Assembly (NCBI GenBank): GCA_043718505.1 | Contig: JAYSVN010000005.1 | Coordinates: forward strand, 14 to 64,013 | Length of the DNA: 64,000 bases | From: Minisyncoccota bacterium | GTDB taxonomy: Bacteria; Patescibacteriota; Minisyncoccia; Phycocordibacterales; UBA9973 | Direction of reading: 5' to 3' | Part shown: piece by piece, positions 1 to 64,000 of the stretch | Position numbering within the stretch: the first letter of the stretch is position 1 | Layout: each line of letters opens with the position of its first letter | Program-made: the position numbers and the translations under genes | The notes under the pieces: model-generated | What the model was told of the DNA's origin: nothing | Databases searched by the model: none | What the model saw: only the letters and a program-made list of their open reading frames with translations

Positions 1-21
1 TCTGGAAAGAAGTTTAAGTGA

Positions 22-55
22 ATTAAAAAGCCGTCACAATCATGACGGCTTTTAT
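22..55 (-). terminator. Rho-independent terminator (hairpin GCCGTCA-N4-TGACGGC, then T-run on minus strand) downstream of the TrmB-family gene
   Basis: Perfect 7-bp GC-rich stem at 30-49. RC is followed by TTTTTAATT. Near-identical copy at 1671-1702. Confidence 0.6.
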
Positions 56-63
56 CTATGTTC

Positions 64-855
64 TTAAATAAAATTTTCCGTATCAATTTTATTTACCTGA
101 ATTTTTTTTGACATGTCCCAAATAATTTCAAATTGTGATGTAAGCATATCGACAAGTTCTTTACTTTCAATAATGAATCCAAAGCTTTCTTTTTGCGATG
201 AAATAAAGGCAACTTTATTTCCGTATATCCAATAGCCCATTGAAAAGCTTATGCTTTTCGGAGCAATACGGATTTCCCGTAAGAATTTTTCTCCAACACC
301 TAGGTAAGGATGGCTTTTTATATTAACTTTTTGTTTTTCCGGCCAAATTGCCTGGGTGTAGATATTTTGCTTTACACGTTCCTTGTTGTGGTATCTGAAA
401 AAATCTTGGCCAAGGATATCCACCATAGCCTTGATGGGCCAATAAGCTTTTGTTTCTATATTCCTGTAAAGAAGCATATCTTTAAGTACTTGCTGTAGTC
501 CTTGCTTCCCTTCAAAAAGCTGGAATTTTGGATTTACAGATGCACCCTCGGTTCTTAATGATGAAAATGCGTCTTTTACTCTATCTCTACTATTTTCAAG
601 TTCGCTGATCTGTTCTTTTAAAATAGAATCAATTTTCTCTTCATTGCCGGCAAAAAAGGTTTTTATGCCATTTTTCTGCGATTCCACTACTAAGCCGGTA
701 TGCTGCATCTTTTTTAAAAATCCATATAGCGAAGGCCTTGAAAGACCAGTCTTTTTAGCTAGATTCCCTGCTGTCATCTCGCCATTCTCCAAAAGGAAGA
801 TGAAGGCTTTTACCTCATCATCCTTAAGGCCAAGAGTTTTTAGGATTTTTTCCAT
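64..855 (-). CDS. TrmB-family HTH transcriptional regulator
   Basis: N-terminal wHTH pattern LGLKDDEVKAFIFLLENGEMTAGNLAKKTGLSRPSLYGFLKKMQHTGLV typical of the TrmB family. ~260 aa with a C-terminal sensing domain. Confidence 0.7.
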   Translation of the reverse strand: MEKILKTLGLKDDEVKAFIFLLENGEMTAGNLAKKTGLSRPSLYGFLKKMQHTGLVVESQKNGIKTFFAGNEEKIDSILKEQISELENSRDRVKDAFSSLRTEGASVNPKFQLFEGKQGLQQVLKDMLLYRNIETKAYWPIKAMVDILGQDFFRYHNKERVKQNIYTQAIWPEKQKVNIKSHPYLGVGEKFLREIRIAPKSISFSMGYWIYGNKVAFISSQKESFGFIIESKELVDMLTSQFEIIWDMSKKIQVNKIDTENFI

Positions 856-880
856 TTACGTATATTACTATATTAAGCTC

Positions 881-905
881 ATTGTTGTCAAAATTGTACA
901 ACAAT
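881..905. promoter_or_regulatory. Inverted repeat ATTGTTGT-N9-ACAACAAT in the divergent intergenic region between the TrmB-like regulator and the NifU-like gene; candidate operator
   Basis: Perfect 8-bp inverted repeat with 9-nt spacer read directly from the sequence. Sits in a 110-nt AT-rich divergent promoter region. Confidence 0.4.
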
Positions 906-965
906 ATTTACAGTTTTTTACCAATATTATAAAGTAATAAAAATGGTTACTAAACAATAATAAAT

Positions 966-1655
966 ATGAAAAAAATAGAAAATTCTGACTGGATCCTTAT
1001 GCCAGGGGGTAAAAATGCCCTGCTACGATTCCCTTTTATGGATAAGCTGATTGTTGTTGGCGTGCCAAATGTTGGCAAATATCGTTTAGCTACTCATGCT
1101 GAAATGATTTCAATGAACTATGGCGCTCCGTATCCCTGGGGTTTTATGCCTGAAAATACAGCGCCCTCACGAATGTGGCAGGAAAAACGAATTGGTTTCG
1201 GTGGGTTAGTACACACCGCATGGTTTGTTCTCGAAAACGGAGAAAGAGTCGGCGCTGCTCCTAATGTCCCCGAAACAGGCCCCGGCGCCCAAAGGCACTA
1301 CCTTCATACTTCAGGAGGAATCGATAGCTCTTGCCAATTGAATGATAACGAAGGGTACGCCGTAGTATGGGAAGGTGTGCCAAGTATCAATGACAAGATG
1401 TACCGGATAATTCATGCGCATGTTGGGAAGCATGTTACTGCAGATCGTGGAGGAGTTACTATTTCGCCAGTCACTGAAAAAGACGATAGAATCTTTGTCG
1501 GCTTTATCGGAAGATGTCTTTCGTGTCCGAATCCTGAGCGTATCTCTATCAATGCACTTAAAAATGCCTGTCCAGGATTGCATATTGAATTACATCCAGA
1601 CTGGAAAAATTGGGAAATTGCCCAAGCCGGAGGAGAAATGAAAATAGCAGTTTAG
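966..1655 (+). CDS. Protein with C-terminal NifU/Nfu-like Fe-S cluster domain fused to an unknown N-terminal domain
   Basis: C-terminal segment HVTADRGGVTISPVTEKDDRIFVGFIGRCLSCPNPERISINALKNACPGL resembles the Nfu C-terminal domain (GxCxxC, ...TLKxGIE...). N-terminal ~150 aa has no recognised motif. Confidence 0.45.
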   Translation: MKKIENSDWILMPGGKNALLRFPFMDKLIVVGVPNVGKYRLATHAEMISMNYGAPYPWGFMPENTAPSRMWQEKRIGFGGLVHTAWFVLENGERVGAAPNVPETGPGAQRHYLHTSGGIDSSCQLNDNEGYAVVWEGVPSINDKMYRIIHAHVGKHVTADRGGVTISPVTEKDDRIFVGFIGRCLSCPNPERISINALKNACPGLHIELHPDWKNWEIAQAGGEMKIAV

Positions 1656-1670
1656 TATTATTTCGAAATC

Positions 1671-1702
1671 AAAAAGCCGCCACAAACGTGACGGCTTTTA
1701 TT
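1671..1702. terminator. Bidirectional Rho-independent terminator between convergent genes (hairpin GCCGCCAC-AAAC-GTGACGGC, then TTTTATT)
   Basis: GC stem flanked by A-run upstream and T-run downstream. Near-duplicate of the hairpin at 22-55. Confidence 0.6.
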
Positions 1703-1717
1703 ATTTCCAATTTATTT

Positions 1718-3970
1718 CTACGCGTGAGGTGCTGGCGGAGTGCTTGGTGTACTTGGTCCAGCTGGCTTTGGCGTACTACTACTTGATGCACTATCCCTTG
1801 GCGGATACGGATTCTTAAAGAAATCTTTATTCGCTTCTTTAATTGAAAGTGAAATGCGGCCGCGTTCATGATCGACGCCGACAACTTTGACTGGCACGCG
1901 AACGCCTTCTTTCAAAACGTCAGTAACTTTCTGCACACGGAATGGAGCGAGTTCAGAAATATGGACGAGGCCGTCGGAGTATTCTGAGAGCGCGACAACT
2001 GCACCGATCTCAAGAATTTTCATCACGAGGCCTTCAGCTGTGTCCCCCACTCTCCATTCTTTTGTCATGCCTTCAATCATTTTCTTGGCGGCTTCAGCGG
2101 CGCCGTTTTTGCCGGTGACATATACAGTGCCGTCTTCTTCGATATTTATTTCAGCACCAGTTTTGTCGCGGATCATATTTACAGTTTTACCACCGCTTCC
2201 GATCACCATACCAATTTGGCTTGGCAGAATTTTGATGACCAAAATCTTTGGTGCATTTGGCGATATATCAGCACGCGGTGTGGCAATTTCTTTTTCGATA
2301 ACATCGAGAATCTGCAAACGTGCAGTTTTTGCTTTCTCCAAAGCATCAAACAAAATTGTTGGCGGAATGCCTCCGACTTTAATATCAAGCTGCATAGCGG
2401 TAATTCCTGCGCGAGTACCGGCAACTTTAAAATCCATATCACCGTGGTGATCTTCCGGACCCTGAATGTCGGTCAGAATTTTGTATTTAGTCGGATCCTT
2501 TTCATCAATCATGGCGCCCATAGCAATACCGGCAACCGGCGCGATGATCGGCACACCTGCATCCATGAGAGCAATTGTGGCACCGCAAATCGAACCTTGG
2601 GATGTTGAGCCATTTGAACTAGTCGATTCGGAAACGACACGGATTGTGTACGGAAAGAGTGCTTTGTCCGGAATAACTGGAGCGAGCGCTTTTTCCGCAA
2701 GAAAACCATGACCCATTTCACGGCGATTAATACCACCAAATCTGCCTGTCTCACCAACTGAGTATGGCGGAAAGTTGTAGTGGTGCATAAATCTTTTCTT
2801 GCCGCGTACTTCCATGCCTTCAATTTCAAGTAAATCATCCGGACCTCCGAGCGAGACAACAGATAGCACGTGTGTTTGGCCGCGATAGAAAATACCGGTG
2901 CCGTGGAGAATTGGAGAGAAGCCGCCGGCTTTTGCAAACAACGGACGAATTTCATCCATGGCACGTAAATCAACTCGCTTATCTTCTTTCAGTGCTGCGT
3001 CGTGGACAATGTCATTGATTGCGTAGTCGACGTAGTCTTTTCCTCGCATGATAAGTTCATTTCTTTCAGTATCTTTGAGTTCACTCATACCCGCGTTTTT
3101 AACGTCGTACAACGACGTCAAAACGTCAGACCAGTTTTCTTCGATTTTGGCAATTCTGGATTTGGAGTCGGCGCCAAAAAGGTTTTTTTGAATTTCGGGC
3201 TTAATGTCTTTTTCAAAAAGGGCCACCATCCGTTCATCGTTTTGCGACATTGGCATGTTTAATTTCGTTTTTCCTTCTTTTGAAACGATTTCTTTTTGCC
3301 ATTTTTCAATTTGTGAAACCGAACCTAGGACTTGTGTTATAGCAGCAGAGAATCTAGGTTCGGATACTTGTGAAGCAGACGCTTCAATCATCAGAACATT
3401 TCCATCTTTGCCGCAAACGGTAAGATCAAGGTCGTACGACGGCTCTCCTGTGTACGGAACATAATCATTTATTTTAATTTCGCCTGTTTCGGCTTCACCT
3501 TTTGAAATACTTGCCTGAACTGCACCAACCGGACCTGCCCACGGAATTGATGAAACACCGAGCGCTAAAGAAACTGCATTAACTGCCAAAATGGTAGGAT
3601 CTGTTTTCCCGACAGACAAGACAGTAACAACAACCTGCACGGCATTTTTGATATGATGCGCAAATAGCGGACGAATAGTTCGATCGATCACACGCGATGC
3701 CAAAATAGCTTTATCACTCGGACGACCCTCGCGCTTATTATATTGACCACCCAGGATAAGACCTGACGCATAAAAGCGCTCCATGTATTCAACGGTGAGA
3801 TTGAAAAAACCAGGATTATTTTTGGTATCTTTGCCCATGACCGCGGTCGCGAGTACTATTGTATCTTCGCACCTGAGCATGACTGAACCATTTGCTTGCT
3901 CGGCTAAATCTGAGAAAACCGCAACCATTTTCTTGCCGGCAATCTCTACTTCATATTCTCTGCTTTCCAT
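1718..3970 (-). CDS. pnp: Polynucleotide phosphorylase (PNPase) with Pro/Ser/Thr-rich C-terminal tail
   Basis: N-terminus MESREYEVEIAGKKMVAVFSDLAEQANGSVMLRCEDTIVLATAV..., two RNase PH domains, KH and S1 regions. Tail ...PRDSASSSSTPKPAGPSTPSTPPAPHA. Confidence 0.95.
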   Translation of the reverse strand: MESREYEVEIAGKKMVAVFSDLAEQANGSVMLRCEDTIVLATAVMGKDTKNNPGFFNLTVEYMERFYASGLILGGQYNKREGRPSDKAILASRVIDRTIRPLFAHHIKNAVQVVVTVLSVGKTDPTILAVNAVSLALGVSSIPWAGPVGAVQASISKGEAETGEIKINDYVPYTGEPSYDLDLTVCGKDGNVLMIEASASQVSEPRFSAAITQVLGSVSQIEKWQKEIVSKEGKTKLNMPMSQNDERMVALFEKDIKPEIQKNLFGADSKSRIAKIEENWSDVLTSLYDVKNAGMSELKDTERNELIMRGKDYVDYAINDIVHDAALKEDKRVDLRAMDEIRPLFAKAGGFSPILHGTGIFYRGQTHVLSVVSLGGPDDLLEIEGMEVRGKKRFMHHYNFPPYSVGETGRFGGINRREMGHGFLAEKALAPVIPDKALFPYTIRVVSESTSSNGSTSQGSICGATIALMDAGVPIIAPVAGIAMGAMIDEKDPTKYKILTDIQGPEDHHGDMDFKVAGTRAGITAMQLDIKVGGIPPTILFDALEKAKTARLQILDVIEKEIATPRADISPNAPKILVIKILPSQIGMVIGSGGKTVNMIRDKTGAEINIEEDGTVYVTGKNGAAEAAKKMIEGMTKEWRVGDTAEGLVMKILEIGAVVALSEYSDGLVHISELAPFRVQKVTDVLKEGVRVPVKVVGVDHERGRISLSIKEANKDFFKNPYPPRDSASSSSTPKPAGPSTPSTPPAPHA

Positions 3971-4087
3971 ATATATTTTAGTCTCCAGACCCTAAAATTG
4001 CTTGGCGAAATGAGAGTAAACGCCACAATTCTATACGTCCGGAGGCTACATTACTTTTAATATTTTGAGTATAGCAGTATGGCGGCA

Positions 4088-4114
4088 ATTAAAAAACCCC
4101 GCGTGAACGGGGCT
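4088..4114 (-). terminator. Rho-independent terminator after the lipoprotein gene (minus strand)
   Basis: CCCCG-CGTGAA-CGGGG hairpin; on the minus strand followed by TTTTTTAATT. Confidence 0.6.
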
Positions 4115-4144
4115 ACTCTTTTACTACCTGATTGTTTTTACTAC

Positions 4145-4567
4145 TTACTTATTTCTCTTTCTTTTTGCTATTGCAATTGCGACAGCGTGATCTCCTTTTG
4201 CATAAGCGTAGGCAAATGTTTCATCCTGAGGCGATGTTCCTCTATAAGGATTTTTTTTCTGAATCAGAGTTTTACAGGCTACAGTTTTATTAGGTTTCGT
4301 ATACCGATAAACAAAATTTCCTTTTGGCGGTTTACCCGGAGGTTTATACTGAGGTGCCGGGGTAGCTTCCTTTTTTTCAGTATCAACCTGAGTCGGAACT
4401 ACAGGATAATCTTGAACCGGTGTTTCTGTCGGCGGAACTATGACAGGGCCTAATTCTGGACAGCATCCACCGTCCTCAACTTTTTCTGGTTCTTTCTTCT
4501 GATCTTTTTTACAGGAAAATAAAAAAGCCAGGCAAATCAAAGTACAGATAACATATATATTTTTCAT
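4145..4567 (-). CDS. Small secreted lipoprotein, Pro/Lys/Thr-rich (hypothetical)
   Basis: Signal peptide with lipobox LFSC, then low-complexity PETPVQDYPVVPTQ... No recognisable domain. Confidence 0.55.
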   Translation of the reverse strand: MKNIYVICTLICLAFLFSCKKDQKKEPEKVEDGGCCPELGPVIVPPTETPVQDYPVVPTQVDTEKKEATPAPQYKPPGKPPKGNFVYRYTKPNKTVACKTLIQKKNPYRGTSPQDETFAYAYAKGDHAVAIAIAKRKRNK

Positions 4568-4699
4568 AGCGACATGTTTGTATTTATAATACCATGATTT
4601 TTAATTTTTGCAAGCACGATAATTTATACATAAAAATAGCCCAACATTTCTGAGGGGCTATTTTTATTTTCGCTTTACAATTTATTGAAATTAATTTTA

Positions 4700-5215
4700 T
4701 TACTGCTTCATCCCGATAAGATACTTCTTGGGATTTTGAGAGAGATCAACGAAATCGTCGGCTGCTTCTTTGAGTTTAAGTGAAGCTGATTTGCCGAATG
4801 AGGCTACTTCAACCTGAATACCGGAGTGTTTTTGAAGGTATTCAACAAGTGGCACGAAGTCACCGTCACCGGAAAGGATAATGGCTGCATCGATACGTGG
4901 CGCTGTGCGCACTGCATCAATAGCAAGACCGACATCCCAGTCGCCTTTTTTGGCGCCACCGGAAAAGACTTGCAGGTCTTTGGTTCGGGTTTCAATACCC
5001 ATTTTCTCCAGTGCTTCGAAAAAAGCCTTTTCATCCCCGGCTTCCGAAGTAATGACATAGGCGATTGCTCTGACGAGTTTTCGTCCGGCAACGGCGTCTT
5101 TGACGACATTTCCAAAATTAACTTTTCGATTATAAAGGTTGCGGGCGCTGTGATACAGGTTTTGTGTATCAATAAAAACAGCCACGCGTTGTTCTTTGTG
5201 TTTGATAATTGACAT
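4700..5215 (-). CDS. NYN/LabA-like (PIN-like) domain protein
   Basis: VAVFIDTQNLYHSARN..., GDWDVGLAIDAV..., ILSGDGDFVPLVEYL match the NYN/LabA family signature. Confidence 0.75.
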   Translation of the reverse strand: MSIIKHKEQRVAVFIDTQNLYHSARNLYNRKVNFGNVVKDAVAGRKLVRAIAYVITSEAGDEKAFFEALEKMGIETRTKDLQVFSGGAKKGDWDVGLAIDAVRTAPRIDAAIILSGDGDFVPLVEYLQKHSGIQVEVASFGKSASLKLKEAADDFVDLSQNPKKYLIGMKQ

Positions 5216-5348
5216 ATTATAGTATGAAAAATTACTTACTAATTATTAAAAATATTTTTATATAAAAATACTGCTATCGACCATGTGAAAGCAAATCGAG
5301 TATATCACTAAAACAAAATCGCCCACGGAGAGCCATGGTGCGATGTTG

Positions 5349-5612
5349 TTACTTGAGAGCGAGAGCCTTTGCTACTTTTTCGTAGGCAGGCTTGTTTTTA
5401 CGCTCCAAAAATTTCATATGTGAGCGGCGATCGGCCACCATCTTAATCAGGCCACGGCGGGAATGGTTATCCTGCTTGTGTTTCTTGAGATGTTTTGAGA
5501 GGCTTTCGATCCGTTCGGTCAAAATAGCGATTTGAGCCGGTGAAGAACCGTTATCTTTCTCATGGAGTTGGACCTTTTTGATTGCTGCTGCTTTCTTTGT
5601 TTTCTTCAACAT
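5349..5612 (-). CDS. rpsO: 30S ribosomal protein S15
   Basis: MLKKTKKAAAIKKVQLHEKDNGSSPAQIAILTERIESLSKHLKKHKQDNHSRRGLIKMVADRRSHMKFLERKN... Start trimmed to the internal Met inside ORF 5349..5717. Upstream TTGCAT-17-TATTAT promoter on the minus strand. Confidence 0.9.
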   Translation of the reverse strand: MLKKTKKAAAIKKVQLHEKDNGSSPAQIAILTERIESLSKHLKKHKQDNHSRRGLIKMVADRRSHMKFLERKNKPAYEKVAKALALK

Positions 5613-5679
5613 AGCCCCCGAATAATAGCACACGATTAAAAAAAATGCAAGCCCCTGTCGTAGTAAAAAATAATCCCTC

Positions 5680-5895
5680 TCATAAACTAGAGAGGGATGT
5701 ATCAAACCCATTTTCAAGCCTGTTTACATACTTTTTTGCCTGTTCTTCGGTTTTCTTTGATGGCTGAGCAGCAAAGATAATTAAGACAGAAGCATAAAAC
5801 AGGTACTGTATGTAAATAAACTTTATGTCGGTCATTGCCCATAATTCTAATAGCACAAATGCCGTAATCGCGATAAATAACAAGGTCTTTTTCAT
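5680..5895 (-). CDS. Small two-TM membrane protein (hypothetical)
   Basis: MKKTLLFIAITAFVLLELWAMTDIKFIYIQYLFYASVLIIFAA... A terminator hairpin CCCTCTC-N9-GAGAGGG plus T-run overlaps its stop codon. Confidence 0.4.
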   Translation of the reverse strand: MKKTLLFIAITAFVLLELWAMTDIKFIYIQYLFYASVLIIFAAQPSKKTEEQAKKYVNRLENGFDTSLSSL

Positions 5896-6009
5896 GGCTT
5901 ATTTGTTTTTTTGATAGTAGCACGCCCAAAATCCTTTGTAAAATATATACATAATCAGAATTACACTAATGTCGCAAAATATTTTGGCAATATTTGCTAT
6001 ACTTTTCAT

Positions 6010-6957
6010 ATGTCAGTCGATGCTCTCAAAATGAAGCGGCAATTCCTTGAATATTTGGAAATCGAGAAGGGTAATTCACTCAAAACGATCGTTAACTACG
6101 ATCGCTACCTTAATCGCTTTTTTAGAGAAGAAAAAATCAAAAATATTGACGATATTACCGAGGATACCATTCGTTCTTTTCGCCTTTCTCTTAACCGGGC
6201 TTCCGGGATAAAGATAAAAGGCCAATCTGCCGGCACAATGAAGAAAAACAGTCAGAATTATCACCTTATTGCCCTGCGGGTTTTTCTCAAATTTCTCATG
6301 CGCCGCGGTATCGATGCGCTCCCTGCGGACAGAATAGAGCTTGCCAAGACAAAAGAGCGTAGCCTCGACCTTATTTCAGTTGAAGAACTCTTCCGTATGC
6401 TCGAAGCCGCTCGACAGATCAATAAGAAATCAAAAAAGGACGCAGACGAGCGAGCGCTTCGTGATCATGCCATTCTGGAGCTTTTCTTCTCAACAGGACT
6501 CCGTCTTTCTGAGCTTTGCTCGCTCAATCGTGACCTCGATCTCTCTCGTGATGAATTCTCTGTACGCGGCAAGGGTGAGAAAGTGCGTGTTGTTTTTCTC
6601 TCTGATGATGCGAAGAAGGCAATTCGTGACTATCTCGCCAAAAGAAAAGACATGGACGAGGCCATGTTCATCGAACTTTCACGTAATAAATCAAAAAGTG
6701 GCGGAAGACGTCTTACTTCCCGCTCAGTTGAGCGTATTGTCCGTGATTGCGCCATAAAAGCCGGTATTTCCAAAAAAGTCACCCCTCACGTTTTGCGACA
6801 TTCTTTTGCCACCGACCTTCTCTCTAATGGTGCCGATATTCGCTCCGTGCAAATAATGCTTGGACATACAAATATTGCTACTACTCAGATTTACACTCAC
6901 ATTACCGACAAGGCACTGCGCGATATTCATAAAAAGTTCCACAGTAAGAAAAAATAA
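6010..6957 (+). CDS. xerD: Tyrosine recombinase XerC/XerD family
   Basis: C-terminal catalytic motifs HVLRHSFATDLLSNGADIRSVQIMLGHTNIATTQIYTH. N-terminal core-binding region MKRQFLEYLEIEKGNSL... Start set at an internal Met of ORF 5911..6957. Confidence 0.85.
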   Translation: MSVDALKMKRQFLEYLEIEKGNSLKTIVNYDRYLNRFFREEKIKNIDDITEDTIRSFRLSLNRASGIKIKGQSAGTMKKNSQNYHLIALRVFLKFLMRRGIDALPADRIELAKTKERSLDLISVEELFRMLEAARQINKKSKKDADERALRDHAILELFFSTGLRLSELCSLNRDLDLSRDEFSVRGKGEKVRVVFLSDDAKKAIRDYLAKRKDMDEAMFIELSRNKSKSGGRRLTSRSVERIVRDCAIKAGISKKVTPHVLRHSFATDLLSNGADIRSVQIMLGHTNIATTQIYTHITDKALRDIHKKFHSKKK

Positions 6958-6971
6958 GGTAAAGTATCTTC

Positions 6972-7751
6972 ATGCGAATCGTCTCTTGGAATACGAATGG
7001 CTTGCGTGGCACTATTAAAGCCGGCATGTGGGAGCCTTTTGTGGCTTCTGTAAAGCCGGACATTATTTGTCTACAGGAAACTAAATCCGAGCCAACACAG
7101 TTGCCACCAGAATTCGTTGAGCAGACAAAGAAGTGGCATAGCTCGTATGCCTGGAGCAAGGTTAAAAAAGGCTATTCCGGTGTGGCTATTATTTCAAAAG
7201 AAAAACCATATCGTGTTGATGATGGCTTTGGACATCCAGAATTCGACGATGAAGGCCGCACGCTTGTCGCATATTTTGAAGATTTTGTTCTTATTAATTG
7301 CTATTTCCCCAATGGCGGTGGTGGCCCGCACAGATTGAAATATAAACTGGAATTTTACGATGCATTTTTAAATTTCATTAATAACCTGCGAAAAAAGTAC
7401 AATGTCATCTTTACTGGTGACATAAATACGGCACATCATGAAATAGATCTGGCCCGACCGAAGGAAAATGAAACGCATACTGGTTTTTTGCCAATCGAGC
7501 GAGCCTGGATGGATACATTAATAAAAAAAGACTGGATTGATGTTTTCCGCCATTTTTTCCCTGATCTTGCCGGTGCTTATACATACTGGGATCAAAAATC
7601 CGGCGCACGTAATAGAAATGTCGGTTGGCGAATTGATTACTTTTTTACAACAGAAGAAGTTGTGCCGTATATTTTAAGAACAACTATTCATAGTGACGTC
7701 TACGGCAGTGACCATTGTCCATTGTCGATTGATATTGACTTTTCCGAGTAG
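6972..7751 (+). CDS. xth: Exodeoxyribonuclease III / AP endonuclease
   Basis: MRIVSWNTNGLR..., ICLQETK..., SDHCPL motifs of the ExoIII/EEP family. Confidence 0.9.
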   Translation: MRIVSWNTNGLRGTIKAGMWEPFVASVKPDIICLQETKSEPTQLPPEFVEQTKKWHSSYAWSKVKKGYSGVAIISKEKPYRVDDGFGHPEFDDEGRTLVAYFEDFVLINCYFPNGGGGPHRLKYKLEFYDAFLNFINNLRKKYNVIFTGDINTAHHEIDLARPKENETHTGFLPIERAWMDTLIKKDWIDVFRHFFPDLAGAYTYWDQKSGARNRNVGWRIDYFFTTEEVVPYILRTTIHSDVYGSDHCPLSIDIDFSE

Positions 7752-7792
7752 AAATTGTACTACTATAGATAGTGTTCATTCTTTCGTGTGGT

Positions 7793-7831
7793 AGAACCCG
7801 ATCGCCAATAGGTGAAAGGGTTCTTTTTTTG
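7793..7831 (+). terminator. Rho-independent terminator after xth
   Basis: AGAACCC...GGGTTCT stem followed by TTTTTTT. Confidence 0.5.
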
Positions 7832-7852
7832 AATTATTGTTATGATGAAAGA

Positions 7853-8368
7853 ATGAAAAACGACTCTATTATTCTCGGCGGCGGATGTTTCTGGTGTCTT
7901 GATGCTTTATATAAAAAAGTTGAAGGTGTTACAGCAATTACGAGTGGTTATGCAGGCGGCACTATGCCAAATCCAACTTACAAAGATATCTGCGGTGGTA
8001 GTACAGGCCATGCCGAAGTTACAAAACTTGATTTTAATCCTGAAATTATTCCACTTGAAGCGCTACTACGAATATTTTTTGAAATTCATGATCCGACCAC
8101 AATGAATAAGCAGGGTGGCGATGTTGGCACGCAGTATCGCTCAGTTATTTTTTATAAAGATGAAAGTCAGAAAGTTTTGGCTGAAAAAATTCGTGATGAA
8201 GCTCAGACTCACTGGAAAGACAAAATTGTTACCGAAATAAAACCGCTTGAACACTTTTATCCCGCTGAAGACTATCACCAGGACTACTATGCCAAAAATC
8301 CTGATCAACCATATTGTGTAGCAGTCATTTCTCCTAAACTAGAAAAGTTTCTCAAGGTTAAAAAGTGA
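7853..8368 (+). CDS. msrA: Peptide methionine sulfoxide reductase MsrA
   Basis: ILGGGCFWCLDALY..., GYAGG..., HAEVTKLDFNP..., YHQDYY. Start trimmed to Met at 7853. Confidence 0.9.
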   Translation: MKNDSIILGGGCFWCLDALYKKVEGVTAITSGYAGGTMPNPTYKDICGGSTGHAEVTKLDFNPEIIPLEALLRIFFEIHDPTTMNKQGGDVGTQYRSVIFYKDESQKVLAEKIRDEAQTHWKDKIVTEIKPLEHFYPAEDYHQDYYAKNPDQPYCVAVISPKLEKFLKVKK

Positions 8369-8453
8369 AAGAAGCTTACTATTTTCTGGGCTTTACATTA
8401 CTCCAGATAAGAGGTTAAACTGAGGAAAATTAACCCCTTAAAAAAAGAAAATC

Positions 8454-9065
8454 ATGGCACTACGCGATGCTCATCATCAACACAGGATGGAGAGGCTTTC
8501 GCAGATATTCGAAGTACTCCACAAACATTTAGATAATTGCCTTCGAGAAAAAGGAATAATGTACAGTGAAATTAAAGTTATTGGAACTGGTACAACACAA
8601 GTGTTAGCAATCAAGCTGACAAAGTGTCTGCCGGAATATATGAATGCTGTCCGAGCAATTATAAAAAATTTTAACGGAGCATTTGTTATTCAGGAGATTA
8701 CTACAGGATTTTGGATTAGTGTCCATCGCGAATGTATTGATACTTTCAACACAGATACCTATAGTATGGAGAAAAATTCTTTGCACAGTGCTGCTGATGG
8801 ATTAGCGGAGTTCAAATATTTTTTATTTGATGCCGGACTCCGTACAGGTATACATATGAAAAGTCTACTTGTTTCAGGCGATAGTGAAAAAGTAATCTTG
8901 CCTTGTTTGCCGCCGCACGAAAAGAAAATTATGGATTTACTAAAATTCCATGGAATTAATTTTCAAGTAGAATGTATCAGTAAATATCAAAGACTGTGGA
9001 TCGAATCACTGGAAGGTTTTGTAAATCCCCTACCCGGTACAATTCGCAAAAAGCTAAAACATTAA
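8454..9065 (+). CDS. Hypothetical protein (His/Cys-containing, no recognised domain)
   Basis: 203-aa ORF bounded by terminators. No confident family assignment. Confidence 0.4.
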   Translation: MALRDAHHQHRMERLSQIFEVLHKHLDNCLREKGIMYSEIKVIGTGTTQVLAIKLTKCLPEYMNAVRAIIKNFNGAFVIQEITTGFWISVHRECIDTFNTDTYSMEKNSLHSAADGLAEFKYFLFDAGLRTGIHMKSLLVSGDSEKVILPCLPPHEKKIMDLLKFHGINFQVECISKYQRLWIESLEGFVNPLPGTIRKKLKH

Positions 9066-9079
9066 AAAAAATTCACATA

Positions 9080-9108
9080 AAACCAGATTAATAGTCTGGT
9101 TTTTTTTA
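9080..9108 (+). terminator. Rho-independent terminator
   Basis: ACCAGAT-TAAT-AGTCTGGT hairpin followed by TTTTTTTT. Confidence 0.65.
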
Positions 9109-9183
9109 TGTATATCCGACATGTTTGTCGCTCATTAGTCTATGTGCTACAGTTCGAAAAACTGATACTTAAAAATCCATACC

Positions 9184-10290
9184 ATGAAAAAGATCTCAAA
9201 TAGTGTACTTACCGGCGGGCCCTGTGGTGGTAAAACTACATATCTGGCCTATACTCCTCACAAACTTCGCACACTTGGCGATAAGGTGTATGTTATACCT
9301 GAAACCGCTACTACCCTGATTAATGCAGGTTTTGATCCGAGAGATAAAAACTTTCAGAAAGAAGTTCTGAAATACCAATTACAGCAGGAAGAATTTTTCA
9401 GACAAAAGGCTCATAGTGATTCTGCAGAGCAAATTATTATTTTCCACGATCGCGGCATTATGGATGGCCGGGCATATGTTTCCGAAGAAGTCTTTATGGA
9501 AGCTCTGTCTGCTTGCGGACTTTCATTGTCGGATATGCATCGTTACGATAATGTGATTCACCTGGTTTCAGCAGCTATTGGTGCAAGTGAATTTTATTCA
9601 ACTGCAAATAATGCTGCTCGCAGAGAATCTCCAGAAGAAGCAGCTGCTCAGGAAAAATTAGCTCTCAAGGCCTGGCTTGAACATGGCAAAGTTGATGTTA
9701 TTAATAACATCGGAGTTACTTTCGAAGAGAAAATCGAAAAAGCCTATGCTGCCCTTCTTGATGCCCTTGGCAGACCAGTACCCATTGAACGTGAGAAGAA
9801 GTATAAATGTATTAAGATAAATCTTGCACACATACTTAATAAAGAAGGTATTGACTGGCGTAAAATCAAAATTGAGCAGGACTATCTCCGGGTTTCTGAT
9901 ATTAATTTGGAGCGTCGAGTTAGAAAAGTCATCTATGGTGATGGATCAACTGCTTTCTTCTATACTGAGAAGGTTCCCCATGACGTTGGTGCTCGAATCG
10001 AAAGAGAGCGTACGCTTAAAAGTGACGAATATCATCGTTTCCTGCTTGCGGAAAGAGAAGACAATAGCCAGACAATTAAAAAGTCCCGCATTGCTTTTAT
10101 CGCTGATGACCGATATTTTGAATTCGATACTTTTACCGATCCGGCTAAGGAGCATTGCCTTCTTGAGGTGAAGCCGACTATTACGAATCCTTCTGAGAAT
10201 CTCCCAAGTTTTCTTGGTGACGTTGTTCTTGAAGATGTAACTGAAGATGCAAGTTACTATGGCAAAAATATCGCTGCAAGGAATAATTAA
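9184..10290 (+). CDS. Fusion of an AAA_28/NadR-like P-loop ATPase with a C-terminal CYTH (triphosphate tunnel metalloenzyme) domain
   Basis: N-terminal Walker A GGPCGGKTT and ...IIIFHDRG... C-terminal EREKKYKCIKI..IEQDYLRVSD..ERRVRKV..ERTLKSDEYHRFL..KKSRIAFIADDRYFEFDTF...CLLEVKPT follows the CYTH ExExK...RxR...ExE pattern. Confidence 0.55.
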   Translation: MKKISNSVLTGGPCGGKTTYLAYTPHKLRTLGDKVYVIPETATTLINAGFDPRDKNFQKEVLKYQLQQEEFFRQKAHSDSAEQIIIFHDRGIMDGRAYVSEEVFMEALSACGLSLSDMHRYDNVIHLVSAAIGASEFYSTANNAARRESPEEAAAQEKLALKAWLEHGKVDVINNIGVTFEEKIEKAYAALLDALGRPVPIEREKKYKCIKINLAHILNKEGIDWRKIKIEQDYLRVSDINLERRVRKVIYGDGSTAFFYTEKVPHDVGARIERERTLKSDEYHRFLLAEREDNSQTIKKSRIAFIADDRYFEFDTFTDPAKEHCLLEVKPTITNPSENLPSFLGDVVLEDVTEDASYYGKNIAARNN

Positions 10291-10411
10291 AGAGTAATTA
10301 AAATAAAACATGTAACAAATTATTTAAACCGGGTATATTGCCTGGTTTTTTTATTGACTAAATCACAAGAAAACCTAGAATAACGAAAACGATACTTAAA
10401 ACAGCTTTAAA

Positions 10412-10774
10412 ATGAAATATATTACATTATTAATCTGCCTTAGCCTGCCATTTTTGGCTTTAGGGCAAATAGATACAATAATCCCTAACCCGGTTTCAGG
10501 CAGTGATAGCTTAAACACTGATACATTAAGTATAGATACAGGAGCTATTTCTAAGCCAAAACCGAAGTCTAAGCGTGAGTTTTTCGGCGAGGATACTTAC
10601 TACTTGTCATATGAAGATACGGACCTTACGTTTCGAGAGCTTGTTATTAAATATAAGCATTTCCGAGATTCAGGTGTATTTAAGGTTAACTTCCCTAGGG
10701 CAAAGTTTCCCGGCATTTCTGTTGGTTTATGGCGGGAAATCCAGGTAAGTGACAGCATTAAGAATATTAGGTAA
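10412..10774 (+). CDS. Small secreted hypothetical protein
   Basis: N-terminal signal peptide MKYITLLICLSLPFLALGQ. Confidence 0.45.
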   Translation: MKYITLLICLSLPFLALGQIDTIIPNPVSGSDSLNTDTLSIDTGAISKPKPKSKREFFGEDTYYLSYEDTDLTFRELVIKYKHFRDSGVFKVNFPRAKFPGISVGLWREIQVSDSIKNIR

Positions 10775-10806
10775 AGAACGACCTTTCGGCCGTTCTTTTT
10801 ATTTTA
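10774..10806. terminator. Bidirectional terminator between convergent genes
   Basis: GAACG-ACCTTTCGGC-CGTTC hairpin with flanking A- and T-runs. Confidence 0.55.
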
Positions 10807-10848
10807 TCGATGTATCCGTCTGTTTTATAAATTTTATCTAGGTAGCTT

Positions 10849-12387
10849 TTAGATTCCATGCTTCTTCCTAATTTCTCCCAACTCTTCTCCCTCCTTTTCT
10901 TCTTTTGCCTGCTTCCCTGCTTCACCAATGTCCTTTAGATCTTTGTTCATTAGTTTATCAAGCTCAACTACCCTGTCCTTTAGATATTCGATATTGTTTT
11001 TCGAATCATCTTCTAGACATTCTTCAAGTAGCGCATGCAGAATCCAGCCCATACGAGGTCCTGGTTTCATATGTAACGTTTCAATAAGATACTTGCCGTC
11101 AATCTTTAGCATACCAACAGAAGTTGGAGCACGGAGGGCTTCTTCAATCATCGCATGGTACTTACGCAGACGATATGGAGCCTCTTTTTTCTTCATTCCT
11201 ACCCTATCGCACTCACGAACTTTCATGAGATCCCAAATGTTTTCTCTACCAACATTTACAATAGTACGTCGAACAGCAGAAAGTGTAATTGTCTCAGTGT
11301 CAGCGAAAAACATATGGTAGCGGACCAATTTGTATACCTTTTCTGATATTTCACGTGAAAAACGAAGTCTTTCCATAATCTTCCTTACCATTTTTGCACC
11401 TACAACTTCATGGCCAAAAAATGTATACTTACCTTTTCCTTCGGCCTTTGTTCCGTCCCAACGACGTGTTCGAGGCTTTCCAATATCGTGAAATAGCGCA
11501 GCCAAACGGATATCAAGGGGCCAGTTTTTTTCTGCAGAATGGCCCAAAGCATGGAGAATATGCTCAAAAACGTCATATATGTGCTCCCCTTTCTGTTCAC
11601 AGCCAACTCCCTCTTCAAGCTCAGGAACAATATATTTATTAATCCCAAGCCTAACTAGTAGTCCAATTCCAGACATAGGGTCCGGTGACATAATGATTTT
11701 TATAAATTCATCACGAATTCTTTCTGGAGAAACATTCTTCAGTCTAGTCGCTTCACGTGTAACAGACTCTAATGTTTCATATGAAACTGCAAATCCGAGC
11801 TCTGATGAAAATCTAATGGCTCTCAGCATGCGCAGGGCGTCTTCAGAGAAGCGTTCATCAGGATTATTGACTGTACGTATTACTTTGTCCTTAATGTCCT
11901 TTAAACCTCCATATATGTCCTTTAGATGTCCTTTAGAAATATTAAAGGACATCGCATTCATGGTAAAGTCACGACGCTCAAGATCTTCTTCAATAGTTTT
12001 TGCAAATTCAATTGTGTCAGGATGACGATTGTCAGAATACCCTGCTTCTTTTCTATATGTAGTCACTTCAACCATGTCGTATTCCTGCTTACCTAGCAAT
12101 TCGTCCATGACTTCTTGGCTTGTCGCCATGTTGCTTTTAGGAATACAAACAGCCACTGTGCCAAAGCGGTTTTCGTATACAGTTTTTTCGAATAGACCCT
12201 GAATCTCTTCTGGCCTAGCATTTGTCGTTACGTCCCAATCCTTCGGCGTTCTACCGAGGATCAGATCACGAACACATCCGCCGACGATATATGCTTCAAA
12301 ACCCTTATTTTCCAAGGTTTCTGTCACATTCTTAACATAGTCAGGGATCATATTTCTGTCTATTATTTTTTTATTATCTTGCTCCAT
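10849..12387 (-). CDS. cca: CCA-adding tRNA nucleotidyltransferase with HD domain and Lys/Glu-rich C-terminal tail
   Basis: YIVGGCVRDLILGRTPKDWDVTT (PolyA_pol head), HDIGKP (HD), C-terminal KEEKEGEELGEIRKK. Confidence 0.85.
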   Translation of the reverse strand: MEQDNKKIIDRNMIPDYVKNVTETLENKGFEAYIVGGCVRDLILGRTPKDWDVTTNARPEEIQGLFEKTVYENRFGTVAVCIPKSNMATSQEVMDELLGKQEYDMVEVTTYRKEAGYSDNRHPDTIEFAKTIEEDLERRDFTMNAMSFNISKGHLKDIYGGLKDIKDKVIRTVNNPDERFSEDALRMLRAIRFSSELGFAVSYETLESVTREATRLKNVSPERIRDEFIKIIMSPDPMSGIGLLVRLGINKYIVPELEEGVGCEQKGEHIYDVFEHILHALGHSAEKNWPLDIRLAALFHDIGKPRTRRWDGTKAEGKGKYTFFGHEVVGAKMVRKIMERLRFSREISEKVYKLVRYHMFFADTETITLSAVRRTIVNVGRENIWDLMKVRECDRVGMKKKEAPYRLRKYHAMIEEALRAPTSVGMLKIDGKYLIETLHMKPGPRMGWILHALLEECLEDDSKNNIEYLKDRVVELDKLMNKDLKDIGEAGKQAKEEKEGEELGEIRKKHGI

Positions 12388-12401
12388 GTAAAACTATTTT
12401 G

Positions 12402-12473
12402 TGCACCCAGAGGGATTCGAACCCCCAACGACAGTTCCGAAGACTGTTGTGATATCCATTTCACCATGGGTGC
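12402..12473 (-). tRNA. tRNA-Arg (anticodon TCG), no encoded CCA
   Basis: Cloverleaf: acceptor GCACCCA/TGGGTGC, D-stem GTGA/TCAC, anticodon stem ACAGT/ACTGT with loop CTTCGGA, T-arm GGGGG-TTCGAAT-CCCTC. Confidence 0.75.
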
Positions 12474-12653
12474 AGCATTACGTTTGTAATAGCTTAAAAG
12501 TAACACTCTTTCGGTATATTGGCAAAAGACATTGCAAAATAGAGTCGCCATGAGTATAATTGTCTGTATTGTTTAGGTAAAGTTAGTTAACTGAGTCAAG
12601 TAAAGTAATAGAAAGTAATTTGTTTCAAAACTATTTGTTTGTGATTAAGTTAT

Positions 12654-12724
12654 GCGGGTATGGTTTAGTGGTAGAACACGTCCTTGCCAAGGATGAGACG
12701 GGAGTTCGATTCTCCCTACCCGCA
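12654..12724 (+). tRNA. tRNA-Gly (anticodon GCC), no encoded CCA
   Basis: Acceptor GCGGGTA/TACCCGC, anticodon loop TTGCCAA, T-loop GTTCGATTC. Confidence 0.8.
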
Positions 12725-13062
12725 CAAGTAAAGTCTTCTAAAGGACATAAAAGACTTATAAACATCTCTTTAGCAGACAATTGTCAATTTAGGATTTCTA
12801 TATGTAGATATACACAAAATACAACAAAACTGTGGATAACTATGTGTGTATTGTTGATAAAGGACAGATATAAAGGACTTTTTATTGGTCCAAAAATAAA
12901 ATAAGCTTATATAATAAGGCTATTTTATTTGTAATGATTTTATGTTTCACATGAAACGAAAAAGATATTCACAATCAAACTATTTAATTACTGCACGAAA
13001 TATTAAAAAAAAATTTAATAAATCTTTAATACAGCTTCATCTCAGATGTATAGAGTTTTCAT

Positions 13063-13446
13063 ATGAAACTTTTTACATCAAAAACCCAGAAAATTGGGCA
13101 AATAGGGGAGAATATTGCCTGCAAGTACTTACAAAATAAGGGTTTCACCATTTTAGAGAGGAATTTTACTCTCAAATGTGGAGAAATCGATATTATTGCT
13201 AATAAAGGCGAAGAGTTAAGGTTTATAGAGGTAAAAACGACACAATACACTGGGAGGCATAGCTTTTTTCGGCCAGAGGACAATGTTCATCAGAGAAAAC
13301 TCAGGAAAATAGCCAGGGCTTGTCTTATTTATGCTGACATGAAAAAATTGGGTGATCAAATACCTTGGCAGATTGATATCCTGGCAATTGAGTATAATGA
13401 AGTCATGAAGCAGGCTTACATCCGTCATCTAGAGTGTATTTACTAG
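13063..13446 (+). CDS. yraN: YraN-family (UPF0102) endonuclease-like protein
   Basis: GENIACKYLQNKGFTILERNFTLKCGEIDIIANKGEELRFIEVKTT matches the YraN/restriction-endonuclease-like fold. Confidence 0.7.
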   Translation: MKLFTSKTQKIGQIGENIACKYLQNKGFTILERNFTLKCGEIDIIANKGEELRFIEVKTTQYTGRHSFFRPEDNVHQRKLRKIARACLIYADMKKLGDQIPWQIDILAIEYNEVMKQAYIRHLECIY

Positions 13447-13522
13447 GTTTTCGAGAATTTATCTGCTGTTTAACGGTTAAGATTTCCGATTATTACTTTA
13501 TTATTTAAATAATTTAAACATT

Positions 13523-14407
13523 ATGAACTCAAACAGAAATACAATATGGATAATTGTGGCAATAATCGTTATTGTCGGTATTTTATTTTTTGCTTTCAAA
13601 ACTCCGAAAAATAGTCAATTGCCGCCAAAGGGTGACACACAAGGGGATACAACCAACAATAATTCCAATACTCCGCCTCCGGCAAATCAGATGATTACTA
13701 TTACTAGTCCGAAAGAAGGTGATACTGTTGATGCGACAAACGGATTTACAGTAACCGGGCAGGCAAAAGGGAATTGGTACTTTGAAGCCACTGCTCCGAT
13801 CGCTATTTACGCAAAAAACGGTATAAAACTCACTGAAACTTACATTAGCGCTCAGGGAGAATGGATGACGACTAACTTTGTGCCTTTTAGCGGTACGATT
13901 TCACCATTTCTAACAAATGGAGCAACTGAAGGTTACATAGAATTTTCAAACAGTAATCCGTCAGACAATGAAGGCTTCCGTCGAAGTCTGCGTGTTAATG
14001 TAAAATTCGCAATTCAGGAAACTCAAACAATAAAACTCTATTTTGGAAATACAAAAATGAATCCAAATGCAGCAGATTGTTCAAAAGTCTATGCAATTAC
14101 GCGCACTGTATCAAAAACATCATCAATTGCCACTCTTTCTATCCGCGATCTTCTTAAAGGTCCGACAAATGAAGAAGCCACACTCGGCTATGTTTCAGCC
14201 TTTAATAATGGAAATGGGGAGGCGCTGAAAAGTCTTTCTGTAAAAAATGCTGTCGCTACGGCTGATTTTAGTTATTTACCAAGCGGCGGTTCATGTCTCG
14301 TAGGGGAGGCGCGCGCTCAAATTGAGCAAACCTTGAAACAGTTTTCAACCGTAAAAAGCGTCAAAATCTTACTTAATGGCTCTGAGTCAGAAGCTTTGCA
14401 ACCATAA
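13523..14407 (+). CDS. Membrane-anchored secreted protein with GerMN-like C-terminal domain
   Basis: N-terminal TM helix. C-terminus ...VYAITRTVSKTSSIATLSIRDLLKGPTNEEATLGYVSAF...VKSVKILLNG typical of GerMN. Confidence 0.45.
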   Translation: MNSNRNTIWIIVAIIVIVGILFFAFKTPKNSQLPPKGDTQGDTTNNNSNTPPPANQMITITSPKEGDTVDATNGFTVTGQAKGNWYFEATAPIAIYAKNGIKLTETYISAQGEWMTTNFVPFSGTISPFLTNGATEGYIEFSNSNPSDNEGFRRSLRVNVKFAIQETQTIKLYFGNTKMNPNAADCSKVYAITRTVSKTSSIATLSIRDLLKGPTNEEATLGYVSAFNNGNGEALKSLSVKNAVATADFSYLPSGGSCLVGEARAQIEQTLKQFSTVKSVKILLNGSESEALQP

Positions 14408-14504
14408 TTTTCTTAATAAGTTGTTCCATAAGTCCTCTAATTGACATTAGGCTGTTTTGAGCGTACAGTTGGAGGAAATATTTAAACAATTTAATAATTA
14501 GACT

Positions 14505-15065
14505 ATGGCACCAAACAAATCATCGTACCAATCTGCTTCGCAGGTTACAGAAATTATCCGGGCAAACATCGTAACGGGTTGCTTCGATACAATTAATGAT
14601 CTCCTCTCGAAAATATCTCAGGGGAAAAGAGATCGCTTCTTCTACCAGGCGGTAGCAAGATGTTTAAAGCAGTTGAAAAAACTCAATGACAAGGGGTTTT
14701 GTGAAACTGAAATGTACGAGAACATCCTGCAAGTTGTATTTCAGGAATTAACCGGTAAATCAGTGATCGGTAAAAACATTAATTCAATGTTTGATCACAT
14801 ACTAAAAACATCTAAGTTTTTTCACCCGGTTAAGAAAGGTGATAACATTGAAATGAATCCAGTACAAGAATTTTGTCTTGAATTGGCGGAGTTGTTTGCT
14901 ATCACTGGCGACCAGAAAATTGAATTAAAACTTGCTAACGCTGAGTTCAATAACTTGGCAAAGAACAGTTCAAAAAAGAGTTTCCTAATCCCTAAGGATA
15001 ACCTTCGGGATAGAATGGAAAAATTCCAAGAACCTGTAAACAAAATGGAGGAAAATTTTGTATGA
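14505..15065 (+). CDS. Hypothetical protein
   Basis: 186-aa ORF with terminator downstream. No recognised domain. Confidence 0.4.
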   Translation: MAPNKSSYQSASQVTEIIRANIVTGCFDTINDLLSKISQGKRDRFFYQAVARCLKQLKKLNDKGFCETEMYENILQVVFQELTGKSVIGKNINSMFDHILKTSKFFHPVKKGDNIEMNPVQEFCLELAELFAITGDQKIELKLANAEFNNLAKNSSKKSFLIPKDNLRDRMEKFQEPVNKMEENFV

Positions 15066-15084
15066 TGACTAAATGAGGTTATTC

Positions 15085-15118
15085 AACCGGCTTTAAAGTT
15101 AAAGCCGGTTTTTTATTT
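15085..15118 (+). terminator. Rho-independent terminator
   Basis: AACCGGCTTTAA-AG-TTAAAGCCGGTT perfect hairpin followed by TTTTTATTT. Confidence 0.7.
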
Positions 15119-15161
15119 ATCCAAAATCTATGTTAGTATGTGGCAACGTCAAGGAATTTTT

Positions 15162-15232
15162 CGGGGTGTAGTATATCGGTAGTATACTTGTTTTGGGAAC
15201 AAGAGGGCCGGGTTCGATTCCCGGCACCCCGA
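15162..15232 (+). tRNA. tRNA-Pro (anticodon TGG), no encoded CCA
   Basis: Acceptor CGGGGTG/CACCCCG, anticodon stem CTTGT/ACAAG with loop TTTGGGA, T-loop GGTTCGATTCC. Confidence 0.75.
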
Positions 15233-15282
15233 CTACGAGAATTAGCTTAAAACCAGCAAGGCATGACGGCCCTTTCAGTTGG

Positions 15283-15353
15283 GCGGAATTAGTTTAGTGG
15301 CAGAACTGGTGCTTCCCAAGCATCGGACACGGGTTCGATTCCCGTATTCCGCA
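15283..15353 (+). tRNA. tRNA-Gly (anticodon CCC), no encoded CCA
   Basis: Acceptor GCGGAAT/ATTCCGC, anticodon loop TTCCCAA, T-loop GGTTCGATTCC. Confidence 0.7.
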
Positions 15354-15434
15354 CACGGTTTACAATTATCATATAAATATGAGCAAGCAAAAACCGCCCT
15401 AACTATACGTTTGGGCGGTTTTTGCATAGTGTCT

Positions 15435-15707
15435 TTATTTTACAGCGTCCTTCAAAGCCTTAGCAGCTCTGAATTTTGGTACTTTCGTGGCTGGAACATG
15501 GACTTGCTCTCCGGTTTTCGGATTGCGGGCCATGCGCGCGGCTCGAGGTTTTACAGAGAAAATCCCTAGTCCGGCAATAGATACTTCCTCGCCCTTCTTG
15601 AGGGTGCCGACGATAGCATCTAAGAGGCCGTTTACGATTTCCTCAGCTTGTACCTTAGTACCGCCGATTTTGCCGTGAACCCATTCGATCATGTCTTGTT
15701 TATTCAT
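15435..15707 (-). CDS. hup: HU/IHF-family DNA-binding protein
   Basis: MNKQDMIEWV..., GLGIFSVKPRAARMARNPKTGEQVHVPATKVPKFRAAKALKDAV (HU arm signature). Confidence 0.9.
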   Translation of the reverse strand: MNKQDMIEWVHGKIGGTKVQAEEIVNGLLDAIVGTLKKGEEVSIAGLGIFSVKPRAARMARNPKTGEQVHVPATKVPKFRAAKALKDAVK

Positions 15708-15824
15708 ACTCTGTCCGGCACCGCGTCATCCTGACGGTAGGCGCTAGCCGGAAGCTATACTGCTAAATTTCGACTCACCGTAAGCGAGATTGATAGGAAA
15801 TCCCGACACGGCTACTTATCCAGC

Positions 15825-15852
15825 ATTATACCGCAAGGGTTTTTTTGGGCAA
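15825..15852 (-). promoter_or_regulatory. Candidate sigma70 promoter (TTGCCC-16-TATAAT) driving hup with a ~120-nt structured 5' leader
   Basis: On the minus strand: TTGCCCaaaaaaacccttgcggTATAAT, ~120 nt upstream of the hup ATG. Leader contains hairpins (TAGCCG...CGGCTA, CGTCA-GGA-TGACG). Confidence 0.45.
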
Positions 15853-16034
15853 CTGGTCTAACGACCCTTATATTTTTGACAATAATTATAATCATGATGT
15901 TATTTTTTAACCCTATTTATGCAAAATACGCACGTTGTAGCTGGCCCTATTCCTTTTTTTGACCAAACTAGTCTATTCACATATACTTAAGACAGTTTTT
16001 ACTATATTTTTATTATTAATTTAATTATATTTTC

Positions 16035-16787
16035 ATGAAAAACACATTCATAGACAGACCATACGTTGCAGCAGGGATCGTTATCGGCATTGCCTTTATT
16101 CTTGGCCTTTTAATCTTGGGCGGATCAGTAAAACATTTACGCGCAAGCGAAAATACAATTTCAGTTACAGGTTCAGCAAAAGAACGAGTAAGTTCTGATA
16201 TCGGCAAATTTACAGGCTCATGGACTCGTCAGACTACTAAATTCGGTGCATCTTCAGGCTATACAGATCTAGCAATTGATCTAGGTAAAATAAAAATCTT
16301 CCTTAAGTCACAAGGTGTTACTGATACAGAAATTTCCGTTGAACCACCATCTAGCTATACAGAATATGACTATGATGAAAGGGGAAATAGAATTAATGGT
16401 TCAGAAAGGTTGATCTTGCGTCAAAGCATGACTGTCACATCATCTGATTTACCGAAAATTAAAAAAATTGCTGATGAAGCCTCAGAAATTATCAAAAGGG
16501 GAGTCTTTTTTGAAGCAGGCGCGCCGCAATACCTTTATTCAACCGACAAACTCTCAACAATTCGAGTTTCGCTTATGAGTAAAGCCATTACTGACGCCAA
16601 AAACCGTGCTGATGCTATAGCAGAAGCGACTGGCGCCAATGTACGCAAACTAGCCAATGCTTCATCGGGCGTTGTTCAATTACTTGCTCCTGACTCAGTG
16701 AATGTTGAAGATTACGGCAGTTATGACACATCTACAATAGATAAAGATGTCATGATCACAGTCCGGGCGAACTTTGAGCTTCGATAA
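16035..16787 (+). CDS. SIMPL-domain (DUF541) periplasmic protein
   Basis: N-terminal TM/signal. Central and C-terminal regions ...AKNRADAIAEATGANVRKL..., ...ITVRANFEL typical of the SIMPL/26-kDa immunogenic protein family. Confidence 0.65.
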   Translation: MKNTFIDRPYVAAGIVIGIAFILGLLILGGSVKHLRASENTISVTGSAKERVSSDIGKFTGSWTRQTTKFGASSGYTDLAIDLGKIKIFLKSQGVTDTEISVEPPSSYTEYDYDERGNRINGSERLILRQSMTVTSSDLPKIKKIADEASEIIKRGVFFEAGAPQYLYSTDKLSTIRVSLMSKAITDAKNRADAIAEATGANVRKLANASSGVVQLLAPDSVNVEDYGSYDTSTIDKDVMITVRANFELR

Positions 16788-16838
16788 TTTGACATAAAGT
16801 TCGGCAAAACAATCACAGTAATCAAAAATCCTAAAAGA

Positions 16839-16868
16839 AATCCCCAGAATAATTTGGGGATTTTTTGT
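16839..16868 (+). terminator. Rho-independent terminator
   Basis: AATCCCCAGA-ATAATT-TGGGGATT hairpin followed by TTTTTTG. Confidence 0.7.
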
Positions 16869-16910
16869 TGAAAGGAGTACGATAAAGGAAACATTTAAAA
16901 CCACATACTT

Positions 16911-17558
16911 ATGAAGCCTGACCTGTATCCATTAAATGAGGAATCACAAATTTCCAGAAAAAATCTAAGACTCATGGCGGAGAGAAGAGAAGAAGTGGAA
17001 ATAATAAAAAAGAATGGCAATTCAGCCTTATCACTCGCAGAAGTTTTTATAGAAGCGCGTGCCCACATTATCATTTTCGGCCAAAGCTGGAATGACATAG
17101 CCTTTCACGGTAACCCTGGAAAGGAATTAAAAAAGTTTGTAGAAAAGAATGGTACAAAACTCACTATTCTTTTCAAAGAAGAACAAAAAATCAAACCGCC
17201 TGGTTTCCTGTCCGCTTATCTTGAATTTATAACATCAAAAGTAAAGCAGATTATTGTCTTGCCGGAATTAGCAGAAGCTTTCTTTGGTATTTATGAATGG
17301 AAAGACAAAAGAAAAATCAAGATGTGGTCGCAATATCCGATTATTGCTGATGGAAGCATGTGTCAGTTGAGATTTTTTCCAGGCCTGAAAAATACTGAGG
17401 AAATGTTCTCATGTACAACTTTCGGTGAAAAAAATCCCGGTATGGTAAGCAGTAATCTCACTCGTCTCAATATTCTTATTGAAGAGTCGCTCAAAGTTGA
17501 AAGAGCCAGAACACGCGAGGAAAGAGCTGAAAGAAAACTTGCATTTACTGACATATGA
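16911..17558 (+). CDS. Hypothetical protein
   Basis: 215-aa ORF flanked by terminators. No recognised domain. Confidence 0.4.
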   Translation: MKPDLYPLNEESQISRKNLRLMAERREEVEIIKKNGNSALSLAEVFIEARAHIIIFGQSWNDIAFHGNPGKELKKFVEKNGTKLTILFKEEQKIKPPGFLSAYLEFITSKVKQIIVLPELAEAFFGIYEWKDKRKIKMWSQYPIIADGSMCQLRFFPGLKNTEEMFSCTTFGEKNPGMVSSNLTRLNILIEESLKVERARTREERAERKLAFTDI

Positions 17559-17581
17559 CAGGCATCATGTAGGAATCATAA

Positions 17582-17607
17582 AACTCCGATTCGTCGGAGT
17601 TTTTTTA
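17582..17607 (+). terminator. Rho-independent terminator
   Basis: AACTCCGA-TTCG-TCGGAGTT hairpin followed by TTTTTTT. Confidence 0.7.
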
Positions 17608-17686
17608 ATTTGACCGCACCCATATTTCATGAGACTATGGCACTAAATAAAAGTTCATAAACATAAACACTTAAAACTCAGATAAT

Positions 17687-18841
17687 ATGACAGACCAGAA
17701 ACCCCAGAAACTCCTTGAACAACTAGAAAAAAATCGAGAAAAATTCAAAAAATTTAACCCAAGTGATCAGGCAATGCCAGGCAAAATCTTCGGTATGCCG
17801 CACAGTAAAGATGATGCAATGATGCATGTTTTTCCGATCAATTCTGCCATTACTGTTTCCGGCACTGAAGGTGCTGAAAACGGACCAGACGGGCTCCTTG
17901 AAGGTTCGGCCTGTATTGAATTATTTAATAAAAACTACAGGAGAGATGCATATCTGCCCGGTATGTACTTATTAGAAAAAGATAATGCAATCGGAGATCT
18001 GCATAAGAAAGGAAGAAATATCTTTCTTGAACTCATCAAAACTGACCTGGAAATTGCACGAACTTTTGATGCAGATAAAGTTAATGAGTTTTGCGAATTA
18101 CTCAATAGCCGCGTTGAAAATTGGATAAAAAAGTCTCTTGATGATGGTCACATTGTTGCTGCAATTGGCGGTTGTCACGGATCTATTTACGGAGCAGTTG
18201 CTGCTCATGCAAAAAAGTATAAAGATTTTACTCTCTTGATGATAGATGCACACCTTGATCTTCGCAAAGCCTATGAGGGTGTGACATACTCTCACGCAAG
18301 CGTCATGTGGAACATTCTCAACAATATTCCGGAAGTGAAGCATCTAGTTTGTGTGGGTATTCGCAGTTACGGACTCGATGAATATGATTTTGTCAGAGAT
18401 AACCGTAATCGTGTCAGCGTATATTACGCTGACGATATGCAAGAATCGCAAGACAAAAAATCTGCGAGTTGGCGTGATATTTGTCAGATAATTGTAAATT
18501 CAATTCCAACAGAAGATGTCTACCTGAGTTTTGACCATGATGGTTTTGAAGTTCACTTATGCAGCAGCACAGGTACGCCAGTTCCCGGAGGTCTTTCGAT
18601 GTGGCAGGCAAAAGTGCTCATTGAAACAATTGCCAGAGAAAAAAGAATCATTGGCTTTGATCTCAATGAAATGGTGCCAAACACTCAAGTTGACCGAAAT
18701 AGTGCCGCTGAAATTTTTTACCATATGTATTATTGGACTATGGTGTCACGTGGTGTTTTTCCGGCCGAAGAAGTGGGAAAGGCTCCTGAAAAAACGGGCA
18801 AAGTATTAACAGAGAAAGTAGATAGAGTTTCATTACAATAA
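17687..18841 (+). CDS. Arginase/agmatinase/formiminoglutamase-family ureohydrolase
   Basis: Metal-binding motifs GGCHGS..., MIDAHLDLR, SFDHDGFEV..., GFDLNEMVPN in the arginase-fold order. Confidence 0.7.
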   Translation: MTDQKPQKLLEQLEKNREKFKKFNPSDQAMPGKIFGMPHSKDDAMMHVFPINSAITVSGTEGAENGPDGLLEGSACIELFNKNYRRDAYLPGMYLLEKDNAIGDLHKKGRNIFLELIKTDLEIARTFDADKVNEFCELLNSRVENWIKKSLDDGHIVAAIGGCHGSIYGAVAAHAKKYKDFTLLMIDAHLDLRKAYEGVTYSHASVMWNILNNIPEVKHLVCVGIRSYGLDEYDFVRDNRNRVSVYYADDMQESQDKKSASWRDICQIIVNSIPTEDVYLSFDHDGFEVHLCSSTGTPVPGGLSMWQAKVLIETIAREKRIIGFDLNEMVPNTQVDRNSAAEIFYHMYYWTMVSRGVFPAEEVGKAPEKTGKVLTEKVDRVSLQ

Positions 18842-18848
18842 CACAAAC

Positions 18849-18878
18849 AAAGCCTCCGCAAGGGGGCTTTTTAATTTT
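18849..18878 (+). terminator. Rho-independent terminator
   Basis: AGCCTCC-GCAA-GGGGGCT hairpin followed by TTTTAATTTTT. Confidence 0.6.
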
Positions 18879-18965
18879 TGACTTAAATACCTAACTATGA
18901 GAATATTGGCGCAATCGGGCGATGTTGTCCTCCAAAAATAAATAGTTAAACTAAAACCACAGACT

Positions 18966-26574: not shown

Positions 26575-28158
26575 CTACCTCGCATACTCCACAATCCTGT
26601 TCTCCCGTATCAATACAACTCGAATTTCACCAGGATATTTAAGATCTGCTTCAATTTTCTTGGCGATATCACGTGCCAGGTCTTTAGCCTGTAAATCAGT
26701 AATTTCAGCAGGGGAGACAAAGACGCGAATTTCGCGGCCGGCAGAGAGAGCGTATGATTTTTCGATGCCAGGGAAACTATTGGTTACAGCTTCAAGATCA
26801 GCAAGACGCTTGAGATAATTTTCAACTGTATCGCGGCGTGCACCAGGACGACCACCGGAAATCATATCAGCTGTTTGAACGATTACAGCTTCGATCGAAG
26901 CATGCGGATAGTCATCATGGTGTGACTTCATAGCGTCGATCACACGCGGATCAGCACCGAACTTTTGCAAAATACGAATACCGATTTCGATGTGCGTACC
27001 CTGAACTTCATGGTCGAGCGCCTTACCAATGTCATGAACAAGAGCGCCGGCTTTAGCAATTTGCACATCAGCACCGAGCTCTTCAGCAAGCATGCCGGCA
27101 ACGTGAGTCATTTCAATAGAGTGCTGCAACACATTTTGGCCGTAACTGGTGCGGAAGTATAAGCGACCGATGATAGCAACCAAGCGTGGATCAAAGTTAA
27201 AGATGCCGCATTCGTATACCGCCTGCTCACCTTTTTCTTTAATAATTTTATTAATATCAGCCTGAGCTTTTTCAACCATCTCTTCTATCTTAGCTGGCTG
27301 GATACGTCCATCGAGAATGAGGTTTTCAAGAGCGACACGTGCAATCTGTCGGCGCACCGGATCATGAGCAGAGATAACAATCGTTCCCGGCGTATCATCA
27401 ACAATTAATTCAACACCAGCGGACTTTTCGAAAGCGCGAATGTTGCGGCCCTCTTTGCCGATAATTTTGCCTTTGATTTCTTCATTCGGAATATTAACCG
27501 ATGTTGTCATGAGCTCAGCAGCAACTGAACCGGAGAAACGTTGAATAACCGTAGCCAAAATATCTTTGGCGCGGCGTTCAAGTTTTTCTTCGCTATCAGT
27601 TTCGAGCTTCTGCATACGGATGAGCAAGTCTTCGGCTGAACGATCTTCGATTTTCTTCATGAGTTCACCACGGGCGTCTTCCTGCGAAAGGCGCGCTATT
27701 TGCGAAAGTTTCTCCATTTCTTCTGAGAGCATACTTTCAGCCTTCTCTTTTATTTTCTTAACTTCTTCACTGCGCTCCTTAATATTTTCTGATTCTTTAT
27801 CTATTTCAGCTTGTCTGGCATCAAGCAATTCTTCTTTTTTAATCAATCGATCCTCTTTCTTTTTTTCATCCGCCAGTCTTTCAATTTCCCTGGCTTTTAC
27901 TTCTTCTTCTTTTTCATCAGCTTTCTTCTTAGCTTCATCAACAATGCGTGTGGCCTCTTCTTTTGCCGACAGGAGAAGTTGTTTGATTTGAATATCAACT
28001 GATCCTTTTTTCCCGAGCGCAATGATTAAGCGAAGATAGTAGCCGACGACAACCCCGACCGCTGCTGCGGCGAGAATGTATACCACTAAATTCATAAAAT
28101 TTTTATAGTCCTGAACGCTCCAAACCCGCCTCGGTTTTTTTGAGGCGTAGAGTATCAA
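26575..28158 (-). CDS. rny: Ribonuclease Y
   Basis: N-terminal TM helix, long Lys/Glu coiled coil, KH domain (GKIIGKEGRNIRAFEKSAGVELIVDDTPG), HD domain (...HDIGKA..., MSHHDDY). Confidence 0.9.
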   Translation of the reverse strand: MILYASKKPRRVWSVQDYKNFMNLVVYILAAAAVGVVVGYYLRLIIALGKKGSVDIQIKQLLLSAKEEATRIVDEAKKKADEKEEEVKAREIERLADEKKKEDRLIKKEELLDARQAEIDKESENIKERSEEVKKIKEKAESMLSEEMEKLSQIARLSQEDARGELMKKIEDRSAEDLLIRMQKLETDSEEKLERRAKDILATVIQRFSGSVAAELMTTSVNIPNEEIKGKIIGKEGRNIRAFEKSAGVELIVDDTPGTIVISAHDPVRRQIARVALENLILDGRIQPAKIEEMVEKAQADINKIIKEKGEQAVYECGIFNFDPRLVAIIGRLYFRTSYGQNVLQHSIEMTHVAGMLAEELGADVQIAKAGALVHDIGKALDHEVQGTHIEIGIRILQKFGADPRVIDAMKSHHDDYPHASIEAVIVQTADMISGGRPGARRDTVENYLKRLADLEAVTNSFPGIEKSYALSAGREIRVFVSPAEITDLQAKDLARDIAKKIEADLKYPGEIRVVLIRENRIVEYAR

Positions 28159-28361
28159 ATTTTTGAGAAATGACGCTTTGCATAGGAAAATTCTGGGACA
28201 AATTACATTTAATTACCAGACTAAAAATAGCATGAAATAGCGTCAGCCAGCAACAGGGGGAGTGAATATGATCTTTAAAATAGGCAATTATCCGAGATAA
28301 ATTGACAGATAGTTATATAAATTGTGAAGTTTTTGCTATCTTATTTACTATGCAAATTCGA

Positions 28362-28952
28362 TTATCTCTTTTTATCTTTCACAATCTCATCAATCAAGCC
28401 GTATTTCTTGGCTTCATCAGCTGACATGTAATTGTCACGATCAGAATCTTTTTCAACCTGAGAAAGTGGCTGACCGGTATTTTTGGACAAAATTTTATTG
28501 AGCTTATCTTTGGTTCGCAAAATGTGTCGTGCAGCAATTTCAATATCAGAAGCCTGACCTTCGGCGCCACCCATGACTTGGTGAATCATGACTTCAGCAT
28601 TTGGCAAAGCAAATCTTTTTCCTTTTGCACCGGATGAAAGTAAAAACGAAGCAGCTGAAGCGGCGATACCAACGCAGATTGTAGAGACGTCAGGCTTGAT
28701 GTGATTCATGGTGTCATAAATAGCCATAGCTGAAGTCACTGATCCGCCAGGGGAGTTGATATAAAGTTTGATATCTTTTTTCGGGTCTTCGTTTTCCAGA
28801 AAGAGTAATTGAGCTATAACAATATTGGCGACATGATCATCAATAACACCGCCGAGGAAAATAATACGATCACGCAAGAGACGTGAGTAAATATCGTAGG
28901 CGCGCTCACCGAGGTTAGATTTTTCGATAACTGTTGGAATTAGGATAGACAT
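28362..28952 (-). CDS. clpP: ATP-dependent Clp protease proteolytic subunit
   Basis: [24 protein letters not shown]..., [18 protein letters not shown]..., catalytic Ser/His/Asp context. Confidence 0.95.
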
Positions 28953-29101
28953 AGGTTTTTACTATACGTGTTGTTAAATGGTTTGTAAACTTGGCAAAAT
29001 ATACCCGAAATAGCAGAATCAGTATAGCAGAGCGTACATGGTCGGTATAGCCCTGGCCTTTATCAATATTGAGCACTATTTTTAAAATAAATTATAAATA
29101 T

Positions 29102-29617
29102 ATGACACACCTTCAAAAAATCTTTCTTGGACTAATCGCCGTACTGGCATTTGTAGTGATTGGTGCACCTCGTCAGGCTTCAGCTTGCACAGTGTCGCCT
29201 TGTTATCCTCAGTATCAGCAATATTCGCAATACCAATATTCACCTTGCAGTAATAATTGCTATTACCCTTACAATTATCAATACAATCAATACCAAAACG
29301 TTCGTCCAGCTTGTAATTGCTACAATTATAACTACCATTACCCAACCAATACCGGATACTATCCGACAAACACTGGTTACAATGCAACATCAACAGGTTA
29401 TTATCCTACCAGCACGGGTTATTACCAAACTAGTACCGGACCCTATGCGACGAGTACCGGGTATTACCCAACATCTACTGGTTATTACCCGACAAGCACC
29501 GGTTACTATGCTACGGCCGCGAGCGCCTACTCAACAAACTATAATTCCTATCCGTATAGTTACCAGAACGGCTATTCTGGATATTCAGGCTACTCTCCCT
29601 ACTATAACTGGCGTTAA
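29102..29617 (+). CDS. Secreted Tyr/Gln/Asn-rich repeat protein with ~8 tandem YPT[NS]TGYY heptads
   Basis: Signal peptide MTHLQKIFLGLIAVLAFVVIGAPRQASA. Cys-containing YQ-rich region, then TNTGYYPTNTGYNATSTGYYPTSTGYYQTSTGPYATSTGYYPTSTGYYPTSTGYYAT. DNA-level 21-nt tandem repeats at ~29340-29510. Confidence 0.6.
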   Translation: MTHLQKIFLGLIAVLAFVVIGAPRQASACTVSPCYPQYQQYSQYQYSPCSNNCYYPYNYQYNQYQNVRPACNCYNYNYHYPTNTGYYPTNTGYNATSTGYYPTSTGYYQTSTGPYATSTGYYPTSTGYYPTSTGYYATAASAYSTNYNSYPYSYQNGYSGYSGYSPYYNWR

Positions 29618-29714
29618 ATCCTTATAAATAAAGGTTAAAATACGCACCTATTGACTTATGTGCGTATTTTTGCTATAATACAGAAAAGATAAACTCATAA
29701 CTAAAAACTAGCAA

Positions 29715-30077
29715 ATGAAAAAGACTCTTCTCTTCGTTTATGCCATCGGCATACTTATCGGCCTACAAGGCTGCGGATCTTTTAACGGCACTGTTCAGGG
29801 TACATATAGTAGTGATGGACAACAGGCATGTGCTCCCGCACTACAACAGTTTTATTGTCCACCCGGATACCAAACCAGTACTGGCCCTTATCAGACAGCT
29901 ACCGGCGGCGATGGATCAGTCTGGAATAACGGCTGGAATGGTTCAGGTAGTGGAAACTCAAATGTTGGCCAAGGTCAAAATAACAGTTTCCAAAATAACA
30001 ATCAGCAACAACCTCAGCCGGCCCAACAGGGTCAACCACGAACCAATCCGAGTTCAAATTCGCCCAGGAGAAAATAA
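29715..30077 (+). CDS. Secreted lipoprotein, Gln/Asn/Gly-rich low-complexity
   Basis: Lipobox LIGLQGC, then QNNNQQQPQPAQQGQPRTNPSSNSPRRK tail. Confidence 0.55.
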   Translation: MKKTLLFVYAIGILIGLQGCGSFNGTVQGTYSSDGQQACAPALQQFYCPPGYQTSTGPYQTATGGDGSVWNNGWNGSGSGNSNVGQGQNNSFQNNNQQQPQPAQQGQPRTNPSSNSPRRK

Positions 30078-30100
30078 AAAAATAAGGTTTAGTGAATTAG

Positions 30101-30135
30101 TGCTCGCTTTCGTAACTGAAAGCGAGTTTTTTTAT
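30101..30135 (+). terminator. Rho-independent terminator
   Basis: CTCGCTTTC-GTAACTG-AAAGCGAG hairpin followed by TTTTTTTATT. Confidence 0.7.
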
Positions 30136-30153
30136 TATCTGTGCAAAACCTAC

Positions 30154-30182
30154 TTGACTCTTTTTGGCGACAGGATTATAGT
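30154..30182 (+). promoter_or_regulatory. Near-consensus sigma70 promoter TTGACT-17-TATAGT
   Basis: cTTGACTctttttggcgacaggatTATAGTa read directly. Drives a ~430-nt unit ending at the terminator at 30601-30625. Confidence 0.55.
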
Positions 30183-30233
30183 AGGTCCTCCAGTTAATTT
30201 CCGCAGTTCATTTAACAATCAAATAGCTACCAC

Positions 30234-30584
30234 ATGATCAAAGTAATTTTGATAGTATCCGAACTCTTTTATTGCCCGATTCGCGGACACCCGGAATCCG
30301 ACATGGCGCTCATCATTATTGACCACCCCTTAGAATCTTTTATTCCGAGGTTTAGAGACAATAATAGTAAGTCCTATGAAAACGGTAATCTCAAAGGAGC
30401 ACTTAGCGCGATCCCACTTGTAATGATTGATGCGAAAGATGCGCTACCTGCTTTGTCAGTAACAATGGCAATAGGACACTTTGAGGAATCGGTTCTCTTT
30501 TTTCTACCGCCATGCGGGCGGTATCAATGCCTTGCGTTTCTTCCGAAACGAGGCGGCTCCCAATATCCAAGCGGCTTCACGTAG
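30234..30584 (+). other. Promoter-to-terminator bounded transcript containing a 116-codon ORF of doubtful coding quality (no SD, atypical composition); possible ncRNA or orphan small protein
   Basis: ORF MIKVILIVSELFYCPIRGHPESDM... lacks an RBS. Unit bounded by the promoter at 30154 and terminator at 30601. Confidence 0.3.
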
Positions 30585-30600
30585 CTGCGACCAACTTCAA

Positions 30601-30625
30601 ACCCGTCACACGACGGGTTTTTTTC
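30601..30625 (+). terminator. Rho-independent terminator
   Basis: ACCCGTC-ACAC-GACGGGT hairpin followed by TTTTTTTCTG. Confidence 0.65.
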
Positions 30626-30644
30626 TGCGTGATTATTCGTAAAA

Positions 30645-31694
30645 CTATTTCGCGTTCTTCTCCAAAAACTCAAACACAGCTTCATTAGTCATGACTTGCT
30701 CTATATATGCGATGGCGCGATTTTTATCGGCACCAGGGTAGCGCTCAACAAGAACTTCAGCTTCTTTTTCAATATCTTTTTCACTCGGCGTCAGACCTTC
30801 TTTTTTACCAATTTCAAAAAGAGCCAGTTCCATGGCCGCGCGCTTTTTGGCGTCGGGTAGAAAATCTTTTTTCATGTCATCTTCGGTTTTGCCTATGTGC
30901 TTTGAATATTCATCAAATTTCATTCCGGCGCGTTCAATTGTTTCGCGAAGCTGCATGAGCATTTTACTCATTTCTGATTCGACGAGAATGTCAGGCACTT
31001 CAACTTTGGTTTCAGCAGCAATACGTTCAACAATTTTTGAACGATTCTTATCCTTATTCTCCATCCTCTTCTCGACTTTCAAATTATCACGAAGCTTAAC
31101 CCTAAATTCATCAACAGTTGCGAAAGCACCTAGTGTTTTTACAAATTCATCGGTAAGTTCAGGTAAATTTTCCTCTTTAATTTCATTGTGGTCATGCGCC
31201 TCATGAGGAACATTATCTTCATGCATTTTCTGGTGAGCGCGCATTTTTCTGATATCAAGAATTGCTTTCTCAAAATCTTCGTCTGTTACTTCTTCGCTTT
31301 CGTCTTTCCATTCCTCTTTAGCAATTTTTTTATAGTCGGGAAGTGTAACTTCAGGCAGGACTGCTGTTTTGACGGTAAATTCAAGCGCATTACCGCGGGC
31401 GAGTTTAGTAATCATAACTTCAGGACGACCAATGACCGGAATTTTTTCTTCGGCTATAGTTTTTGGATACATGTCAGCAATAATAAGCTCAGCCATTTTT
31501 TCTAAAATAGCCATTTCGTGTAAATGCTTTCTGATGACTTCAGCCGGGGCTTTGCCTTTGCGGAAGCCGTCGACTTCAAGATCTTTTGATAGGAATTCGA
31601 GTGCTTCAGTTTCGCGGGTAACCCACACTTCAGCAGGCACTTCGAAAAGCATTTCTATCATTGATTTATCTAATTTGTTGGTTTTCTTTAACAT
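30645..31694 (-). CDS. tig: Trigger factor (short form)
   Basis: N-terminal ribosome-binding signature ...DGFRKGKAPAEVIRK..., PPIase-like and C-terminal chaperone regions. Start trimmed to MLKKTNK (31694), which sits 7 nt after a TTGACA-17-TACACT promoter. Confidence 0.8.
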   Translation of the reverse strand: MLKKTNKLDKSMIEMLFEVPAEVWVTRETEALEFLSKDLEVDGFRKGKAPAEVIRKHLHEMAILEKMAELIIADMYPKTIAEEKIPVIGRPEVMITKLARGNALEFTVKTAVLPEVTLPDYKKIAKEEWKDESEEVTDEDFEKAILDIRKMRAHQKMHEDNVPHEAHDHNEIKEENLPELTDEFVKTLGAFATVDEFRVKLRDNLKVEKRMENKDKNRSKIVERIAAETKVEVPDILVESEMSKMLMQLRETIERAGMKFDEYSKHIGKTEDDMKKDFLPDAKKRAAMELALFEIGKKEGLTPSEKDIEKEAEVLVERYPGADKNRAIAYIEQVMTNEAVFEFLEKNAK

Positions 31695-31701
31695 ACGCCA
31701 C

Positions 31702-31730
31702 AGTGTAAGGGGGAGAAGGGGATTTGTCAA
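31702..31730 (-). promoter_or_regulatory. Consensus sigma70 promoter (TTGACA-17-TACACT) for tig with a 7-nt leader
   Basis: Minus strand: TTGACAaatccccttctcccccTTACACTgtggcgtATG. Confidence 0.55.
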
Positions 31731-31811
31731 AAATAGTTCGGTTTTGACATTCCGTACGATCTGAGTAGTATGTGTAAGATAAGTACCTAAAAAATAAAAT
31801 ATCACTAAAAT

Positions 31812-32147
31812 ATGGAAAAAGTTCTTACAAAAACTCAGCAAACAGCTACAGCAAATGCTTTGGAGAAACTTATAAGCATGCCTCAAGTAAAAGATCTTAT
31901 TCGTGATCTTGTCTTAGTACATAAACGAATTGCCGCACAAGAAAGTTATAGTCTCATTTTAAAAAAGAACGGCGTGCTGGTAAAAAACCATTATTATATT
32001 GTATCTGGTTTTGATGAAGTTGGTGACAAAGTTCATGAAGAGAAAGATGACAATGAGAAAATTACTAAGGAAAAATTTATTGAAGTAATTACTTTTTTTG
32101 ATCTTGATGTTGAACAGATAAACTCAATACAAAAAAGACTTCAGTAA
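31812..32147 (+). CDS. Hypothetical protein (111 aa)
   Basis: ORF with terminator downstream. No recognised domain. Confidence 0.45.
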   Translation: MEKVLTKTQQTATANALEKLISMPQVKDLIRDLVLVHKRIAAQESYSLILKKNGVLVKNHYYIVSGFDEVGDKVHEEKDDNEKITKEKFIEVITFFDLDVEQINSIQKRLQ

Positions 32148-32149
32148 AA

Positions 32150-32186
32150 TAAAGAGCGACCTTGCGGCCGCTCTTTTTTATTTACA
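32150..32186. terminator. Bidirectional terminator between convergent genes
   Basis: AAAGAGCG-ACCTTGCGGC-CGCTCTTTTTTATTT. Confidence 0.6.
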
Positions 32187-32238
32187 TATTTCGCAAATAT
32201 TTTGCAACCAAATAATCGAATGAGCTTAAATAATCGAA

Positions 32239-34221
32239 TTAGATAAGTAGTGCAACAATGAGGAGCGCAACAATATTCAAGATCTTAATCATCGGATTAA
32301 TAGCAGGACCAGCAGTGTCTTTGTACGGATCACCAACGGTGTCACCGGTAACAGCAGCTTTGTGAGCTTCTGAACCTTTGCCGCCGAAGTTGCCGAGCTC
32401 AATGTATTTCTTAGCATTGTCCCAAGCGCCACCACCTGATGTCATTGAGATAGCGACGAAGATACCCGTAATGATCGCACCTACAAGTAAGCCACCGAGC
32501 GCCTCAACCCCTAAAGTAAAACCGATAATAATTGGTGCGAGTACTGGAATAAGCGCAGGCAAAATCATTTCGCGTATAGCAGTTTTGGTAACGATATCTA
32601 CAGCGGCACGGTAGTCTGGCTTTTCTGTACCTTTCATGATGCCAGGGTGTTCACGGAACTGTCGGCGAACTTCTTCAACAACAGAGCTGGCAGCGCGGCC
32701 GACAGATTCCATCGACAATGCACCGAAGTAAAACGGCAGGAGTCCGCCGATAAATAAACCGGCGAGCACAGCAGGGTTATCAATCTCGAAACTAAAACCA
32801 GGACCGATTGAATATGTGAAGTCAGCAAAAAGCACAAGTGCCGCGAGTGCAGCTGAACCGATTGCATAACCTTTGGTAACTGCTTTTGTTGTATTACCAA
32901 CAGCGTCGAGTGGATCAGTGATGTTGCGAACAGCCTCACCCATTTCTGCCATTTCAGCGATACCGCCAGCATTGTCAGTAATTGGTCCGTATGAATCGAT
33001 AGTCACGATGATGCCAGCCATTGAAAGCATGGCAACAGCCGCAACCGCGATACCGTAAATACCAGAAAGTTCAAAAGCACCAAGGATTGCAGCGACGATC
33101 ACAATGATCGGAAGCGCAGTTGATTTCATCGAAACAGCGAGACCAGCGATGATATTTGTGCCGTGACCAGTTTGTGAAGCTTTGGCAATACTTTTTACCG
33201 GAGCAAAGCGAGTCGATGTGTAGTATTCAGTAATGACAACGAGGAGCGCGGTAACGACGAGACCGATGAGCGCAGAGAAGTAGAGGTTAAGTGGAATTAC
33301 TCCGCTGACATTTTCAAAAATCGAAAGTGTGAGCGGGTAAAAAACAATTGCGGAAATAATTCCGGAAACCGCGAGGCCTTTGTACAGCGCGCGCATGATG
33401 TTGCCGGACTTTCCGAGTTTGATAAAGAGAATACCGATTATCGAAGCAATAATTGAAACTGCACCGAGAATGAGCGGATAGGTAACAGCTTCGGTTGCGC
33501 CAGTAAAGAGAAGTCCGCCGAGAACCATGGCAGCGATAGAAGTCACCGCGTATGTTTCAAAGAGGTCCGCTGCCATACCAGCACAGTCACCGACATTGTC
33601 ACCGACATTGTCTGCGATCACCGCCGGGTTGCGAGGGTCATCTTCCGGAATACCAGCTTCAACTTTACCGACTAGGTCAGCACCGACGTCTGCAGCTTTG
33701 GTAAAAATACCACCGCCGAGACGAGCGAAGATTGAAATCAGTGAACCACCGAAACCAAGTCCGATAAGTGTGTGAACGTCTTTGGTGATGAAATAGAAAC
33801 CAGCAGTGCCAAGAAGTCCAAGACCAACGACAAGCATACCGGTCACTGAGCCACCACGAACTGCGACTGAGAGCGCTTTCTTGAGACCACCACGAGCCGC
33901 TTCAGCTGTGCGAACATTGGCGCGAACGGAAATGTTCATGCCGATGTAACCAGCAAGTGCCGATAAAACTGCACCAACAAGGAAAGCAATAGCCATTGTC
34001 CAGCCGAGGGAAGGAATAAAGCCGATTACCAAAAAGAGTGCTGCAGCAACATATGCAATCGTTTTGTATTGGCGATTGAGGTAAGCGCTAGCGCCTTCCT
34101 GAATTGCTTTGGCAATTGCACGCATCTTGTCATTGCCGTCAGGCAACTTATTAATGCGATAAGCCACAAAGAGTCCGTATATAATTGCGAGAACTGAACT
34201 CGCGAGGATGAATATTGTCAT
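32239..34221 (-). CDS. hppA: Membrane-bound proton/sodium-translocating pyrophosphatase (H+-PPase)
   Basis: ~15 TM helices with GGG(I/L)[41 protein letters not shown](T/S)DNAGG signatures. Confidence 0.95.
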
Positions 34222-34282
34222 ACTGAATTTATCTTAAATTAATTTTAAATAAAATTATTAATCTGCTTCTACTACCGGGATA

Positions 34283-35605
34283 TTACTCCTTCTCCATCGG
34301 CATGTCTTCTACGATATCTTTTTTCTCTGTACCATCGTCTACGACACCACCGTCAACAATGCCATCATCTGAAACAACTTCATCAGCTGTTTCAACTTCC
34401 TCAACTCCCATATCGACACCTTCGTCGTATGTAGACTTAAGATCTTTGAGCGAGGTAAAACCCTGATCTTCTTCGACAGTTTCGCCGTCGGAAGATGTAA
34501 CTGATTCAGCAGTGATGCCTTTGATGTCAATTCTCCAGCCAGTGAGTTTGGCAGCGAGACGAACATTTTGTCCGCCTTTGCCGATAGCGAGTGAAAGCTG
34601 ATCATCAGCTACTTCAACAAATGCTTTGTGCTCAGCCTCGTTAATTTCAATATTGATGACTTTGGCAGGGGAAAGAGAATTAGAAACGTAGGTTGTCGGA
34701 TCTTGATTCCATTCAATAATGTCAACTTTTTCTCCGCCGAGTTCGTTGGTAACAGTTGTGACGCGAACACCGCGCCCGCCGACACATGAACCAACCGGAT
34801 CAACATGATCATCATTTGAAAACACTGCCATCTTTGATCGAGAACCTGGTTCGCGGGCAATTGATTTTACTTCAACGACATTGTTTGCGATCTCGGGAAC
34901 TTCAAGTTCAAAAAGTTTTTTGAGGAACATTGGATGAGTACGGGAAAGTTTGAGTGAGACACCGCGGGCACCTTCATCAACTGCGTAGAGATATGCACGG
35001 ATGCGTTCGCCGCGTCGGAAGTTTTCGCCAGGGATTTGTTCTTGCGATGGCAAAATACCGATTGCACGATTGAAGTCAACAATCACCGTGCCGCTTTCAA
35101 TTTTCTGAATAATACCGGAAATAATTTCACCTTCCTTATCACCATATTCATCTACCAATGAACTTCTTTCAGCTTCGCGAATGCGTTGCATAATAACTTG
35201 CTTGGCAGTTTGAGCGGCAATGCGTCCAAAATCTTCTTTGGTTTCAAGAGGGAATACGATTTCGTCATTTACTTCGGCGTTGCCTTTAATTTTTTTGGCG
35301 TCCTCAAGCAGAATGTGTTTTTCAGGATTGAATCGCTCACGTTCTTCGCCGACCGGAGCTGTGTCTTCTTCGCCCTTTGGCATCCAAACGAGAGTATCGT
35401 CGACGACAATTTTTACTTGTGAAAATGTAGTCACGCCCGTATCGAGATCGAAATGGGCACGAACTATTTGCCAGCGCTTACCAAAATCTTTTTTGTAAGC
35501 GGCAGCCAGGGCCTGCTCAATGGCCTCAATTATCTTTTCTTTCGGTATGCGGCGCTCTTCTTCGAGCTGTTCGAGTGCCGATTTTAATACTTTCATGTCT
35601 AACAT
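34283..35605 (-). CDS. nusA: Transcription termination/antitermination factor NusA with acidic C-terminal tail
   Basis: S1 and KH1/KH2 regions (...SRTHPMFLKKLFELEVPEI..., VFSNDDHVDPVGSCVGGRGVRV..., GWRIDIKG). Start trimmed to MLDMKVLKS (35605). Confidence 0.9.
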   Translation of the reverse strand: MLDMKVLKSALEQLEEERRIPKEKIIEAIEQALAAAYKKDFGKRWQIVRAHFDLDTGVTTFSQVKIVVDDTLVWMPKGEEDTAPVGEERERFNPEKHILLEDAKKIKGNAEVNDEIVFPLETKEDFGRIAAQTAKQVIMQRIREAERSSLVDEYGDKEGEIISGIIQKIESGTVIVDFNRAIGILPSQEQIPGENFRRGERIRAYLYAVDEGARGVSLKLSRTHPMFLKKLFELEVPEIANNVVEVKSIAREPGSRSKMAVFSNDDHVDPVGSCVGGRGVRVTTVTNELGGEKVDIIEWNQDPTTYVSNSLSPAKVINIEINEAEHKAFVEVADDQLSLAIGKGGQNVRLAAKLTGWRIDIKGITAESVTSSDGETVEEDQGFTSLKDLKSTYDEGVDMGVEEVETADEVVSDDGIVDGGVVDDGTEKKDIVEDMPMEKE

Positions 35606-35817
35606 ATTGATTTTTGGCCCAATTCCCGCAATTTCTGAAGAAATAGTGAAAAAAGAGCGTATTGATTTGTAAAAAGGCCCGGCTTTCGGCCGAGACTTAT
35701 GTAGATAATGTATTAAAAAAAGAGGCAAAAGTCAATCGAACAAATATTCAGGCTGTAATTCACATCAAGTCATTGCTTTCACTGCCCCAAAGGTAGTACC
35801 ATGATAGTAATCGTACT

Positions 35818-36126
35818 ATGGCACCAGAACTCAAACAGTTGCAAAAAAAACCAAAGAGAACAGGATTTTTCGTTCTGCTCCTTATTATTGCCGTTGTTGT
35901 TTTTGCTGCGTACGCATTAACTAAAAAACAAAATAACCTAAGCTCGGTTCAACCTAAAATTTCACAAAGTGAAAAAGAAGAAATCCTTAATTTCATTAAA
36001 AATCCACCACCAGCGATAACTGTTGAGGAAAAAAAGGAGATTTATAAAGAATTAGCAAACTCTAAGAAACCAAAACCTGTCTCCCAACAAGAAAAAGAAG
36101 CTATGTTTGCTGAGCTTAAACAATAA
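35818..36126 (+). CDS. Small single-TM membrane protein, Lys/Glu-rich (hypothetical)
   Basis: TM helix FFVLLLIIAVVVFAAYAL. Stop 1 nt before the next gene. Confidence 0.45.
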   Translation: MAPELKQLQKKPKRTGFFVLLLIIAVVVFAAYALTKKQNNLSSVQPKISQSEKEEILNFIKNPPPAITVEEKKEIYKELANSKKPKPVSQQEKEAMFAELKQ

Positions 36127-36127
36127 T

Positions 36128-38572
36128 ATGCAACGTTTTTTGAAATCAATTTTTATTTTTAGCCTTGTAGCTGTAGGTTTTTTGGCTTTTAGCGCCAAAG
36201 CTGAGGCTGCCGGTAACGTTGTCGGTTATGCATGGAGTGATTCTACTGGTTGGATAAGTATGAACTGCAATAATTCGGCACTTCCTGCAGGCTTTAATGT
36301 TAGTACATGTCCCCCCGGAGCGGATTATGGCGTTACTCTCGATATGACAACCGGTGCTATGAGCGGTTATGGCTGGTCAGATAATGTTGGCTGGATAAAA
36401 TTTGATCCAGTACCACCGAATGCTCCGCTCTACCCAAGTAATCCTAGCAGTCCGACTAAAATAAGTAGCCCAAGTACTCCAGGCATACATGCCGCTGCCG
36501 GCTGGGCACGCTTTTGCAGTAATGTAAACCAGGCAATTTTGCCGGATAATTGTATTGCAAATACAAACGGCATAACTCCTCAAAACGGTGGCTGGAATGG
36601 CTGGGTTTCAATGAAAGGAACTAATCAATCAGGTACTCCTTTCGGTGTTACATATAATGGAACAACAGGTGAATTCGGCGGATTTGCGTGGGGAGGTACA
36701 ACGAATGCTGCTGGCTCAGAAGTTGTCGGTTGGATTAGTTTTACCGGAGTGAAAATCCCTGTTCAAAACTATGTACCTGTTGTCAGTCTCGCTGGCGGCA
36801 CTCCTATTCTCGCAGGTGGCGATACTTTTATTATTCATCGTTGGCAAAATGCTGATAATAATCCCCAGCATCAATTTGTTTCTTGCCAGGCATTTACGAG
36901 TCGTGGTTTGGTTGTTTCGGGTAATTCTGTAGATGTTGCTAGCGGATCAGTAGGTAATTGGGACAGTAGACTAGGGCAGGAAACTTTCCCATTTCCAGTT
37001 CCGCCCGCCCAAACACCATTTCCTTCTACAAATTTTCAAACTGTAAACTTTGTTTTTGCCTATGCTCCAACGACAACCTATTACCTAGCCTGTAGAACAG
37101 CTGGAGGACAATACGCTGCTGATCCATCGAACCCAACAACGCAATGTAATCTATCAACCCCGGCAACTGTTCAAGCTACATGTCCAAGGACTACTGTAGC
37201 AACTCTTCAGCCAAGCTTTCCACTTCAAATATTAGATGAAGCAGTTCCGGGAGTATGGTCAAGCACACAAATTTTTGATGTGCCCGGTAATGTTTCCCTG
37301 CGATGGACATTCCCAGCAGGCGCAAATAATTGCCGAGGCTACGCTGCACAACCAGGTATTACTAACTGGCCATTGCAATCGAATTTGGGAATGCCAAAGA
37401 CACAAGCTGGTTCGCCAGAAACAGGAATTGTTGTTGCTTCACCACGTACAGATTACTTTATGTCCTGTGCTCTTAACGGGCAATTTGTCTATTCGAATAG
37501 AGTAACGGCATTTCCAAAAGCACCAATTACTATTCCTTCATTGGCCGGGCGACCGAATGGCAGCAATGGTGGTTACTCCGCTAATTTTTCAGTAAATACC
37601 GGAGAAAAAGTTCAACTTCGTGCGTCATCACAACTCATTGGTTTTAATAATTGTTCTGCAATTACCAGAACAACAATACAGCCAGGTGGTTGGCAAACTG
37701 GTCTTACGAAACCAGATATTACTGCTCCACTGTATGGCTGGACAGAACCAATTCCAATTAATGTACCGGATAATCCAACAAGATTTGCTATAAGATGCCA
37801 GCATGTTGGAACTGGAGCATGGGTTGAATCAAATGACGTCATTGTCAATGTTAATCAAGTTGTTGTACCAAAACTTACTCTCCAAATTAAACTCAATAGT
37901 CTCCCGGTGGCTGCTGCTAATTATGGTCCGAGTGTCCTAGTTCCTGTTACAGACTCTGTTGCCCTTCACTGGGAAGCGAATGTACCAATTAGTTCTAATA
38001 CTTGTCGAGCATCATCAAGTAGTCCGGGTTCAACACCGAACCAATATTGGAATGGCCCCCTTGTTTTACCGGCACCATTACCCGGAGCAGTAACAACAAC
38101 TCCTATAAATCTAGAACGAGTAGATAATGTTGCAACGACGTATACGATAACGTGCGCACCTCAAGACGGTAGTCCAGATCTAACTGGCTCAGCTATTGCT
38201 ATTTCTTTGCCGCAACTTGGACCGGCCCTTTCAATAGATACTATTCCTGGCTGTGTTAAGACCGACCAGACATTATTTAATCTTGGCTGGAACGCCCTAA
38301 ATCTTTCAGGCGGTACTTGTACACTTTCAAATAATACTGGTGTGACAAACAGTAATGGTGCTACGGTCTGGGATGGTACTACATCTATTAATTCGAACAA
38401 TGCCGGAGCAACAGTGACGAATATGCACATAAACTCAGATACAAGATTTACACTTAGCTGTGTAAGCTCTGCAGGCACTGCTTATGGCCCGATACATCAT
38501 GATGTCGTTATCAACCCAACCTGTACCGATGCGCCACGCAGAAATTGGTTCTTCCAATTCTTCGAGAGATGA
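36128..38572 (+). CDS. Large (814 aa) secreted surface protein with repeated G[YF][AG]WS(D)xxGWI[SK][MF] motifs
   Basis: Signal peptide MQRFLKSIFIFSLVAVGFLAFSAKA. Motif copies GYAWSDSTGWISM, GYGWSDNVGWIKF, GFAWGG...VGWISF. Many Cys, Pro/Thr-rich; no enzymatic motif. Confidence 0.6.
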   Translation: MQRFLKSIFIFSLVAVGFLAFSAKAEAAGNVVGYAWSDSTGWISMNCNNSALPAGFNVSTCPPGADYGVTLDMTTGAMSGYGWSDNVGWIKFDPVPPNAPLYPSNPSSPTKISSPSTPGIHAAAGWARFCSNVNQAILPDNCIANTNGITPQNGGWNGWVSMKGTNQSGTPFGVTYNGTTGEFGGFAWGGTTNAAGSEVVGWISFTGVKIPVQNYVPVVSLAGGTPILAGGDTFIIHRWQNADNNPQHQFVSCQAFTSRGLVVSGNSVDVASGSVGNWDSRLGQETFPFPVPPAQTPFPSTNFQTVNFVFAYAPTTTYYLACRTAGGQYAADPSNPTTQCNLSTPATVQATCPRTTVATLQPSFPLQILDEAVPGVWSSTQIFDVPGNVSLRWTFPAGANNCRGYAAQPGITNWPLQSNLGMPKTQAGSPETGIVVASPRTDYFMSCALNGQFVYSNRVTAFPKAPITIPSLAGRPNGSNGGYSANFSVNTGEKVQLRASSQLIGFNNCSAITRTTIQPGGWQTGLTKPDITAPLYGWTEPIPINVPDNPTRFAIRCQHVGTGAWVESNDVIVNVNQVVVPKLTLQIKLNSLPVAAANYGPSVLVPVTDSVALHWEANVPISSNTCRASSSSPGSTPNQYWNGPLVLPAPLPGAVTTTPINLERVDNVATTYTITCAPQDGSPDLTGSAIAISLPQLGPALSIDTIPGCVKTDQTLFNLGWNALNLSGGTCTLSNNTGVTNSNGATVWDGTTSINSNNAGATVTNMHINSDTRFTLSCVSSAGTAYGPIHHDVVINPTCTDAPRRNWFFQFFER

Positions 38573-38648
38573 TTATCCACAGGAAGTCGAAAATAACTTG
38601 GTATACTTACATTATCAATTAGTCGCAATGTTTATTTAAAAAAACCGT

Positions 38649-40043
38649 ATGAAAAAGTTTTTATCACAGTCGTTCAAAGCCGCATTCCTCGCTCTTCTTT
38701 TTGGAGGAATAGTAGTCTTTGCCGCACCTTTTGCTGGGCCAGGTGCTTTTACACCTGCAACTAATAATGCTCCTTTGCCTATAAATGTCAGTATCAGCGA
38801 TCAACAAAAAACTGGAGGCCTTAATGTTGGAAAAGGTCTAGGTGTTGGCCACATGGCAGTACAATCTACAGGTAAAATTCTTGCGACTTCACACATTCAA
38901 TCTCTCGGTAGCTTTATCGGTAGCGGCAATGTCTATGCCGGCATTAATGGTTTTTATGCAGGTTCAGGTATACCACTTACACTTCCAGCAATTCCAGGAG
39001 TTTTGAACGACAGTACGGTTGTTGCCGACAAATTCTGTCTTTCTGGTGGACAGGGTTCAACAGCTGGCTGTGTAAGTATATGGCCAACAGGCAGTACTCC
39101 TGTTAATCCTCTTCCTGTAGGTATTAATAATCATACTCTGCGCTATAACGGCGGAACATCTAAATGGGAAGATAGCGGTGTTATCCAGAATAACGGAACT
39201 GATGCAGCTGTGAATGGAAAACTAACTATTAATTATTCAAATCCTGCTACTCAAGACGGGGTTTATATTAATAACACTGATAGCGCTGGTACAAAAGTCG
39301 CAGTAATAGTCAATAAACCCGCATTTCAATTTTGGAGCAATCCCAATAATGATAATGCCGATCTATGGGTGAGGGACGTACTTTCTACTAGAAAAATTTC
39401 TGCCAGAAGTCTTATAAATAGTTCGGGTGACTATGTTTGCTCTGATCAGTGGGGAACATTATATAATTGTACGGTTAATTTCCCGGCAGTTCCGGTCCCA
39501 CAAGGCTATACCTGTGGACTTTACAATAACCAATCAACTACCCAGGGTTGTCCAAATGGCTCGTCACTTGTTCAGGTATCAGCGAATGGCCAAACAGGAA
39601 CTTGCCGTTACTATGATCCTGCAATAACAACAGCAAGTACAGCTGTACCAAATAACGGTTCCCCTTACTGCTATGCCCCTGGTTCGCTCGGAGCCGCAAT
39701 TGTTCAATTTTCAACAATTCCACAAGATGGCGGCTGTCTGGGTGAAAGGAATGTATATAGAGTTATTATAACCAATGCAATTGGATCAGTAACGTACAAC
39801 TGGACCTTGAATGCAGGCAGTGTCAGTAGTAGCACAGGCGCTCATATAAGTATTACAAGCGGAACTACGTCGTCTAGCATATCTGTAAATGTTATATACG
39901 GAGACCGTGGGGAACCAGCATCTTCCGCAGTTCTTAACCTTTCAATTACTGATAGTGCAGGACGCACTATAACTGACTTCGAGAATATCGCTATTCCAGG
40001 CAGACCACTTTCTGGCAATAGCGGTTTAATCTGTACACAATAA
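38649..40043 (+). CDS. Secreted Gly/Ser/Thr-rich, Cys-containing surface protein (464 aa)
   Basis: Signal peptide MKKFLSQSFKAAFLALLFGGIVVFA. No recognised catalytic motif. Confidence 0.55.
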   Translation: MKKFLSQSFKAAFLALLFGGIVVFAAPFAGPGAFTPATNNAPLPINVSISDQQKTGGLNVGKGLGVGHMAVQSTGKILATSHIQSLGSFIGSGNVYAGINGFYAGSGIPLTLPAIPGVLNDSTVVADKFCLSGGQGSTAGCVSIWPTGSTPVNPLPVGINNHTLRYNGGTSKWEDSGVIQNNGTDAAVNGKLTINYSNPATQDGVYINNTDSAGTKVAVIVNKPAFQFWSNPNNDNADLWVRDVLSTRKISARSLINSSGDYVCSDQWGTLYNCTVNFPAVPVPQGYTCGLYNNQSTTQGCPNGSSLVQVSANGQTGTCRYYDPAITTASTAVPNNGSPYCYAPGSLGAAIVQFSTIPQDGGCLGERNVYRVIITNAIGSVTYNWTLNAGSVSSSTGAHISITSGTTSSSISVNVIYGDRGEPASSAVLNLSITDSAGRTITDFENIAIPGRPLSGNSGLICTQ

Positions 40044-40169
40044 TCGAAAAATATTGTCTGAAAGTATTTAGAAAAAAGCCAGATCAATCTGGCTTTTTTC
40101 ATTGGATCTTACCGTACTCAGAAAATTTGGGACTTATATCGAGTAATGGTAAAATGATATTTATAAATC

Positions 40170-40571
40170 ATGAAAATAGACGATACAAAAAAATCTGTCA
40201 TAAGTGCTGTCAGCTTGATTTTGATCGCTGCAATTGCCTTCCTTTTTTGGTATACAGCAAAATATAGTACCCATGCCATTGAGGCTACTCAGAAATGTGG
40301 GGAAATTTTTTTACAAAAAGCCACGGGATACTTTGGTCAAAACGGAATAAATAGATTTATCTTTAGTAAAAAAGAAAATACCTGTCTTATTTTTAATACT
40401 TTTATAGATGAAGTAAGCGGTAACTACCGTTTAATGGTCGTCGACATGATTACTGATGACATTGATTTTTATTACGAACTCAAGAAAGATGAAACCAAAG
40501 ATACTGCTCTCGGATTAACTAAAGATGAAGCGGTAAACAAAGTCAGGTCCTTTGGTTTTGTCATTTTTTAG
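40170..40571 (+). CDS. Membrane-anchored hypothetical protein (133 aa)
   Basis: N-terminal TM helix VISAVSLILIAAIAFLFWY. Confidence 0.45.
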   Translation: MKIDDTKKSVISAVSLILIAAIAFLFWYTAKYSTHAIEATQKCGEIFLQKATGYFGQNGINRFIFSKKENTCLIFNTFIDEVSGNYRLMVVDMITDDIDFYYELKKDETKDTALGLTKDEAVNKVRSFGFVIF

Positions 40572-40630
40572 TGATTTACAGGCGCGAATTTTAATTAGAA
40601 ATATAATCTCGAAATGCTACAATAATCTCC

Positions 40631-41389
40631 ATGAACACTATCTACATCGTCGGTAATTGGAAGGAATATCCGGAAAAAGTAGGAGATGCCAGTAAGATTG
40701 CTTCGGCGCTCTCAAAGAAAAATGTTAAAAACGGAATAAAGGCTATTGTTTGTCCGCCACATCCATTTCTGCAAAGTGTCGCTATTGCGCTTAAAAAAAG
40801 TACATCCGCACAAGGGAAATATATTCTCGGCGCCCAGGACCTCTCACCAATGATGATCGGTGCTTATACCGGCGAAGTTTCGCCAAAAGCTCTTGCTTCA
40901 CTTGGTGCGAAATATGCAATCGTCGGGCACTCTGAGCGCCGCGCTATGGGTGAAACAAATGCTATTATTCTCCAAAAATTAAAAGCCGCACACGCTGTCG
41001 GCATTCGTCCCATACTTTGTGTGGGTGAGAAGAGTCGGACTGATACAGAAAAATCTCATGCTGACGTTCGCGAAGCCGTGGCAGTATTCGAAGGTCTTTC
41101 AAAAAAAGATGCAGCCAATACAATCATTGCCTATGAACCACTTTGGGCAATTGGTGCCAAAGCTGCAGCCACACCTGAGGATGCCCGCGAAATGCGTATT
41201 TACATCCAAAAAATTCTTTCTGATATGCTGGGGGAGAAAACTATGCGTGGCATACCAATTCTCTACGGCGGTGCAGTGACTGCCAAAAACGCTAAAGAAT
41301 TTATCACGCTTGCCGGTATGCACGGTCTTCTTATTGGCCGCGCCAGTCTTGAACCAAAATCATTTATCAGTATCATTAATTGTTTTTAA
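40631..41389 (+). CDS. tpiA: Triosephosphate isomerase
   Basis: VGNWK, ...GHSERR..., AYEPLWAIG..., ILYGGAV motifs. Confidence 0.95.
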   Translation: MNTIYIVGNWKEYPEKVGDASKIASALSKKNVKNGIKAIVCPPHPFLQSVAIALKKSTSAQGKYILGAQDLSPMMIGAYTGEVSPKALASLGAKYAIVGHSERRAMGETNAIILQKLKAAHAVGIRPILCVGEKSRTDTEKSHADVREAVAVFEGLSKKDAANTIIAYEPLWAIGAKAAATPEDAREMRIYIQKILSDMLGEKTMRGIPILYGGAVTAKNAKEFITLAGMHGLLIGRASLEPKSFISIINCF

Positions 41390-41446
41390 AAGTTTTAAAA
41401 TATACATTAAGAATTTTATAAATAATTTAGAATACATTATACAAAA

Positions 41447-42580
41447 ATGAAATTGAAAGGCGTTTCCGAAATTGATCACATAGAAGGCAAGCGAGTAATC
41501 CTGCGCAGTGATTTAAATGTGCCAATTGATGGTAATAAAGTTCGCGACACCTATAGAATCATTCGCGCTTTGCCGACAATTCAATTCCTGACCTCGCGCG
41601 GTGCCAAAGTAGTTCTTCTCACTCACCTCGGCGATGATGGCAGCGAAGATCTAGCCCCAGTTGTCAAAATTCTGGAAGAAAATAAAGTACCACTTGCCTA
41701 TATGGCATCAGCTGATCAATCAACAATCGAGAAAGCTACCCAGGAAATTCAAAACGGCAATGTTCTTCTCTTGCCAAATATCCGTGCATTTCCGGGTGAA
41801 AAAGAAAATGACACTGTATTCTCGAAATGGCTGGCAACGCTAGGTGAAATATATGTTAACGACGCTTTTTCTGTTTCGCATCGTGAACATGCCAGTATTG
41901 TTGGTTTGCCGAAACTTCTGCCGTCGTATGCCGGTATGCAGCTGTTTGAAGAAATAGAACACCTGTCCGCACTTTTTGAAAATCCGGAACATCCTTTTGT
42001 TGTCATGTTCGGCGGCGCCAAACTTTCAACCAAAATGAAATTAATTAAAAAACTTTCTAAGAAAGCTGACTTCGTAGCTATTGGCGGTGCACTCCTCAAT
42101 CAAGTTTTATATTTGCGCGGTATGGAAATTGGCGACTCACTTCATGATGAAGAAAAAACCGATCTCGATATTTTTGACGATGAAAAAATGTTTATACCTG
42201 AAGATGTTGTGGTGAAGCGTGGTACTGACTCGCTCACCATTTCTGTAAATGAAATTCAAAAAGGCGATACTATAGTAGATATAGGTATTAAAGCTGTTGC
42301 AGCGATCGAAGCTGTTTTGGTAAATGCCAAGACCGTACTCTGGAATGGTCCGATGGGGAAGTATGAGGAAGGTTTTGGTGGCGCCACTGAAGCACTTTTG
42401 AATAAACTCTCTACGCTGAACGCAACAACCAAAGCTACTATCGGCGGGGGCGATACTGTTGCACTCGTTTCCAAACTAGGCTTACAGGATAAGCTCCATT
42501 TCATCTCAACTGGTGGAGGAGCAACGCTCGAATACCTTGAAAATGGCACTTTACCAGGGCTAAAGGCCCTTGAAAATTAA
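41447..42580 (+). CDS. pgk: Phosphoglycerate kinase
   Basis: RSDLNVP..., hinge and C-terminal nucleotide-binding motifs (...GGGDT..., ISTGGGA). Confidence 0.95.
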   Translation: MKLKGVSEIDHIEGKRVILRSDLNVPIDGNKVRDTYRIIRALPTIQFLTSRGAKVVLLTHLGDDGSEDLAPVVKILEENKVPLAYMASADQSTIEKATQEIQNGNVLLLPNIRAFPGEKENDTVFSKWLATLGEIYVNDAFSVSHREHASIVGLPKLLPSYAGMQLFEEIEHLSALFENPEHPFVVMFGGAKLSTKMKLIKKLSKKADFVAIGGALLNQVLYLRGMEIGDSLHDEEKTDLDIFDDEKMFIPEDVVVKRGTDSLTISVNEIQKGDTIVDIGIKAVAAIEAVLVNAKTVLWNGPMGKYEEGFGGATEALLNKLSTLNATTKATIGGGDTVALVSKLGLQDKLHFISTGGGATLEYLENGTLPGLKALEN

Positions 42581-42667
42581 GCTTATTTTCCTCAAAAATT
42601 AAATAGGTAAATAAAGCTTGTAATATAAGGCTTTTTGGCCCGTCTCCTATACGAACACTGTAAGTAC

Positions 42668-42696
42668 TTGACAATAGTCGAGTACTATGCTACAAT
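42668..42696 (+). promoter_or_regulatory. Consensus sigma70 promoter TTGACA-17-TACAAT
   Basis: cTTGACAatagtcgagtactatgcTACAATa. Sits 41 nt upstream of the small ORF at 42738. Confidence 0.6.
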
Positions 42697-42737
42697 ATAG
42701 AAAAGTTTAACTAAACCTCAAAACTGAAAAATAAACT

Positions 42738-42869
42738 ATGGCTAAAGCAAAGAAATTCTTCTCTAATTACAAATGGGCTATTATCGTATTTTTTATTGTC
42801 ATCAGTGGCATTTCTGCCGCATCAATAACAAGTAAAAAGACATTTTACGAGCAGTATATAGCTCCATGA
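42738..42869 (+). CDS. Unannotated 43-aa single-TM membrane protein (below the ORF-track cutoff)
   Basis: MAKAKKFFSNYKWAIIVFFIVISGISAASITSKKTFYEQYIAP. Own consensus promoter upstream (42668-42696) and terminator downstream (42937-42964). Confidence 0.5.
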   Translation: MAKAKKFFSNYKWAIIVFFIVISGISAASITSKKTFYEQYIAP

Positions 42870-42934
42870 TTATTAATTTTTTTCTTTATCTTAAAAGCTC
42901 TTTCACTTCCGTTTGCCCGTAAGGTAAACAAATC

Positions 42935-42966
42935 ATCCTGCACTAATACTGCAGGATTTTTCTTTA
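42935..42966 (+). terminator. Rho-independent terminator
   Basis: CCTGCA-CTAATA-CTGCAGG hairpin followed by ATTTTTCTTT. Confidence 0.6.
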
Positions 42967-43046
42967 CCCAAAGTTGCCGCACAAAATCTCCAGGAACTTT
43001 ATAATGAATTGAAATATTTTTTATCTCGTCACGGTATAATGCAGAC

Positions 43047-43967
43047 ATGCAGCCGAAAACCCGAATCCTTATTGCCGCGACTCTAATATCTATATACCTC
43101 GCCATTTTCTTTTCACTTCGGGTATTTGGAGCGGGGAACAGCGAACTCCAAGTTTCTTTTCTTGATATTGGCCAGGGTGACAGCATTTACATCAAAGCGC
43201 CAAACGGTAAAGATATGCTGATTGATGGCGGAAGAACGAGTGGAATACTTTTGAAAAAATTACGAGGGGCGATGTCTCCCGGTGACAATACAATTGATGT
43301 TGTCATGGCAACACATCCTGATGCTGATCACATTGGCGGACTTCAGGCAGTCATTGAAAATGTTAAAGTCGGCGAATTTATCGAGCCGGGAATTTTTACA
43401 GATACAAAAACCTATGCCGGCCTTCTCGATGCCCTTCTTGCGACAGCCACTCCGCACATGCTTGCTCGCACCGGTACGACAATAACTCTCGATGAGAAGA
43501 ATAAAGTAATTTTTTCAGTGCTTGCACCGAGCAGTATTTATCCTGGACAAGAAACTAATGAAGCTTCAATTATTGGACTACTTTCATATGGAGAACAAAG
43601 TTTTATGCTTACAGGGGACGCGTATGTGGCAGGGGAGGAAGCGATAATGATAGAAGCAATTGCGAAAGAAGCAAAAGAGAATGAACCAAAAAATAAAAAT
43701 AGTATAAGCGGAAAAAGCATAGTCGCCGACGTTTTGAAGCTTGGTCACCATGGATCACGAACGTCATCGAGCGAAGCATTTTTGAGAGCGACACAGCCTG
43801 GTGTTGCCGTAATTTCTGCAGGCTGCAAAAATTCATACGGTCATCCGCACAAAGAAGTGGTTGATCGACTTGCCATGCTAAAAATCCCATCAATTTCTAC
43901 CTGTGATTCAGGAACAATTACGTTTACGACTGACGGTGTAACTCTGTCTAGAAGAACAGAAAAATAA
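43047..43967 (+). CDS. MBL-fold metallo-hydrolase, ComEC C-terminal-like, membrane-anchored
   Basis: N-terminal TM. VSFLDIGQGDSIYIK..., ATHPDADHIGG..., LGHHGSRTSSS motifs of the ComEC/Rec2 lactamase-like domain. Confidence 0.7.
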   Translation: MQPKTRILIAATLISIYLAIFFSLRVFGAGNSELQVSFLDIGQGDSIYIKAPNGKDMLIDGGRTSGILLKKLRGAMSPGDNTIDVVMATHPDADHIGGLQAVIENVKVGEFIEPGIFTDTKTYAGLLDALLATATPHMLARTGTTITLDEKNKVIFSVLAPSSIYPGQETNEASIIGLLSYGEQSFMLTGDAYVAGEEAIMIEAIAKEAKENEPKNKNSISGKSIVADVLKLGHHGSRTSSSEAFLRATQPGVAVISAGCKNSYGHPHKEVVDRLAMLKIPSISTCDSGTITFTTDGVTLSRRTEK

Positions 43968-43985
43968 AATATTTTACTTAGGTAA

Positions 43986-44079
43986 CAAACATATATTCAA
44001 AAAGCCTTGGTAGGCACGACGGTGCCGGACAGAGAAAAAGCCCACCAGGGCTTTTTCGTGCTTTTTGAATATATGTTTG
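43986..44079. terminator. Nested bidirectional terminator: perfect 20-bp inverted repeat enclosing an AGCCC-ACCA-GGGCT hairpin
   Basis: CAAACATATATTCAAAAAGC...GCTTTTTGAATATATGTTTG exact reverse complements. Inner AAAAAGCCCACCAGGGCTTTTT. Confidence 0.6.
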
Positions 44080-44083
44080 TGAA

Positions 44084-44329
44084 CTACTTTATGATGCCTG
44101 CTTTCTTAAGAGTAGCGTAAGCCCCGCGCTTGTTGATTGTCTTGATAGCATCAGTTGAAAGAGTAAGGATAAAAGACTTGTTGAGCTCAGGCACAAAAAT
44201 CTTCTTTTTGTGGAGGTTTGGGTGCTTGCGAGTAGACCCTGTCGGGTTAAATTTGGTAGCACGAACTTTGGTCGAGTAGCCACCCGCCATCATTGAACCC
44301 CTATTTGTAACTGCGCAAACTTTAGCCAT
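44084..44329 (-). CDS. rpmB: 50S ribosomal protein L28
   Basis: MAKVCAVTNRGSMMAGGYSTKVRATKFNPTGSTRKHPNLHKKKIFVPELNKSFILTLSTDAIKTINKRG. Start trimmed inside ORF 44084..44422. Confidence 0.85.
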   Translation of the reverse strand: MAKVCAVTNRGSMMAGGYSTKVRATKFNPTGSTRKHPNLHKKKIFVPELNKSFILTLSTDAIKTINKRGAYATLKKAGIIK

Positions 44330-44362
44330 AGTGCTTCGCATGGTATCATACGAAATACATAT

Positions 44363-44983
44363 ATGCAACTCATTGAAATCGTAATTTTGCTGCTTTCCGT
44401 CATTGTGCACGAGGTCGCTCACGGCCTTATGGCATACAAACAGGGTGATCCAACAGCCAAAATTGCAGGCCGGCTTACTTTAAATCCTATTCGTCATATA
44501 GATCCTATTGGAACCATACTTGTTCCTATTTTGCTTTTCACCACAACAGGCTTTCTATTTGGTTGGGCAAAACCAGTTCCGTACAATCCAAATAATTTCA
44601 GGAACCGCCGTCGGGGCACACTCCTCGTAGCTTCAGCTGGAGTGCTCATGAACATTATTATTGCCGCTGTCTTTTCCATTATCATAAGGCTGATTCCCGA
44701 TATGGCTTTCTTGTCGGAAAATTTTGCCAAAGCCCTGACGGAGGTCTCAGTAATCATTATTTCAATTAATCTCTTGCTAGCTATATTTAACCTTGTGCCA
44801 ATACCACCACTCGACGGCTCACGCATCCTTTTCTCCTTGTTACCAAGTAGATTTTTCAAATATGAAGTCTGGCTTGATCGTTACTCACTGCTTTTTGTCC
44901 TTATTTTTGTATTTTTCGGCTGGAAACTACTTTTTCCTGTCCTCAACTGGGTATTTGCCATCTTTGTCGGGTCAGGCGTGTAG
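44363..44983 (+). CDS. Site-2 protease-family (M50) membrane zinc metalloprotease
   Basis: HEVAHG (HExxH) in the first TM segment. Multi-TM. LDGSR motif near the C-terminus. Confidence 0.75.
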   Translation: MQLIEIVILLLSVIVHEVAHGLMAYKQGDPTAKIAGRLTLNPIRHIDPIGTILVPILLFTTTGFLFGWAKPVPYNPNNFRNRRRGTLLVASAGVLMNIIIAAVFSIIIRLIPDMAFLSENFAKALTEVSVIIISINLLLAIFNLVPIPPLDGSRILFSLLPSRFFKYEVWLDRYSLLFVLIFVFFGWKLLFPVLNWVFAIFVGSGV

Positions 44984-45065
44984 AGGCTCGCTTGCTTTTT
45001 TACTGAGGGCATAGTACATTATTGCCGCTAGTCCCTCGGGGCTATTTCAATTTCAAACAACAATA

Positions 45066-45485
45066 ATGGCTAGAATTAACCAATTAGTTAAAAAAGGCAG
45101 AAAGACCCAGACGCGTAAAACGCGATCGGTTGCACTCATGCGTGGTTTTAACGCAATTAAGAATAAGCCAATTTTTTATCCGTCTCCATTTAAGCGCGGT
45201 GTTTGCACAAAGGTGACAACCGTTACCCCAAAGAAGCCTAACTCTGCTCTCCGAAAGATTGCCCGTGTCCGCCTTACTAATGGTATGGAAGTAACAGCAT
45301 ACATTCCGGGTGAAGGTCACAATTTACAGGAACACTCTGTTGTTATTTTGCGCGGCGGTCGCGTCAAAGACCTAATCGGTGTTCGTTACCACATTGTTCG
45401 CGGATTGCTTGATGCTACTGGTGTTGAAAAGCGCCGTCAGTCACGCTCACTCTACGGTGCGAAGCGCCCGAAAGCTGCTAAGTAG
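45066..45485 (+). CDS. rpsL: 30S ribosomal protein S12 with ~12-aa insertion near the N-terminus
   Basis: ...[71 protein letters not shown]... Extra segment [16 protein letters not shown] precedes KRGVC. Confidence 0.95.
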
Positions 45486-45538
45486 CAAATTAAAATAATA
45501 TTAATTCTTCCTAAAAACTTTTTAATCACAAAAATCAT

Positions 45539-46006
45539 ATGCGACGCAAAGTCAAAAATCGAAATATCGCCCAGCCGGACATTACTTTCAACAATGCCCG
45601 TCTTGGAAAGTTCATCAATTGCATCATGTGGGATGGCAAGAAAGAAACTGCCCGCAAGGTAGTTTATTCTGCGCTTGAAATCGTGAAGGAAAAAACAAAG
45701 CTTGATCCGATTGAAGTTTTTGATACTGCTATTCGCAACGCTGGCCCTGCTATGGAAGTTCGCTCTCGCCGTATCGGTGGAGCTAACTATCAGGTGCCTC
45801 GCGAAGTTCGTGAAGAAAGAAAGCGCGCCCTCGCTATGCGCTGGATAATCAATGCCGCTCGTTCTGGCAAAGGCCGCCCGATGGGGGAGAAGCTCGCTGA
45901 CGAACTGATTGCTGCTTCAAAAAATGAAGGTGTGGCAATCAAGAAGCGCGACGATACTCACAAGATGGCTGAATCAAACAAGGCTTTTGCGCACTTTGCG
46001 TGGTAA
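45539..46006 (+). CDS. rpsG: 30S ribosomal protein S7
   Basis: ...KFINCIMWDGKKETARKVVYSALEIV..., GGANYQVPREVREERKRALAMRWII... Confidence 0.95.
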   Translation: MRRKVKNRNIAQPDITFNNARLGKFINCIMWDGKKETARKVVYSALEIVKEKTKLDPIEVFDTAIRNAGPAMEVRSRRIGGANYQVPREVREERKRALAMRWIINAARSGKGRPMGEKLADELIAASKNEGVAIKKRDDTHKMAESNKAFAHFAW

Positions 46007-46041
46007 TAACCGGTTAATTTCTCAAAATACAAACAATACAA

Positions 46042-46066
46042 AAATTCCCGAAAGGGGATTTTTGGT
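46042..46066 (+). terminator. Rho-independent terminator after rpsG
   Basis: ATTCCC-GAAA-GGGGAT hairpin followed by TTTTGG. Confidence 0.5.
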
Positions 46067-46111
46067 TTGACTATTATCGCGCACAGACCTAGACTTAAGA
46101 AAAACTAAACT

Positions 46112-46651
46112 ATGTTCACTTACAACTCTCTTGTCGAAGCCTGCAAAAATCTCGATCTCAATCCAGAAATAAAAGGCACCAATATCTATGTCATAAAAGG
46201 CCGTCCATGCGAAGCATTCGAAAAGCCGTTTGATTTGCACACCATTAAGTTTCCACAGAAAGAACTAACAGAAGTTGAAAGTATCGGTACACTTATCTTT
46301 AACCTTGCTTCGCAGAAAAAGTTCCCTTCATTCTATGATCTAGGTTCAGCTGCCGGCAAAGAAGAAAGTCGGAGAGATAATGCAATTGAAAAATTTCTGC
46401 CGGCTGCAATTGAAGCACAGCAATTTTGGCTCAAAAAGGGTCTGAAGATATGCAAATGCAAAGAAAAAGAATTCATCTTAGACTACGGTACTATCTATGA
46501 AGTTGACCCAAGCTTCCAGGAAGGTATGAATAAAATGAATAAGCGAATGGAAGAAGTCCATCGAGATTTCATTAGAAAAAATGCCGCTTCAGAAATTAGT
46601 GCAAGAAATATTCATGTCGGCGGCAATGCCAGATCCGAACCCTCTTATTGA
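46112..46651 (+). CDS. Hypothetical protein (179 aa) inserted between rpsG and fusA
   Basis: ORF with its own terminator. No recognised domain. Confidence 0.5.
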   Translation: MFTYNSLVEACKNLDLNPEIKGTNIYVIKGRPCEAFEKPFDLHTIKFPQKELTEVESIGTLIFNLASQKKFPSFYDLGSAAGKEESRRDNAIEKFLPAAIEAQQFWLKKGLKICKCKEKEFILDYGTIYEVDPSFQEGMNKMNKRMEEVHRDFIRKNAASEISARNIHVGGNARSEPSY

Positions 46652-46664
46652 GAGGGTTTTTTAT
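46638..46664 (+). terminator. Rho-independent terminator
   Basis: CCCTCTT-ATTG-AGAGGG hairpin followed by TTTTTTATTT. Confidence 0.7.
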
Positions 46665-46675
46665 TTACACTGTTA

Positions 46676-46705
46676 TTTGCACAAACTACCCAAATGCCGT
46701 ATAGT
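46676..46705 (+). promoter_or_regulatory. Candidate promoter TTTGCA-18-TATAGT upstream of fusA
   Basis: Read directly; ~70 nt upstream of the fusA ATG. Confidence 0.4.
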
Positions 46706-46774
46706 ACTCGTACTAGCGGCAACGCTTTTTTTATTACATTATTTTAGGCCAAAAGCTCACAAAAAGTTTTATAT

Positions 46775-48916
46775 ATGGAAAGAGATTACCCATTGGAGAA
46801 AGTAAGAAATTTCGGAATTATTGCCCACATCGATGCGGGCAAAACGACTACGTCTGAACGTGTGCTTTATTACACCGGTGTGTCACACAAAATCGGTGAA
46901 GTGCATGACGGCGAAACAACCACAGACTGGATGGAGCAGGAACGCGAACGCGGCATCACGATTACAGCTGCGGCTATTACCTGTTTCTGGAATCCTACCT
47001 ACGATCCGGACGACAAAAATAAAAAGCATCGCTTCAACATCATCGATACTCCCGGACACATCGACTTCACCGTAGAAGTGAAGCGGTCACTTCGCGTGCT
47101 CGACGGCGCTGTTGTCGTCTTTGACGGCGTAGCCGGCGTAGAACCGCAGTCAGAAACTAACTGGCGCTATGCTGACGAAGCTAAAGTTCCTCGTATTTGT
47201 TTCATCAATAAACTTGATCGAACAGGCGCGTCTTTTGAGCATTCATATAAAACTATTCTTGAACGCCTAAATAAAAATGCTATTCGCATGCAGCTCCCGA
47301 TCGGTCTTGAAGAAAAACATGAAGGCGTTGTTGATCTTCTGACAAAGAAGTCATATCGTTTCGAAGGTGACATGGGCAGTAAGATTGTCGAAGGTGAGAT
47401 TCCTGAAGACATGAAAGCCGATGCCGAGAAATATCGCGCTGAACTCATCGAAGCAATTGTCCAGCACGACGACGCTGTCATGAGTGATTACCTCGAAGGT
47501 AAAGAACCTGATCTCGCTACGCTCAAGAAACTCATGCGCAAAGCGGTTATCAACAATGCTATTTTCCCGGTCTTTGCCGGTTCTGCTCTCAAGAATAAAG
47601 GTGTTCAGCTCGTTCTCGATGCTGTTGTTGATTACCTGCCATCTCCGCTCGATATTCCGCCAATCGCCGGTATCAATCCTGACACTGACGTTGAAGAATT
47701 TCGTCATGCAGATGACAGTGAACCTTTCTCCGCGCTTGCTTTCAAAGTCGCAACTGATCCATTCGTTGGTCAGCTGATTTTCTTCCGTGTCTATTCCGGT
47801 ACGCTCACAGCCGGTTCATATATTTACAATCCTCGCACTCGTAACAAAGAACGCATCGGTCGTATCTTGCGCATGCATGCCAACGATCGTGAAGAAGTGA
47901 AGAAAGTTTTCGCCGGTGAAATCGCAGCTGCAGTTGGTCTCAAAGATACAAAAACATCTGACACGCTTTGCGATGAAAATCAGCCGATTATGCTCGAGCG
48001 TATCGTTTTCCCTGAACCAGTTATCTCAATGCGTATTGAACCAAAAACAAAAGCTGACCAGGAAAAAATGGGTCTGGCGCTTTCTCGTCTAGCTGATGAA
48101 GATCCGACATTCCGCGTTTCAACTGATGCTGAAACTAACGAAACAATTATTGCCGGTATGGGTGAACTCCACCTCGATATTATTGTTGATCGTATGAAGC
48201 GTGAATTTACAGTTGAAGCAAATACCGGCAAGCCGCAAGTTGCATACCGCGAAACAATTACCGGTGACTCGCAGACAGAAGGTAAGTACATCAAACAGAC
48301 TGGCGGACGCGGTAACTACGGTCACGTCAAAATTAAAGTTAAGCCGATGGATATGTCGGTCGACGCTGAAGATTTGCCAAAAAATACCAAGCGTTCTGAA
48401 GGTTTTGAATTCATCAACAATATTAAAGGCGGCTCTATCCCTCAGGAATACATTGCGCCTTGTGAAAAAGGTTTTCGAGAAGGACTCGATAGAGGTGTTT
48501 TGGCCGGATTTAAAATGGTCAATGTCTCCGTTGATCTTTGGGACGGTTCGTACCACGAAGTTGACTCAAACGAAATGGCTTTTAAAATCGCCGCTTCAAT
48601 GGCAATTCAGGATGCTTGTAAGATGGCCAAGCCTGTTATTCTCGAGCCGATGATGAAAGTTGAAGTTATTACTCCTGACAAATTCATGGGTGATGTTACC
48701 GGCTCTCTTTCTGCTAAACGCGGCATTATCGAAGGTATGGAAACTCGCGGCCTCAACCAGGTTGTCAAAGCAGTTGTGCCTCTTTCTGAAATGTTCGGCT
48801 ACATGACAAGCTTGCGCTCGATGACTGAAGGTCGCGCCGGCTTCAACATGGAATTTCTCCGATATGATATCGTGCCGAAAAACGTGGCAGATGAAATTAT
48901 TGCGGCGAGGAAGTAA
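46775..48916 (+). CDS. fusA: Elongation factor G
   Basis: [24 protein letters not shown]..., [14 protein letters not shown]..., [12 protein letters not shown], domains II-V collinear. Confidence 0.97.
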
Positions 48917-48945
48917 TGTTTTTAAGTAATTTCTGATAAAATCAC

Positions 48946-49425
48946 ATGAATACCATTAAACCAATTATTACGCTCATCCTCCTCGTTGCCGTTGGAGCTG
49001 TTGCTTACTTTGTTATGCCGAAGAACAATGACATGCCCGGTACAATTGCGGCTCAGCATCTGAATGCAGATGTGTATCCGCTTTTCCCTGGTATTAAATG
49101 GGGAAGTGAAATGACAGGCACTGACACGTATTTCAAAATTACTGGTTACAAAGTTGATTCTAGTGTTATGACAGAGAAAGACATACCGACAACACTTTCG
49201 CCATTTCAAACATACTATGATGAAAAAATGAAAAAAGCTGGTTGGACTATGGATATAAATATGGCAGCTGACGGCCCGGCGAGTTCAAGCTGGGGCTACA
49301 CAAAAGGAAATGAAGTTGCTATGTTTAGTTACCATTTCGAATCATTAGATCCTAAACCCGACGAAATTTTTTCCTGCCCGTGTGAAGGAACATTCTCGAT
49401 AATGACTGGAACCAGAGATCAATAG
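48946..49425 (+). CDS. Membrane-anchored hypothetical protein (159 aa)
   Basis: N-terminal TM IITLILLVAVGAVAYFV. Terminator downstream. Confidence 0.5.
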   Translation: MNTIKPIITLILLVAVGAVAYFVMPKNNDMPGTIAAQHLNADVYPLFPGIKWGSEMTGTDTYFKITGYKVDSSVMTEKDIPTTLSPFQTYYDEKMKKAGWTMDINMAADGPASSSWGYTKGNEVAMFSYHFESLDPKPDEIFSCPCEGTFSIMTGTRDQ

Positions 49426-49430
49426 TTAAA

Positions 49431-49470
49431 AACACCGTCCAATAGGAAAACTGGGCGGTGTTTTCTTTTG
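49431..49470 (+). terminator. Rho-independent terminator
   Basis: CACCGTCCA-N11-TGGGCGGTG stem followed by TTTTCTTTTG. Confidence 0.6.
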
Positions 49471-49514
49471 CCGGTTTCGTAATTCATGTTAGCGTAAGGT
49501 AAAATAGAATTCTT

Positions 49515-50258
49515 ATGACAAATAAACATGTAGTAGTCACAGGGGCAAATGGTGGGATAGGCGAGGCATATGTCAGGCAATTCTATGAAGCCGGATACGA
49601 TGTCGATGCACCAGTCAGAAAAATAGACGCTGCCCAAGAACTTTTTAAAACAATCAAAGTCCACCTCGATTTTTGCGCCGATCTTTCAATCCAGAAGCAC
49701 GTTGATCTGTATTTTGAAAATTTGGCAAGTAGGGGCATCGTACCATCGATCATTCCACTTACTGCCGGCACGTTTGCTTGGGATAATGACAAGCGGCCAG
49801 ACAAGCAATTGAAAAATAAAGATGGCATACCGTTTACCGTAAGAGAAATAGCCGAATTTCTTTACAAAATGAATGTAGACACAAAATCTACTGTTATTAA
49901 TTCGCTCATAAGTATTTATCCAAAAGATCTTAAGCAGATCAAAATTATTTGGACTAGCTCGCAAGCTGCCAATTTCAAAGATTTTGATCCAAAGCGTCTC
50001 AATGAGAAAACAGGCTACAAGGAAGAAGGGTACATTGCTTCAATGCTTGCATCTTCTGACTGTGCCAGGGCACTTAAGAAGAGAGATATTTTTGGTGACA
50101 TTATTCTTGATGAACCCGGGCTTATCAATACGATAATGGCTCAGGAATCTTTTACTCTTGAAACTATTGGAGAAATAATTGAATGGGATACTATTCCGAC
50201 ACCGGAGGTCTACGTGAGACAATTACTCAGAGAAAATCAATACAGGCTTGCCGCATAG
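49515..50258 (+). CDS. Short-chain dehydrogenase/reductase (SDR)-like NAD(P)-binding protein
   Basis: VVVTGANGGIGEAY Rossmann motif. ~250 aa. Confidence 0.6.
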   Translation: MTNKHVVVTGANGGIGEAYVRQFYEAGYDVDAPVRKIDAAQELFKTIKVHLDFCADLSIQKHVDLYFENLASRGIVPSIIPLTAGTFAWDNDKRPDKQLKNKDGIPFTVREIAEFLYKMNVDTKSTVINSLISIYPKDLKQIKIIWTSSQAANFKDFDPKRLNEKTGYKEEGYIASMLASSDCARALKKRDIFGDIILDEPGLINTIMAQESFTLETIGEIIEWDTIPTPEVYVRQLLRENQYRLAA

Positions 50259-50393
50259 CAGCCTGTTTTTTGTTTACATTTCTGCCCTTGGGCCAATATT
50301 TGACATTCCCTCCAGAAAGACGTAGTCTGTAGATAGATTTTACTTAATTTTTAATAGGCCAAACGGAGGGGAAAGAGAACCACTTACATCATT

Positions 50394-53300
50394 ATGATTA
50401 CAAGGGCATTTTTCAATATTCAAAAAAAGACCGCAATAACGCTGCTTATTGCTTTTTTCGCTTTCGGCGAGATGACAGCGGGGTTGCTTATTGCGCCAAT
50501 GGAGGCCAAGGCTGCTTTGCCGCCTGGTTTTGCAACTGAAACAATTGCCGGCGGACTCAATTTTCCAACATCGATGGCTTTCACTCCGGACGGCCGAATT
50601 TTCGTTGGTGAAAAATCTGGATCGATTAGAGTAATAAAAAATGGCGCACTTTTGCCGACACTACTCGTTCAGCTGACTGATATTAATACCTACGCTGACC
50701 GCGGCCTTATCGGTATTGCTGTCGACCCAAACTTTGCGACCAATAAATACATTTACCTTTCTTATACGTATGAAAATACACCGGGTGCAAATCTGACTGC
50801 TGCCAAAACTGCGCGCATCGTTCGCATGACGGTTTCGGGCGACACAGCAAGCGAAGCAACAAAAGTTGTCATCGTTGGAACTGTCGGGGGAAGTGCAGCT
50901 ACTCCATCGTGCAAAAATTATCCTGCCGGTACTGACTGTATTGCGTCTGATTCTTCGTCGCATAGTGCCGGCGGACTTCGCTTTGGTCCTGATGGCAAAC
51001 TGTACGCTACGCTCGGTGATGGTGCGCGTTTTGATGTCGCTGATCCTGATGCACTTCGTGCCCAAAATCTTGACAGCCTCAACGGCAAAATGTTGCGTAT
51101 CAATACTGACGGTACTGCTCCAATCGACAACCCATTTTACAATGGTAATCCAAATGCTAACCGTTCAAAAGTGTATGCATATGGTGTGCGAAATATGTTC
51201 CGCTTTTCTTTCCGTCCAGCAACCGGTGCAATTTATGGCGGAGATGTCGGCTGGGATACATGGGAAGAAATAAACATCATCACGCCTGGCGGCAACTACG
51301 GCTGGCCATGTCGCGAAGGTAATAACCCAACAAGCTACGGTTGTACAGCTACCGGCCACGTCAATCCTGTCTATACATATGTTCATGATCCTGGTTCAGG
51401 CGGTTCAATTACAGCTGGTGTTTTTCCAACAGGTTCTGTCTATCCGGCAAGTTACAATAATAAAATGTTTTTCGGCGACTTCGCCATGAACTGGATGAAG
51501 TTTTTGGAAATGAGCCCGACTGACACATTTGTCGGCACGAGTGATCTCATGCTCTCAAGCGATAATCCAAACGGTCCGGTTGATTACGCTGTCGGTCCGG
51601 ACGGTTACATTTATTTTATTTCAATTTACACCGGTGACATTCGTCGCTTTGTTTACACACTCGGCAACAGACAACCAATCGCGCAAATCGCAGCTACTCC
51701 TACCTCAGGCAGTTTGCCGCTTTCAGTAAGTTTTTCTTCGGCTGGCTCGAGTGATCCTGACGGTAATCCACTTTCATACCTTTGGAATTTTGGAAATGGC
51801 ACGCCGACAAGTAGTGATGCTAATCCAGTGCATGAATATACAGTCGCTGGTACGTACATTGCAACACTTGAAGTGAGCGATGGCCTCGGCGGCACGAATC
51901 TCAAGAGCATCACTATATTTGCCGGAAACAGAGCTCCGACACCAACTATTTCGTCACCGACAAATGGTGCTCTCTATTTCCCAGGGCAAGTCTTTACCGT
52001 TTCGGGAAGTGCAACTGATCCGGAAAACGGCACACTTTCCGGCGCATCACTTACTTGGCGTGCTATTCTCCACCATAATACGCATACGCATGTTTTGCAG
52101 ACAGCGTCAGGCAATTCATTCCAATTCACGGCGCCTGATCACGGTGATCCGGCTGTCTACACGGAACTTGAACTCACTGCAACTGACTCCGGTGGTGTGA
52201 CGGCAAAAACCAGTGTCAATATGTATCTCAACAACGGTATTGCGCCTGGAAGTAACCTCGTCCAAAATCCTTCATTTGAAACTGCGAATCCTGCTTTTCC
52301 AAACTTGCCGCAAAGTTGGAATAACTATAAGTGGGGAACACACACTGCTGCTTTTGCTTATCCTGTTGCCGGACAGGATGGTGCGCGAGCTGCACAAGTC
52401 ACGATATCTGGTTACGTGAGTGGCGACTCAAAGTGGGGACATGATCCGGCGTACGTCGCTGAAAATACAAATTACACTTTTTCTGATTACTACAAATCAA
52501 CAACCACAACCTACCTCGTAGCGGCTGTTAGTTTTGCCAACGACACGATGCAGTACACCCAGCTCGCTACACTTCCGGCCGCCGCAAACTGGACGCAGGC
52601 CAATGCCACTTTCCAGACACCAGTTGGCACGCGTACGCTTGCGATTTATCACTTGATCAATAGCAATGGCTCACTCACCGTCGACAATTACTCCTTGATT
52701 GGTCCGGGGGGAACTACACCACCAGTTACGGGTACAAACCTTGTCGTCAATCATTCGCTTGAAAATGCTAATACTGCCGGTACGTTGCCTTTGAATTGGG
52801 CAAGTAATAAATGGGGAACACACACTGCTGCTTTTGCCTATCCGGTTGCCGGACAAGAAGGCGCCAAGGCTGCCAAAATTACGGTCTCAGGCTACACAAG
52901 CGGGGATGCCAAGTGGTTCTTTAACGATGTCACTGTAACGCCGGGCACAACGTATACTTTTTCTGATTACTATCAATCAACCGCCGCAACTCGTTTAGTT
53001 GCTCGATTTACGACGAGTGCAAATACTATCTCATACCTTGAGCTCGGCGCGTCACTTCCAATCAACGCCGGTTGGTCACAAGCCACACGATCAATTACGA
53101 TTCCGGCTGGCGTGACCAAGCTCACTGTTTTCCATGTGATCGCGGCCAACGGTTCACTGACTGTCGACAATTATTTCCTCTCTGATGGCACGACTCCTCC
53201 AGTTGGCGGCACGAATTTAATTGCCAATGGCTTCATGGAAAATGCTAATGCCGGCAACACTGCACCACTTAACTGGACGCCAACAACAAGCGGCACTGGT

Positions 53301-55013
53301 TTTACAACTACACATACGTATCCAACAACAGGGCAAGACGGTGGCAAAGCCGCCCGCGTCGTGATTTCCGGTATGCCATCAGGTGCTGACGGCAATGCAC
53401 GCTGGCAATTTGATGAAGTGCCGATCCAAACTGGCACTGAATATACCTACGAAGGCTACTACAAAGGAAGCACAATTTCTGACATCATCGGCCGCTACAC
53501 ATTTGCTGATGGCAGCACGCATTTCTTCGGACTGAAGAAAGAAATTCCAGCGGCGACGAACTGGACTTTTGTCACAGGGAAATTTGTCGGGCCGGTCAAT
53601 GTCACAAGCATTACGCTCATGCACTTGATCAGTACAAATGCGTCACTTGAAATCGATAATGCCAAACTCTATGTCAGCGGCACTGGTACGCCAAATGAAA
53701 TAATTCCACCAACACAAAGCTTTACCAATCCGCTCGATGGTCAAACTGTTTCCGGCACGATTACGCTTACCTCTGATGTTCAGGATAATTCCGGTCAGGC
53801 TTGGATTTTCTACGCAGTTGACGGTACGCCCCTCGGACCTGAACAACCTGCGCCGTACAGTCAGCAATGGGATTCAACGACTGTTGCAAACGGAACACAC
53901 ACGCTCAAAGTCACATCGCGTGATGCTGTTGGCAATAACAATCGTCAAATTATTACTGTGAATGTAAATAATACTGTTACGCCGCCAACTGGCAATAATC
54001 TCATTCTCAATCCATCACTTGAAACCGCGAACGGTGCTTTGCCGCAAAACTGGGCAAGCAATAAGTGGGGGACAAATACTGCGACATTTAATTATCCTGT
54101 CGCTGGACAAGAAGGAGCCAAAGCTGCTGAAGTTCAAATGACGGCGTACACGAGCGGCGATGCCAAGTGGATCTTCAACAATGTCGCCGTAACTCCGGGC
54201 AATCAATACACATTCCAAAATTACTACAAAGCTACAGTGCCAACACAGCTCGTTATTCGCTACACGAATGGTAGCGGTGTTGCGAGTTACGTCGGATTTA
54301 CAAGTGTTCCGGCAGCGGCAAACTGGCAAACAGCTAACATGACATTTACACCGCCAGCTGGTACTGCTTCGGTGAGTGTCTTCCATATTATTTCAGCAGT
54401 TGGAACACTCACGGTAGATAACTACTCTCTTGTCGGTCCTGGCACACCCCCTCCGACCGATGTCTGTCCAAATATCGCCGGCAATCAAGCAACAGTTCCA
54501 GCTGGAATGGTCATAGATATTTCAGGCAACTGTGTTACACCTCCACCAAGCGGCGGGACAAACCTTGTCCTCAATCCATCACTTGAAACCGCCGCTGGTT
54601 CGCTTCCGGCTAACTGGGCGCACGATTTCTGGGGGACGCATACTCGTATCTTTACTTATCCAGTTGCCGGCAACGATGGCGCCAAAGCAGGAAAAGTTGA
54701 AATTACCGGGTACACTGACGGTGATGCTAAGTGGGCATTTGACCATGTCACTGTAACTCCGGGTACGACGTACACATTCTCTGATCACTACCAATCAAAT
54801 GTACCGACAACCGTTATCGCCGAATTCAAAACCGCCAGCAACGTTTACAGTTACCAGCCAATCGGCGGTACTGTGCCAGCCTCGGCTGCAGCGTGGAATA
54901 CATTTACCGGCAATGTCACCGTACCAGCCGGCATCCAAAGCATGACTATTTTCCATCTTCTCCAGTCTGTGGGCTGGCTGACGATTGATCAGGCGAGTGT
55001 TGTGGCGCAGTAA
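50394..55013 (+). CDS. Giant (1539 aa) secreted multidomain surface protein: GSDH-like beta-propeller, PKD domain, five tandem CBM_4_9-like modules, one Ig-like domain
   Basis: Signal peptide. ...GFATETIAGGLNFPTSMAFTPDGRIFVGEKSGSIRVI... (soluble quinoprotein glucose/sorbosone dehydrogenase-like propeller). PKD motif SDPDGNPLSYLWNFGNGT...HEYTVAGTYIATLEVSDGLGG. Repeated NLV.NPS.E(T)A......P..W....W(G)THTAAFAYPVAGQ(D/E)GA.AA......Y.SGD.KW modules. Confidence 0.7.
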   Translation: MITRAFFNIQKKTAITLLIAFFAFGEMTAGLLIAPMEAKAALPPGFATETIAGGLNFPTSMAFTPDGRIFVGEKSGSIRVIKNGALLPTLLVQLTDINTYADRGLIGIAVDPNFATNKYIYLSYTYENTPGANLTAAKTARIVRMTVSGDTASEATKVVIVGTVGGSAATPSCKNYPAGTDCIASDSSSHSAGGLRFGPDGKLYATLGDGARFDVADPDALRAQNLDSLNGKMLRINTDGTAPIDNPFYNGNPNANRSKVYAYGVRNMFRFSFRPATGAIYGGDVGWDTWEEINIITPGGNYGWPCREGNNPTSYGCTATGHVNPVYTYVHDPGSGGSITAGVFPTGSVYPASYNNKMFFGDFAMNWMKFLEMSPTDTFVGTSDLMLSSDNPNGPVDYAVGPDGYIYFISIYTGDIRRFVYTLGNRQPIAQIAATPTSGSLPLSVSFSSAGSSDPDGNPLSYLWNFGNGTPTSSDANPVHEYTVAGTYIATLEVSDGLGGTNLKSITIFAGNRAPTPTISSPTNGALYFPGQVFTVSGSATDPENGTLSGASLTWRAILHHNTHTHVLQTASGNSFQFTAPDHGDPAVYTELELTATDSGGVTAKTSVNMYLNNGIAPGSNLVQNPSFETANPAFPNLPQSWNNYKWGTHTAAFAYPVAGQDGARAAQVTISGYVSGDSKWGHDPAYVAENTNYTFSDYYKSTTTTYLVAAVSFANDTMQYTQLATLPAAANWTQANATFQTPVGTRTLAIYHLINSNGSLTVDNYSLIGPGGTTPPVTGTNLVVNHSLENANTAGTLPLNWASNKWGTHTAAFAYPVAGQEGAKAAKITVSGYTSGDAKWFFNDVTVTPGTTYTFSDYYQSTAATRLVARFTTSANTISYLELGASLPINAGWSQATRSITIPAGVTKLTVFHVIAANGSLTVDNYFLSDGTTPPVGGTNLIANGFMENANAGNTAPLNWTPTTSGTGFTTTHTYPTTGQDGGKAARVVISGMPSGADGNARWQFDEVPIQTGTEYTYEGYYKGSTISDIIGRYTFADGSTHFFGLKKEIPAATNWTFVTGKFVGPVNVTSITLMHLISTNASLEIDNAKLYVSGTGTPNEIIPPTQSFTNPLDGQTVSGTITLTSDVQDNSGQAWIFYAVDGTPLGPEQPAPYSQQWDSTTVANGTHTLKVTSRDAVGNNNRQIITVNVNNTVTPPTGNNLILNPSLETANGALPQNWASNKWGTNTATFNYPVAGQEGAKAAEVQMTAYTSGDAKWIFNNVAVTPGNQYTFQNYYKATVPTQLVIRYTNGSGVASYVGFTSVPAAANWQTANMTFTPPAGTASVSVFHIISAVGTLTVDNYSLVGPGTPPPTDVCPNIAGNQATVPAGMVIDISGNCVTPPPSGGTNLVLNPSLETAAGSLPANWAHDFWGTHTRIFTYPVAGNDGAKAGKVEITGYTDGDAKWAFDHVTVTPGTTYTFSDHYQSNVPTTVIAEFKTASNVYSYQPIGGTVPASAAAWNTFTGNVTVPAGIQSMTIFHLLQSVGWLTIDQASVVAQ
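52250..55010 (+). repeat. DNA-level tandem duplication of ~480-560-nt modules encoding the five CBM-like repeats
   Basis: Near-identical stretches, e.g. AAGTGGGGAACACACACTGCTGCTTTTGCTTATCCTGTTGCCGGACAGGATGG (52327) versus AAATGGGGAACACACACTGCTGCTTTTGCCTATCCGGTTGCCGGACAAGAAGG (52808). Module starts ~52255, 52736, 53213, 53996, 54560. Confidence 0.7.
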
Positions 55014-55078
55014 GATCTAATTTTAATACCCAGGTTGCGTTACGTGCTTCTACTTTCTGGAGGTACAATAAAGCCAGC

Positions 55079-56854
55079 ATGAAAAAACTACAGAATCTGG
55101 AGATGAAGCTTGCTGTCCGTACACCGTTACTTATTACACTTGGCATAACACTTATTATCGGTATCGGTTATTTTACAATGCAAAATAATTTTCCTACCAA
55201 CCAAAAAGCGACGATAGTAGATGTAAAACCACAAATCGTAGATTCAACCACAAATAGCTCTTCAACCACTGGTAAGGGACAGATATACTTGATGGGCGGT
55301 GTGACTACGAATGGAGTATTTCTTAATAACGTTGTTTCTTCCAGTGATGGTATTACATGGAATCAAATTTTACCAAATGCACCATGGAGTAGGAGGCAAG
55401 GACACAGCACAGTATTCTTTAACGGTAAAATATTTTTAGCTGGAGGTTCTTCTAACACTGGAAATTGCTTCAATGATGTATGGTCATCACCCGACGGTAT
55501 TACATGGAGTCAAAATACTGCCAACGCTGCATGGTCTCCGAGACAGGGCACAGCTTTGGTTGTACTCAATAATAAGTTGTGGGTGTACGGTGGAATTGAG
55601 TGCAGCGGGAATATGGTCAATGATGTTTGGTCATCTCCAGACGGCATCACGTGGACACAAGTAAACTCTTCCGCACCATGGGGATCACGCAGGTGGTTTG
55701 GGTATACGGTATTTCAAAATAAACTATGGTTGATCGCTGGATGGCCAAATAATAATAACCCGAGTGATGTTTGGTCATCACCTGATGGAATTACCTGGAC
55801 TCTGGTGAATCCTGCTGCACCCTGGTTTAGTCGAGCATATTTTAAAGCATTTACCTTTGATAACAAATTATGGATCACTGGCGGTACAAGTATTGTTGTT
55901 AACGGTAATTACCTTGGCGATGTTTGGTCATCCCCAGACGGTATTACCTGGACGCAGGCTACTAATAATGGACCCTCTTTAAACAGAGCAGCTTTTGATA
56001 CTTTTGTATTTAATAACAAAATGTGGTTAGCGGGCGGTTTAATGTCCGGTGCTCTTAATGATGTTTGGTCTTCACTAAATGGTGTTAGTTGGACACAAGC
56101 GACAAATAATTTAACAAATGGTGGAGTGGGAACCCATTCTATAGTTGTTACGTCTTCTACTGGCGTTCCTAGTCAGCAGCCAACCGTCACCACCATTTCC
56201 GCTTCTCCATTTACAGCTGTCAACGCAACACTAACCGGCAAAGTAAATCCAAACGGGACACAAACTGTCGGCTATTTTAAATACGGTAAAACAACTGCCA
56301 TGACTTCAACTACATCCGGCACATCAATGGGCGTAGGAACTGCGGCAGTAGGTTTCTCAAAATATATCAGTGGCCTTGTTCCAAACACTCTCTACTATTA
56401 TCAAGCATGCGCAACGTATACTCCGGGACCAATTTGTGGAGCAACACGAACATTCACAACTTTAAATTCAGTTCCCGACCTCAAAATTATTTCACTCACT
56501 TTTGATCAAACCACTACCCAACAAAGCGTAACTGCGGCACGGGTAAGGTACACATTTACTCTCAAGAATGACTTAAATGCGCCAACCGTTCTGCCTGTCG
56601 GCACAAAGTTTACTCTCTATTACAAGCCTGGCACAACATATATTCCAATAGGAGAGACTGCTGTAATTAATACTCCTACACCCCTTGCTGCTTTGGCTAC
56701 ACTTACCTTTACAAATAGCACCTATCTTTCACCAAACGCGAGAGCTACACTAGGTACTTTCCCAGCAAAAATTTCGGCTGATACTACGAATCTTGTTATT
56801 GAGACGAATGAACTTAATAATGATTTAGTGCAGAATTTGGTGATAGTGCCGTAG
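55079..56854 (+). CDS. Membrane-anchored secreted protein with ~7 BNR/Asp-box repeats (predicted beta-propeller) and an Ig/FN3-like C-terminus
   Basis: Repeated VWSSPDGITW(S/T)Q (S-x-D-G-x-TW Asp-box) every ~50 aa, with Kelch-like spacing (..APWS.R.GH...F..K.....G). Confidence 0.6.
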   Translation: MKKLQNLEMKLAVRTPLLITLGITLIIGIGYFTMQNNFPTNQKATIVDVKPQIVDSTTNSSSTTGKGQIYLMGGVTTNGVFLNNVVSSSDGITWNQILPNAPWSRRQGHSTVFFNGKIFLAGGSSNTGNCFNDVWSSPDGITWSQNTANAAWSPRQGTALVVLNNKLWVYGGIECSGNMVNDVWSSPDGITWTQVNSSAPWGSRRWFGYTVFQNKLWLIAGWPNNNNPSDVWSSPDGITWTLVNPAAPWFSRAYFKAFTFDNKLWITGGTSIVVNGNYLGDVWSSPDGITWTQATNNGPSLNRAAFDTFVFNNKMWLAGGLMSGALNDVWSSLNGVSWTQATNNLTNGGVGTHSIVVTSSTGVPSQQPTVTTISASPFTAVNATLTGKVNPNGTQTVGYFKYGKTTAMTSTTSGTSMGVGTAAVGFSKYISGLVPNTLYYYQACATYTPGPICGATRTFTTLNSVPDLKIISLTFDQTTTQQSVTAARVRYTFTLKNDLNAPTVLPVGTKFTLYYKPGTTYIPIGETAVINTPTPLAALATLTFTNSTYLSPNARATLGTFPAKISADTTNLVIETNELNNDLVQNLVIVP

Positions 56855-56962
56855 CAGAGAGCTTGCAGAAAATCAGAACAACGTTTACGATGTATATATT
56901 GATGAGGGTGCGGATCGCAAAGTCTGTCCAGAAATGGGCGGATTTTGTTTTTTATTTACTCA

Positions 56963-57679
56963 CTACACCTTAGTAGCAATCAACTCATCTGAAATAGTTG
57001 CTTCATCTGGATCACTAGCAGCTGGAATAACCACATTACTTGTTTGAAGTATTTTTCTATAAATGTATGCCATAGAAATCTGCATAATAGCTACAGAAAT
57101 AAGTAGTCCAACAATAAGTGCAGCAACGCCGATAAGTATTAGCATAATACAGCCGAGCATGAACAATAGTATTTTTAATCTATGGCCCTTGGTCATGTCC
57201 CTACTCATTTTTAATGATTCCAAAATTTTTACATTACGATCAATAATTAGATACGTAGAAAAATAATAGCGAACAACGATAGCTAATATTGCAAATGTCA
57301 TTAGTGTAAGGAAAATAATTTCCGACACTGAATTCGGAGCAATGTTTAATTCTCTAAATGCGAAAATAATTACTAAAGCAGGGATGATAAGCATTAGTAA
57401 AAATAGAATCATAACACCAATGAATCGCCCAAACTTACTCCACTCAGAAAAAAAGACACCAAAACTCGGTTTAATACCATCGACGGCATTAAGACCGATC
57501 TTCATATATCCCATCGTCAATCCGATACTTACTATGTAGAAGATAGGGCCAATAAAACGAAGATCGCCCAGGGAATTAACCACCACGCTTATTAAGCTTA
57601 TACCGATATAGATCCATGGATGTTTTTTGAAAGTAACCCAGCCGAACTGAAATACTTCCCTAATAGAAAATGTTTTCAT
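56963..57679 (-). CDS. Multi-TM membrane protein (DUF975/GDPD-membrane-domain-like), hypothetical
   Basis: 6-7 hydrophobic helices. No catalytic motif recognised. Confidence 0.45.
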   Translation of the reverse strand: MKTFSIREVFQFGWVTFKKHPWIYIGISLISVVVNSLGDLRFIGPIFYIVSIGLTMGYMKIGLNAVDGIKPSFGVFFSEWSKFGRFIGVMILFLLMLIIPALVIIFAFRELNIAPNSVSEIIFLTLMTFAILAIVVRYYFSTYLIIDRNVKILESLKMSRDMTKGHRLKILLFMLGCIMLILIGVAALIVGLLISVAIMQISMAYIYRKILQTSNVVIPAASDPDEATISDELIATKV

Positions 57680-57891
57680 ATGCTCCGTTTATATCATAAA
57701 GGCCCTTTGATTAATAGGTAAAATAGTGTATTTGACATCCCTCAGCGTTCTGCTAATATGAGCTTAATCGCAATCGCGGTTTTTTGTTTGCCGAACTGGC
57801 TGACGGGGAATAAACCCTTACAAATTAGTCGTATTTTTATAATTAATATATGTTCCGTATCCACTGGGTAAAGGAACCACTATACATTCGT

Positions 57892-59088
57892 ATGGCAACA
57901 GAAGCATTTAAGAGAGACAAGCCTCACGTAAACGTAGGCACAATCGGTCACGTTGACCACGGTAAAACAACCCTTACCGCGGCTATTTTGCATGTTCTGC
58001 AATTGAACGGTAACGTAGTCAAAATGAAGGGTGTCGGCGAAATCGACTCCGCTCCGGAAGAAAAGGCTCGTGGTATTACCATTAACCTTTCTCACAACGA
58101 GTACGAGACAGCAGCTCGTCACTACGCGCACATTGATGCCCCAGGTCACGCTGACTACATCAAGAACATGATTACAGGTGCCGCTCAAATGGACGGTGCT
58201 ATTCTCGTGGTTGCCGCAACTGACGGCGCTATGCCACAGACTCGAGAACACATCTTGCTCGCAAAGCAGGTTGGTGTGCCTCGTATCATCGTTTTCCTCA
58301 ATAAGGTAGACATGGTTGACGACAAAGACATGGTTGACCTCGTCGAAGAAGAAATCCGCGAAATCCTTACAAAGCAAGGTTTTGACGGCGCAAATACCCC
58401 TGTTATCAAGGGTTCAGGCCTCAAGGCACTCGAAGCAAAGGACATTAATGATCCTTGGGCTCAGAAGATTCTTGAGCTTACAAACGCTCTTGATACGTAC
58501 ATTCCAGTTCCAGAACGCGACACTTCAAAGCCATTCCTCATGCCTATTGAAGACATCTTCTCAATTGAAGGCCGTGGCACTGTTGTCACTGGTAAGATCG
58601 AACGCGGCATCGTCAAAGTTGGCGAAGACGTGGAAATTATCGGAATCAAAGACACCCAGAAAACAGTTGTCACCGGTATTGAAATGTTCAACAAGTCTCT
58701 CCAGGAAGGTATGGCTGGCGACAACGCTGGTATCCTTATCCGCGGTATAGCAAAAGATGCTATCACTCGCGGTCAGGTTCTTGCTAAGCCGGGTTCTGTT
58801 ACTCCTCACTCTGAATTTGAATCTGAAGTCTACATCTTGAAAAAGGAAGAAGGCGGTCGCCACACTCCTTTCATGCAAGGGTACAAGCCTCAGTTCTACA
58901 TCCGTACAACAGACGTAACTGGTGAAGTTACTCTGCCAGAAGGTAAAGAAATGGTCATGCCGGGCGATACCGTGACCTTTAAAGTCAAGCTTATTACACC
59001 GGTCGCTCTTGAAGACCAGACTCGTTTCGCTATTCGTGAAGGCGGTAAGACCGTCGGCGCTGGTGTCGTAACTAAGGTCATTAAGTAG
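57892..59088 (+). CDS. tuf: Elongation factor Tu
   Basis: [23 protein letters not shown]..., [26 protein letters not shown]..., NKVDMV. Start trimmed to [12 protein letters not shown]. Confidence 0.97.
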
Positions 59089-59098
59089 TTTGCCTAAC

Positions 59099-59476
59099 AT
59101 GGCTACAAAAACATCGACAATTCCAAAGAAGAGAGCAAAGAAGGGAGATGCAGCAGCCGCTGAAACAGCAGTTTCAATTCTCCGCATTCGCGTCCGTGCA
59201 TACGAAAGCAAGGTACTTGATGCATCTGTAAAACAGATCATTGATACAGCTACTCGCTACGACGCCAAAGTTCTCGGACCAGTGCCGCTTCCGACAGAAA
59301 TTAAGAAGTACACGGTGAACCGATCTTCTTTCATCTACAAAAATACTCGTGAGCAATTTGAAATGCGCACGCATAAGCGCCTCATTGATATCGTCAATCC
59401 TTCTGCGAAGACGATTGAAGCACTTACCAACCTCTCATTGCCATCCGGCGTCGACATCGACGTTAAGATGCTTTAA
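59099..59476 (+). CDS. rpsJ: 30S ribosomal protein S10 (N-terminally extended ~25 aa)
   Basis: ...IRVRAYESKVLDASVKQIIDTATRYDAKVLGPVPLPTEIKKYTVNRSSFIYKNTREQFEMRTHKRLIDIV... Confidence 0.93.
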   Translation: MATKTSTIPKKRAKKGDAAAAETAVSILRIRVRAYESKVLDASVKQIIDTATRYDAKVLGPVPLPTEIKKYTVNRSSFIYKNTREQFEMRTHKRLIDIVNPSAKTIEALTNLSLPSGVDIDVKML

Positions 59477-59580
59477 AAAGTAATAGGCAATTATCTGTAG
59501 AGCATTTGTAGAGCGGGCATGCAAAACATGCATAGCGTATTCTTCTTGGTTCGATTTCTTTCTGAAGCCATCAAAACTAT

Positions 59581-60213
59581 ATGAAATTTATATTAGGTAA
59601 AAAACAGCATATGACTCAATTCTTCGCCCCAGGCGGGAAGGTTTTTCCTGCAACTGTGGTGAAAGTTATGCCCGGTGTTGTAACGCAGGTAAAGTCAAAA
59701 GAAGCTGACGGCTACGTCGCGGCTCAAGTTGGCTTTGGTGAGAAAAAGGCTGATCGAATTTCGAAGTCAGCCAAAGGTCACTTCAAAGAGCTCGGTAATT
59801 TCTCAGATCTCCGCGAATTCCGCTTTGGAACTACAGCTAGTTCTGGCGCGGGCGCAAGCGATGTTCCGGCTGTCGGCTCAACAATTACACTCGAAGATTT
59901 CACCGAAGGTGACGTCGTTCGTGTCTCAGGTACGACAAAAGGTAAGGGTTTCCAGGGTGTCGTCAAACGACATGGCTTCCACGGTGGTCCTCGCTCACAC
60001 GGCCAGAAACACTCTGAGCGTGAAGCTGGATCTATCGGCGGCGGTTTGCGTACGCACGTGCCAAAAGGTATGCGTATGGCAGGACGCATGGGTAGTGACA
60101 AAGTCACAGTTCGCAATCTCAAAATTCTTCACATTGATAAAGATGAGAATCTCATCATCATTTCAGGTGCAATTCCAGGTCGACGCGGAACTCTTGTTGA
60201 GATTACCGGCTAG
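59581..60213 (+). CDS. rplC: 50S ribosomal protein L3
   Basis: MKFILGKKQHMTQFF..., VRVSGTTKGKGFQGVVKRHGFHGGPRSHG... Confidence 0.95.
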   Translation: MKFILGKKQHMTQFFAPGGKVFPATVVKVMPGVVTQVKSKEADGYVAAQVGFGEKKADRISKSAKGHFKELGNFSDLREFRFGTTASSGAGASDVPAVGSTITLEDFTEGDVVRVSGTTKGKGFQGVVKRHGFHGGPRSHGQKHSEREAGSIGGGLRTHVPKGMRMAGRMGSDKVTVRNLKILHIDKDENLIIISGAIPGRRGTLVEITG

Positions 60214-60258
60214 ATTAGACGCGAAAATTTTTAGTAAAATTTTCGCCCAATAAAAGTT

Positions 60259-60960
60259 ATGGAAGCAAAAATATACAACATAAAAGGTGAATCAGCCGGA
60301 ACAATTAAACTCCCGGAGTCTGTTTTTGGTGCGAAAGTATCATACGATGCAATCCACTCAACCCTCGTCATGCTTCGCGGTAATCAGCGCGCTGGTACAG
60401 CTCAGGTCAAAGACCGTGGCGCTGTTCGCGGCGGAGGCAAGAAACCATGGAGACAGAAGGGAACAGGCCGCGCTCGTCACGGCTCAACCCGCAGTCCGAT
60501 CTGGGTAGGTGGCGGTACAACTCACGGTCCGCTCACAGCCAAAAACTATAATCGCAAGATTAACAAGAAGACTCTTACGTCTGTTTTGTTCGGTGTTCTC
60601 ACTGCAAAGGCTAAAGATAATGAAATTATTTTTGTCGACAGTATGTCGATGAGTGATTTCAGTACAAAGTCTGCAAAGACTGCGCTCGCAAATGTCGGCA
60701 AAGTTGTTGACGCACCACGCATTGCTAATGGAAAGAAGAAAGCTGTACTTGTATTGCTCGGTAGTAATGACAAGAAGACAGTAAAAAGTTTGAGTAATCT
60801 TCCGTCAGTTGAAGTTGAACAATGGAAAAATCTCAATGCTTTGATGGCTGCTTCATACAAGTACATTCTGATTTCTGAACCAAGTGCTGCAGTTGCTTTT
60901 CTTGAAGGCAAGAAGGCTAAAGCTCGCAAAAATGAAAAGCTAAGCGCGAAAGCTGCATAA
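60259..60960 (+). CDS. rplD: 50S ribosomal protein L4
   Basis: ...GGGKKPWRQKGTGRARHGSTRSPIWVGGGTTHGP... Confidence 0.95.
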   Translation: MEAKIYNIKGESAGTIKLPESVFGAKVSYDAIHSTLVMLRGNQRAGTAQVKDRGAVRGGGKKPWRQKGTGRARHGSTRSPIWVGGGTTHGPLTAKNYNRKINKKTLTSVLFGVLTAKAKDNEIIFVDSMSMSDFSTKSAKTALANVGKVVDAPRIANGKKKAVLVLLGSNDKKTVKSLSNLPSVEVEQWKNLNALMAASYKYILISEPSAAVAFLEGKKAKARKNEKLSAKAA

Positions 60961-60964
60961 TTGT

Positions 60965-61312
60965 ATGGCTACAAAAAAAACTACAACAAAAAAAGAAGTC
61001 AGCGCAGTCAGCACAAAAGTTGCTGCAGAAAAAACTGATAAGAAAGAAGTTTCTATTTTAGTGAAGCGCGTTACAGAAAAGTCAGGTTTGGCTTCTGCTA
61101 AACATGCCTACACTTTCCTCGTTCCTATGGATGCCAACAAGACTATGATCGTCGCAGCTTTCAAGAAAGAGTATAAGAAAACTCCGGTCAAAGTTTCAGT
61201 GCTTCGTATGCCAGGTAAGCCACTTTTCCGTGCCGGACGTCCGGCCTGGAAATCAGGTTACAAGAAAGCAGTCGTGACTTTAAAGAAGGATGATAAGATA
61301 GAATTCATGTAA
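60965..61312 (+). CDS. rplW: 50S ribosomal protein L23 (Lys-rich N-terminal extension)
   Basis: ...LVPMDANKTMIVAAFKKEYKKTPVKVSVLRMPGK... core with MATKKTTTKKEVSAVSTKVAAEKTDKK extension. Confidence 0.9.
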   Translation: MATKKTTTKKEVSAVSTKVAAEKTDKKEVSILVKRVTEKSGLASAKHAYTFLVPMDANKTMIVAAFKKEYKKTPVKVSVLRMPGKPLFRAGRPAWKSGYKKAVVTLKKDDKIEFM

Positions 61313-61343
61313 GACGCGCTTGTCGCAATGAATCATAAATAAT

Positions 61344-62192
61344 ATGAAAACATATAAACCAACAACTCCATCTCGCCGCAAAATGGTCACGATCGACTAT
61401 CGTAAGGTTTTGTCAGGCCACAAGCCAACAAAGTCACTGACTCATGGCCAGCAGCGTTCTGTCGGCCGCAACAGCCAGGGCCGCGTCACAACCCGCCACA
61501 AGGGCGGTGGTAACAAGCGCCTCTATCGTGAAGTCGACTTTAAATTCGACAAACGTGATATTTTGGCGCGCGTGACTTCTATCGAATACGATCCAAACCG
61601 CTCAGCATTCATCGGACTTTTGCAATACAAAGACGGTGAAAAGCGCTATGGTGTTTTGCCAAAAGGCGTTGTCGTCGGTGCGGAAATCATGACTTCAGAA
61701 AAAGCAGCCATTAAACCAGGCAACAGACTTCCACTCAAATTTATTCCTGTAGGAACTTTTATTTACAATATTGAAATCAAACCTGAAGGTGGCGCCAAGC
61801 TCGTTCGTTCAGCTGGTACTTTTGCTCAGCTCATCGCTAACGATGCCGGTTACGCTCAGATCAAAATGCCTTCAACTGAAGTTCGCAAAATTCCTGAACT
61901 CGCCTGGGCTTCTGTCGGTACAGTTTCAAACGATGAATACCACCTCATCAACTATGGTAAGGCTGGCCGCTCACGCTGGAAGGGTATTCGCCCGACTGTT
62001 CGTGGTTCTGCCATGAATCCGGTTGACCACCCACTCGGTGGTGGTGAAGGCGCACAGGGTGCCGGCATGAAGCGCGTCAAGAACGTTTACGGTAAAGGTA
62101 TTCGCGGCAAGAAAACTCGCAAGCCAAAGAAATATTCAAACTTCCTCATGCTCACTCGCCGCAAGACCGGCAAGAAGAGAAAGGGACAGTAA
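61344..62192 (+). CDS. rplB: 50S ribosomal protein L2
   Basis: ...GRNSQGRVTTRHKGGG..., ...RSAGTFAQLIAND..., ...VRGSAMNPVDHPLGGGEG... Confidence 0.97.
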   Translation: MKTYKPTTPSRRKMVTIDYRKVLSGHKPTKSLTHGQQRSVGRNSQGRVTTRHKGGGNKRLYREVDFKFDKRDILARVTSIEYDPNRSAFIGLLQYKDGEKRYGVLPKGVVVGAEIMTSEKAAIKPGNRLPLKFIPVGTFIYNIEIKPEGGAKLVRSAGTFAQLIANDAGYAQIKMPSTEVRKIPELAWASVGTVSNDEYHLINYGKAGRSRWKGIRPTVRGSAMNPVDHPLGGGEGAQGAGMKRVKNVYGKGIRGKKTRKPKKYSNFLMLTRRKTGKKRKGQ

Positions 62193-62204
62193 ACTCAATC
62201 TAAT

Positions 62205-62236
62205 GCAAAAACCACCTCATAAAGGTGGTTTTTGCA
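62205..62236 (+). terminator. Rho-independent terminator immediately after rplB
   Basis: CCACCTC-ATAA-AGGTGG hairpin followed by TTTTTGCATTT. Confidence 0.6.
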
Positions 62237-62288
62237 TTTATGGGGTGGTGTGGTAATGTAGGCGAAACCAACTCTTAAACAAAAAAAC

Positions 62289-63203
62289 ATGCAAAGAAAC
62301 TTCATGCAATTACTTGCTGCCATGTGGGCGCAAAACAAATTCGTCTGTGTCGGACTCGACAGCGAATTAGCTAAAATCCCGAAACATATTAAAGACAGAC
62401 ACCTTGAATCTTCACCTGTGTCGCGTCCAATTCGTGATTTCAATATGGAAATCATTGATACCACAAAAGATATTGCCGCGGCGTACAAGCCAAATTTGGC
62501 ATTCTATTTGGGCCTTGGAGAATTTGGCCTTAAAGCTCTTGAAAATACATGTGCGTACATACATCTGACGGCACCTGACGTACCAATTATTCTGGATGCA
62601 AAGTTCGGAGACATCGGCAATACCAATGAGCACTATGCGAGATTTACCTTTGAGGTCATGAAAGCCGATGCGGTTACTGTCCATAACTATATGGGCAGCG
62701 TAGGGATGAAGCCTTTTCTTGACTACAAAGACAAAGGTATCATTGTCCTTTGTCGAACATCAAATGCGGGGTCAGGTGAATTTCAGGAAGTTCCTGTACC
62801 ATCTCGTCTTCAGGAAAGGTACGGTGACTCTTTCTTTGTGTTGGTTGGCAACACAGTTTCAAAAGTCTGGAATGAAAACAATAACTGTATGTTGGTCATG
62901 GGCGGTACATATGCTGAAGACTTTAAAAAAGTTCGTGCTGCTGCACCTCAAATCCCTTTCCTTATACCAGGTATCGGTGCGCAGGGCGGTGATCTTGAAA
63001 ATGCGGTTCGTAACAGCATGACGGAAGATGGTAACGGTTTTATTGTCAACTCGTCTCGTGGTATTATTTTCGCTTCAAACGGTGAGGATTATGCTACGCG
63101 TGCTCGGGAAGAAACAATAAAGCTTAACGATCAAATCAATGAGGTTCGTAAAAAAGTCTTAGCCGAAAGACATCAAAGCAGCCTGCTAAAATATAATAAG
63201 TAG
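62289..63203 (+). CDS. pyrF: Orotidine 5'-phosphate decarboxylase (long/type-2 form)
   Basis: ILDAKFGDIGNT, ...VHNYMG..., LIPGIGAQGG signature motifs. Confidence 0.85.
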   Translation: MQRNFMQLLAAMWAQNKFVCVGLDSELAKIPKHIKDRHLESSPVSRPIRDFNMEIIDTTKDIAAAYKPNLAFYLGLGEFGLKALENTCAYIHLTAPDVPIILDAKFGDIGNTNEHYARFTFEVMKADAVTVHNYMGSVGMKPFLDYKDKGIIVLCRTSNAGSGEFQEVPVPSRLQERYGDSFFVLVGNTVSKVWNENNNCMLVMGGTYAEDFKKVRAAAPQIPFLIPGIGAQGGDLENAVRNSMTEDGNGFIVNSSRGIIFASNGEDYATRAREETIKLNDQINEVRKKVLAERHQSSLLKYNK

Positions 63204-63258
63204 TGATAGGAGGCAAATTAAAAAAGGAGAACACATAATGTTCTCCTTTTATTTTTTA

Positions 63259-64000
63259 CTAAGCAGTTTGTTTGGCTGCATTCATGGCCTGCATAAGCTT
63301 TGGCCAATCATCTTTTGGCTTCCAAACAACATTATTATTAGCAATATCTTCCACCACAGCTTCTTCGTGCTGCTCGTATTCAGGAAACGGTTTTTCGACG
63401 AGAGCAATAATTGGAAACCTCCTTACCCTGTCTTCCTTATCCTTGTAGTTAAAATCATCCGTGAATTTTGGAGAGCGATTGAGAATACTGCAAATACCTT
63501 TTACTGTAGCGCCAAGGCCTTCAATAAGGTCTATTGTCTTCCTTGTTGTTGAAAAATTATTAAGGACATCTTCAACAATGATGACTTTGTCGCCCTCCGC
63601 AATAGTATGTCTGCCAAATTGCAGCTCAGAAATTTCACGTCCGGCACTTGATGCAACCCGGACAATTTTCTTTTCAGCACAAGCATAACGAGCACCGAAT
63701 TCACGTCCATTGTATGCGAGAAACTGGGCAATGCTGATACCGCCCATTTGTGGTCCGACAAAAACGGTACCTTCGTCTACCATATCTGCCAATTTCTTGA
63801 GAAGTTTTTTGGCATAGTGGTCAATGACAACTGGGTATTCTTCAGCCTTGGCAAAATTAGCATAGACATCGCCGACATATTGTTTGTACGTGCCTGCACC
63901 AAAATTTGAAAGGTAACTACCAGCGTAGCCGACAAGCGGACCCAGCCTTTTACCAGTTTTCTGGTCTTTTGGACATTCATAGTAGCCACCTAGAGCATGG
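63259..64000 (-). CDS. pyrE: Type I phosphoribosyltransferase, probably orotate phosphoribosyltransferase (5' end beyond window)
   Basis: ...VFVGPQMGGISIAQFLAY..., PRPP-binding VIIVEDVLNNFSTTRKTI. Reading frame continues open to the window edge (listed TTG-start ORF 63259..63792 is a truncation). Convergent with pyrF. Confidence 0.65.
   Translation of the reverse strand, partial: HALGGYYECPKDQKTGKRLGPLVGYAGSYLSNFGAGTYKQYVGDVYANFAKAEEYPVVIDHYAKKLLKKLADMVDEGTVFVGPQMGGISIAQFLAYNGREFGARYACAEKKIVRVASSAGREISELQFGRHTIAEGDKVIIVEDVLNNFSTTRKTIDLIEGLGATVKGICSILNRSPKFTDDFNYKDKEDRVRRFPIIALVEKPFPEYEQHEEAVVEDIANNNVVWKPKDDWPKLMQAMNAAKQTA

What the first reader, a model, noticed from the sequence alone, without database searches (positions are those of the whole stretch)
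9184..10290. AAA_28 (NadR-like) P-loop ATPase fused to a CYTH triphosphate-tunnel domain
The N-terminal half has Walker A GGPCGGKTT and the AAA_28 layout. The C-terminal half follows the CYTH pattern (ExExK start EREKKYK, RVR, ExE, DDRYFEFD). CYTH domains (CyaB adenylyl cyclase, thiamine triphosphatase, RNA triphosphatase) act on triphosphorylated substrates. A covalent fusion to a nucleotide/nucleoside-kinase-like ATPase suggests an undescribed nucleotide-processing or signalling enzyme in a reduced genome.
Basis: partly seen in the sequence, partly recalled or inferred. Interest (0 to 1): 0.5.

Follow-up and report, generated by a model that had tools for sequence, protein, structure and literature searches.

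The report
NadR-like kinase fused to CYTH domain
This gene really does encode a nucleoside-kinase-like P-loop domain fused to a triphosphate-tunnel (CYTH) domain, but it is an ordinary member of a very large family already recorded in databases (its fly relative is TTD14), and nobody has yet measured what the bacterial versions do.

Summary

The fusion is not an artefact. A 62%-identical ortholog lies at the same syntenic position, and nearly all relatives are single genes.

It is not undescribed or special to reduced genomes. At least 575 GTDB species and 3,128 clusters (50% identity, E<=1e-30) carry it, JGI already labels relatives 'predicted ATPase/CYTH', and Drosophila TTD14 (2015) has the same architecture.

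Bacterial members keep the full catalytic residue set in both domains, so I infer a bifunctional kinase plus triphosphate hydrolase. Context in other lineages points to nucleoside/nucleotide salvage: NrtR regulator and histidine-phosphatase operons, HTH-fused forms next to an ECF transporter component, and rare guanylate-kinase or RelA/SpoT fusions. The substrate is unknown. Verdict: new member of a known kind, modest interest.

The parts
9184..10290 (+). Complete ORF, 368 aa plus stop: AAA_28-CYTH two-domain protein
   Evidence: Identical protein P0001 and 62% ortholog P0002. Ranks among the top 150 family representatives at E=2e-120.
9184..9765 (+). N-terminal P-loop kinase-like domain (residues 1-194), Pfam AAA_28, NadR-RNK/thymidylate-kinase fold
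9214..9240 (+). Walker A / P-loop GGPCGGKTT (residues 11-19). P13 is the equivalent of TTD14 P75.
   Evidence: G11, G12, P13, G16, K17 are invariant in 47/47 sequences. The TTD14 P75L mutation abolishes GTP binding (PMC4624897).
9301..9303 (+). Invariant E40 at the end of strand 2 ('VIPETAT'). It aligns with the Glu of the thymidylate-kinase 'REP' segment.
   Evidence: 47/47. Alignment to P. aeruginosa TMPK. A role in acceptor binding or catalysis is inferred, not shown.
9448..9456 (+). D89-R90-G91 after a hydrophobic strand (Walker B / 'DR' motif of TMPK-type kinases)
   Evidence: D89 and R90 47/47, G91 46/47. Aligns with 'CDRF' of thymidylate kinase.
9619..9621 (+). Invariant R146 in the loop 'NNAARRE' (candidate LID arginine)
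   Evidence: 47/47. Lies in a coil region of the model between residues 128 and 149. The LID role is inferred.
9775..10287 (+). C-terminal CYTH / triphosphate-tunnel domain (residues ~198-368), NeuTTM-like
9787..9801 (+). ExExK motif E202-R-E204-K-K206 (metal-site-2 glutamates plus lysine)
   Evidence: E202 42/47, E204 41/47, K206 42/47; the exceptions are mainly the eukaryotic clade. Role taken from PMC4641920.
9883..9885 (+). Y234, equivalent of NeuTTM Tyr-28 (proposed catalytic dyad)
   Evidence: 46/47. Mapped through the alignment. The dyad is described in PMC3440374.
9916..9924 (+). R245-V-R247, triphosphate-binding RxR
   Evidence: 46/47 each. Aligns to NeuTTM R39/R41.
9970..9972 (+). 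K263, equivalent of NeuTTM Lys-52 (proposed catalytic dyad)
   Evidence: K 43/47, R 4/47..
10000..10008 (+). E273-R-E275 acidic-patch ExE
   Evidence: E273 43/47, E275 39/47.
10081..10089 (+). K300-S-R302 basic pair (NeuTTM K85/R87 equivalent)
   Evidence: both 47/47..
10120..10128 (+). E313-F-D315 ('FEFD')
   Evidence: E313 42/47, D315 47/47.
10165..10173 (+). E328-V-K330 in the last tunnel strand. E328 is the invariant metal-site-1 glutamate. K330 replaces the usual second Glu (a metal-site-2 ligand).
   Evidence: E328 47/47. Position 330 is E in 38/47 and K only in the window protein, its ortholog P0002 and two others. Roles from PMC4641920.
10237..10260 (+). C-terminal 'VTEDASYY' segment, shared with NeuTTM ('VTEDKRYKN'); plug-helix region with a conserved Tyr
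   Evidence: V352, T353 45/47, Y358 42/47. Aligned to NE1496.
9079..9111 (+). Terminator-like hairpin plus T-run ending the upstream gene, so the target has its own transcription start region
   Evidence: a consensus scan only, not proof of function.
10326..10356 (+). Terminator-like hairpin plus T-run 36 nt after the stop codon

Best explanation
The gene encodes a soluble two-domain enzyme of the widespread 'NadR/Ttd14-type AAA_28 + CYTH' family.

SHOWN
- The N-terminal half has the fold and signature residues of small-molecule P-loop kinases: NadR ribosylnicotinamide kinase, thymidylate kinase and deoxynucleoside kinases.
- The C-terminal half is a NeuTTM-like triphosphate-tunnel domain. Its basic tunnel residues, ExExK, the Tyr/Lys dyad and the invariant metal-1 glutamate are all present.
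- The two halves are predicted with high confidence as one compact unit.
- The fusion is conserved from bacteria to insects.

INFERRED
- The N domain binds ATP or GTP at GGPCGGKT and transfers the gamma-phosphate to a nucleoside- or nucleotide-like acceptor. D89/R90 would act as in the thymidylate-kinase DR motif, E40 on the acceptor side, and R146 in a lid loop.
- The C domain binds a triphosphate group (inorganic triphosphate or a nucleoside-triphosphate-like compound) in its tunnel and hydrolyses it with divalent metal, as NeuTTM does.
- The two activities serve one nucleoside/nucleotide salvage or homeostasis route, or the tunnel gates the kinase.

MOST SPECULATIVE
- Pathway identity. Contexts elsewhere point to pyridine-nucleoside/vitamin salvage (NrtR regulator, CobC-like phosphatase, ECF transporter component next to HTH-fused forms, as with NadR-PnuC) or to guanine-nucleotide metabolism (guanylate-kinase and RelA/SpoT fusions; TTD14 binds GTP).

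In this Parcubacteria-type genome the gene is a stand-alone accessory gene in a variable slot.
For: Domain identity.

Kinase-type residues invariant in 47/47 sequences: G11, G12, P13, G16, K17, E40, D89, R90, R146. 'CDRG' aligns with the thymidylate-kinase 'CDRF', and E40 with the TMPK 'REP' Glu.

CYTH catalytic set in bacterial members: E202, E204, K206, Y234, R245, R247, K263, E273, E275, K300, R302, E313, D315, E328. Roles come from PMC4641920 and PMC3440374. The eukaryotic clade has lost exactly the acidic patch, which shows these glutamates are kept by selection in bacteria.

Single compact unit: pTM 0.91.

Fusion real: syntenic ortholog; the top 150 representatives are nearly all full-length.

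Context:
- NrtR-like regulator + His_Phos_1 directly upstream in 6 Bacilli-type loci, and His_Phos_1 adjacent in 8 loci in three different arrangements.
- An ECF S component is adjacent to 7 of 14 HTH-fused members against about 1 of 60 others, Fisher p~1e-5.
- Fusions to guanylate kinase, RelA_SpoT, or a second CYTH.
- TTD14 binds GTP through this P-loop.
Against: - No biochemical data exist for any bacterial member; literature searches found none.
- The window locus has none of the informative partners within 64 kb. The gene is monocistronic, so pathway inference is borrowed from distant relatives at 35-40% identity.
- Each context covers only about 10% of the 74 loci, and some of those loci are from related genera.
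- The guanylate-kinase and RelA_SpoT fusions are single cluster representatives and were not checked for gene-calling errors.
- K330 replaces one of the three metal-site-2 glutamates in this protein and its ortholog, which might lower or change CYTH activity.
- In the analogous plant TTM1 protein the tunnel is catalytically dead and seems regulatory, and fly TTD14 behaves as a GTP/lipid-binding trafficking factor.
- I could not inspect model coordinates, so the geometry between the two active sites is unknown.
Confidence: 0.55

Rival explanations
1. Non-catalytic switch/sensor. The P-loop domain is a GTP-binding switch and the CYTH tunnel only binds a phosphorylated ligand (polyphosphate, PPPi, phospholipid head group). 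This would match what is reported for fly TTD14 and proposed for the plant TTM1 tunnel.
For: [quoted passage not shown] The AtTTM1 tunnel is catalytically incompetent and may gate the kinase. K330 replaces one metal-2 ligand in the window protein.
Against: Bacterial members, including this one, keep the ExExK glutamates, the E273/E275/E313 acidic patch, the invariant E328 and the NeuTTM Tyr/Lys dyad. The eukaryotic clade and AtTTM1/2 have lost the glutamates. The N domain keeps the kinase-type DR motif and E40 in 47/47 sequences.
Confidence: 0.2
2. Cyclic-nucleotide signalling enzyme. The CYTH domain is a class IV (CyaB-type) adenylate/nucleotidyl cyclase, and the P-loop domain supplies or regulates its substrate.
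Against: The closest solved relatives by sequence and structure are triphosphatases: NeuTTM at 5e-18, then SaTTM and ygiF. The NeuTTM dyad and C-terminal VTxDxxY segment are shared. Only two bacterial CYTH proteins have shown cyclase activity, and NeuTTM and CthTTM have none. No cNMP-binding effector recurs among the neighbours.
Confidence: 0.08
3. Accessory defence or conflict module, suggested by its place in a variable genomic slot and by HTH-XRE-fused relatives.
For: The gene is present in only 2 of 5 closely related genomes, in the Xth...CCA-enzyme interval that also holds unrelated unknown ORFs. The HTH of fused relatives resembles PADLOC HTH models.
Against: No PADLOC hit for the AAA_28-CYTH body or for the two flanking small ORFs. 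The family is single-copy and housekeeping-like in thousands of lineages, including animals and fungi. Recurrent partners are metabolic: NrtR, phosphatase, ECF component. GC content is the same as the window, 0.41 vs 0.42. A rough tree places the gene with other CPR sequences.
Confidence: 0.05
4. Assembly or frameshift artefact joining two separate genes.
For: Stand-alone AAA_28 proteins (P0117, P0119) and stand-alone CYTH genes exist.
Against: The identical protein occurs on an independent Logan contig. The 62% ortholog is one 370-aa gene at the syntenic position. Nearly all of the best 150 family representatives match the full-length profile, apart from a few fragments such as P0333, P0353 and P0380. 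The model packs the halves confidently. P0117 is followed by a metallo-beta-lactamase gene, not a CYTH gene.
Confidence: 0.01

Closest known systems
TTD14 (TRPL translocation defect 14, Drosophila CG30118) and its invertebrate/fungal orthologs
   Same: Same two-domain architecture and order. Collinear alignment over 99% of the query at 30-33% identity. Identical Walker A GGPCGGKT, including the proline whose P75L mutation abolishes GTP binding. The basic tunnel residues, D315 and E328 are conserved.
   Different: The eukaryotic clade has N- and C-terminal extensions (420-481 aa). It has lost the CYTH acidic patch (E202->R/G, E204->K, E275->K/R, E313->Q, position 330->Y), so its tunnel is probably non-catalytic. 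Its known role, endosomal trafficking of the TRPL channel with PtdIns(3)P/PA binding, has no bacterial counterpart.
NeuTTM (Nitrosomonas europaea NE1496, PDB 2FBL/3TYP), a specific inorganic triphosphatase; also CthTTM, SaTTM, YgiF
   Different: NeuTTM is a ~150-aa stand-alone protein. Here the domain is fused after a kinase-like domain, and the window protein has Lys (K330) in place of the second Glu of the last-strand ExE. Activity is untested here.
NadR ribosylnicotinamide-kinase (RNK) domain (PDB 8x7f, 6gye), founding member of Pfam AAA_28
   Different: No NMN-adenylyltransferase domain, and no HTH in the window protein. Sequence similarity to NadR is too low for HMMER against the PDB. A CYTH domain follows instead. 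The RNK substrate is not established here.
Plant TTM1/TTM2 (PDB 7z67): uridine/cytidine-kinase-like P-loop domain + TTM tunnel + membrane anchor
   Same: Same logic and order, a P-loop small-molecule kinase followed by a tunnel domain, packed tightly. Foldseek aligns the whole model to it (E 1.3e-8). Both modules are genetically required in AtTTM2.
   Different: The kinase belongs to a different family (PRK/UCK, PF00485), so this is an independent fusion at 12% identity with a different domain orientation (rmsd 21 A). The plant tunnel has Gln in place of the ExExK glutamates and is inactive. Plant proteins are tail-anchored to mitochondria.

Membership tests
NadR/Ttd14-type AAA_28 + CYTH two-domain family (TTD14 family) | N-terminal AAA_28 domain above Pfam's gathering score | tested here: met
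   67 bits vs a 27-bit cutoff, E=3e-18, residues 8-169.
NadR/Ttd14-type AAA_28 + CYTH two-domain family (TTD14 family) | Walker A GGPCGGK(S/T)T with the conserved proline (TTD14 P75) | tested here: met
   Residues 11-19; G11, G12, P13, G16, K17 are 47/47. P75L data from PMC4624897.
NadR/Ttd14-type AAA_28 + CYTH two-domain family (TTD14 family) | Collinear full-length homology to TTD14 orthologs and to bacterial members | tested here: met
   30-33% identity over 99% of the query to insect TTD14 (P0110-P0116) and 33% to Spizellomyces. The protein scores E=2e-120 against the family profile.
NadR/Ttd14-type AAA_28 + CYTH two-domain family (TTD14 family) | [quoted passage not shown] | not testable with these tools
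   Reported only for fly TTD14.
CYTH / triphosphate tunnel metalloenzyme superfamily | Eight-stranded beta-barrel tunnel fold | tested here: met
   The model has eight long strands between residues 205 and 329. It matches NE1496, SaTTM, PH1012, AtTTM3, YgiF and CyaB. Tunnel closure itself could not be inspected because no coordinates were available.
CYTH / triphosphate tunnel metalloenzyme superfamily | N-terminal ExExK motif | tested here: met
   E202-R-E204-K-K206, conserved in bacterial members.
CYTH / triphosphate tunnel metalloenzyme superfamily | Basic residues lining the tunnel (RxR, K, KxR) | tested here: met
   R245, R247, K263, K300, R302; 43-47 of 47 conserved.
CYTH / triphosphate tunnel metalloenzyme superfamily | Invariant last-strand glutamate coordinating metal 1 (AtTTM3 E169 / YgiF E160) | tested here: met
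   E328, 47/47. Role from PMC4641920.
CYTH / triphosphate tunnel metalloenzyme superfamily | Three-glutamate acidic patch for metal 2 (ExExK glutamates plus the second Glu of the last-strand ExE) | tested here: inconclusive
   E202 and E204 are present, but position 330 is Lys in this protein and its ortholog (Glu in 38/47). [quoted passage not shown]
CYTH / triphosphate tunnel metalloenzyme superfamily | Match to Pfam PF01928 above its threshold | tested here: not met
   No hit for this sequence even at E<=1; 23 of 47 relatives do hit. Profile-to-PDB and structure comparisons compensate.
CYTH / triphosphate tunnel metalloenzyme superfamily | Divalent-metal-dependent action on a triphosphate substrate | not testable with these tools
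   Needs an enzyme assay.
NadR (trifunctional NAD regulator/NMNAT/RNK) | N-terminal HTH and central NMN adenylyltransferase domain | tested here: not met
   Pfam finds only AAA_28 in the window protein and the protein starts 10 residues before the P-loop. It is therefore not a NadR; only the RNK-like fold is shared.
Plant TTM1/2-type kinase-TTM proteins | PRK/uridine-kinase family (PF00485) kinase domain, degenerate ExExK, C-terminal membrane anchor | tested here: not met
   No PF00485 hit; ExExK is intact; the protein ends at the CYTH domain with no extra C-terminal segment. It is an analogue, not a member.
Class IV adenylate cyclase (CyaB/AC-IV) | Closest similarity to CyaB-type CYTH and cyclase activity | tested here: not met

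The most novel reading that the evidence does not exclude
Bacterial AAA_28-CYTH proteins are the catalytically active ancestors of the eukaryotic trafficking factor TTD14. They would be an uncharacterised bifunctional enzyme class in which a NadR-RNK-like kinase and a NeuTTM-like triphosphatase act together on a nucleoside/nucleotide or vitamin precursor. The HTH-fused forms would work as NadR-like regulator-kinases coupled to a dedicated ECF transporter, and other forms would be tied to guanine-nucleotide/alarmone metabolism. The CPR copy, with its E330K change, would be one variant of this.
Probability: 0.3. Interest if true: 0.55.

Novelty: new member of a known kind. Interest (0 to 1): 0.3.

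Why it matters
For this window, little: it is a typical member of a family already present in databases, so the claim of an undescribed fusion does not stand.

For the family, somewhat more. It has thousands of sequence clusters across bacteria, fungi and invertebrates, no assigned biochemical activity, and only one genetically studied member (TTD14). The comparisons here give testable leads:
- Bacterial members retain complete catalytic sets in both domains, while the animal and fungal clade has lost the CYTH acidic patch.
- HTH-fused members pair with an ECF transporter component, as NadR pairs with PnuC.
- Bacilli-type members sit in NrtR/phosphatase operons.

Pfam's CYTH model also misses about half of the family, so CYTH surveys under-count this architecture.

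Tried and rejected
- Direct Pfam, NCBIfam and single-sequence PDB searches gave no CYTH hit for the window protein. The family profile and the structure model were needed.
- PADLOC found nothing for the protein or its small neighbours, so the defence reading was rejected.
- Rfam found no riboswitch or other RNA element near the gene, only four tRNAs in the window.
- The partner families seen elsewhere (His_Phos, NrtR, ECF-S) and a second gene copy were sought among window ORFs; none were found.
- Split-gene check: P0117 is a genuine stand-alone AAA_28 followed by a metallo-beta-lactamase gene, not a split fusion.
- Literature searches for AAA_28+CYTH, COG3911/COG2954, and CYTH + P-loop + fused + kinase found no study of bacterial members.
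- The founding CYTH paper (PMC138802) is not held, so its statement on kinase fusions is cited second-hand through PMC8233210.
- The afdb50 fold library was unavailable.
- Thiamine triphosphatase was considered and set aside. The W/YxRxR aromatic position that marks ThTPases is Glu (E243) here.
- Bacteroidales MatE/MurB neighbours were treated as lineage synteny, not functional linkage.
- The rest of the HTH/ECF-S loci gave no further substrate clue.
Full report
OBSERVATION

Window 9184-10290 (+) is an intact ATG-initiated ORF of 368 codons plus stop. A terminator-like hairpin with a T-run lies upstream of it (9079-9103) and another lies 36 nt downstream (10326-10348). The gene therefore appears monocistronic, though these are consensus matches only. 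Its G+C content (0.41) equals that of the window (0.42).

- GGPCGGKTT at residues 11-19
- E202-R-E204-K-K206
- R245-V-R247
- E273-R-E275
- DDRYFEFD at residues 308-315

N-TERMINAL DOMAIN

Pfam AAA_28 matches residues 8-169 at E=3e-18, 67 bits against a 27-bit cutoff. An AlphaFold2 model built with a 47-sequence alignment is very confident (mean pLDDT 94.5, pTM 0.91).

Across the 47 aligned sequences, G11, G12, P13, G16, K17, E40, D89, R90 and R146 are invariant. In the profile-to-PDB alignment, 'CDRG' aligns with the thymidylate-kinase 'CDRF', and E40 aligns with the Glu of the 'REP' segment. From established knowledge of TMPK/dNK-type kinases, the DR motif and an acidic residue after strand 2 belong to the phosphoryl-transfer and acceptor site. 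This suggests a kinase rather than a plain NTPase. That step is an inference.

C-TERMINAL DOMAIN

Pfam's CYTH model does not hit this sequence even at E<=1. NCBIfam and a single-sequence PDB search are also empty. The evidence for CYTH comes from elsewhere:
- PF01928 hits 23 of the 47 aligned homologs.
- A profile of the family hits the solved CYTH protein NE1496 (NeuTTM; 2FBL/3TYP) at E about 5e-18 over the entire domain.
- The model shows eight long beta strands between residues 205 and 329.
- Pairwise BLASTP of the C-terminal half against NE1496 is modest (24% identity, E=1e-5) but in register through each motif.

Residue roles can be assigned from the two-metal TTM mechanism (PMC4641920) and the NeuTTM work (PMC3440374):
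- E328 is the invariant metal-1 glutamate (47/47).
- E202 and E204 are metal-2 ligands.
- R245, R247, K300 and R302 bind the triphosphate.
- Y234 and K263 correspond to the proposed NeuTTM Tyr-28/Lys-52 dyad.

All of these are conserved in bacterial members. There is one deviation. Position 330, the second Glu of the last-strand ExE and the third metal-2 ligand, is Lys in this protein and its ortholog. The aromatic residue that marks thiamine triphosphatases (W/YxRxR) is Glu here, which argues against that specificity.

IS THE FUSION REAL?

Yes.
- The identical protein occurs on an independent Logan contig.
- A 62%-identical ortholog is a single 370-aa gene at the same syntenic position: PNPase, NYN, S15, Xer, Xth, MsrA, the gene, then the CCA-adding enzyme on the opposite strand.
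- Nearly all of the best 150 family representatives match the full-length profile.
- Short AAA_28-only hits such as P0117 are genuine stand-alone proteins, not split versions.

HOW COMMON, AND IS IT KNOWN?

They come from Clostridia, Lachnospiraceae, Bacteroidales/Prevotella, Bacilli, Saccharibacteria, Paceibacterota and other CPR groups, Polyangiaceae and Flexilinea.

A profile search of 1.84 billion cluster representatives gave 3,128 hits at E<=1e-30. The window protein itself ranks among the top 150 at E=2e-120, so it is a typical member.

Homologs extend to fungi and insects, where the protein is TTD14. The 2015 TTD14 paper explicitly shows a P-loop domain plus a CYTH domain. [quoted passage not shown]

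JGI already names relatives 'predicted ATPase/CYTH domain-containing protein', while NCBI calls them 'AAA family ATPase'. A CYTH review passage credits the 2002 founding paper with noting fusions to nucleotidyl kinases (PMC8233210); I could not read the 2002 paper itself.

The architecture is therefore known and widespread. No biochemical study of a bacterial member was found.

ORGANISM AND LOCAL CONTEXT

The window's PNPase is 78-81% identical to proteins labelled Candidatus Pacebacteria/Parcubacteria, which supports the CPR attribution.

In three close relatives (PNPase 77-79% identical) the Xth...CCA-enzyme interval lacks the gene. One has MsrA directly followed by the CCA enzyme; the others hold unrelated unknown ORFs. 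Here the gene is an accessory gene in a variable slot.

A rough neighbour-joining tree, without support values, places it inside a clade holding 9 of the 10 CPR-labelled sequences, so it is not an obvious recent import from Firmicutes or Bacteroidetes. PADLOC finds nothing for it or its two small neighbours. No riboswitch lies nearby.

FUNCTIONAL LEADS FROM RELATIVES

Among 74 GTDB loci no neighbour is universal. Three patterns do recur.

1. NrtR/phosphatase operons. Six Bacilli/Tenericutes-type loci have an NrtR-type regulator (Nudix + NrtR_WHD), then a CobC-like histidine phosphatase, then the gene, with 0-39-nt gaps between the phosphatase and the gene. The phosphatase is adjacent in 8 loci in three different arrangements, including Erysipelotrichaceae and Saccharibacteria.

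2. HTH-fused forms and an ECF transporter component. Members with an N-terminal XRE-type HTH have an ECF-transporter S component immediately adjacent in 7 of 14 loci, against about 1 of 60 for the rest (Fisher p about 1e-5; the loci are not all independent). This resembles NadR, an HTH plus AAA_28 kinase that works with the PnuC transporter. The resemblance rests on my knowledge of NadR, not on a test here.

3. Rare domain fusions. These are guanylate kinase + AAA_28 + CYTH + CYTH, RelA_SpoT + AAA_28 + CYTH, and CYTH + AAA_28 + CYTH. They are single cluster representatives that I did not verify on their contigs.

Together with GTP binding by TTD14, these patterns point to nucleoside/nucleotide (pyridine or guanine) salvage or homeostasis. 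None of the partner families occurs in the 64-kb window.

A CONTRAST INSIDE THE FAMILY

The eukaryotic clade has replaced the acidic patch (E202 to R/G, E204 to K, E275 to K/R, E313 to Q, position 330 to Y) while keeping the basic residues, D315 and E328. The analogous plant TTM1 tunnel likewise has Gln in place of the ExExK glutamates and is catalytically inactive. Retention of the full set in bacteria therefore argues that the bacterial tunnel is catalytic.

MECHANISM PROPOSED

- Shown: the domain folds, the conserved residue sets, the compact two-domain model, and that the fusion is real.
- Inferred: the N domain binds ATP or GTP and phosphorylates a nucleoside/nucleotide-like acceptor. The C domain binds and hydrolyses a triphosphate group with divalent metal, as NeuTTM does. 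The two act in one route, or the tunnel gates the kinase as proposed for AtTTM1.
- Unknown: the substrates, the effect of K330, and the geometry between the two sites.

COMPARISON AND VERDICT

The protein is a member of the NadR/Ttd14-type AAA_28 + CYTH family, and every sequence and fold criterion for that family was met. Its C domain belongs to the CYTH superfamily, with two caveats: Pfam does not detect it and one metal-2 ligand is Lys.

It is not a NadR, because it has no HTH and no NMNAT domain. It is not a plant TTM1/2-type protein, because the kinase belongs to a different family, ExExK is intact and there is no membrane anchor. It is not closest to CyaB cyclases.

Novelty: new member of a known kind. 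Interest 0.3. The value lies in the family-level leads, not in this locus.

Noticed in passing
window 8454-9065 (+) and 10412-10774 (+); compare L002, L085, L086, L087: The interval between exonuclease III/MsrA and the CCA-adding enzyme is a variable slot in this Parcubacteria-type lineage. The 203-aa ORF upstream of the target (no Pfam or PADLOC hit) is absent from the ortholog locus. The 120-aa downstream ORF has a signal-peptide-like N-terminus and no hits. Relatives carry other unknown ORFs there, or nothing.
   Followed up: partly
window 22055-23698 (+): Ro60-like protein (TROVE + Ro60 vWA domains). Bacterial Ro60 homologs usually come with a Y-RNA-like partner (from my own knowledge, not tested here), but the Rfam gathering-threshold scan found none in the window.
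   Followed up: no
window 32239-34221 (-): Membrane-bound proton-pumping pyrophosphatase (H_PPase, 909 bits).
   Followed up: no
window 50394-55013 (+) and 55079-56854 (+): A 1539-aa protein with glucose/sorbosone-dehydrogenase beta-propeller, PKD and Big_7 domains, followed by a 591-aa Kelch-repeat protein. This looks like a large surface or secreted protein pair.
   Followed up: no
window 17687-18841 (+) and 18966-20078 (+): Adjacent arginase-family (agmatinase-like) and deoxyhypusine-synthase-like genes, a possible polyamine module.
   Followed up: no
window 36107-38572 (+) and 38649-40043 (+): Two large ORFs (821 and 464 aa) with no Pfam hit at E<=1e-5.
   Followed up: no
P0103, P0110, P0115, P0116 (eukaryotic TTD14 clade) in alignment A1: The eukaryotic clade has lost the CYTH acidic patch (ExExK glutamates, E275, E313, position 330) while keeping the basic tunnel residues, D315 and E328. 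The TTD14 tunnel is therefore probably a binding module, not an enzyme.
   Followed up: partly
P0257 (791 aa), P0361 (710 aa), P0378/P0340/P0386 (~550 aa): Rare extended architectures: guanylate kinase + AAA_28 + CYTH + CYTH; RelA_SpoT + AAA_28 + CYTH; CYTH + AAA_28 + CYTH. They were not verified on their contigs.
   Followed up: partly
L026, L027, L029, L030, L039, L070, L075: HTH(XRE)-fused AAA_28-CYTH genes form a two-gene module with an ECF-transporter S component (PF07155; below NCBIfam cutoffs for the folate and riboflavin types), reminiscent of NadR-PnuC. The substrate is unknown.
   Followed up: partly
L006, L012, L036, L043, L056, L074 (also L052, L063, L022): Apparent operon of NrtR-like Nudix regulator, CobC-like histidine phosphatase and AAA_28-CYTH in Bacilli-type MAGs. 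A MYG1/UPF0160 gene lies directly downstream in L012 and L056. In Saccharibacteria L022 the phosphatase sits beside a separate stand-alone CYTH gene on the opposite strand.
   Followed up: partly
family-wide (alignment A1): Pfam PF01928 detects the CYTH domain in only 23 of 47 family members and not in the window protein. Domain-architecture surveys based on Pfam CYTH therefore under-count this fusion.
   Followed up: yes
window 12402-12473 (-), 12654-12724 (+), 15162-15232 (+), 15283-15353 (+): Four tRNA genes. Two of them flank the 5' end of the CCA-adding-enzyme gene region.
   Followed up: no

Follow-up and report, generated by a model that had tools for sequence, protein, structure and literature searches.

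Lineage-typical interruptions of a collinear str/S10 ribosomal-protein gene series in an uncultivated Paceibacterota genome

Introduction

Insertion of unrelated genes into an otherwise collinear cluster of translation genes has been described for tusDCB, bfd-bfr, ilv-leu and nrdHEF. Of these four insertions, nrdHEF sits within the rpoBC operon, between rplL and rsmC, and the others separate the str operon from either S10 or rpoBC. All four are rare and clade-specific, the new arrangement was often unstable afterwards, and there was no sign of long-distance transfer of the inserted genes.

Here we analyse a stretch of 64,000 nt (the window) of a 64,088-bp source contig, which continues for at most 88 bp past the window. 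The host is an uncultivated member of Paceibacterota (Patescibacteria/CPR, Parcubacteria), and the 67 best rplB matches are MAGs of Paceibacterota or Patescibacteria. Phylogenies and binning of CPR genomes use a block of 16 syntenic ribosomal proteins as their standard marker and anchor, respectively. The ribosomal-protein cluster of the window resembles the described cases in carrying small unrelated gene sets within a collinear series, with no sign of foreign origin. In contrast to those cases, the sites used in this lineage fall within what in E. coli is the str operon (rpsG|fusA, fusA|tuf) or the S10 operon (rpsJ|rplC, rplB|rpsS). They are occupied in much of this phylum-level lineage, with different genes in nearly every genome.

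Results

Gene order and inserted genes

The genes rpsL-rpsG-fusA-tuf-rpsJ-rplC-rplD-rplW-rplB have the content, order and orientation of the canonical E. coli and B. subtilis str and S10 operons, including all four str genes, as judged by Pfam (Table 1). Unlike those operons, the series is not contiguous. It reads rpsL-rpsG, an orphan gene, fusA, an 8.9-kb segment with five genes, tuf through rplB, and finally pyrF with a convergent phosphoribosyltransferase gene. Successive gaps from rpsL through rplB measure 54, 769, 8934, 2, 105, 46, 5 and 32 nt. The two large gaps break the contiguity of the str operon and together hold six genes and four hairpins; the S10 series from rpsJ to rplB is in order and contiguous, and rplB is followed by a hairpin and pyrF in place of an adjacent rpsS. 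Further departures from the canonical operons are the absence of rpoBC upstream, where an M50 peptidase gene (44363-44983) is found that keeps this position in 11 or more related loci, and the lack of any detected known ribosomal-protein leader RNA in the window cluster.

Table 1. Coordinates of genes, hairpins and promoter-like sites in the window
Feature	Position	Strand	Evidence or remark
rpsL	45066-45485	+	PF00164, 1.4e-36; predicted first transcription unit with rpsG
rpsG	45539-46006	+	PF00177, 5.6e-59; predicted first transcription unit with rpsL
Terminator-like hairpin after rpsG	46039-46064	+	stretch 46005-46075, -18.0 kcal/mol, z -3.5; U-run past stem
Promoter-like TTGACT-17-TAGACT	46067-46095	+	follows hairpin after rpsG
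Orphan gene, 179 aa, at rpsG|fusA	46112-46651	+	ORF without any family
Terminator-like hairpin ending orphan gene	46637-46659	+	terminator scan; -13.1 kcal/mol, z -4.2
fusA	46775-48916	+	Pfam, five EF-G domains
159-aa N-terminally anchored protein	48946-49425	+	N-terminal hydrophobic segment
Terminator-like hairpin after 159-aa gene	49429-49464	+	13-bp stem, then UUUUCUUUU; region -26.1 kcal/mol, z -3.7
SDR-like protein, 247 aa	49515-50258	+	Pfam
1539-aa secreted protein	50394-55013	+	signal peptide; GSDH, PKD and Big_7 domains (Pfam)
Kelch-repeat protein, 591 aa, N-terminally anchored	55079-56854	+	Pfam
Terminator-like hairpin between convergent Kelch and membrane-protein genes	56917-56948	+	14-pair stem; -19.7 kcal/mol, z -4.5
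Multi-pass membrane protein, 238 aa, last insert gene	56963-57679	-	four hydrophobic segments
tuf promoter-like site TTGACA-16-TG-TAATAT	57732-57759	+	10/12 matches, extended -10 TG
tuf	57850-59088	+	Pfam; true start probably 57892 (N-terminal sequence)
tuf and rpsJ, one tight unit	57850-59476	+	Pfam; rpsJ start probably 59099 (N-terminal sequence)
rplC, rplD, rplW, rplB, contiguous unit	59581-62192	+	Pfam; gaps 46, 5, 32 nt
rplB	61344-62192	+	Pfam
Terminator-like hairpin after rplB	62202-62238	+	16-bp perfect inverted repeat; -22.9 kcal/mol, z -6.7
pyrF, type 2 OMP decarboxylase	62289-63203	+	TIGR02127, 216.3 bits, cut-off 110.6, residues 7-272 of 304
Bidirectional terminator-like hairpin, pyrF / convergent gene	63222-63250	both	scan; -15.1 kcal/mol, z -6.8
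Type I phosphoribosyltransferase	63259-64000	-	PF00156, 32.3 bits, cut-off 26.3; 5' end outside window

Every gene named in the preliminary description was recovered at its position (Pfam; TIGR02127 for pyrF), as were the hairpin-bounded hypothetical gene it placed between rpsG and fusA and the roughly 8.9 kb with five unrelated genes, including the 1539-aa protein, between fusA and tuf. The hypothetical gene has no family in Pfam, NCBIfam or PHROG, and its product matched only itself among 5.8 billion protein clusters. Its codon usage is host-like and the best of the six frames; an AlphaFold model of it reached a pLDDT of only 39.6 and is not usable. The fusA-tuf insert is the largest in our sample and encodes mostly envelope or secreted proteins, the 238-aa membrane protein giving weak matches to DUF975 and BPSS1780-family. 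The 159-aa gene probably forms one unit with fusA (46775-49425), the two being separated by 29 nt that contain no hairpin (-1.4 kcal/mol).

Downstream of rplB, pyrF passes the curated equivalog cut-off of TIGR02127. The preliminary description had rplB followed by a terminator, pyrF and a convergent pyrE; the first two are confirmed, and the pyrE label falls below curated cut-offs. With TIGR01367 and TIGR00336 tested, the best NCBIfam matches of the convergent gene were pyrE_Therm (Thermus-type; 54.7 bits against a cut-off of 150.25) and pyrE (33 against 106.8), and a sequence search returned no relative of solved structure. The open frame extends at least to base 63999. The protein has the type I fold signature, with the motif VIIVEDVLNNFST aligning to the PRPP loop of pyrE in the nearest relative, L001, and is 22-27% identical to homologues located between pyrD and pyrF in L007, L083, L086, L087, L092, L097 and L116. 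Given this similarity and a pyrE-like association with pyrF, to which it is convergent, the gene is a probable divergent orotate phosphoribosyltransferase.

Hairpins and promoter-like sites

The hairpins of the window, including those directly after rpsG and rplB, are far stronger than expected from shuffled sequence by folding-energy z-scores. No convincing terminator was found 3' of rpsJ. Promoter-like hexamers are not enriched in the window (32 found, 31.5 expected in shuffles), and among promoter-like sites only that of tuf has additional support: the 63 nt around it (57729-57791) match L001 at 86% identity, although different genes lie upstream. The earlier claim that each break carries its own promoter and terminator signals is thus borne out for the hairpins, which beat the shuffles, whereas among promoters extra support extends to that of tuf alone.

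Comparison with the nearest relatives

The nearest relative, L001 (DAORIR010000001.1, Candidatus Paceibacterota MAG AMR_MDS_5572), is a different species that was assembled independently; its rplB is 90% identical to that of the window and its DNA ~73-84% identical. Its gene order matches the window through an SDR-like gene, a 1510-aa homologue of the 1539-aa protein (collinear, 70% identical), tuf, rpsJ, rplC, rplD, rplW, rplB and pyrF. The rplB-pyrF junction falls within a single blastn alignment to L001 (window 59573-62788), and the L001 gene following rplB is 51% identical to the window pyrF. The two loci thus have in common the SDR-like gene, the ~1500-aa GSDH/PKD protein, the tuf promoter and pyrF directly after rplB. 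They differ upstream of tuf, where L001 has a methyltransferase-like gene and neither the Kelch gene nor the 238-aa membrane-protein gene. They also differ past pyrF: L001 carries a canonical pyrE convergent to pyrF and then pyrD, both on the minus strand, and dgkA, whereas the window carries the divergent transferase, which is not an ortholog of the L001 pyrE. With different genes following pyrF, the two genomes do not simply share what lies downstream.

In L001 the series rpsS-rplV-rpsC-rplP restarts on the same strand 3.5 kb past rplB. In L002 (rplB 88% identical) it restarts on the same strand after 0.7 kb, with dgkA alone between. None of rpsS, rplV, rpsC and rplP was found within the window, which offers 1.8 kb 3' of rplB before its end (~1.9 kb to the end of the contig); with so little sequence available, their absence is an end-of-sequence effect. 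The suggestion that pyr genes stand instead of rpsS-rplV-rpsC is not established, because the contig stops before the point where rpsS resumes in L001. If the nearest relatives are a guide, rpsS and the rest of the cluster most likely follow a few kilobases beyond the contig end.

Distribution of interruptions in related loci

We surveyed 126 related loci whose rplB has 56% identity or more, counting a gap of more than 300 bp as an interruption. Interruptions occur at rpsG|fusA in 14 of 31 loci, at fusA|tuf in 39 of 50, at rpsJ|rplC in 14 of 84 and at rplB|rpsS in 54 of 84; four of 91 loci have one at rplC|rplD and one of 73 relatives at tuf|rpsJ. None was seen at rpsL|rpsG, rplD|rplW (0/97), rplW|rplB (0/105), rpsS|rplV, rplV|rpsC or rpsC|rplP. 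Dereplication leaves these counts essentially unchanged (53/83 at rplB|rpsS). The window conforms to the pattern defined from the 126 loci, with interruptions confined to rpsG|fusA, fusA|tuf, rpsJ|rplC and rplB|rpsS; its gaps match, and it is likewise tight at rpsL|rpsG, tuf|rpsJ, rplD|rplW and rplW|rplB. In all related loci that reach far enough, rpsS follows rplB on the same strand, across a gap of up to 9.7 kb. The median rplB|rpsS gap in more distant loci is 0, and this junction is also tight in the basal lineages of a quick neighbour-joining tree of three proteins, used for polarity.

Terminator-like hairpins in the relatives follow rplB in 54 of 84 loci (9 in shuffles), fusA in 31 of 50, rpsG in 15 of 31 and rpsJ in 23 of 84, with at most four at each other junction. 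A hairpin after rplB is also present in 13 of the 25 loci whose gap of 40-300 nt is too short for a gene.

The inserted genes amount to 346 ORFs across the loci, of which 238 are singletons and 74% are co-directional with the cluster. Recurrent families comprise pyrD/pyrE/pyrF, dgkA, RelE-like and HicAB toxin-antitoxin pairs, and an HlyD and ABC pair found at two different junctions. The pyr module occurs in at least 12 loci and at two junctions: as co-directional pyrD-pyrE-pyrF at fusA|tuf (L007, L013, L083, L086, L087, L092, L095, L097, L116), and at rplB|rpsS in L001, L010 and the window. dgkA was found in 13 loci, at rplB|rpsS only and always co-directional. Occupancy varies even between sister loci, the rpsG|fusA gap being 3508 bp in L003 and 222 bp in L004.

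Discussion

The cluster is real but ordinary for its lineage, because the same boundaries are occupied in most relatives. The preliminary description read it as a genuine rearrangement. The interruptions are indeed genuine, as the collinear L001 and the hairpins attest, but the order is canonical and only interrupted, and neither 'rearrangement' nor 'fragmented' is supported. The outcome that the description itself named as refuting, a like organisation throughout related genomes, largely holds for the architecture (14/31, 39/50 and 54/84 at the three junctions occupied in the window) but not for the particular inserted genes.

We propose, as a likely account of these observations, that this lineage has kept the gene order of the str/S10 series but reads it out in a number of short transcription units, not in two long operons: rpsL-rpsG, fusA, tuf-rpsJ, rplC-rplD-rplW-rplB and rpsS-rplV-rpsC-rplP and onwards. 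An intrinsic terminator hairpin would close each unit, and the next would presumably restart from its own promoter. Since a gene landing between units would leave the co-transcription of ribosomal genes intact, such boundaries would tolerate insertions and become lineage-wide hot spots, with rapid gain, exchange and loss of unrelated genes. Hairpins at boundaries with gaps too short for a gene suggest that the boundaries predate the insertions. The window would then present three occupied hot spots, holding the orphan gene, the five-gene 8.9-kb segment and a pyrimidine module of pyrF and the probable divergent orotate phosphoribosyltransferase.

An assembly or binning artefact, in which pieces of a ribosomal cluster were joined to unrelated DNA, would be conceivable for any metagenome-derived contig such as this one, but is largely refuted and scarcely credible here: in the independently assembled L001 a homologue of the 1539-aa gene is likewise found next to tuf and rplB is likewise joined to pyrF, insertions at these junctions, followed by a same-strand continuation of the cluster, recur in over 50 independent assemblies, and the inserted genes do not differ in codon usage from the remainder of the window. 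That a mobile genomic island or a prophage remnant was inserted into the cluster is very improbable. The 50-54 kb segment has a G+C content (0.46-0.49) somewhat above the window average and toxin-antitoxin pairs sit at the same junctions in relatives, yet no integrase, transposase or phage families were found in the inserted segments (Pfam, PHROG), no flanking direct or inverted repeats and no tRNA occur nearby (45.9-64.0 kb), and GC3 and codon usage are host-like. True fragmentation, with the S10 series ending at rplB and rpsS-rplV-rpsC and the following genes moved to a distant locus, would agree with the absence of anything like these genes before the contig stops, and the replacement of the L001 pyrE by a non-orthologous transferase means that the downstream region has changed since divergence. 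It is nonetheless unlikely, as both closest relatives and every far-reaching related locus resume with rpsS within 9.7 kb, and the visible 1.8 kb is shorter than the 3.5-kb insert of L001.

Selected co-expression is compatible with the short-unit account and can coexist with it. The boundary would then not be merely permissive: inserts, especially pyrD/pyrE/pyrF, would be favoured by linkage to strongly expressed, growth-rate-controlled translation genes, coupling for example UMP supply to ribosome synthesis. The recurrence of the pyr module, the strict orientation and single site of dgkA and the co-directional majority of inserted genes speak for this possibility, and a neutral reading of permissive sites alone leaves the recurrence of pyrD/E/F at two junctions unexplained. 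We nevertheless regard it as rather improbable, given that most inserted ORFs are singletons of unrelated function, that the window pyrF is flanked by strong hairpins on both sides with its partner gene on the opposite strand, and that the toxin-antitoxin pairs point to opportunistic insertion.

More broadly, and only tentatively, a large Paceibacterota subclade may have re-cut the universal str and S10 operons to give some five mini-operons. Their boundaries, internal to the canonical operons, would serve as lineage-wide integration hot spots with fast turnover, and pyrD-pyrE-pyrF and dgkA would have been recruited repeatedly, possibly so that these symbionts with reduced genomes can tie their supply of nucleotides and lipids to the making of ribosomes. 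The searchable literature yielded no description of such mini-operon re-cutting with hot-spot boundaries in Paceibacterota. The odd gene order of the window represents the normal state of its lineage and points to neither a misassembly nor a unique rearrangement. It is relevant to operon prediction and to marker extraction from contigs that inserts of up to ~10 kb routinely split the ribosomal block at four fixed junctions. With insertions that arose independently dozens of times at the same sites, the pattern constitutes a natural data set on what holds ribosomal-protein operons together and on the effects of relaxing that constraint.

Results

Occupied junctions of the cluster across the lineage

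The three breaks in the ribosomal-protein cluster of the window coincide with the three junctions most often occupied in its lineage. The positions of 13 cluster genes were determined by tblastn in 160 loci, and the spacing at each junction was recorded; the counts refer to the 126 loci whose rplB is at least 56% identical to that of the window, a gap exceeding 300 bp being the criterion. Such gaps separate rplB from rpsS in 54 of 84 loci, fusA from tuf in 39 of 50 and rpsG from fusA in 14 of 31. They are found at rpsJ-rplC in 14/84 loci, at rplC-rplD in 4/91 and at tuf-rpsJ in 1/73, and at none of the junctions rpsL-rpsG, rplD-rplW, rplW-rplB, rpsS-rplV, rplV-rpsC and rpsC-rplP. Dereplication left the counts essentially unchanged (53/83 for rplB-rpsS). 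Among the fusA-tuf inserts sampled, that of the window is the longest (8.9 kb), followed by one of 5.3 kb. The interruptions of the gene order are thus shared with the lineage and not particular to this genome.

The median rplB-rpsS gap is 0 in more distant loci, Bacilli, Clostridia and Acidobacteriota among them. Judging by the tree, on whose basal branches this gap measures -19 to 85 nt, the open junction appears to be a derived state. Turnover of the inserts is fast, since the rpsG-fusA gaps of two near-identical loci (L003 and L004) are unequal in length by 3.3 kb.

The distribution of putative terminators was surveyed in the first 120 nt past each stop codon, as a hairpin followed by a T-run. 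This pattern follows rplB in 54 of 84 loci, against nine in shuffled controls, fusA in 31 of 50, rpsG in 15 of 31 and rpsJ in 23 of 84, with counts of at most four at all remaining junctions. The rplB hairpins are also present in 13 of the 25 loci where the gap is just 40-300 nt and no gene is inserted.

Gene content of the cluster and nearest relatives

Searches of Pfam and NCBIfam confirmed the identity of every gene named in the preliminary description (the label pyrE is discussed below). The orphan protein has no match in Pfam, NCBIfam or PHROGs, its sole match among 5.8 billion clusters is itself, and its AlphaFold model, a single-sequence prediction, has a pLDDT of 39.6. A look-up of the exact protein gave just a 1,032-bp Logan contig, and the orphan gene is present in the read set SRR23617202. 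The Kelch gene contains a repeat present five times at a spacing of 141-153 nt (55475-56110), encoding DVWSSPDGITWT-like motifs, and the 1539-aa gene a module repeated four times (52248-54808), with neighbouring starts ~480-560 nt apart and one interval of 1254 nt. Directly upstream of rpsL, in place of rpoBC, lies an M50 peptidase gene (44363-44983, plus strand). The same gene adjoins rpsL in at least 11 related loci, so the lineage also lacks the linkage of rpoBC to str seen in other bacteria.

Features of the cluster in the window, and toxin-antitoxin pairs in related loci
Feature	Location	Coordinates	Remarks
rpsL		45066-45485
rpsG		45539-46006
Hairpin	after rpsG	46039-46064
Orphan ORF	rpsG-fusA	46112-46651	179 aa; no family
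Hairpin	after orphan gene	46637-46659
fusA		46775-48916
N-terminally anchored protein	fusA-tuf	48946-49425	159 aa
Hairpin	after 159-aa gene	49429-49464
SDR-like protein	fusA-tuf	49515-50258
1539-aa protein	fusA-tuf	50394-55013	signal peptide; GSDH, PKD, Big_7 domains
Kelch-repeat protein	fusA-tuf	55079-56854	591 aa
Hairpin	after Kelch gene	56917-56948
Membrane protein	fusA-tuf	56963-57679	238 aa; minus strand
tuf		57850-59088	then rpsJ, rplC, rplD, rplW, rplB
rplB		61344-62192
Hairpin	after rplB	62202-62238	-22.9 kcal/mol, z -6.7
pyrF		62289-63203	TIGR02127, 216 bits (cut-off 110.6)
Hairpin	pyrF-convergent gene	63222-63250
Type I phosphoribosyltransferase	convergent to pyrF	from 63259	frame still open at 63999
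Toxin-antitoxin pair	L051	7758-8291
Toxin-antitoxin pair	L135	1910-2409
Toxin-antitoxin pair	L095	8433-8882
Toxin-antitoxin pair	L086	2230-2487
Toxin-antitoxin pair	L032	1000-1278

When the rplB protein was scanned against one genome per GTDB species, the 67 best loci were Paceibacterota/Patescibacteria MAGs, labelled Nomurabacteria, Paceibacterota, Minisyncoccia, Giovannonibacteria and similar. The top two matches, L001 (90% identity) and L002 (88%), together form the sister of the window in a neighbour-joining tree of rplC, rplD and rplB; a metagenome scan with rplB added 80 further loci, none above 71% identity. L001 carries no Kelch or membrane-protein gene and has a methyltransferase-like gene instead, and L002 has no pyr genes. 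The inserted genes thus already differ inside the small clade of the window and these two relatives.

The occupied junctions contain 346 ORFs of 70 aa or more, 74% of them on the strand of the cluster and 238 without a relative among the rest. The recurrent families include pyrD, pyrE-like genes and pyrF, which in nine Nomurabacteria-like loci make up a co-directional pyrD-pyrE-pyrF block at fusA-tuf; in L001, L010 and the window they are placed at rplB-rpsS. This recurrence marks the pyr genes after rplB as passengers typical of the lineage, at a position specific to the clade. A diacylglycerol/undecaprenol kinase (DAGK_prokar) occurs in 13 loci, exclusively at rplB-rpsS and co-directional in all, and an HlyD+ABC pair occupies fusA-tuf in one genome and rplB-rpsS in another. 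RelE-like and HicAB toxin-antitoxin pairs, identified in the relatives by sequence pattern only, occur at all hot spots.

Individual loci show further arrangements. In L010 (10893-16051), dgkA, pyrF, pyrE, an amidohydrolase (pyrC-like) and pyrD all lie at rplB-rpsS, and in the related locus L011 (4534-6105) an apparent pyrE-pyrF fusion gene of 523 aa lies between fusA and tuf. Type II toxin-antitoxin pairs, either RelE/ParE-like with an upstream antitoxin or HicB-HicA, were seen inside the cluster at four different junctions of different genomes.

Putative transcription signals and the end of the sequence

Strong hairpins with U-runs are present at six sites in the window. The preliminary description had assigned each break its own promoter and terminator signals; the terminator-like hairpins, and with them the described gene order, are confirmed. 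Promoter-like hexamers show no enrichment over shuffles. The tuf promoter (57732-57759) is an exception because it falls within a stretch conserved in L001. The stretch in question spans 63 nt (57729-57791), is shared with L001 at 86% identity despite differing upstream genes, and also includes a small hairpin and U-run (57766-57787). It is a possible conserved leader or attenuator of tuf-rpsJ. Rfam gave no match to it and likewise, across 44.9-64.0 kb, no RNA family of any kind, ribosomal-protein leaders included.

The naming of pyrF is well founded, and that of the convergent pyrE requires qualification. The transferase scores 54.7 bits against Thermus-type pyrE in NCBIfam, below the cut-off of 150, is not an ortholog of the canonical pyrE of L001, and resembles the transferases flanked by pyrD and pyrF in other relatives; a PDB sequence search with it gave zero matches. 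Its sequence (63259-64000) is probably that of a divergent orotate phosphoribosyltransferase.

No rpsS, rplV, rpsC or rplP is present anywhere in the window, and the pyr genes had been described as standing in their place. That description reflects the end of the data and not the genome, as only 1.8 kb lie downstream of rplB. The orphan, SDR-like and Kelch proteins each have a record on just one NCBI contig, 64,088 bp long, so the window is nearly the whole contig.

Other features of the window

A Ro60/TROVE and vWA homologue (22055-23698, plus strand; PF05731, PF25045) is encoded in this CPR genome between ORF-poor flanks (20942-22055 and 23698-25215), the upstream 1.1 kb containing no ORF over 73 aa. 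Bacterial Ro60 is elsewhere partnered with adjacent Y-RNA-like genes; Rfam detected no Y-RNA family beside this gene, even at E up to 1. At 17687-20078 (plus strand), a gene of the arginase family (agmatinase-like) stands immediately before a homologue of deoxyhypusine synthase, a polyamine or hypusine-like pair unusual in bacteria. Two large neighbouring ORFs of 821 and 464 aa (36107-40043, plus strand) have no Pfam family. A gene of the CCA-adding enzyme or poly(A) polymerase family immediately adjoins tRNA-Arg (10849-12473); all four tRNA genes of the window are 72-73 nt long, and CCA may therefore not be encoded in them.

Discussion

The interruptions had been read as genuine, and this is borne out by the independent collinear assembly of L001 and by matching codon usage. 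L001 represents a different species with ~71-84% DNA identity to the window, was assembled by others, and shares the gene order of the window through the 1539-aa gene and the 63-nt stretch around the tuf promoter; a single unbroken alignment runs from rplC through rplB into pyrF (59573-62788). All inserted genes, the orphan included, share the codon usage of the rest of the window and score best in the annotated frame. We therefore reject a chimeric assembly. A prophage or genomic-island origin is likewise rejected, on the same host-like codon usage together with the inserted segments themselves, which contain no integrase or transposase domain and no tRNA as a marker. A repeat search found no insertion-site duplications or flanking repeats; the repeats that it did find were domain repeats of the 1539-aa and Kelch genes.

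The breaks had also been ascribed to rearrangement, and here the closest genomes speak otherwise. In L001, rplB is followed by pyrF (plus), pyrE (minus), pyrD (minus) and dgkA (plus), and then by rpsS, rplV, rpsC and rplP, with rpsS on the strand of rplB and starting 3.5 kb beyond it; in L002, dgkA alone separates rplB from rpsS. Judged by gene order, the cluster is interrupted, not scattered, and rpsS probably follows in the present genome too.

Insertion of the tusDCB, bfd-bfr, ilv-leu and nrdHEF sets into translation-gene clusters is known, three of the four between operons, and the new gene order is often unstable thereafter (PMC8046335; PMC6735719). The insertions described here are events of the same type. 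In the literature searched, the coverage of which was incomplete, we found no account of such interruptions in the ribosomal-protein clusters of CPR bacteria, Parcubacteria or Patescibacteria. In the simplest reading, the lineage would transcribe the series as short units (rpsL-rpsG, fusA, tuf-rpsJ, rplC-rplB and rpsS onwards), the boundaries of which would be permissive for insertion. Insertion at such pre-existing mini-operon boundaries, acting as lineage-wide hot spots, is the best explanation, and one we regard as likely. Unlike in the known cases, the sites are internal to the str and S10 operons of the E. coli type, and their occupation extends over much of a phylum-level lineage.
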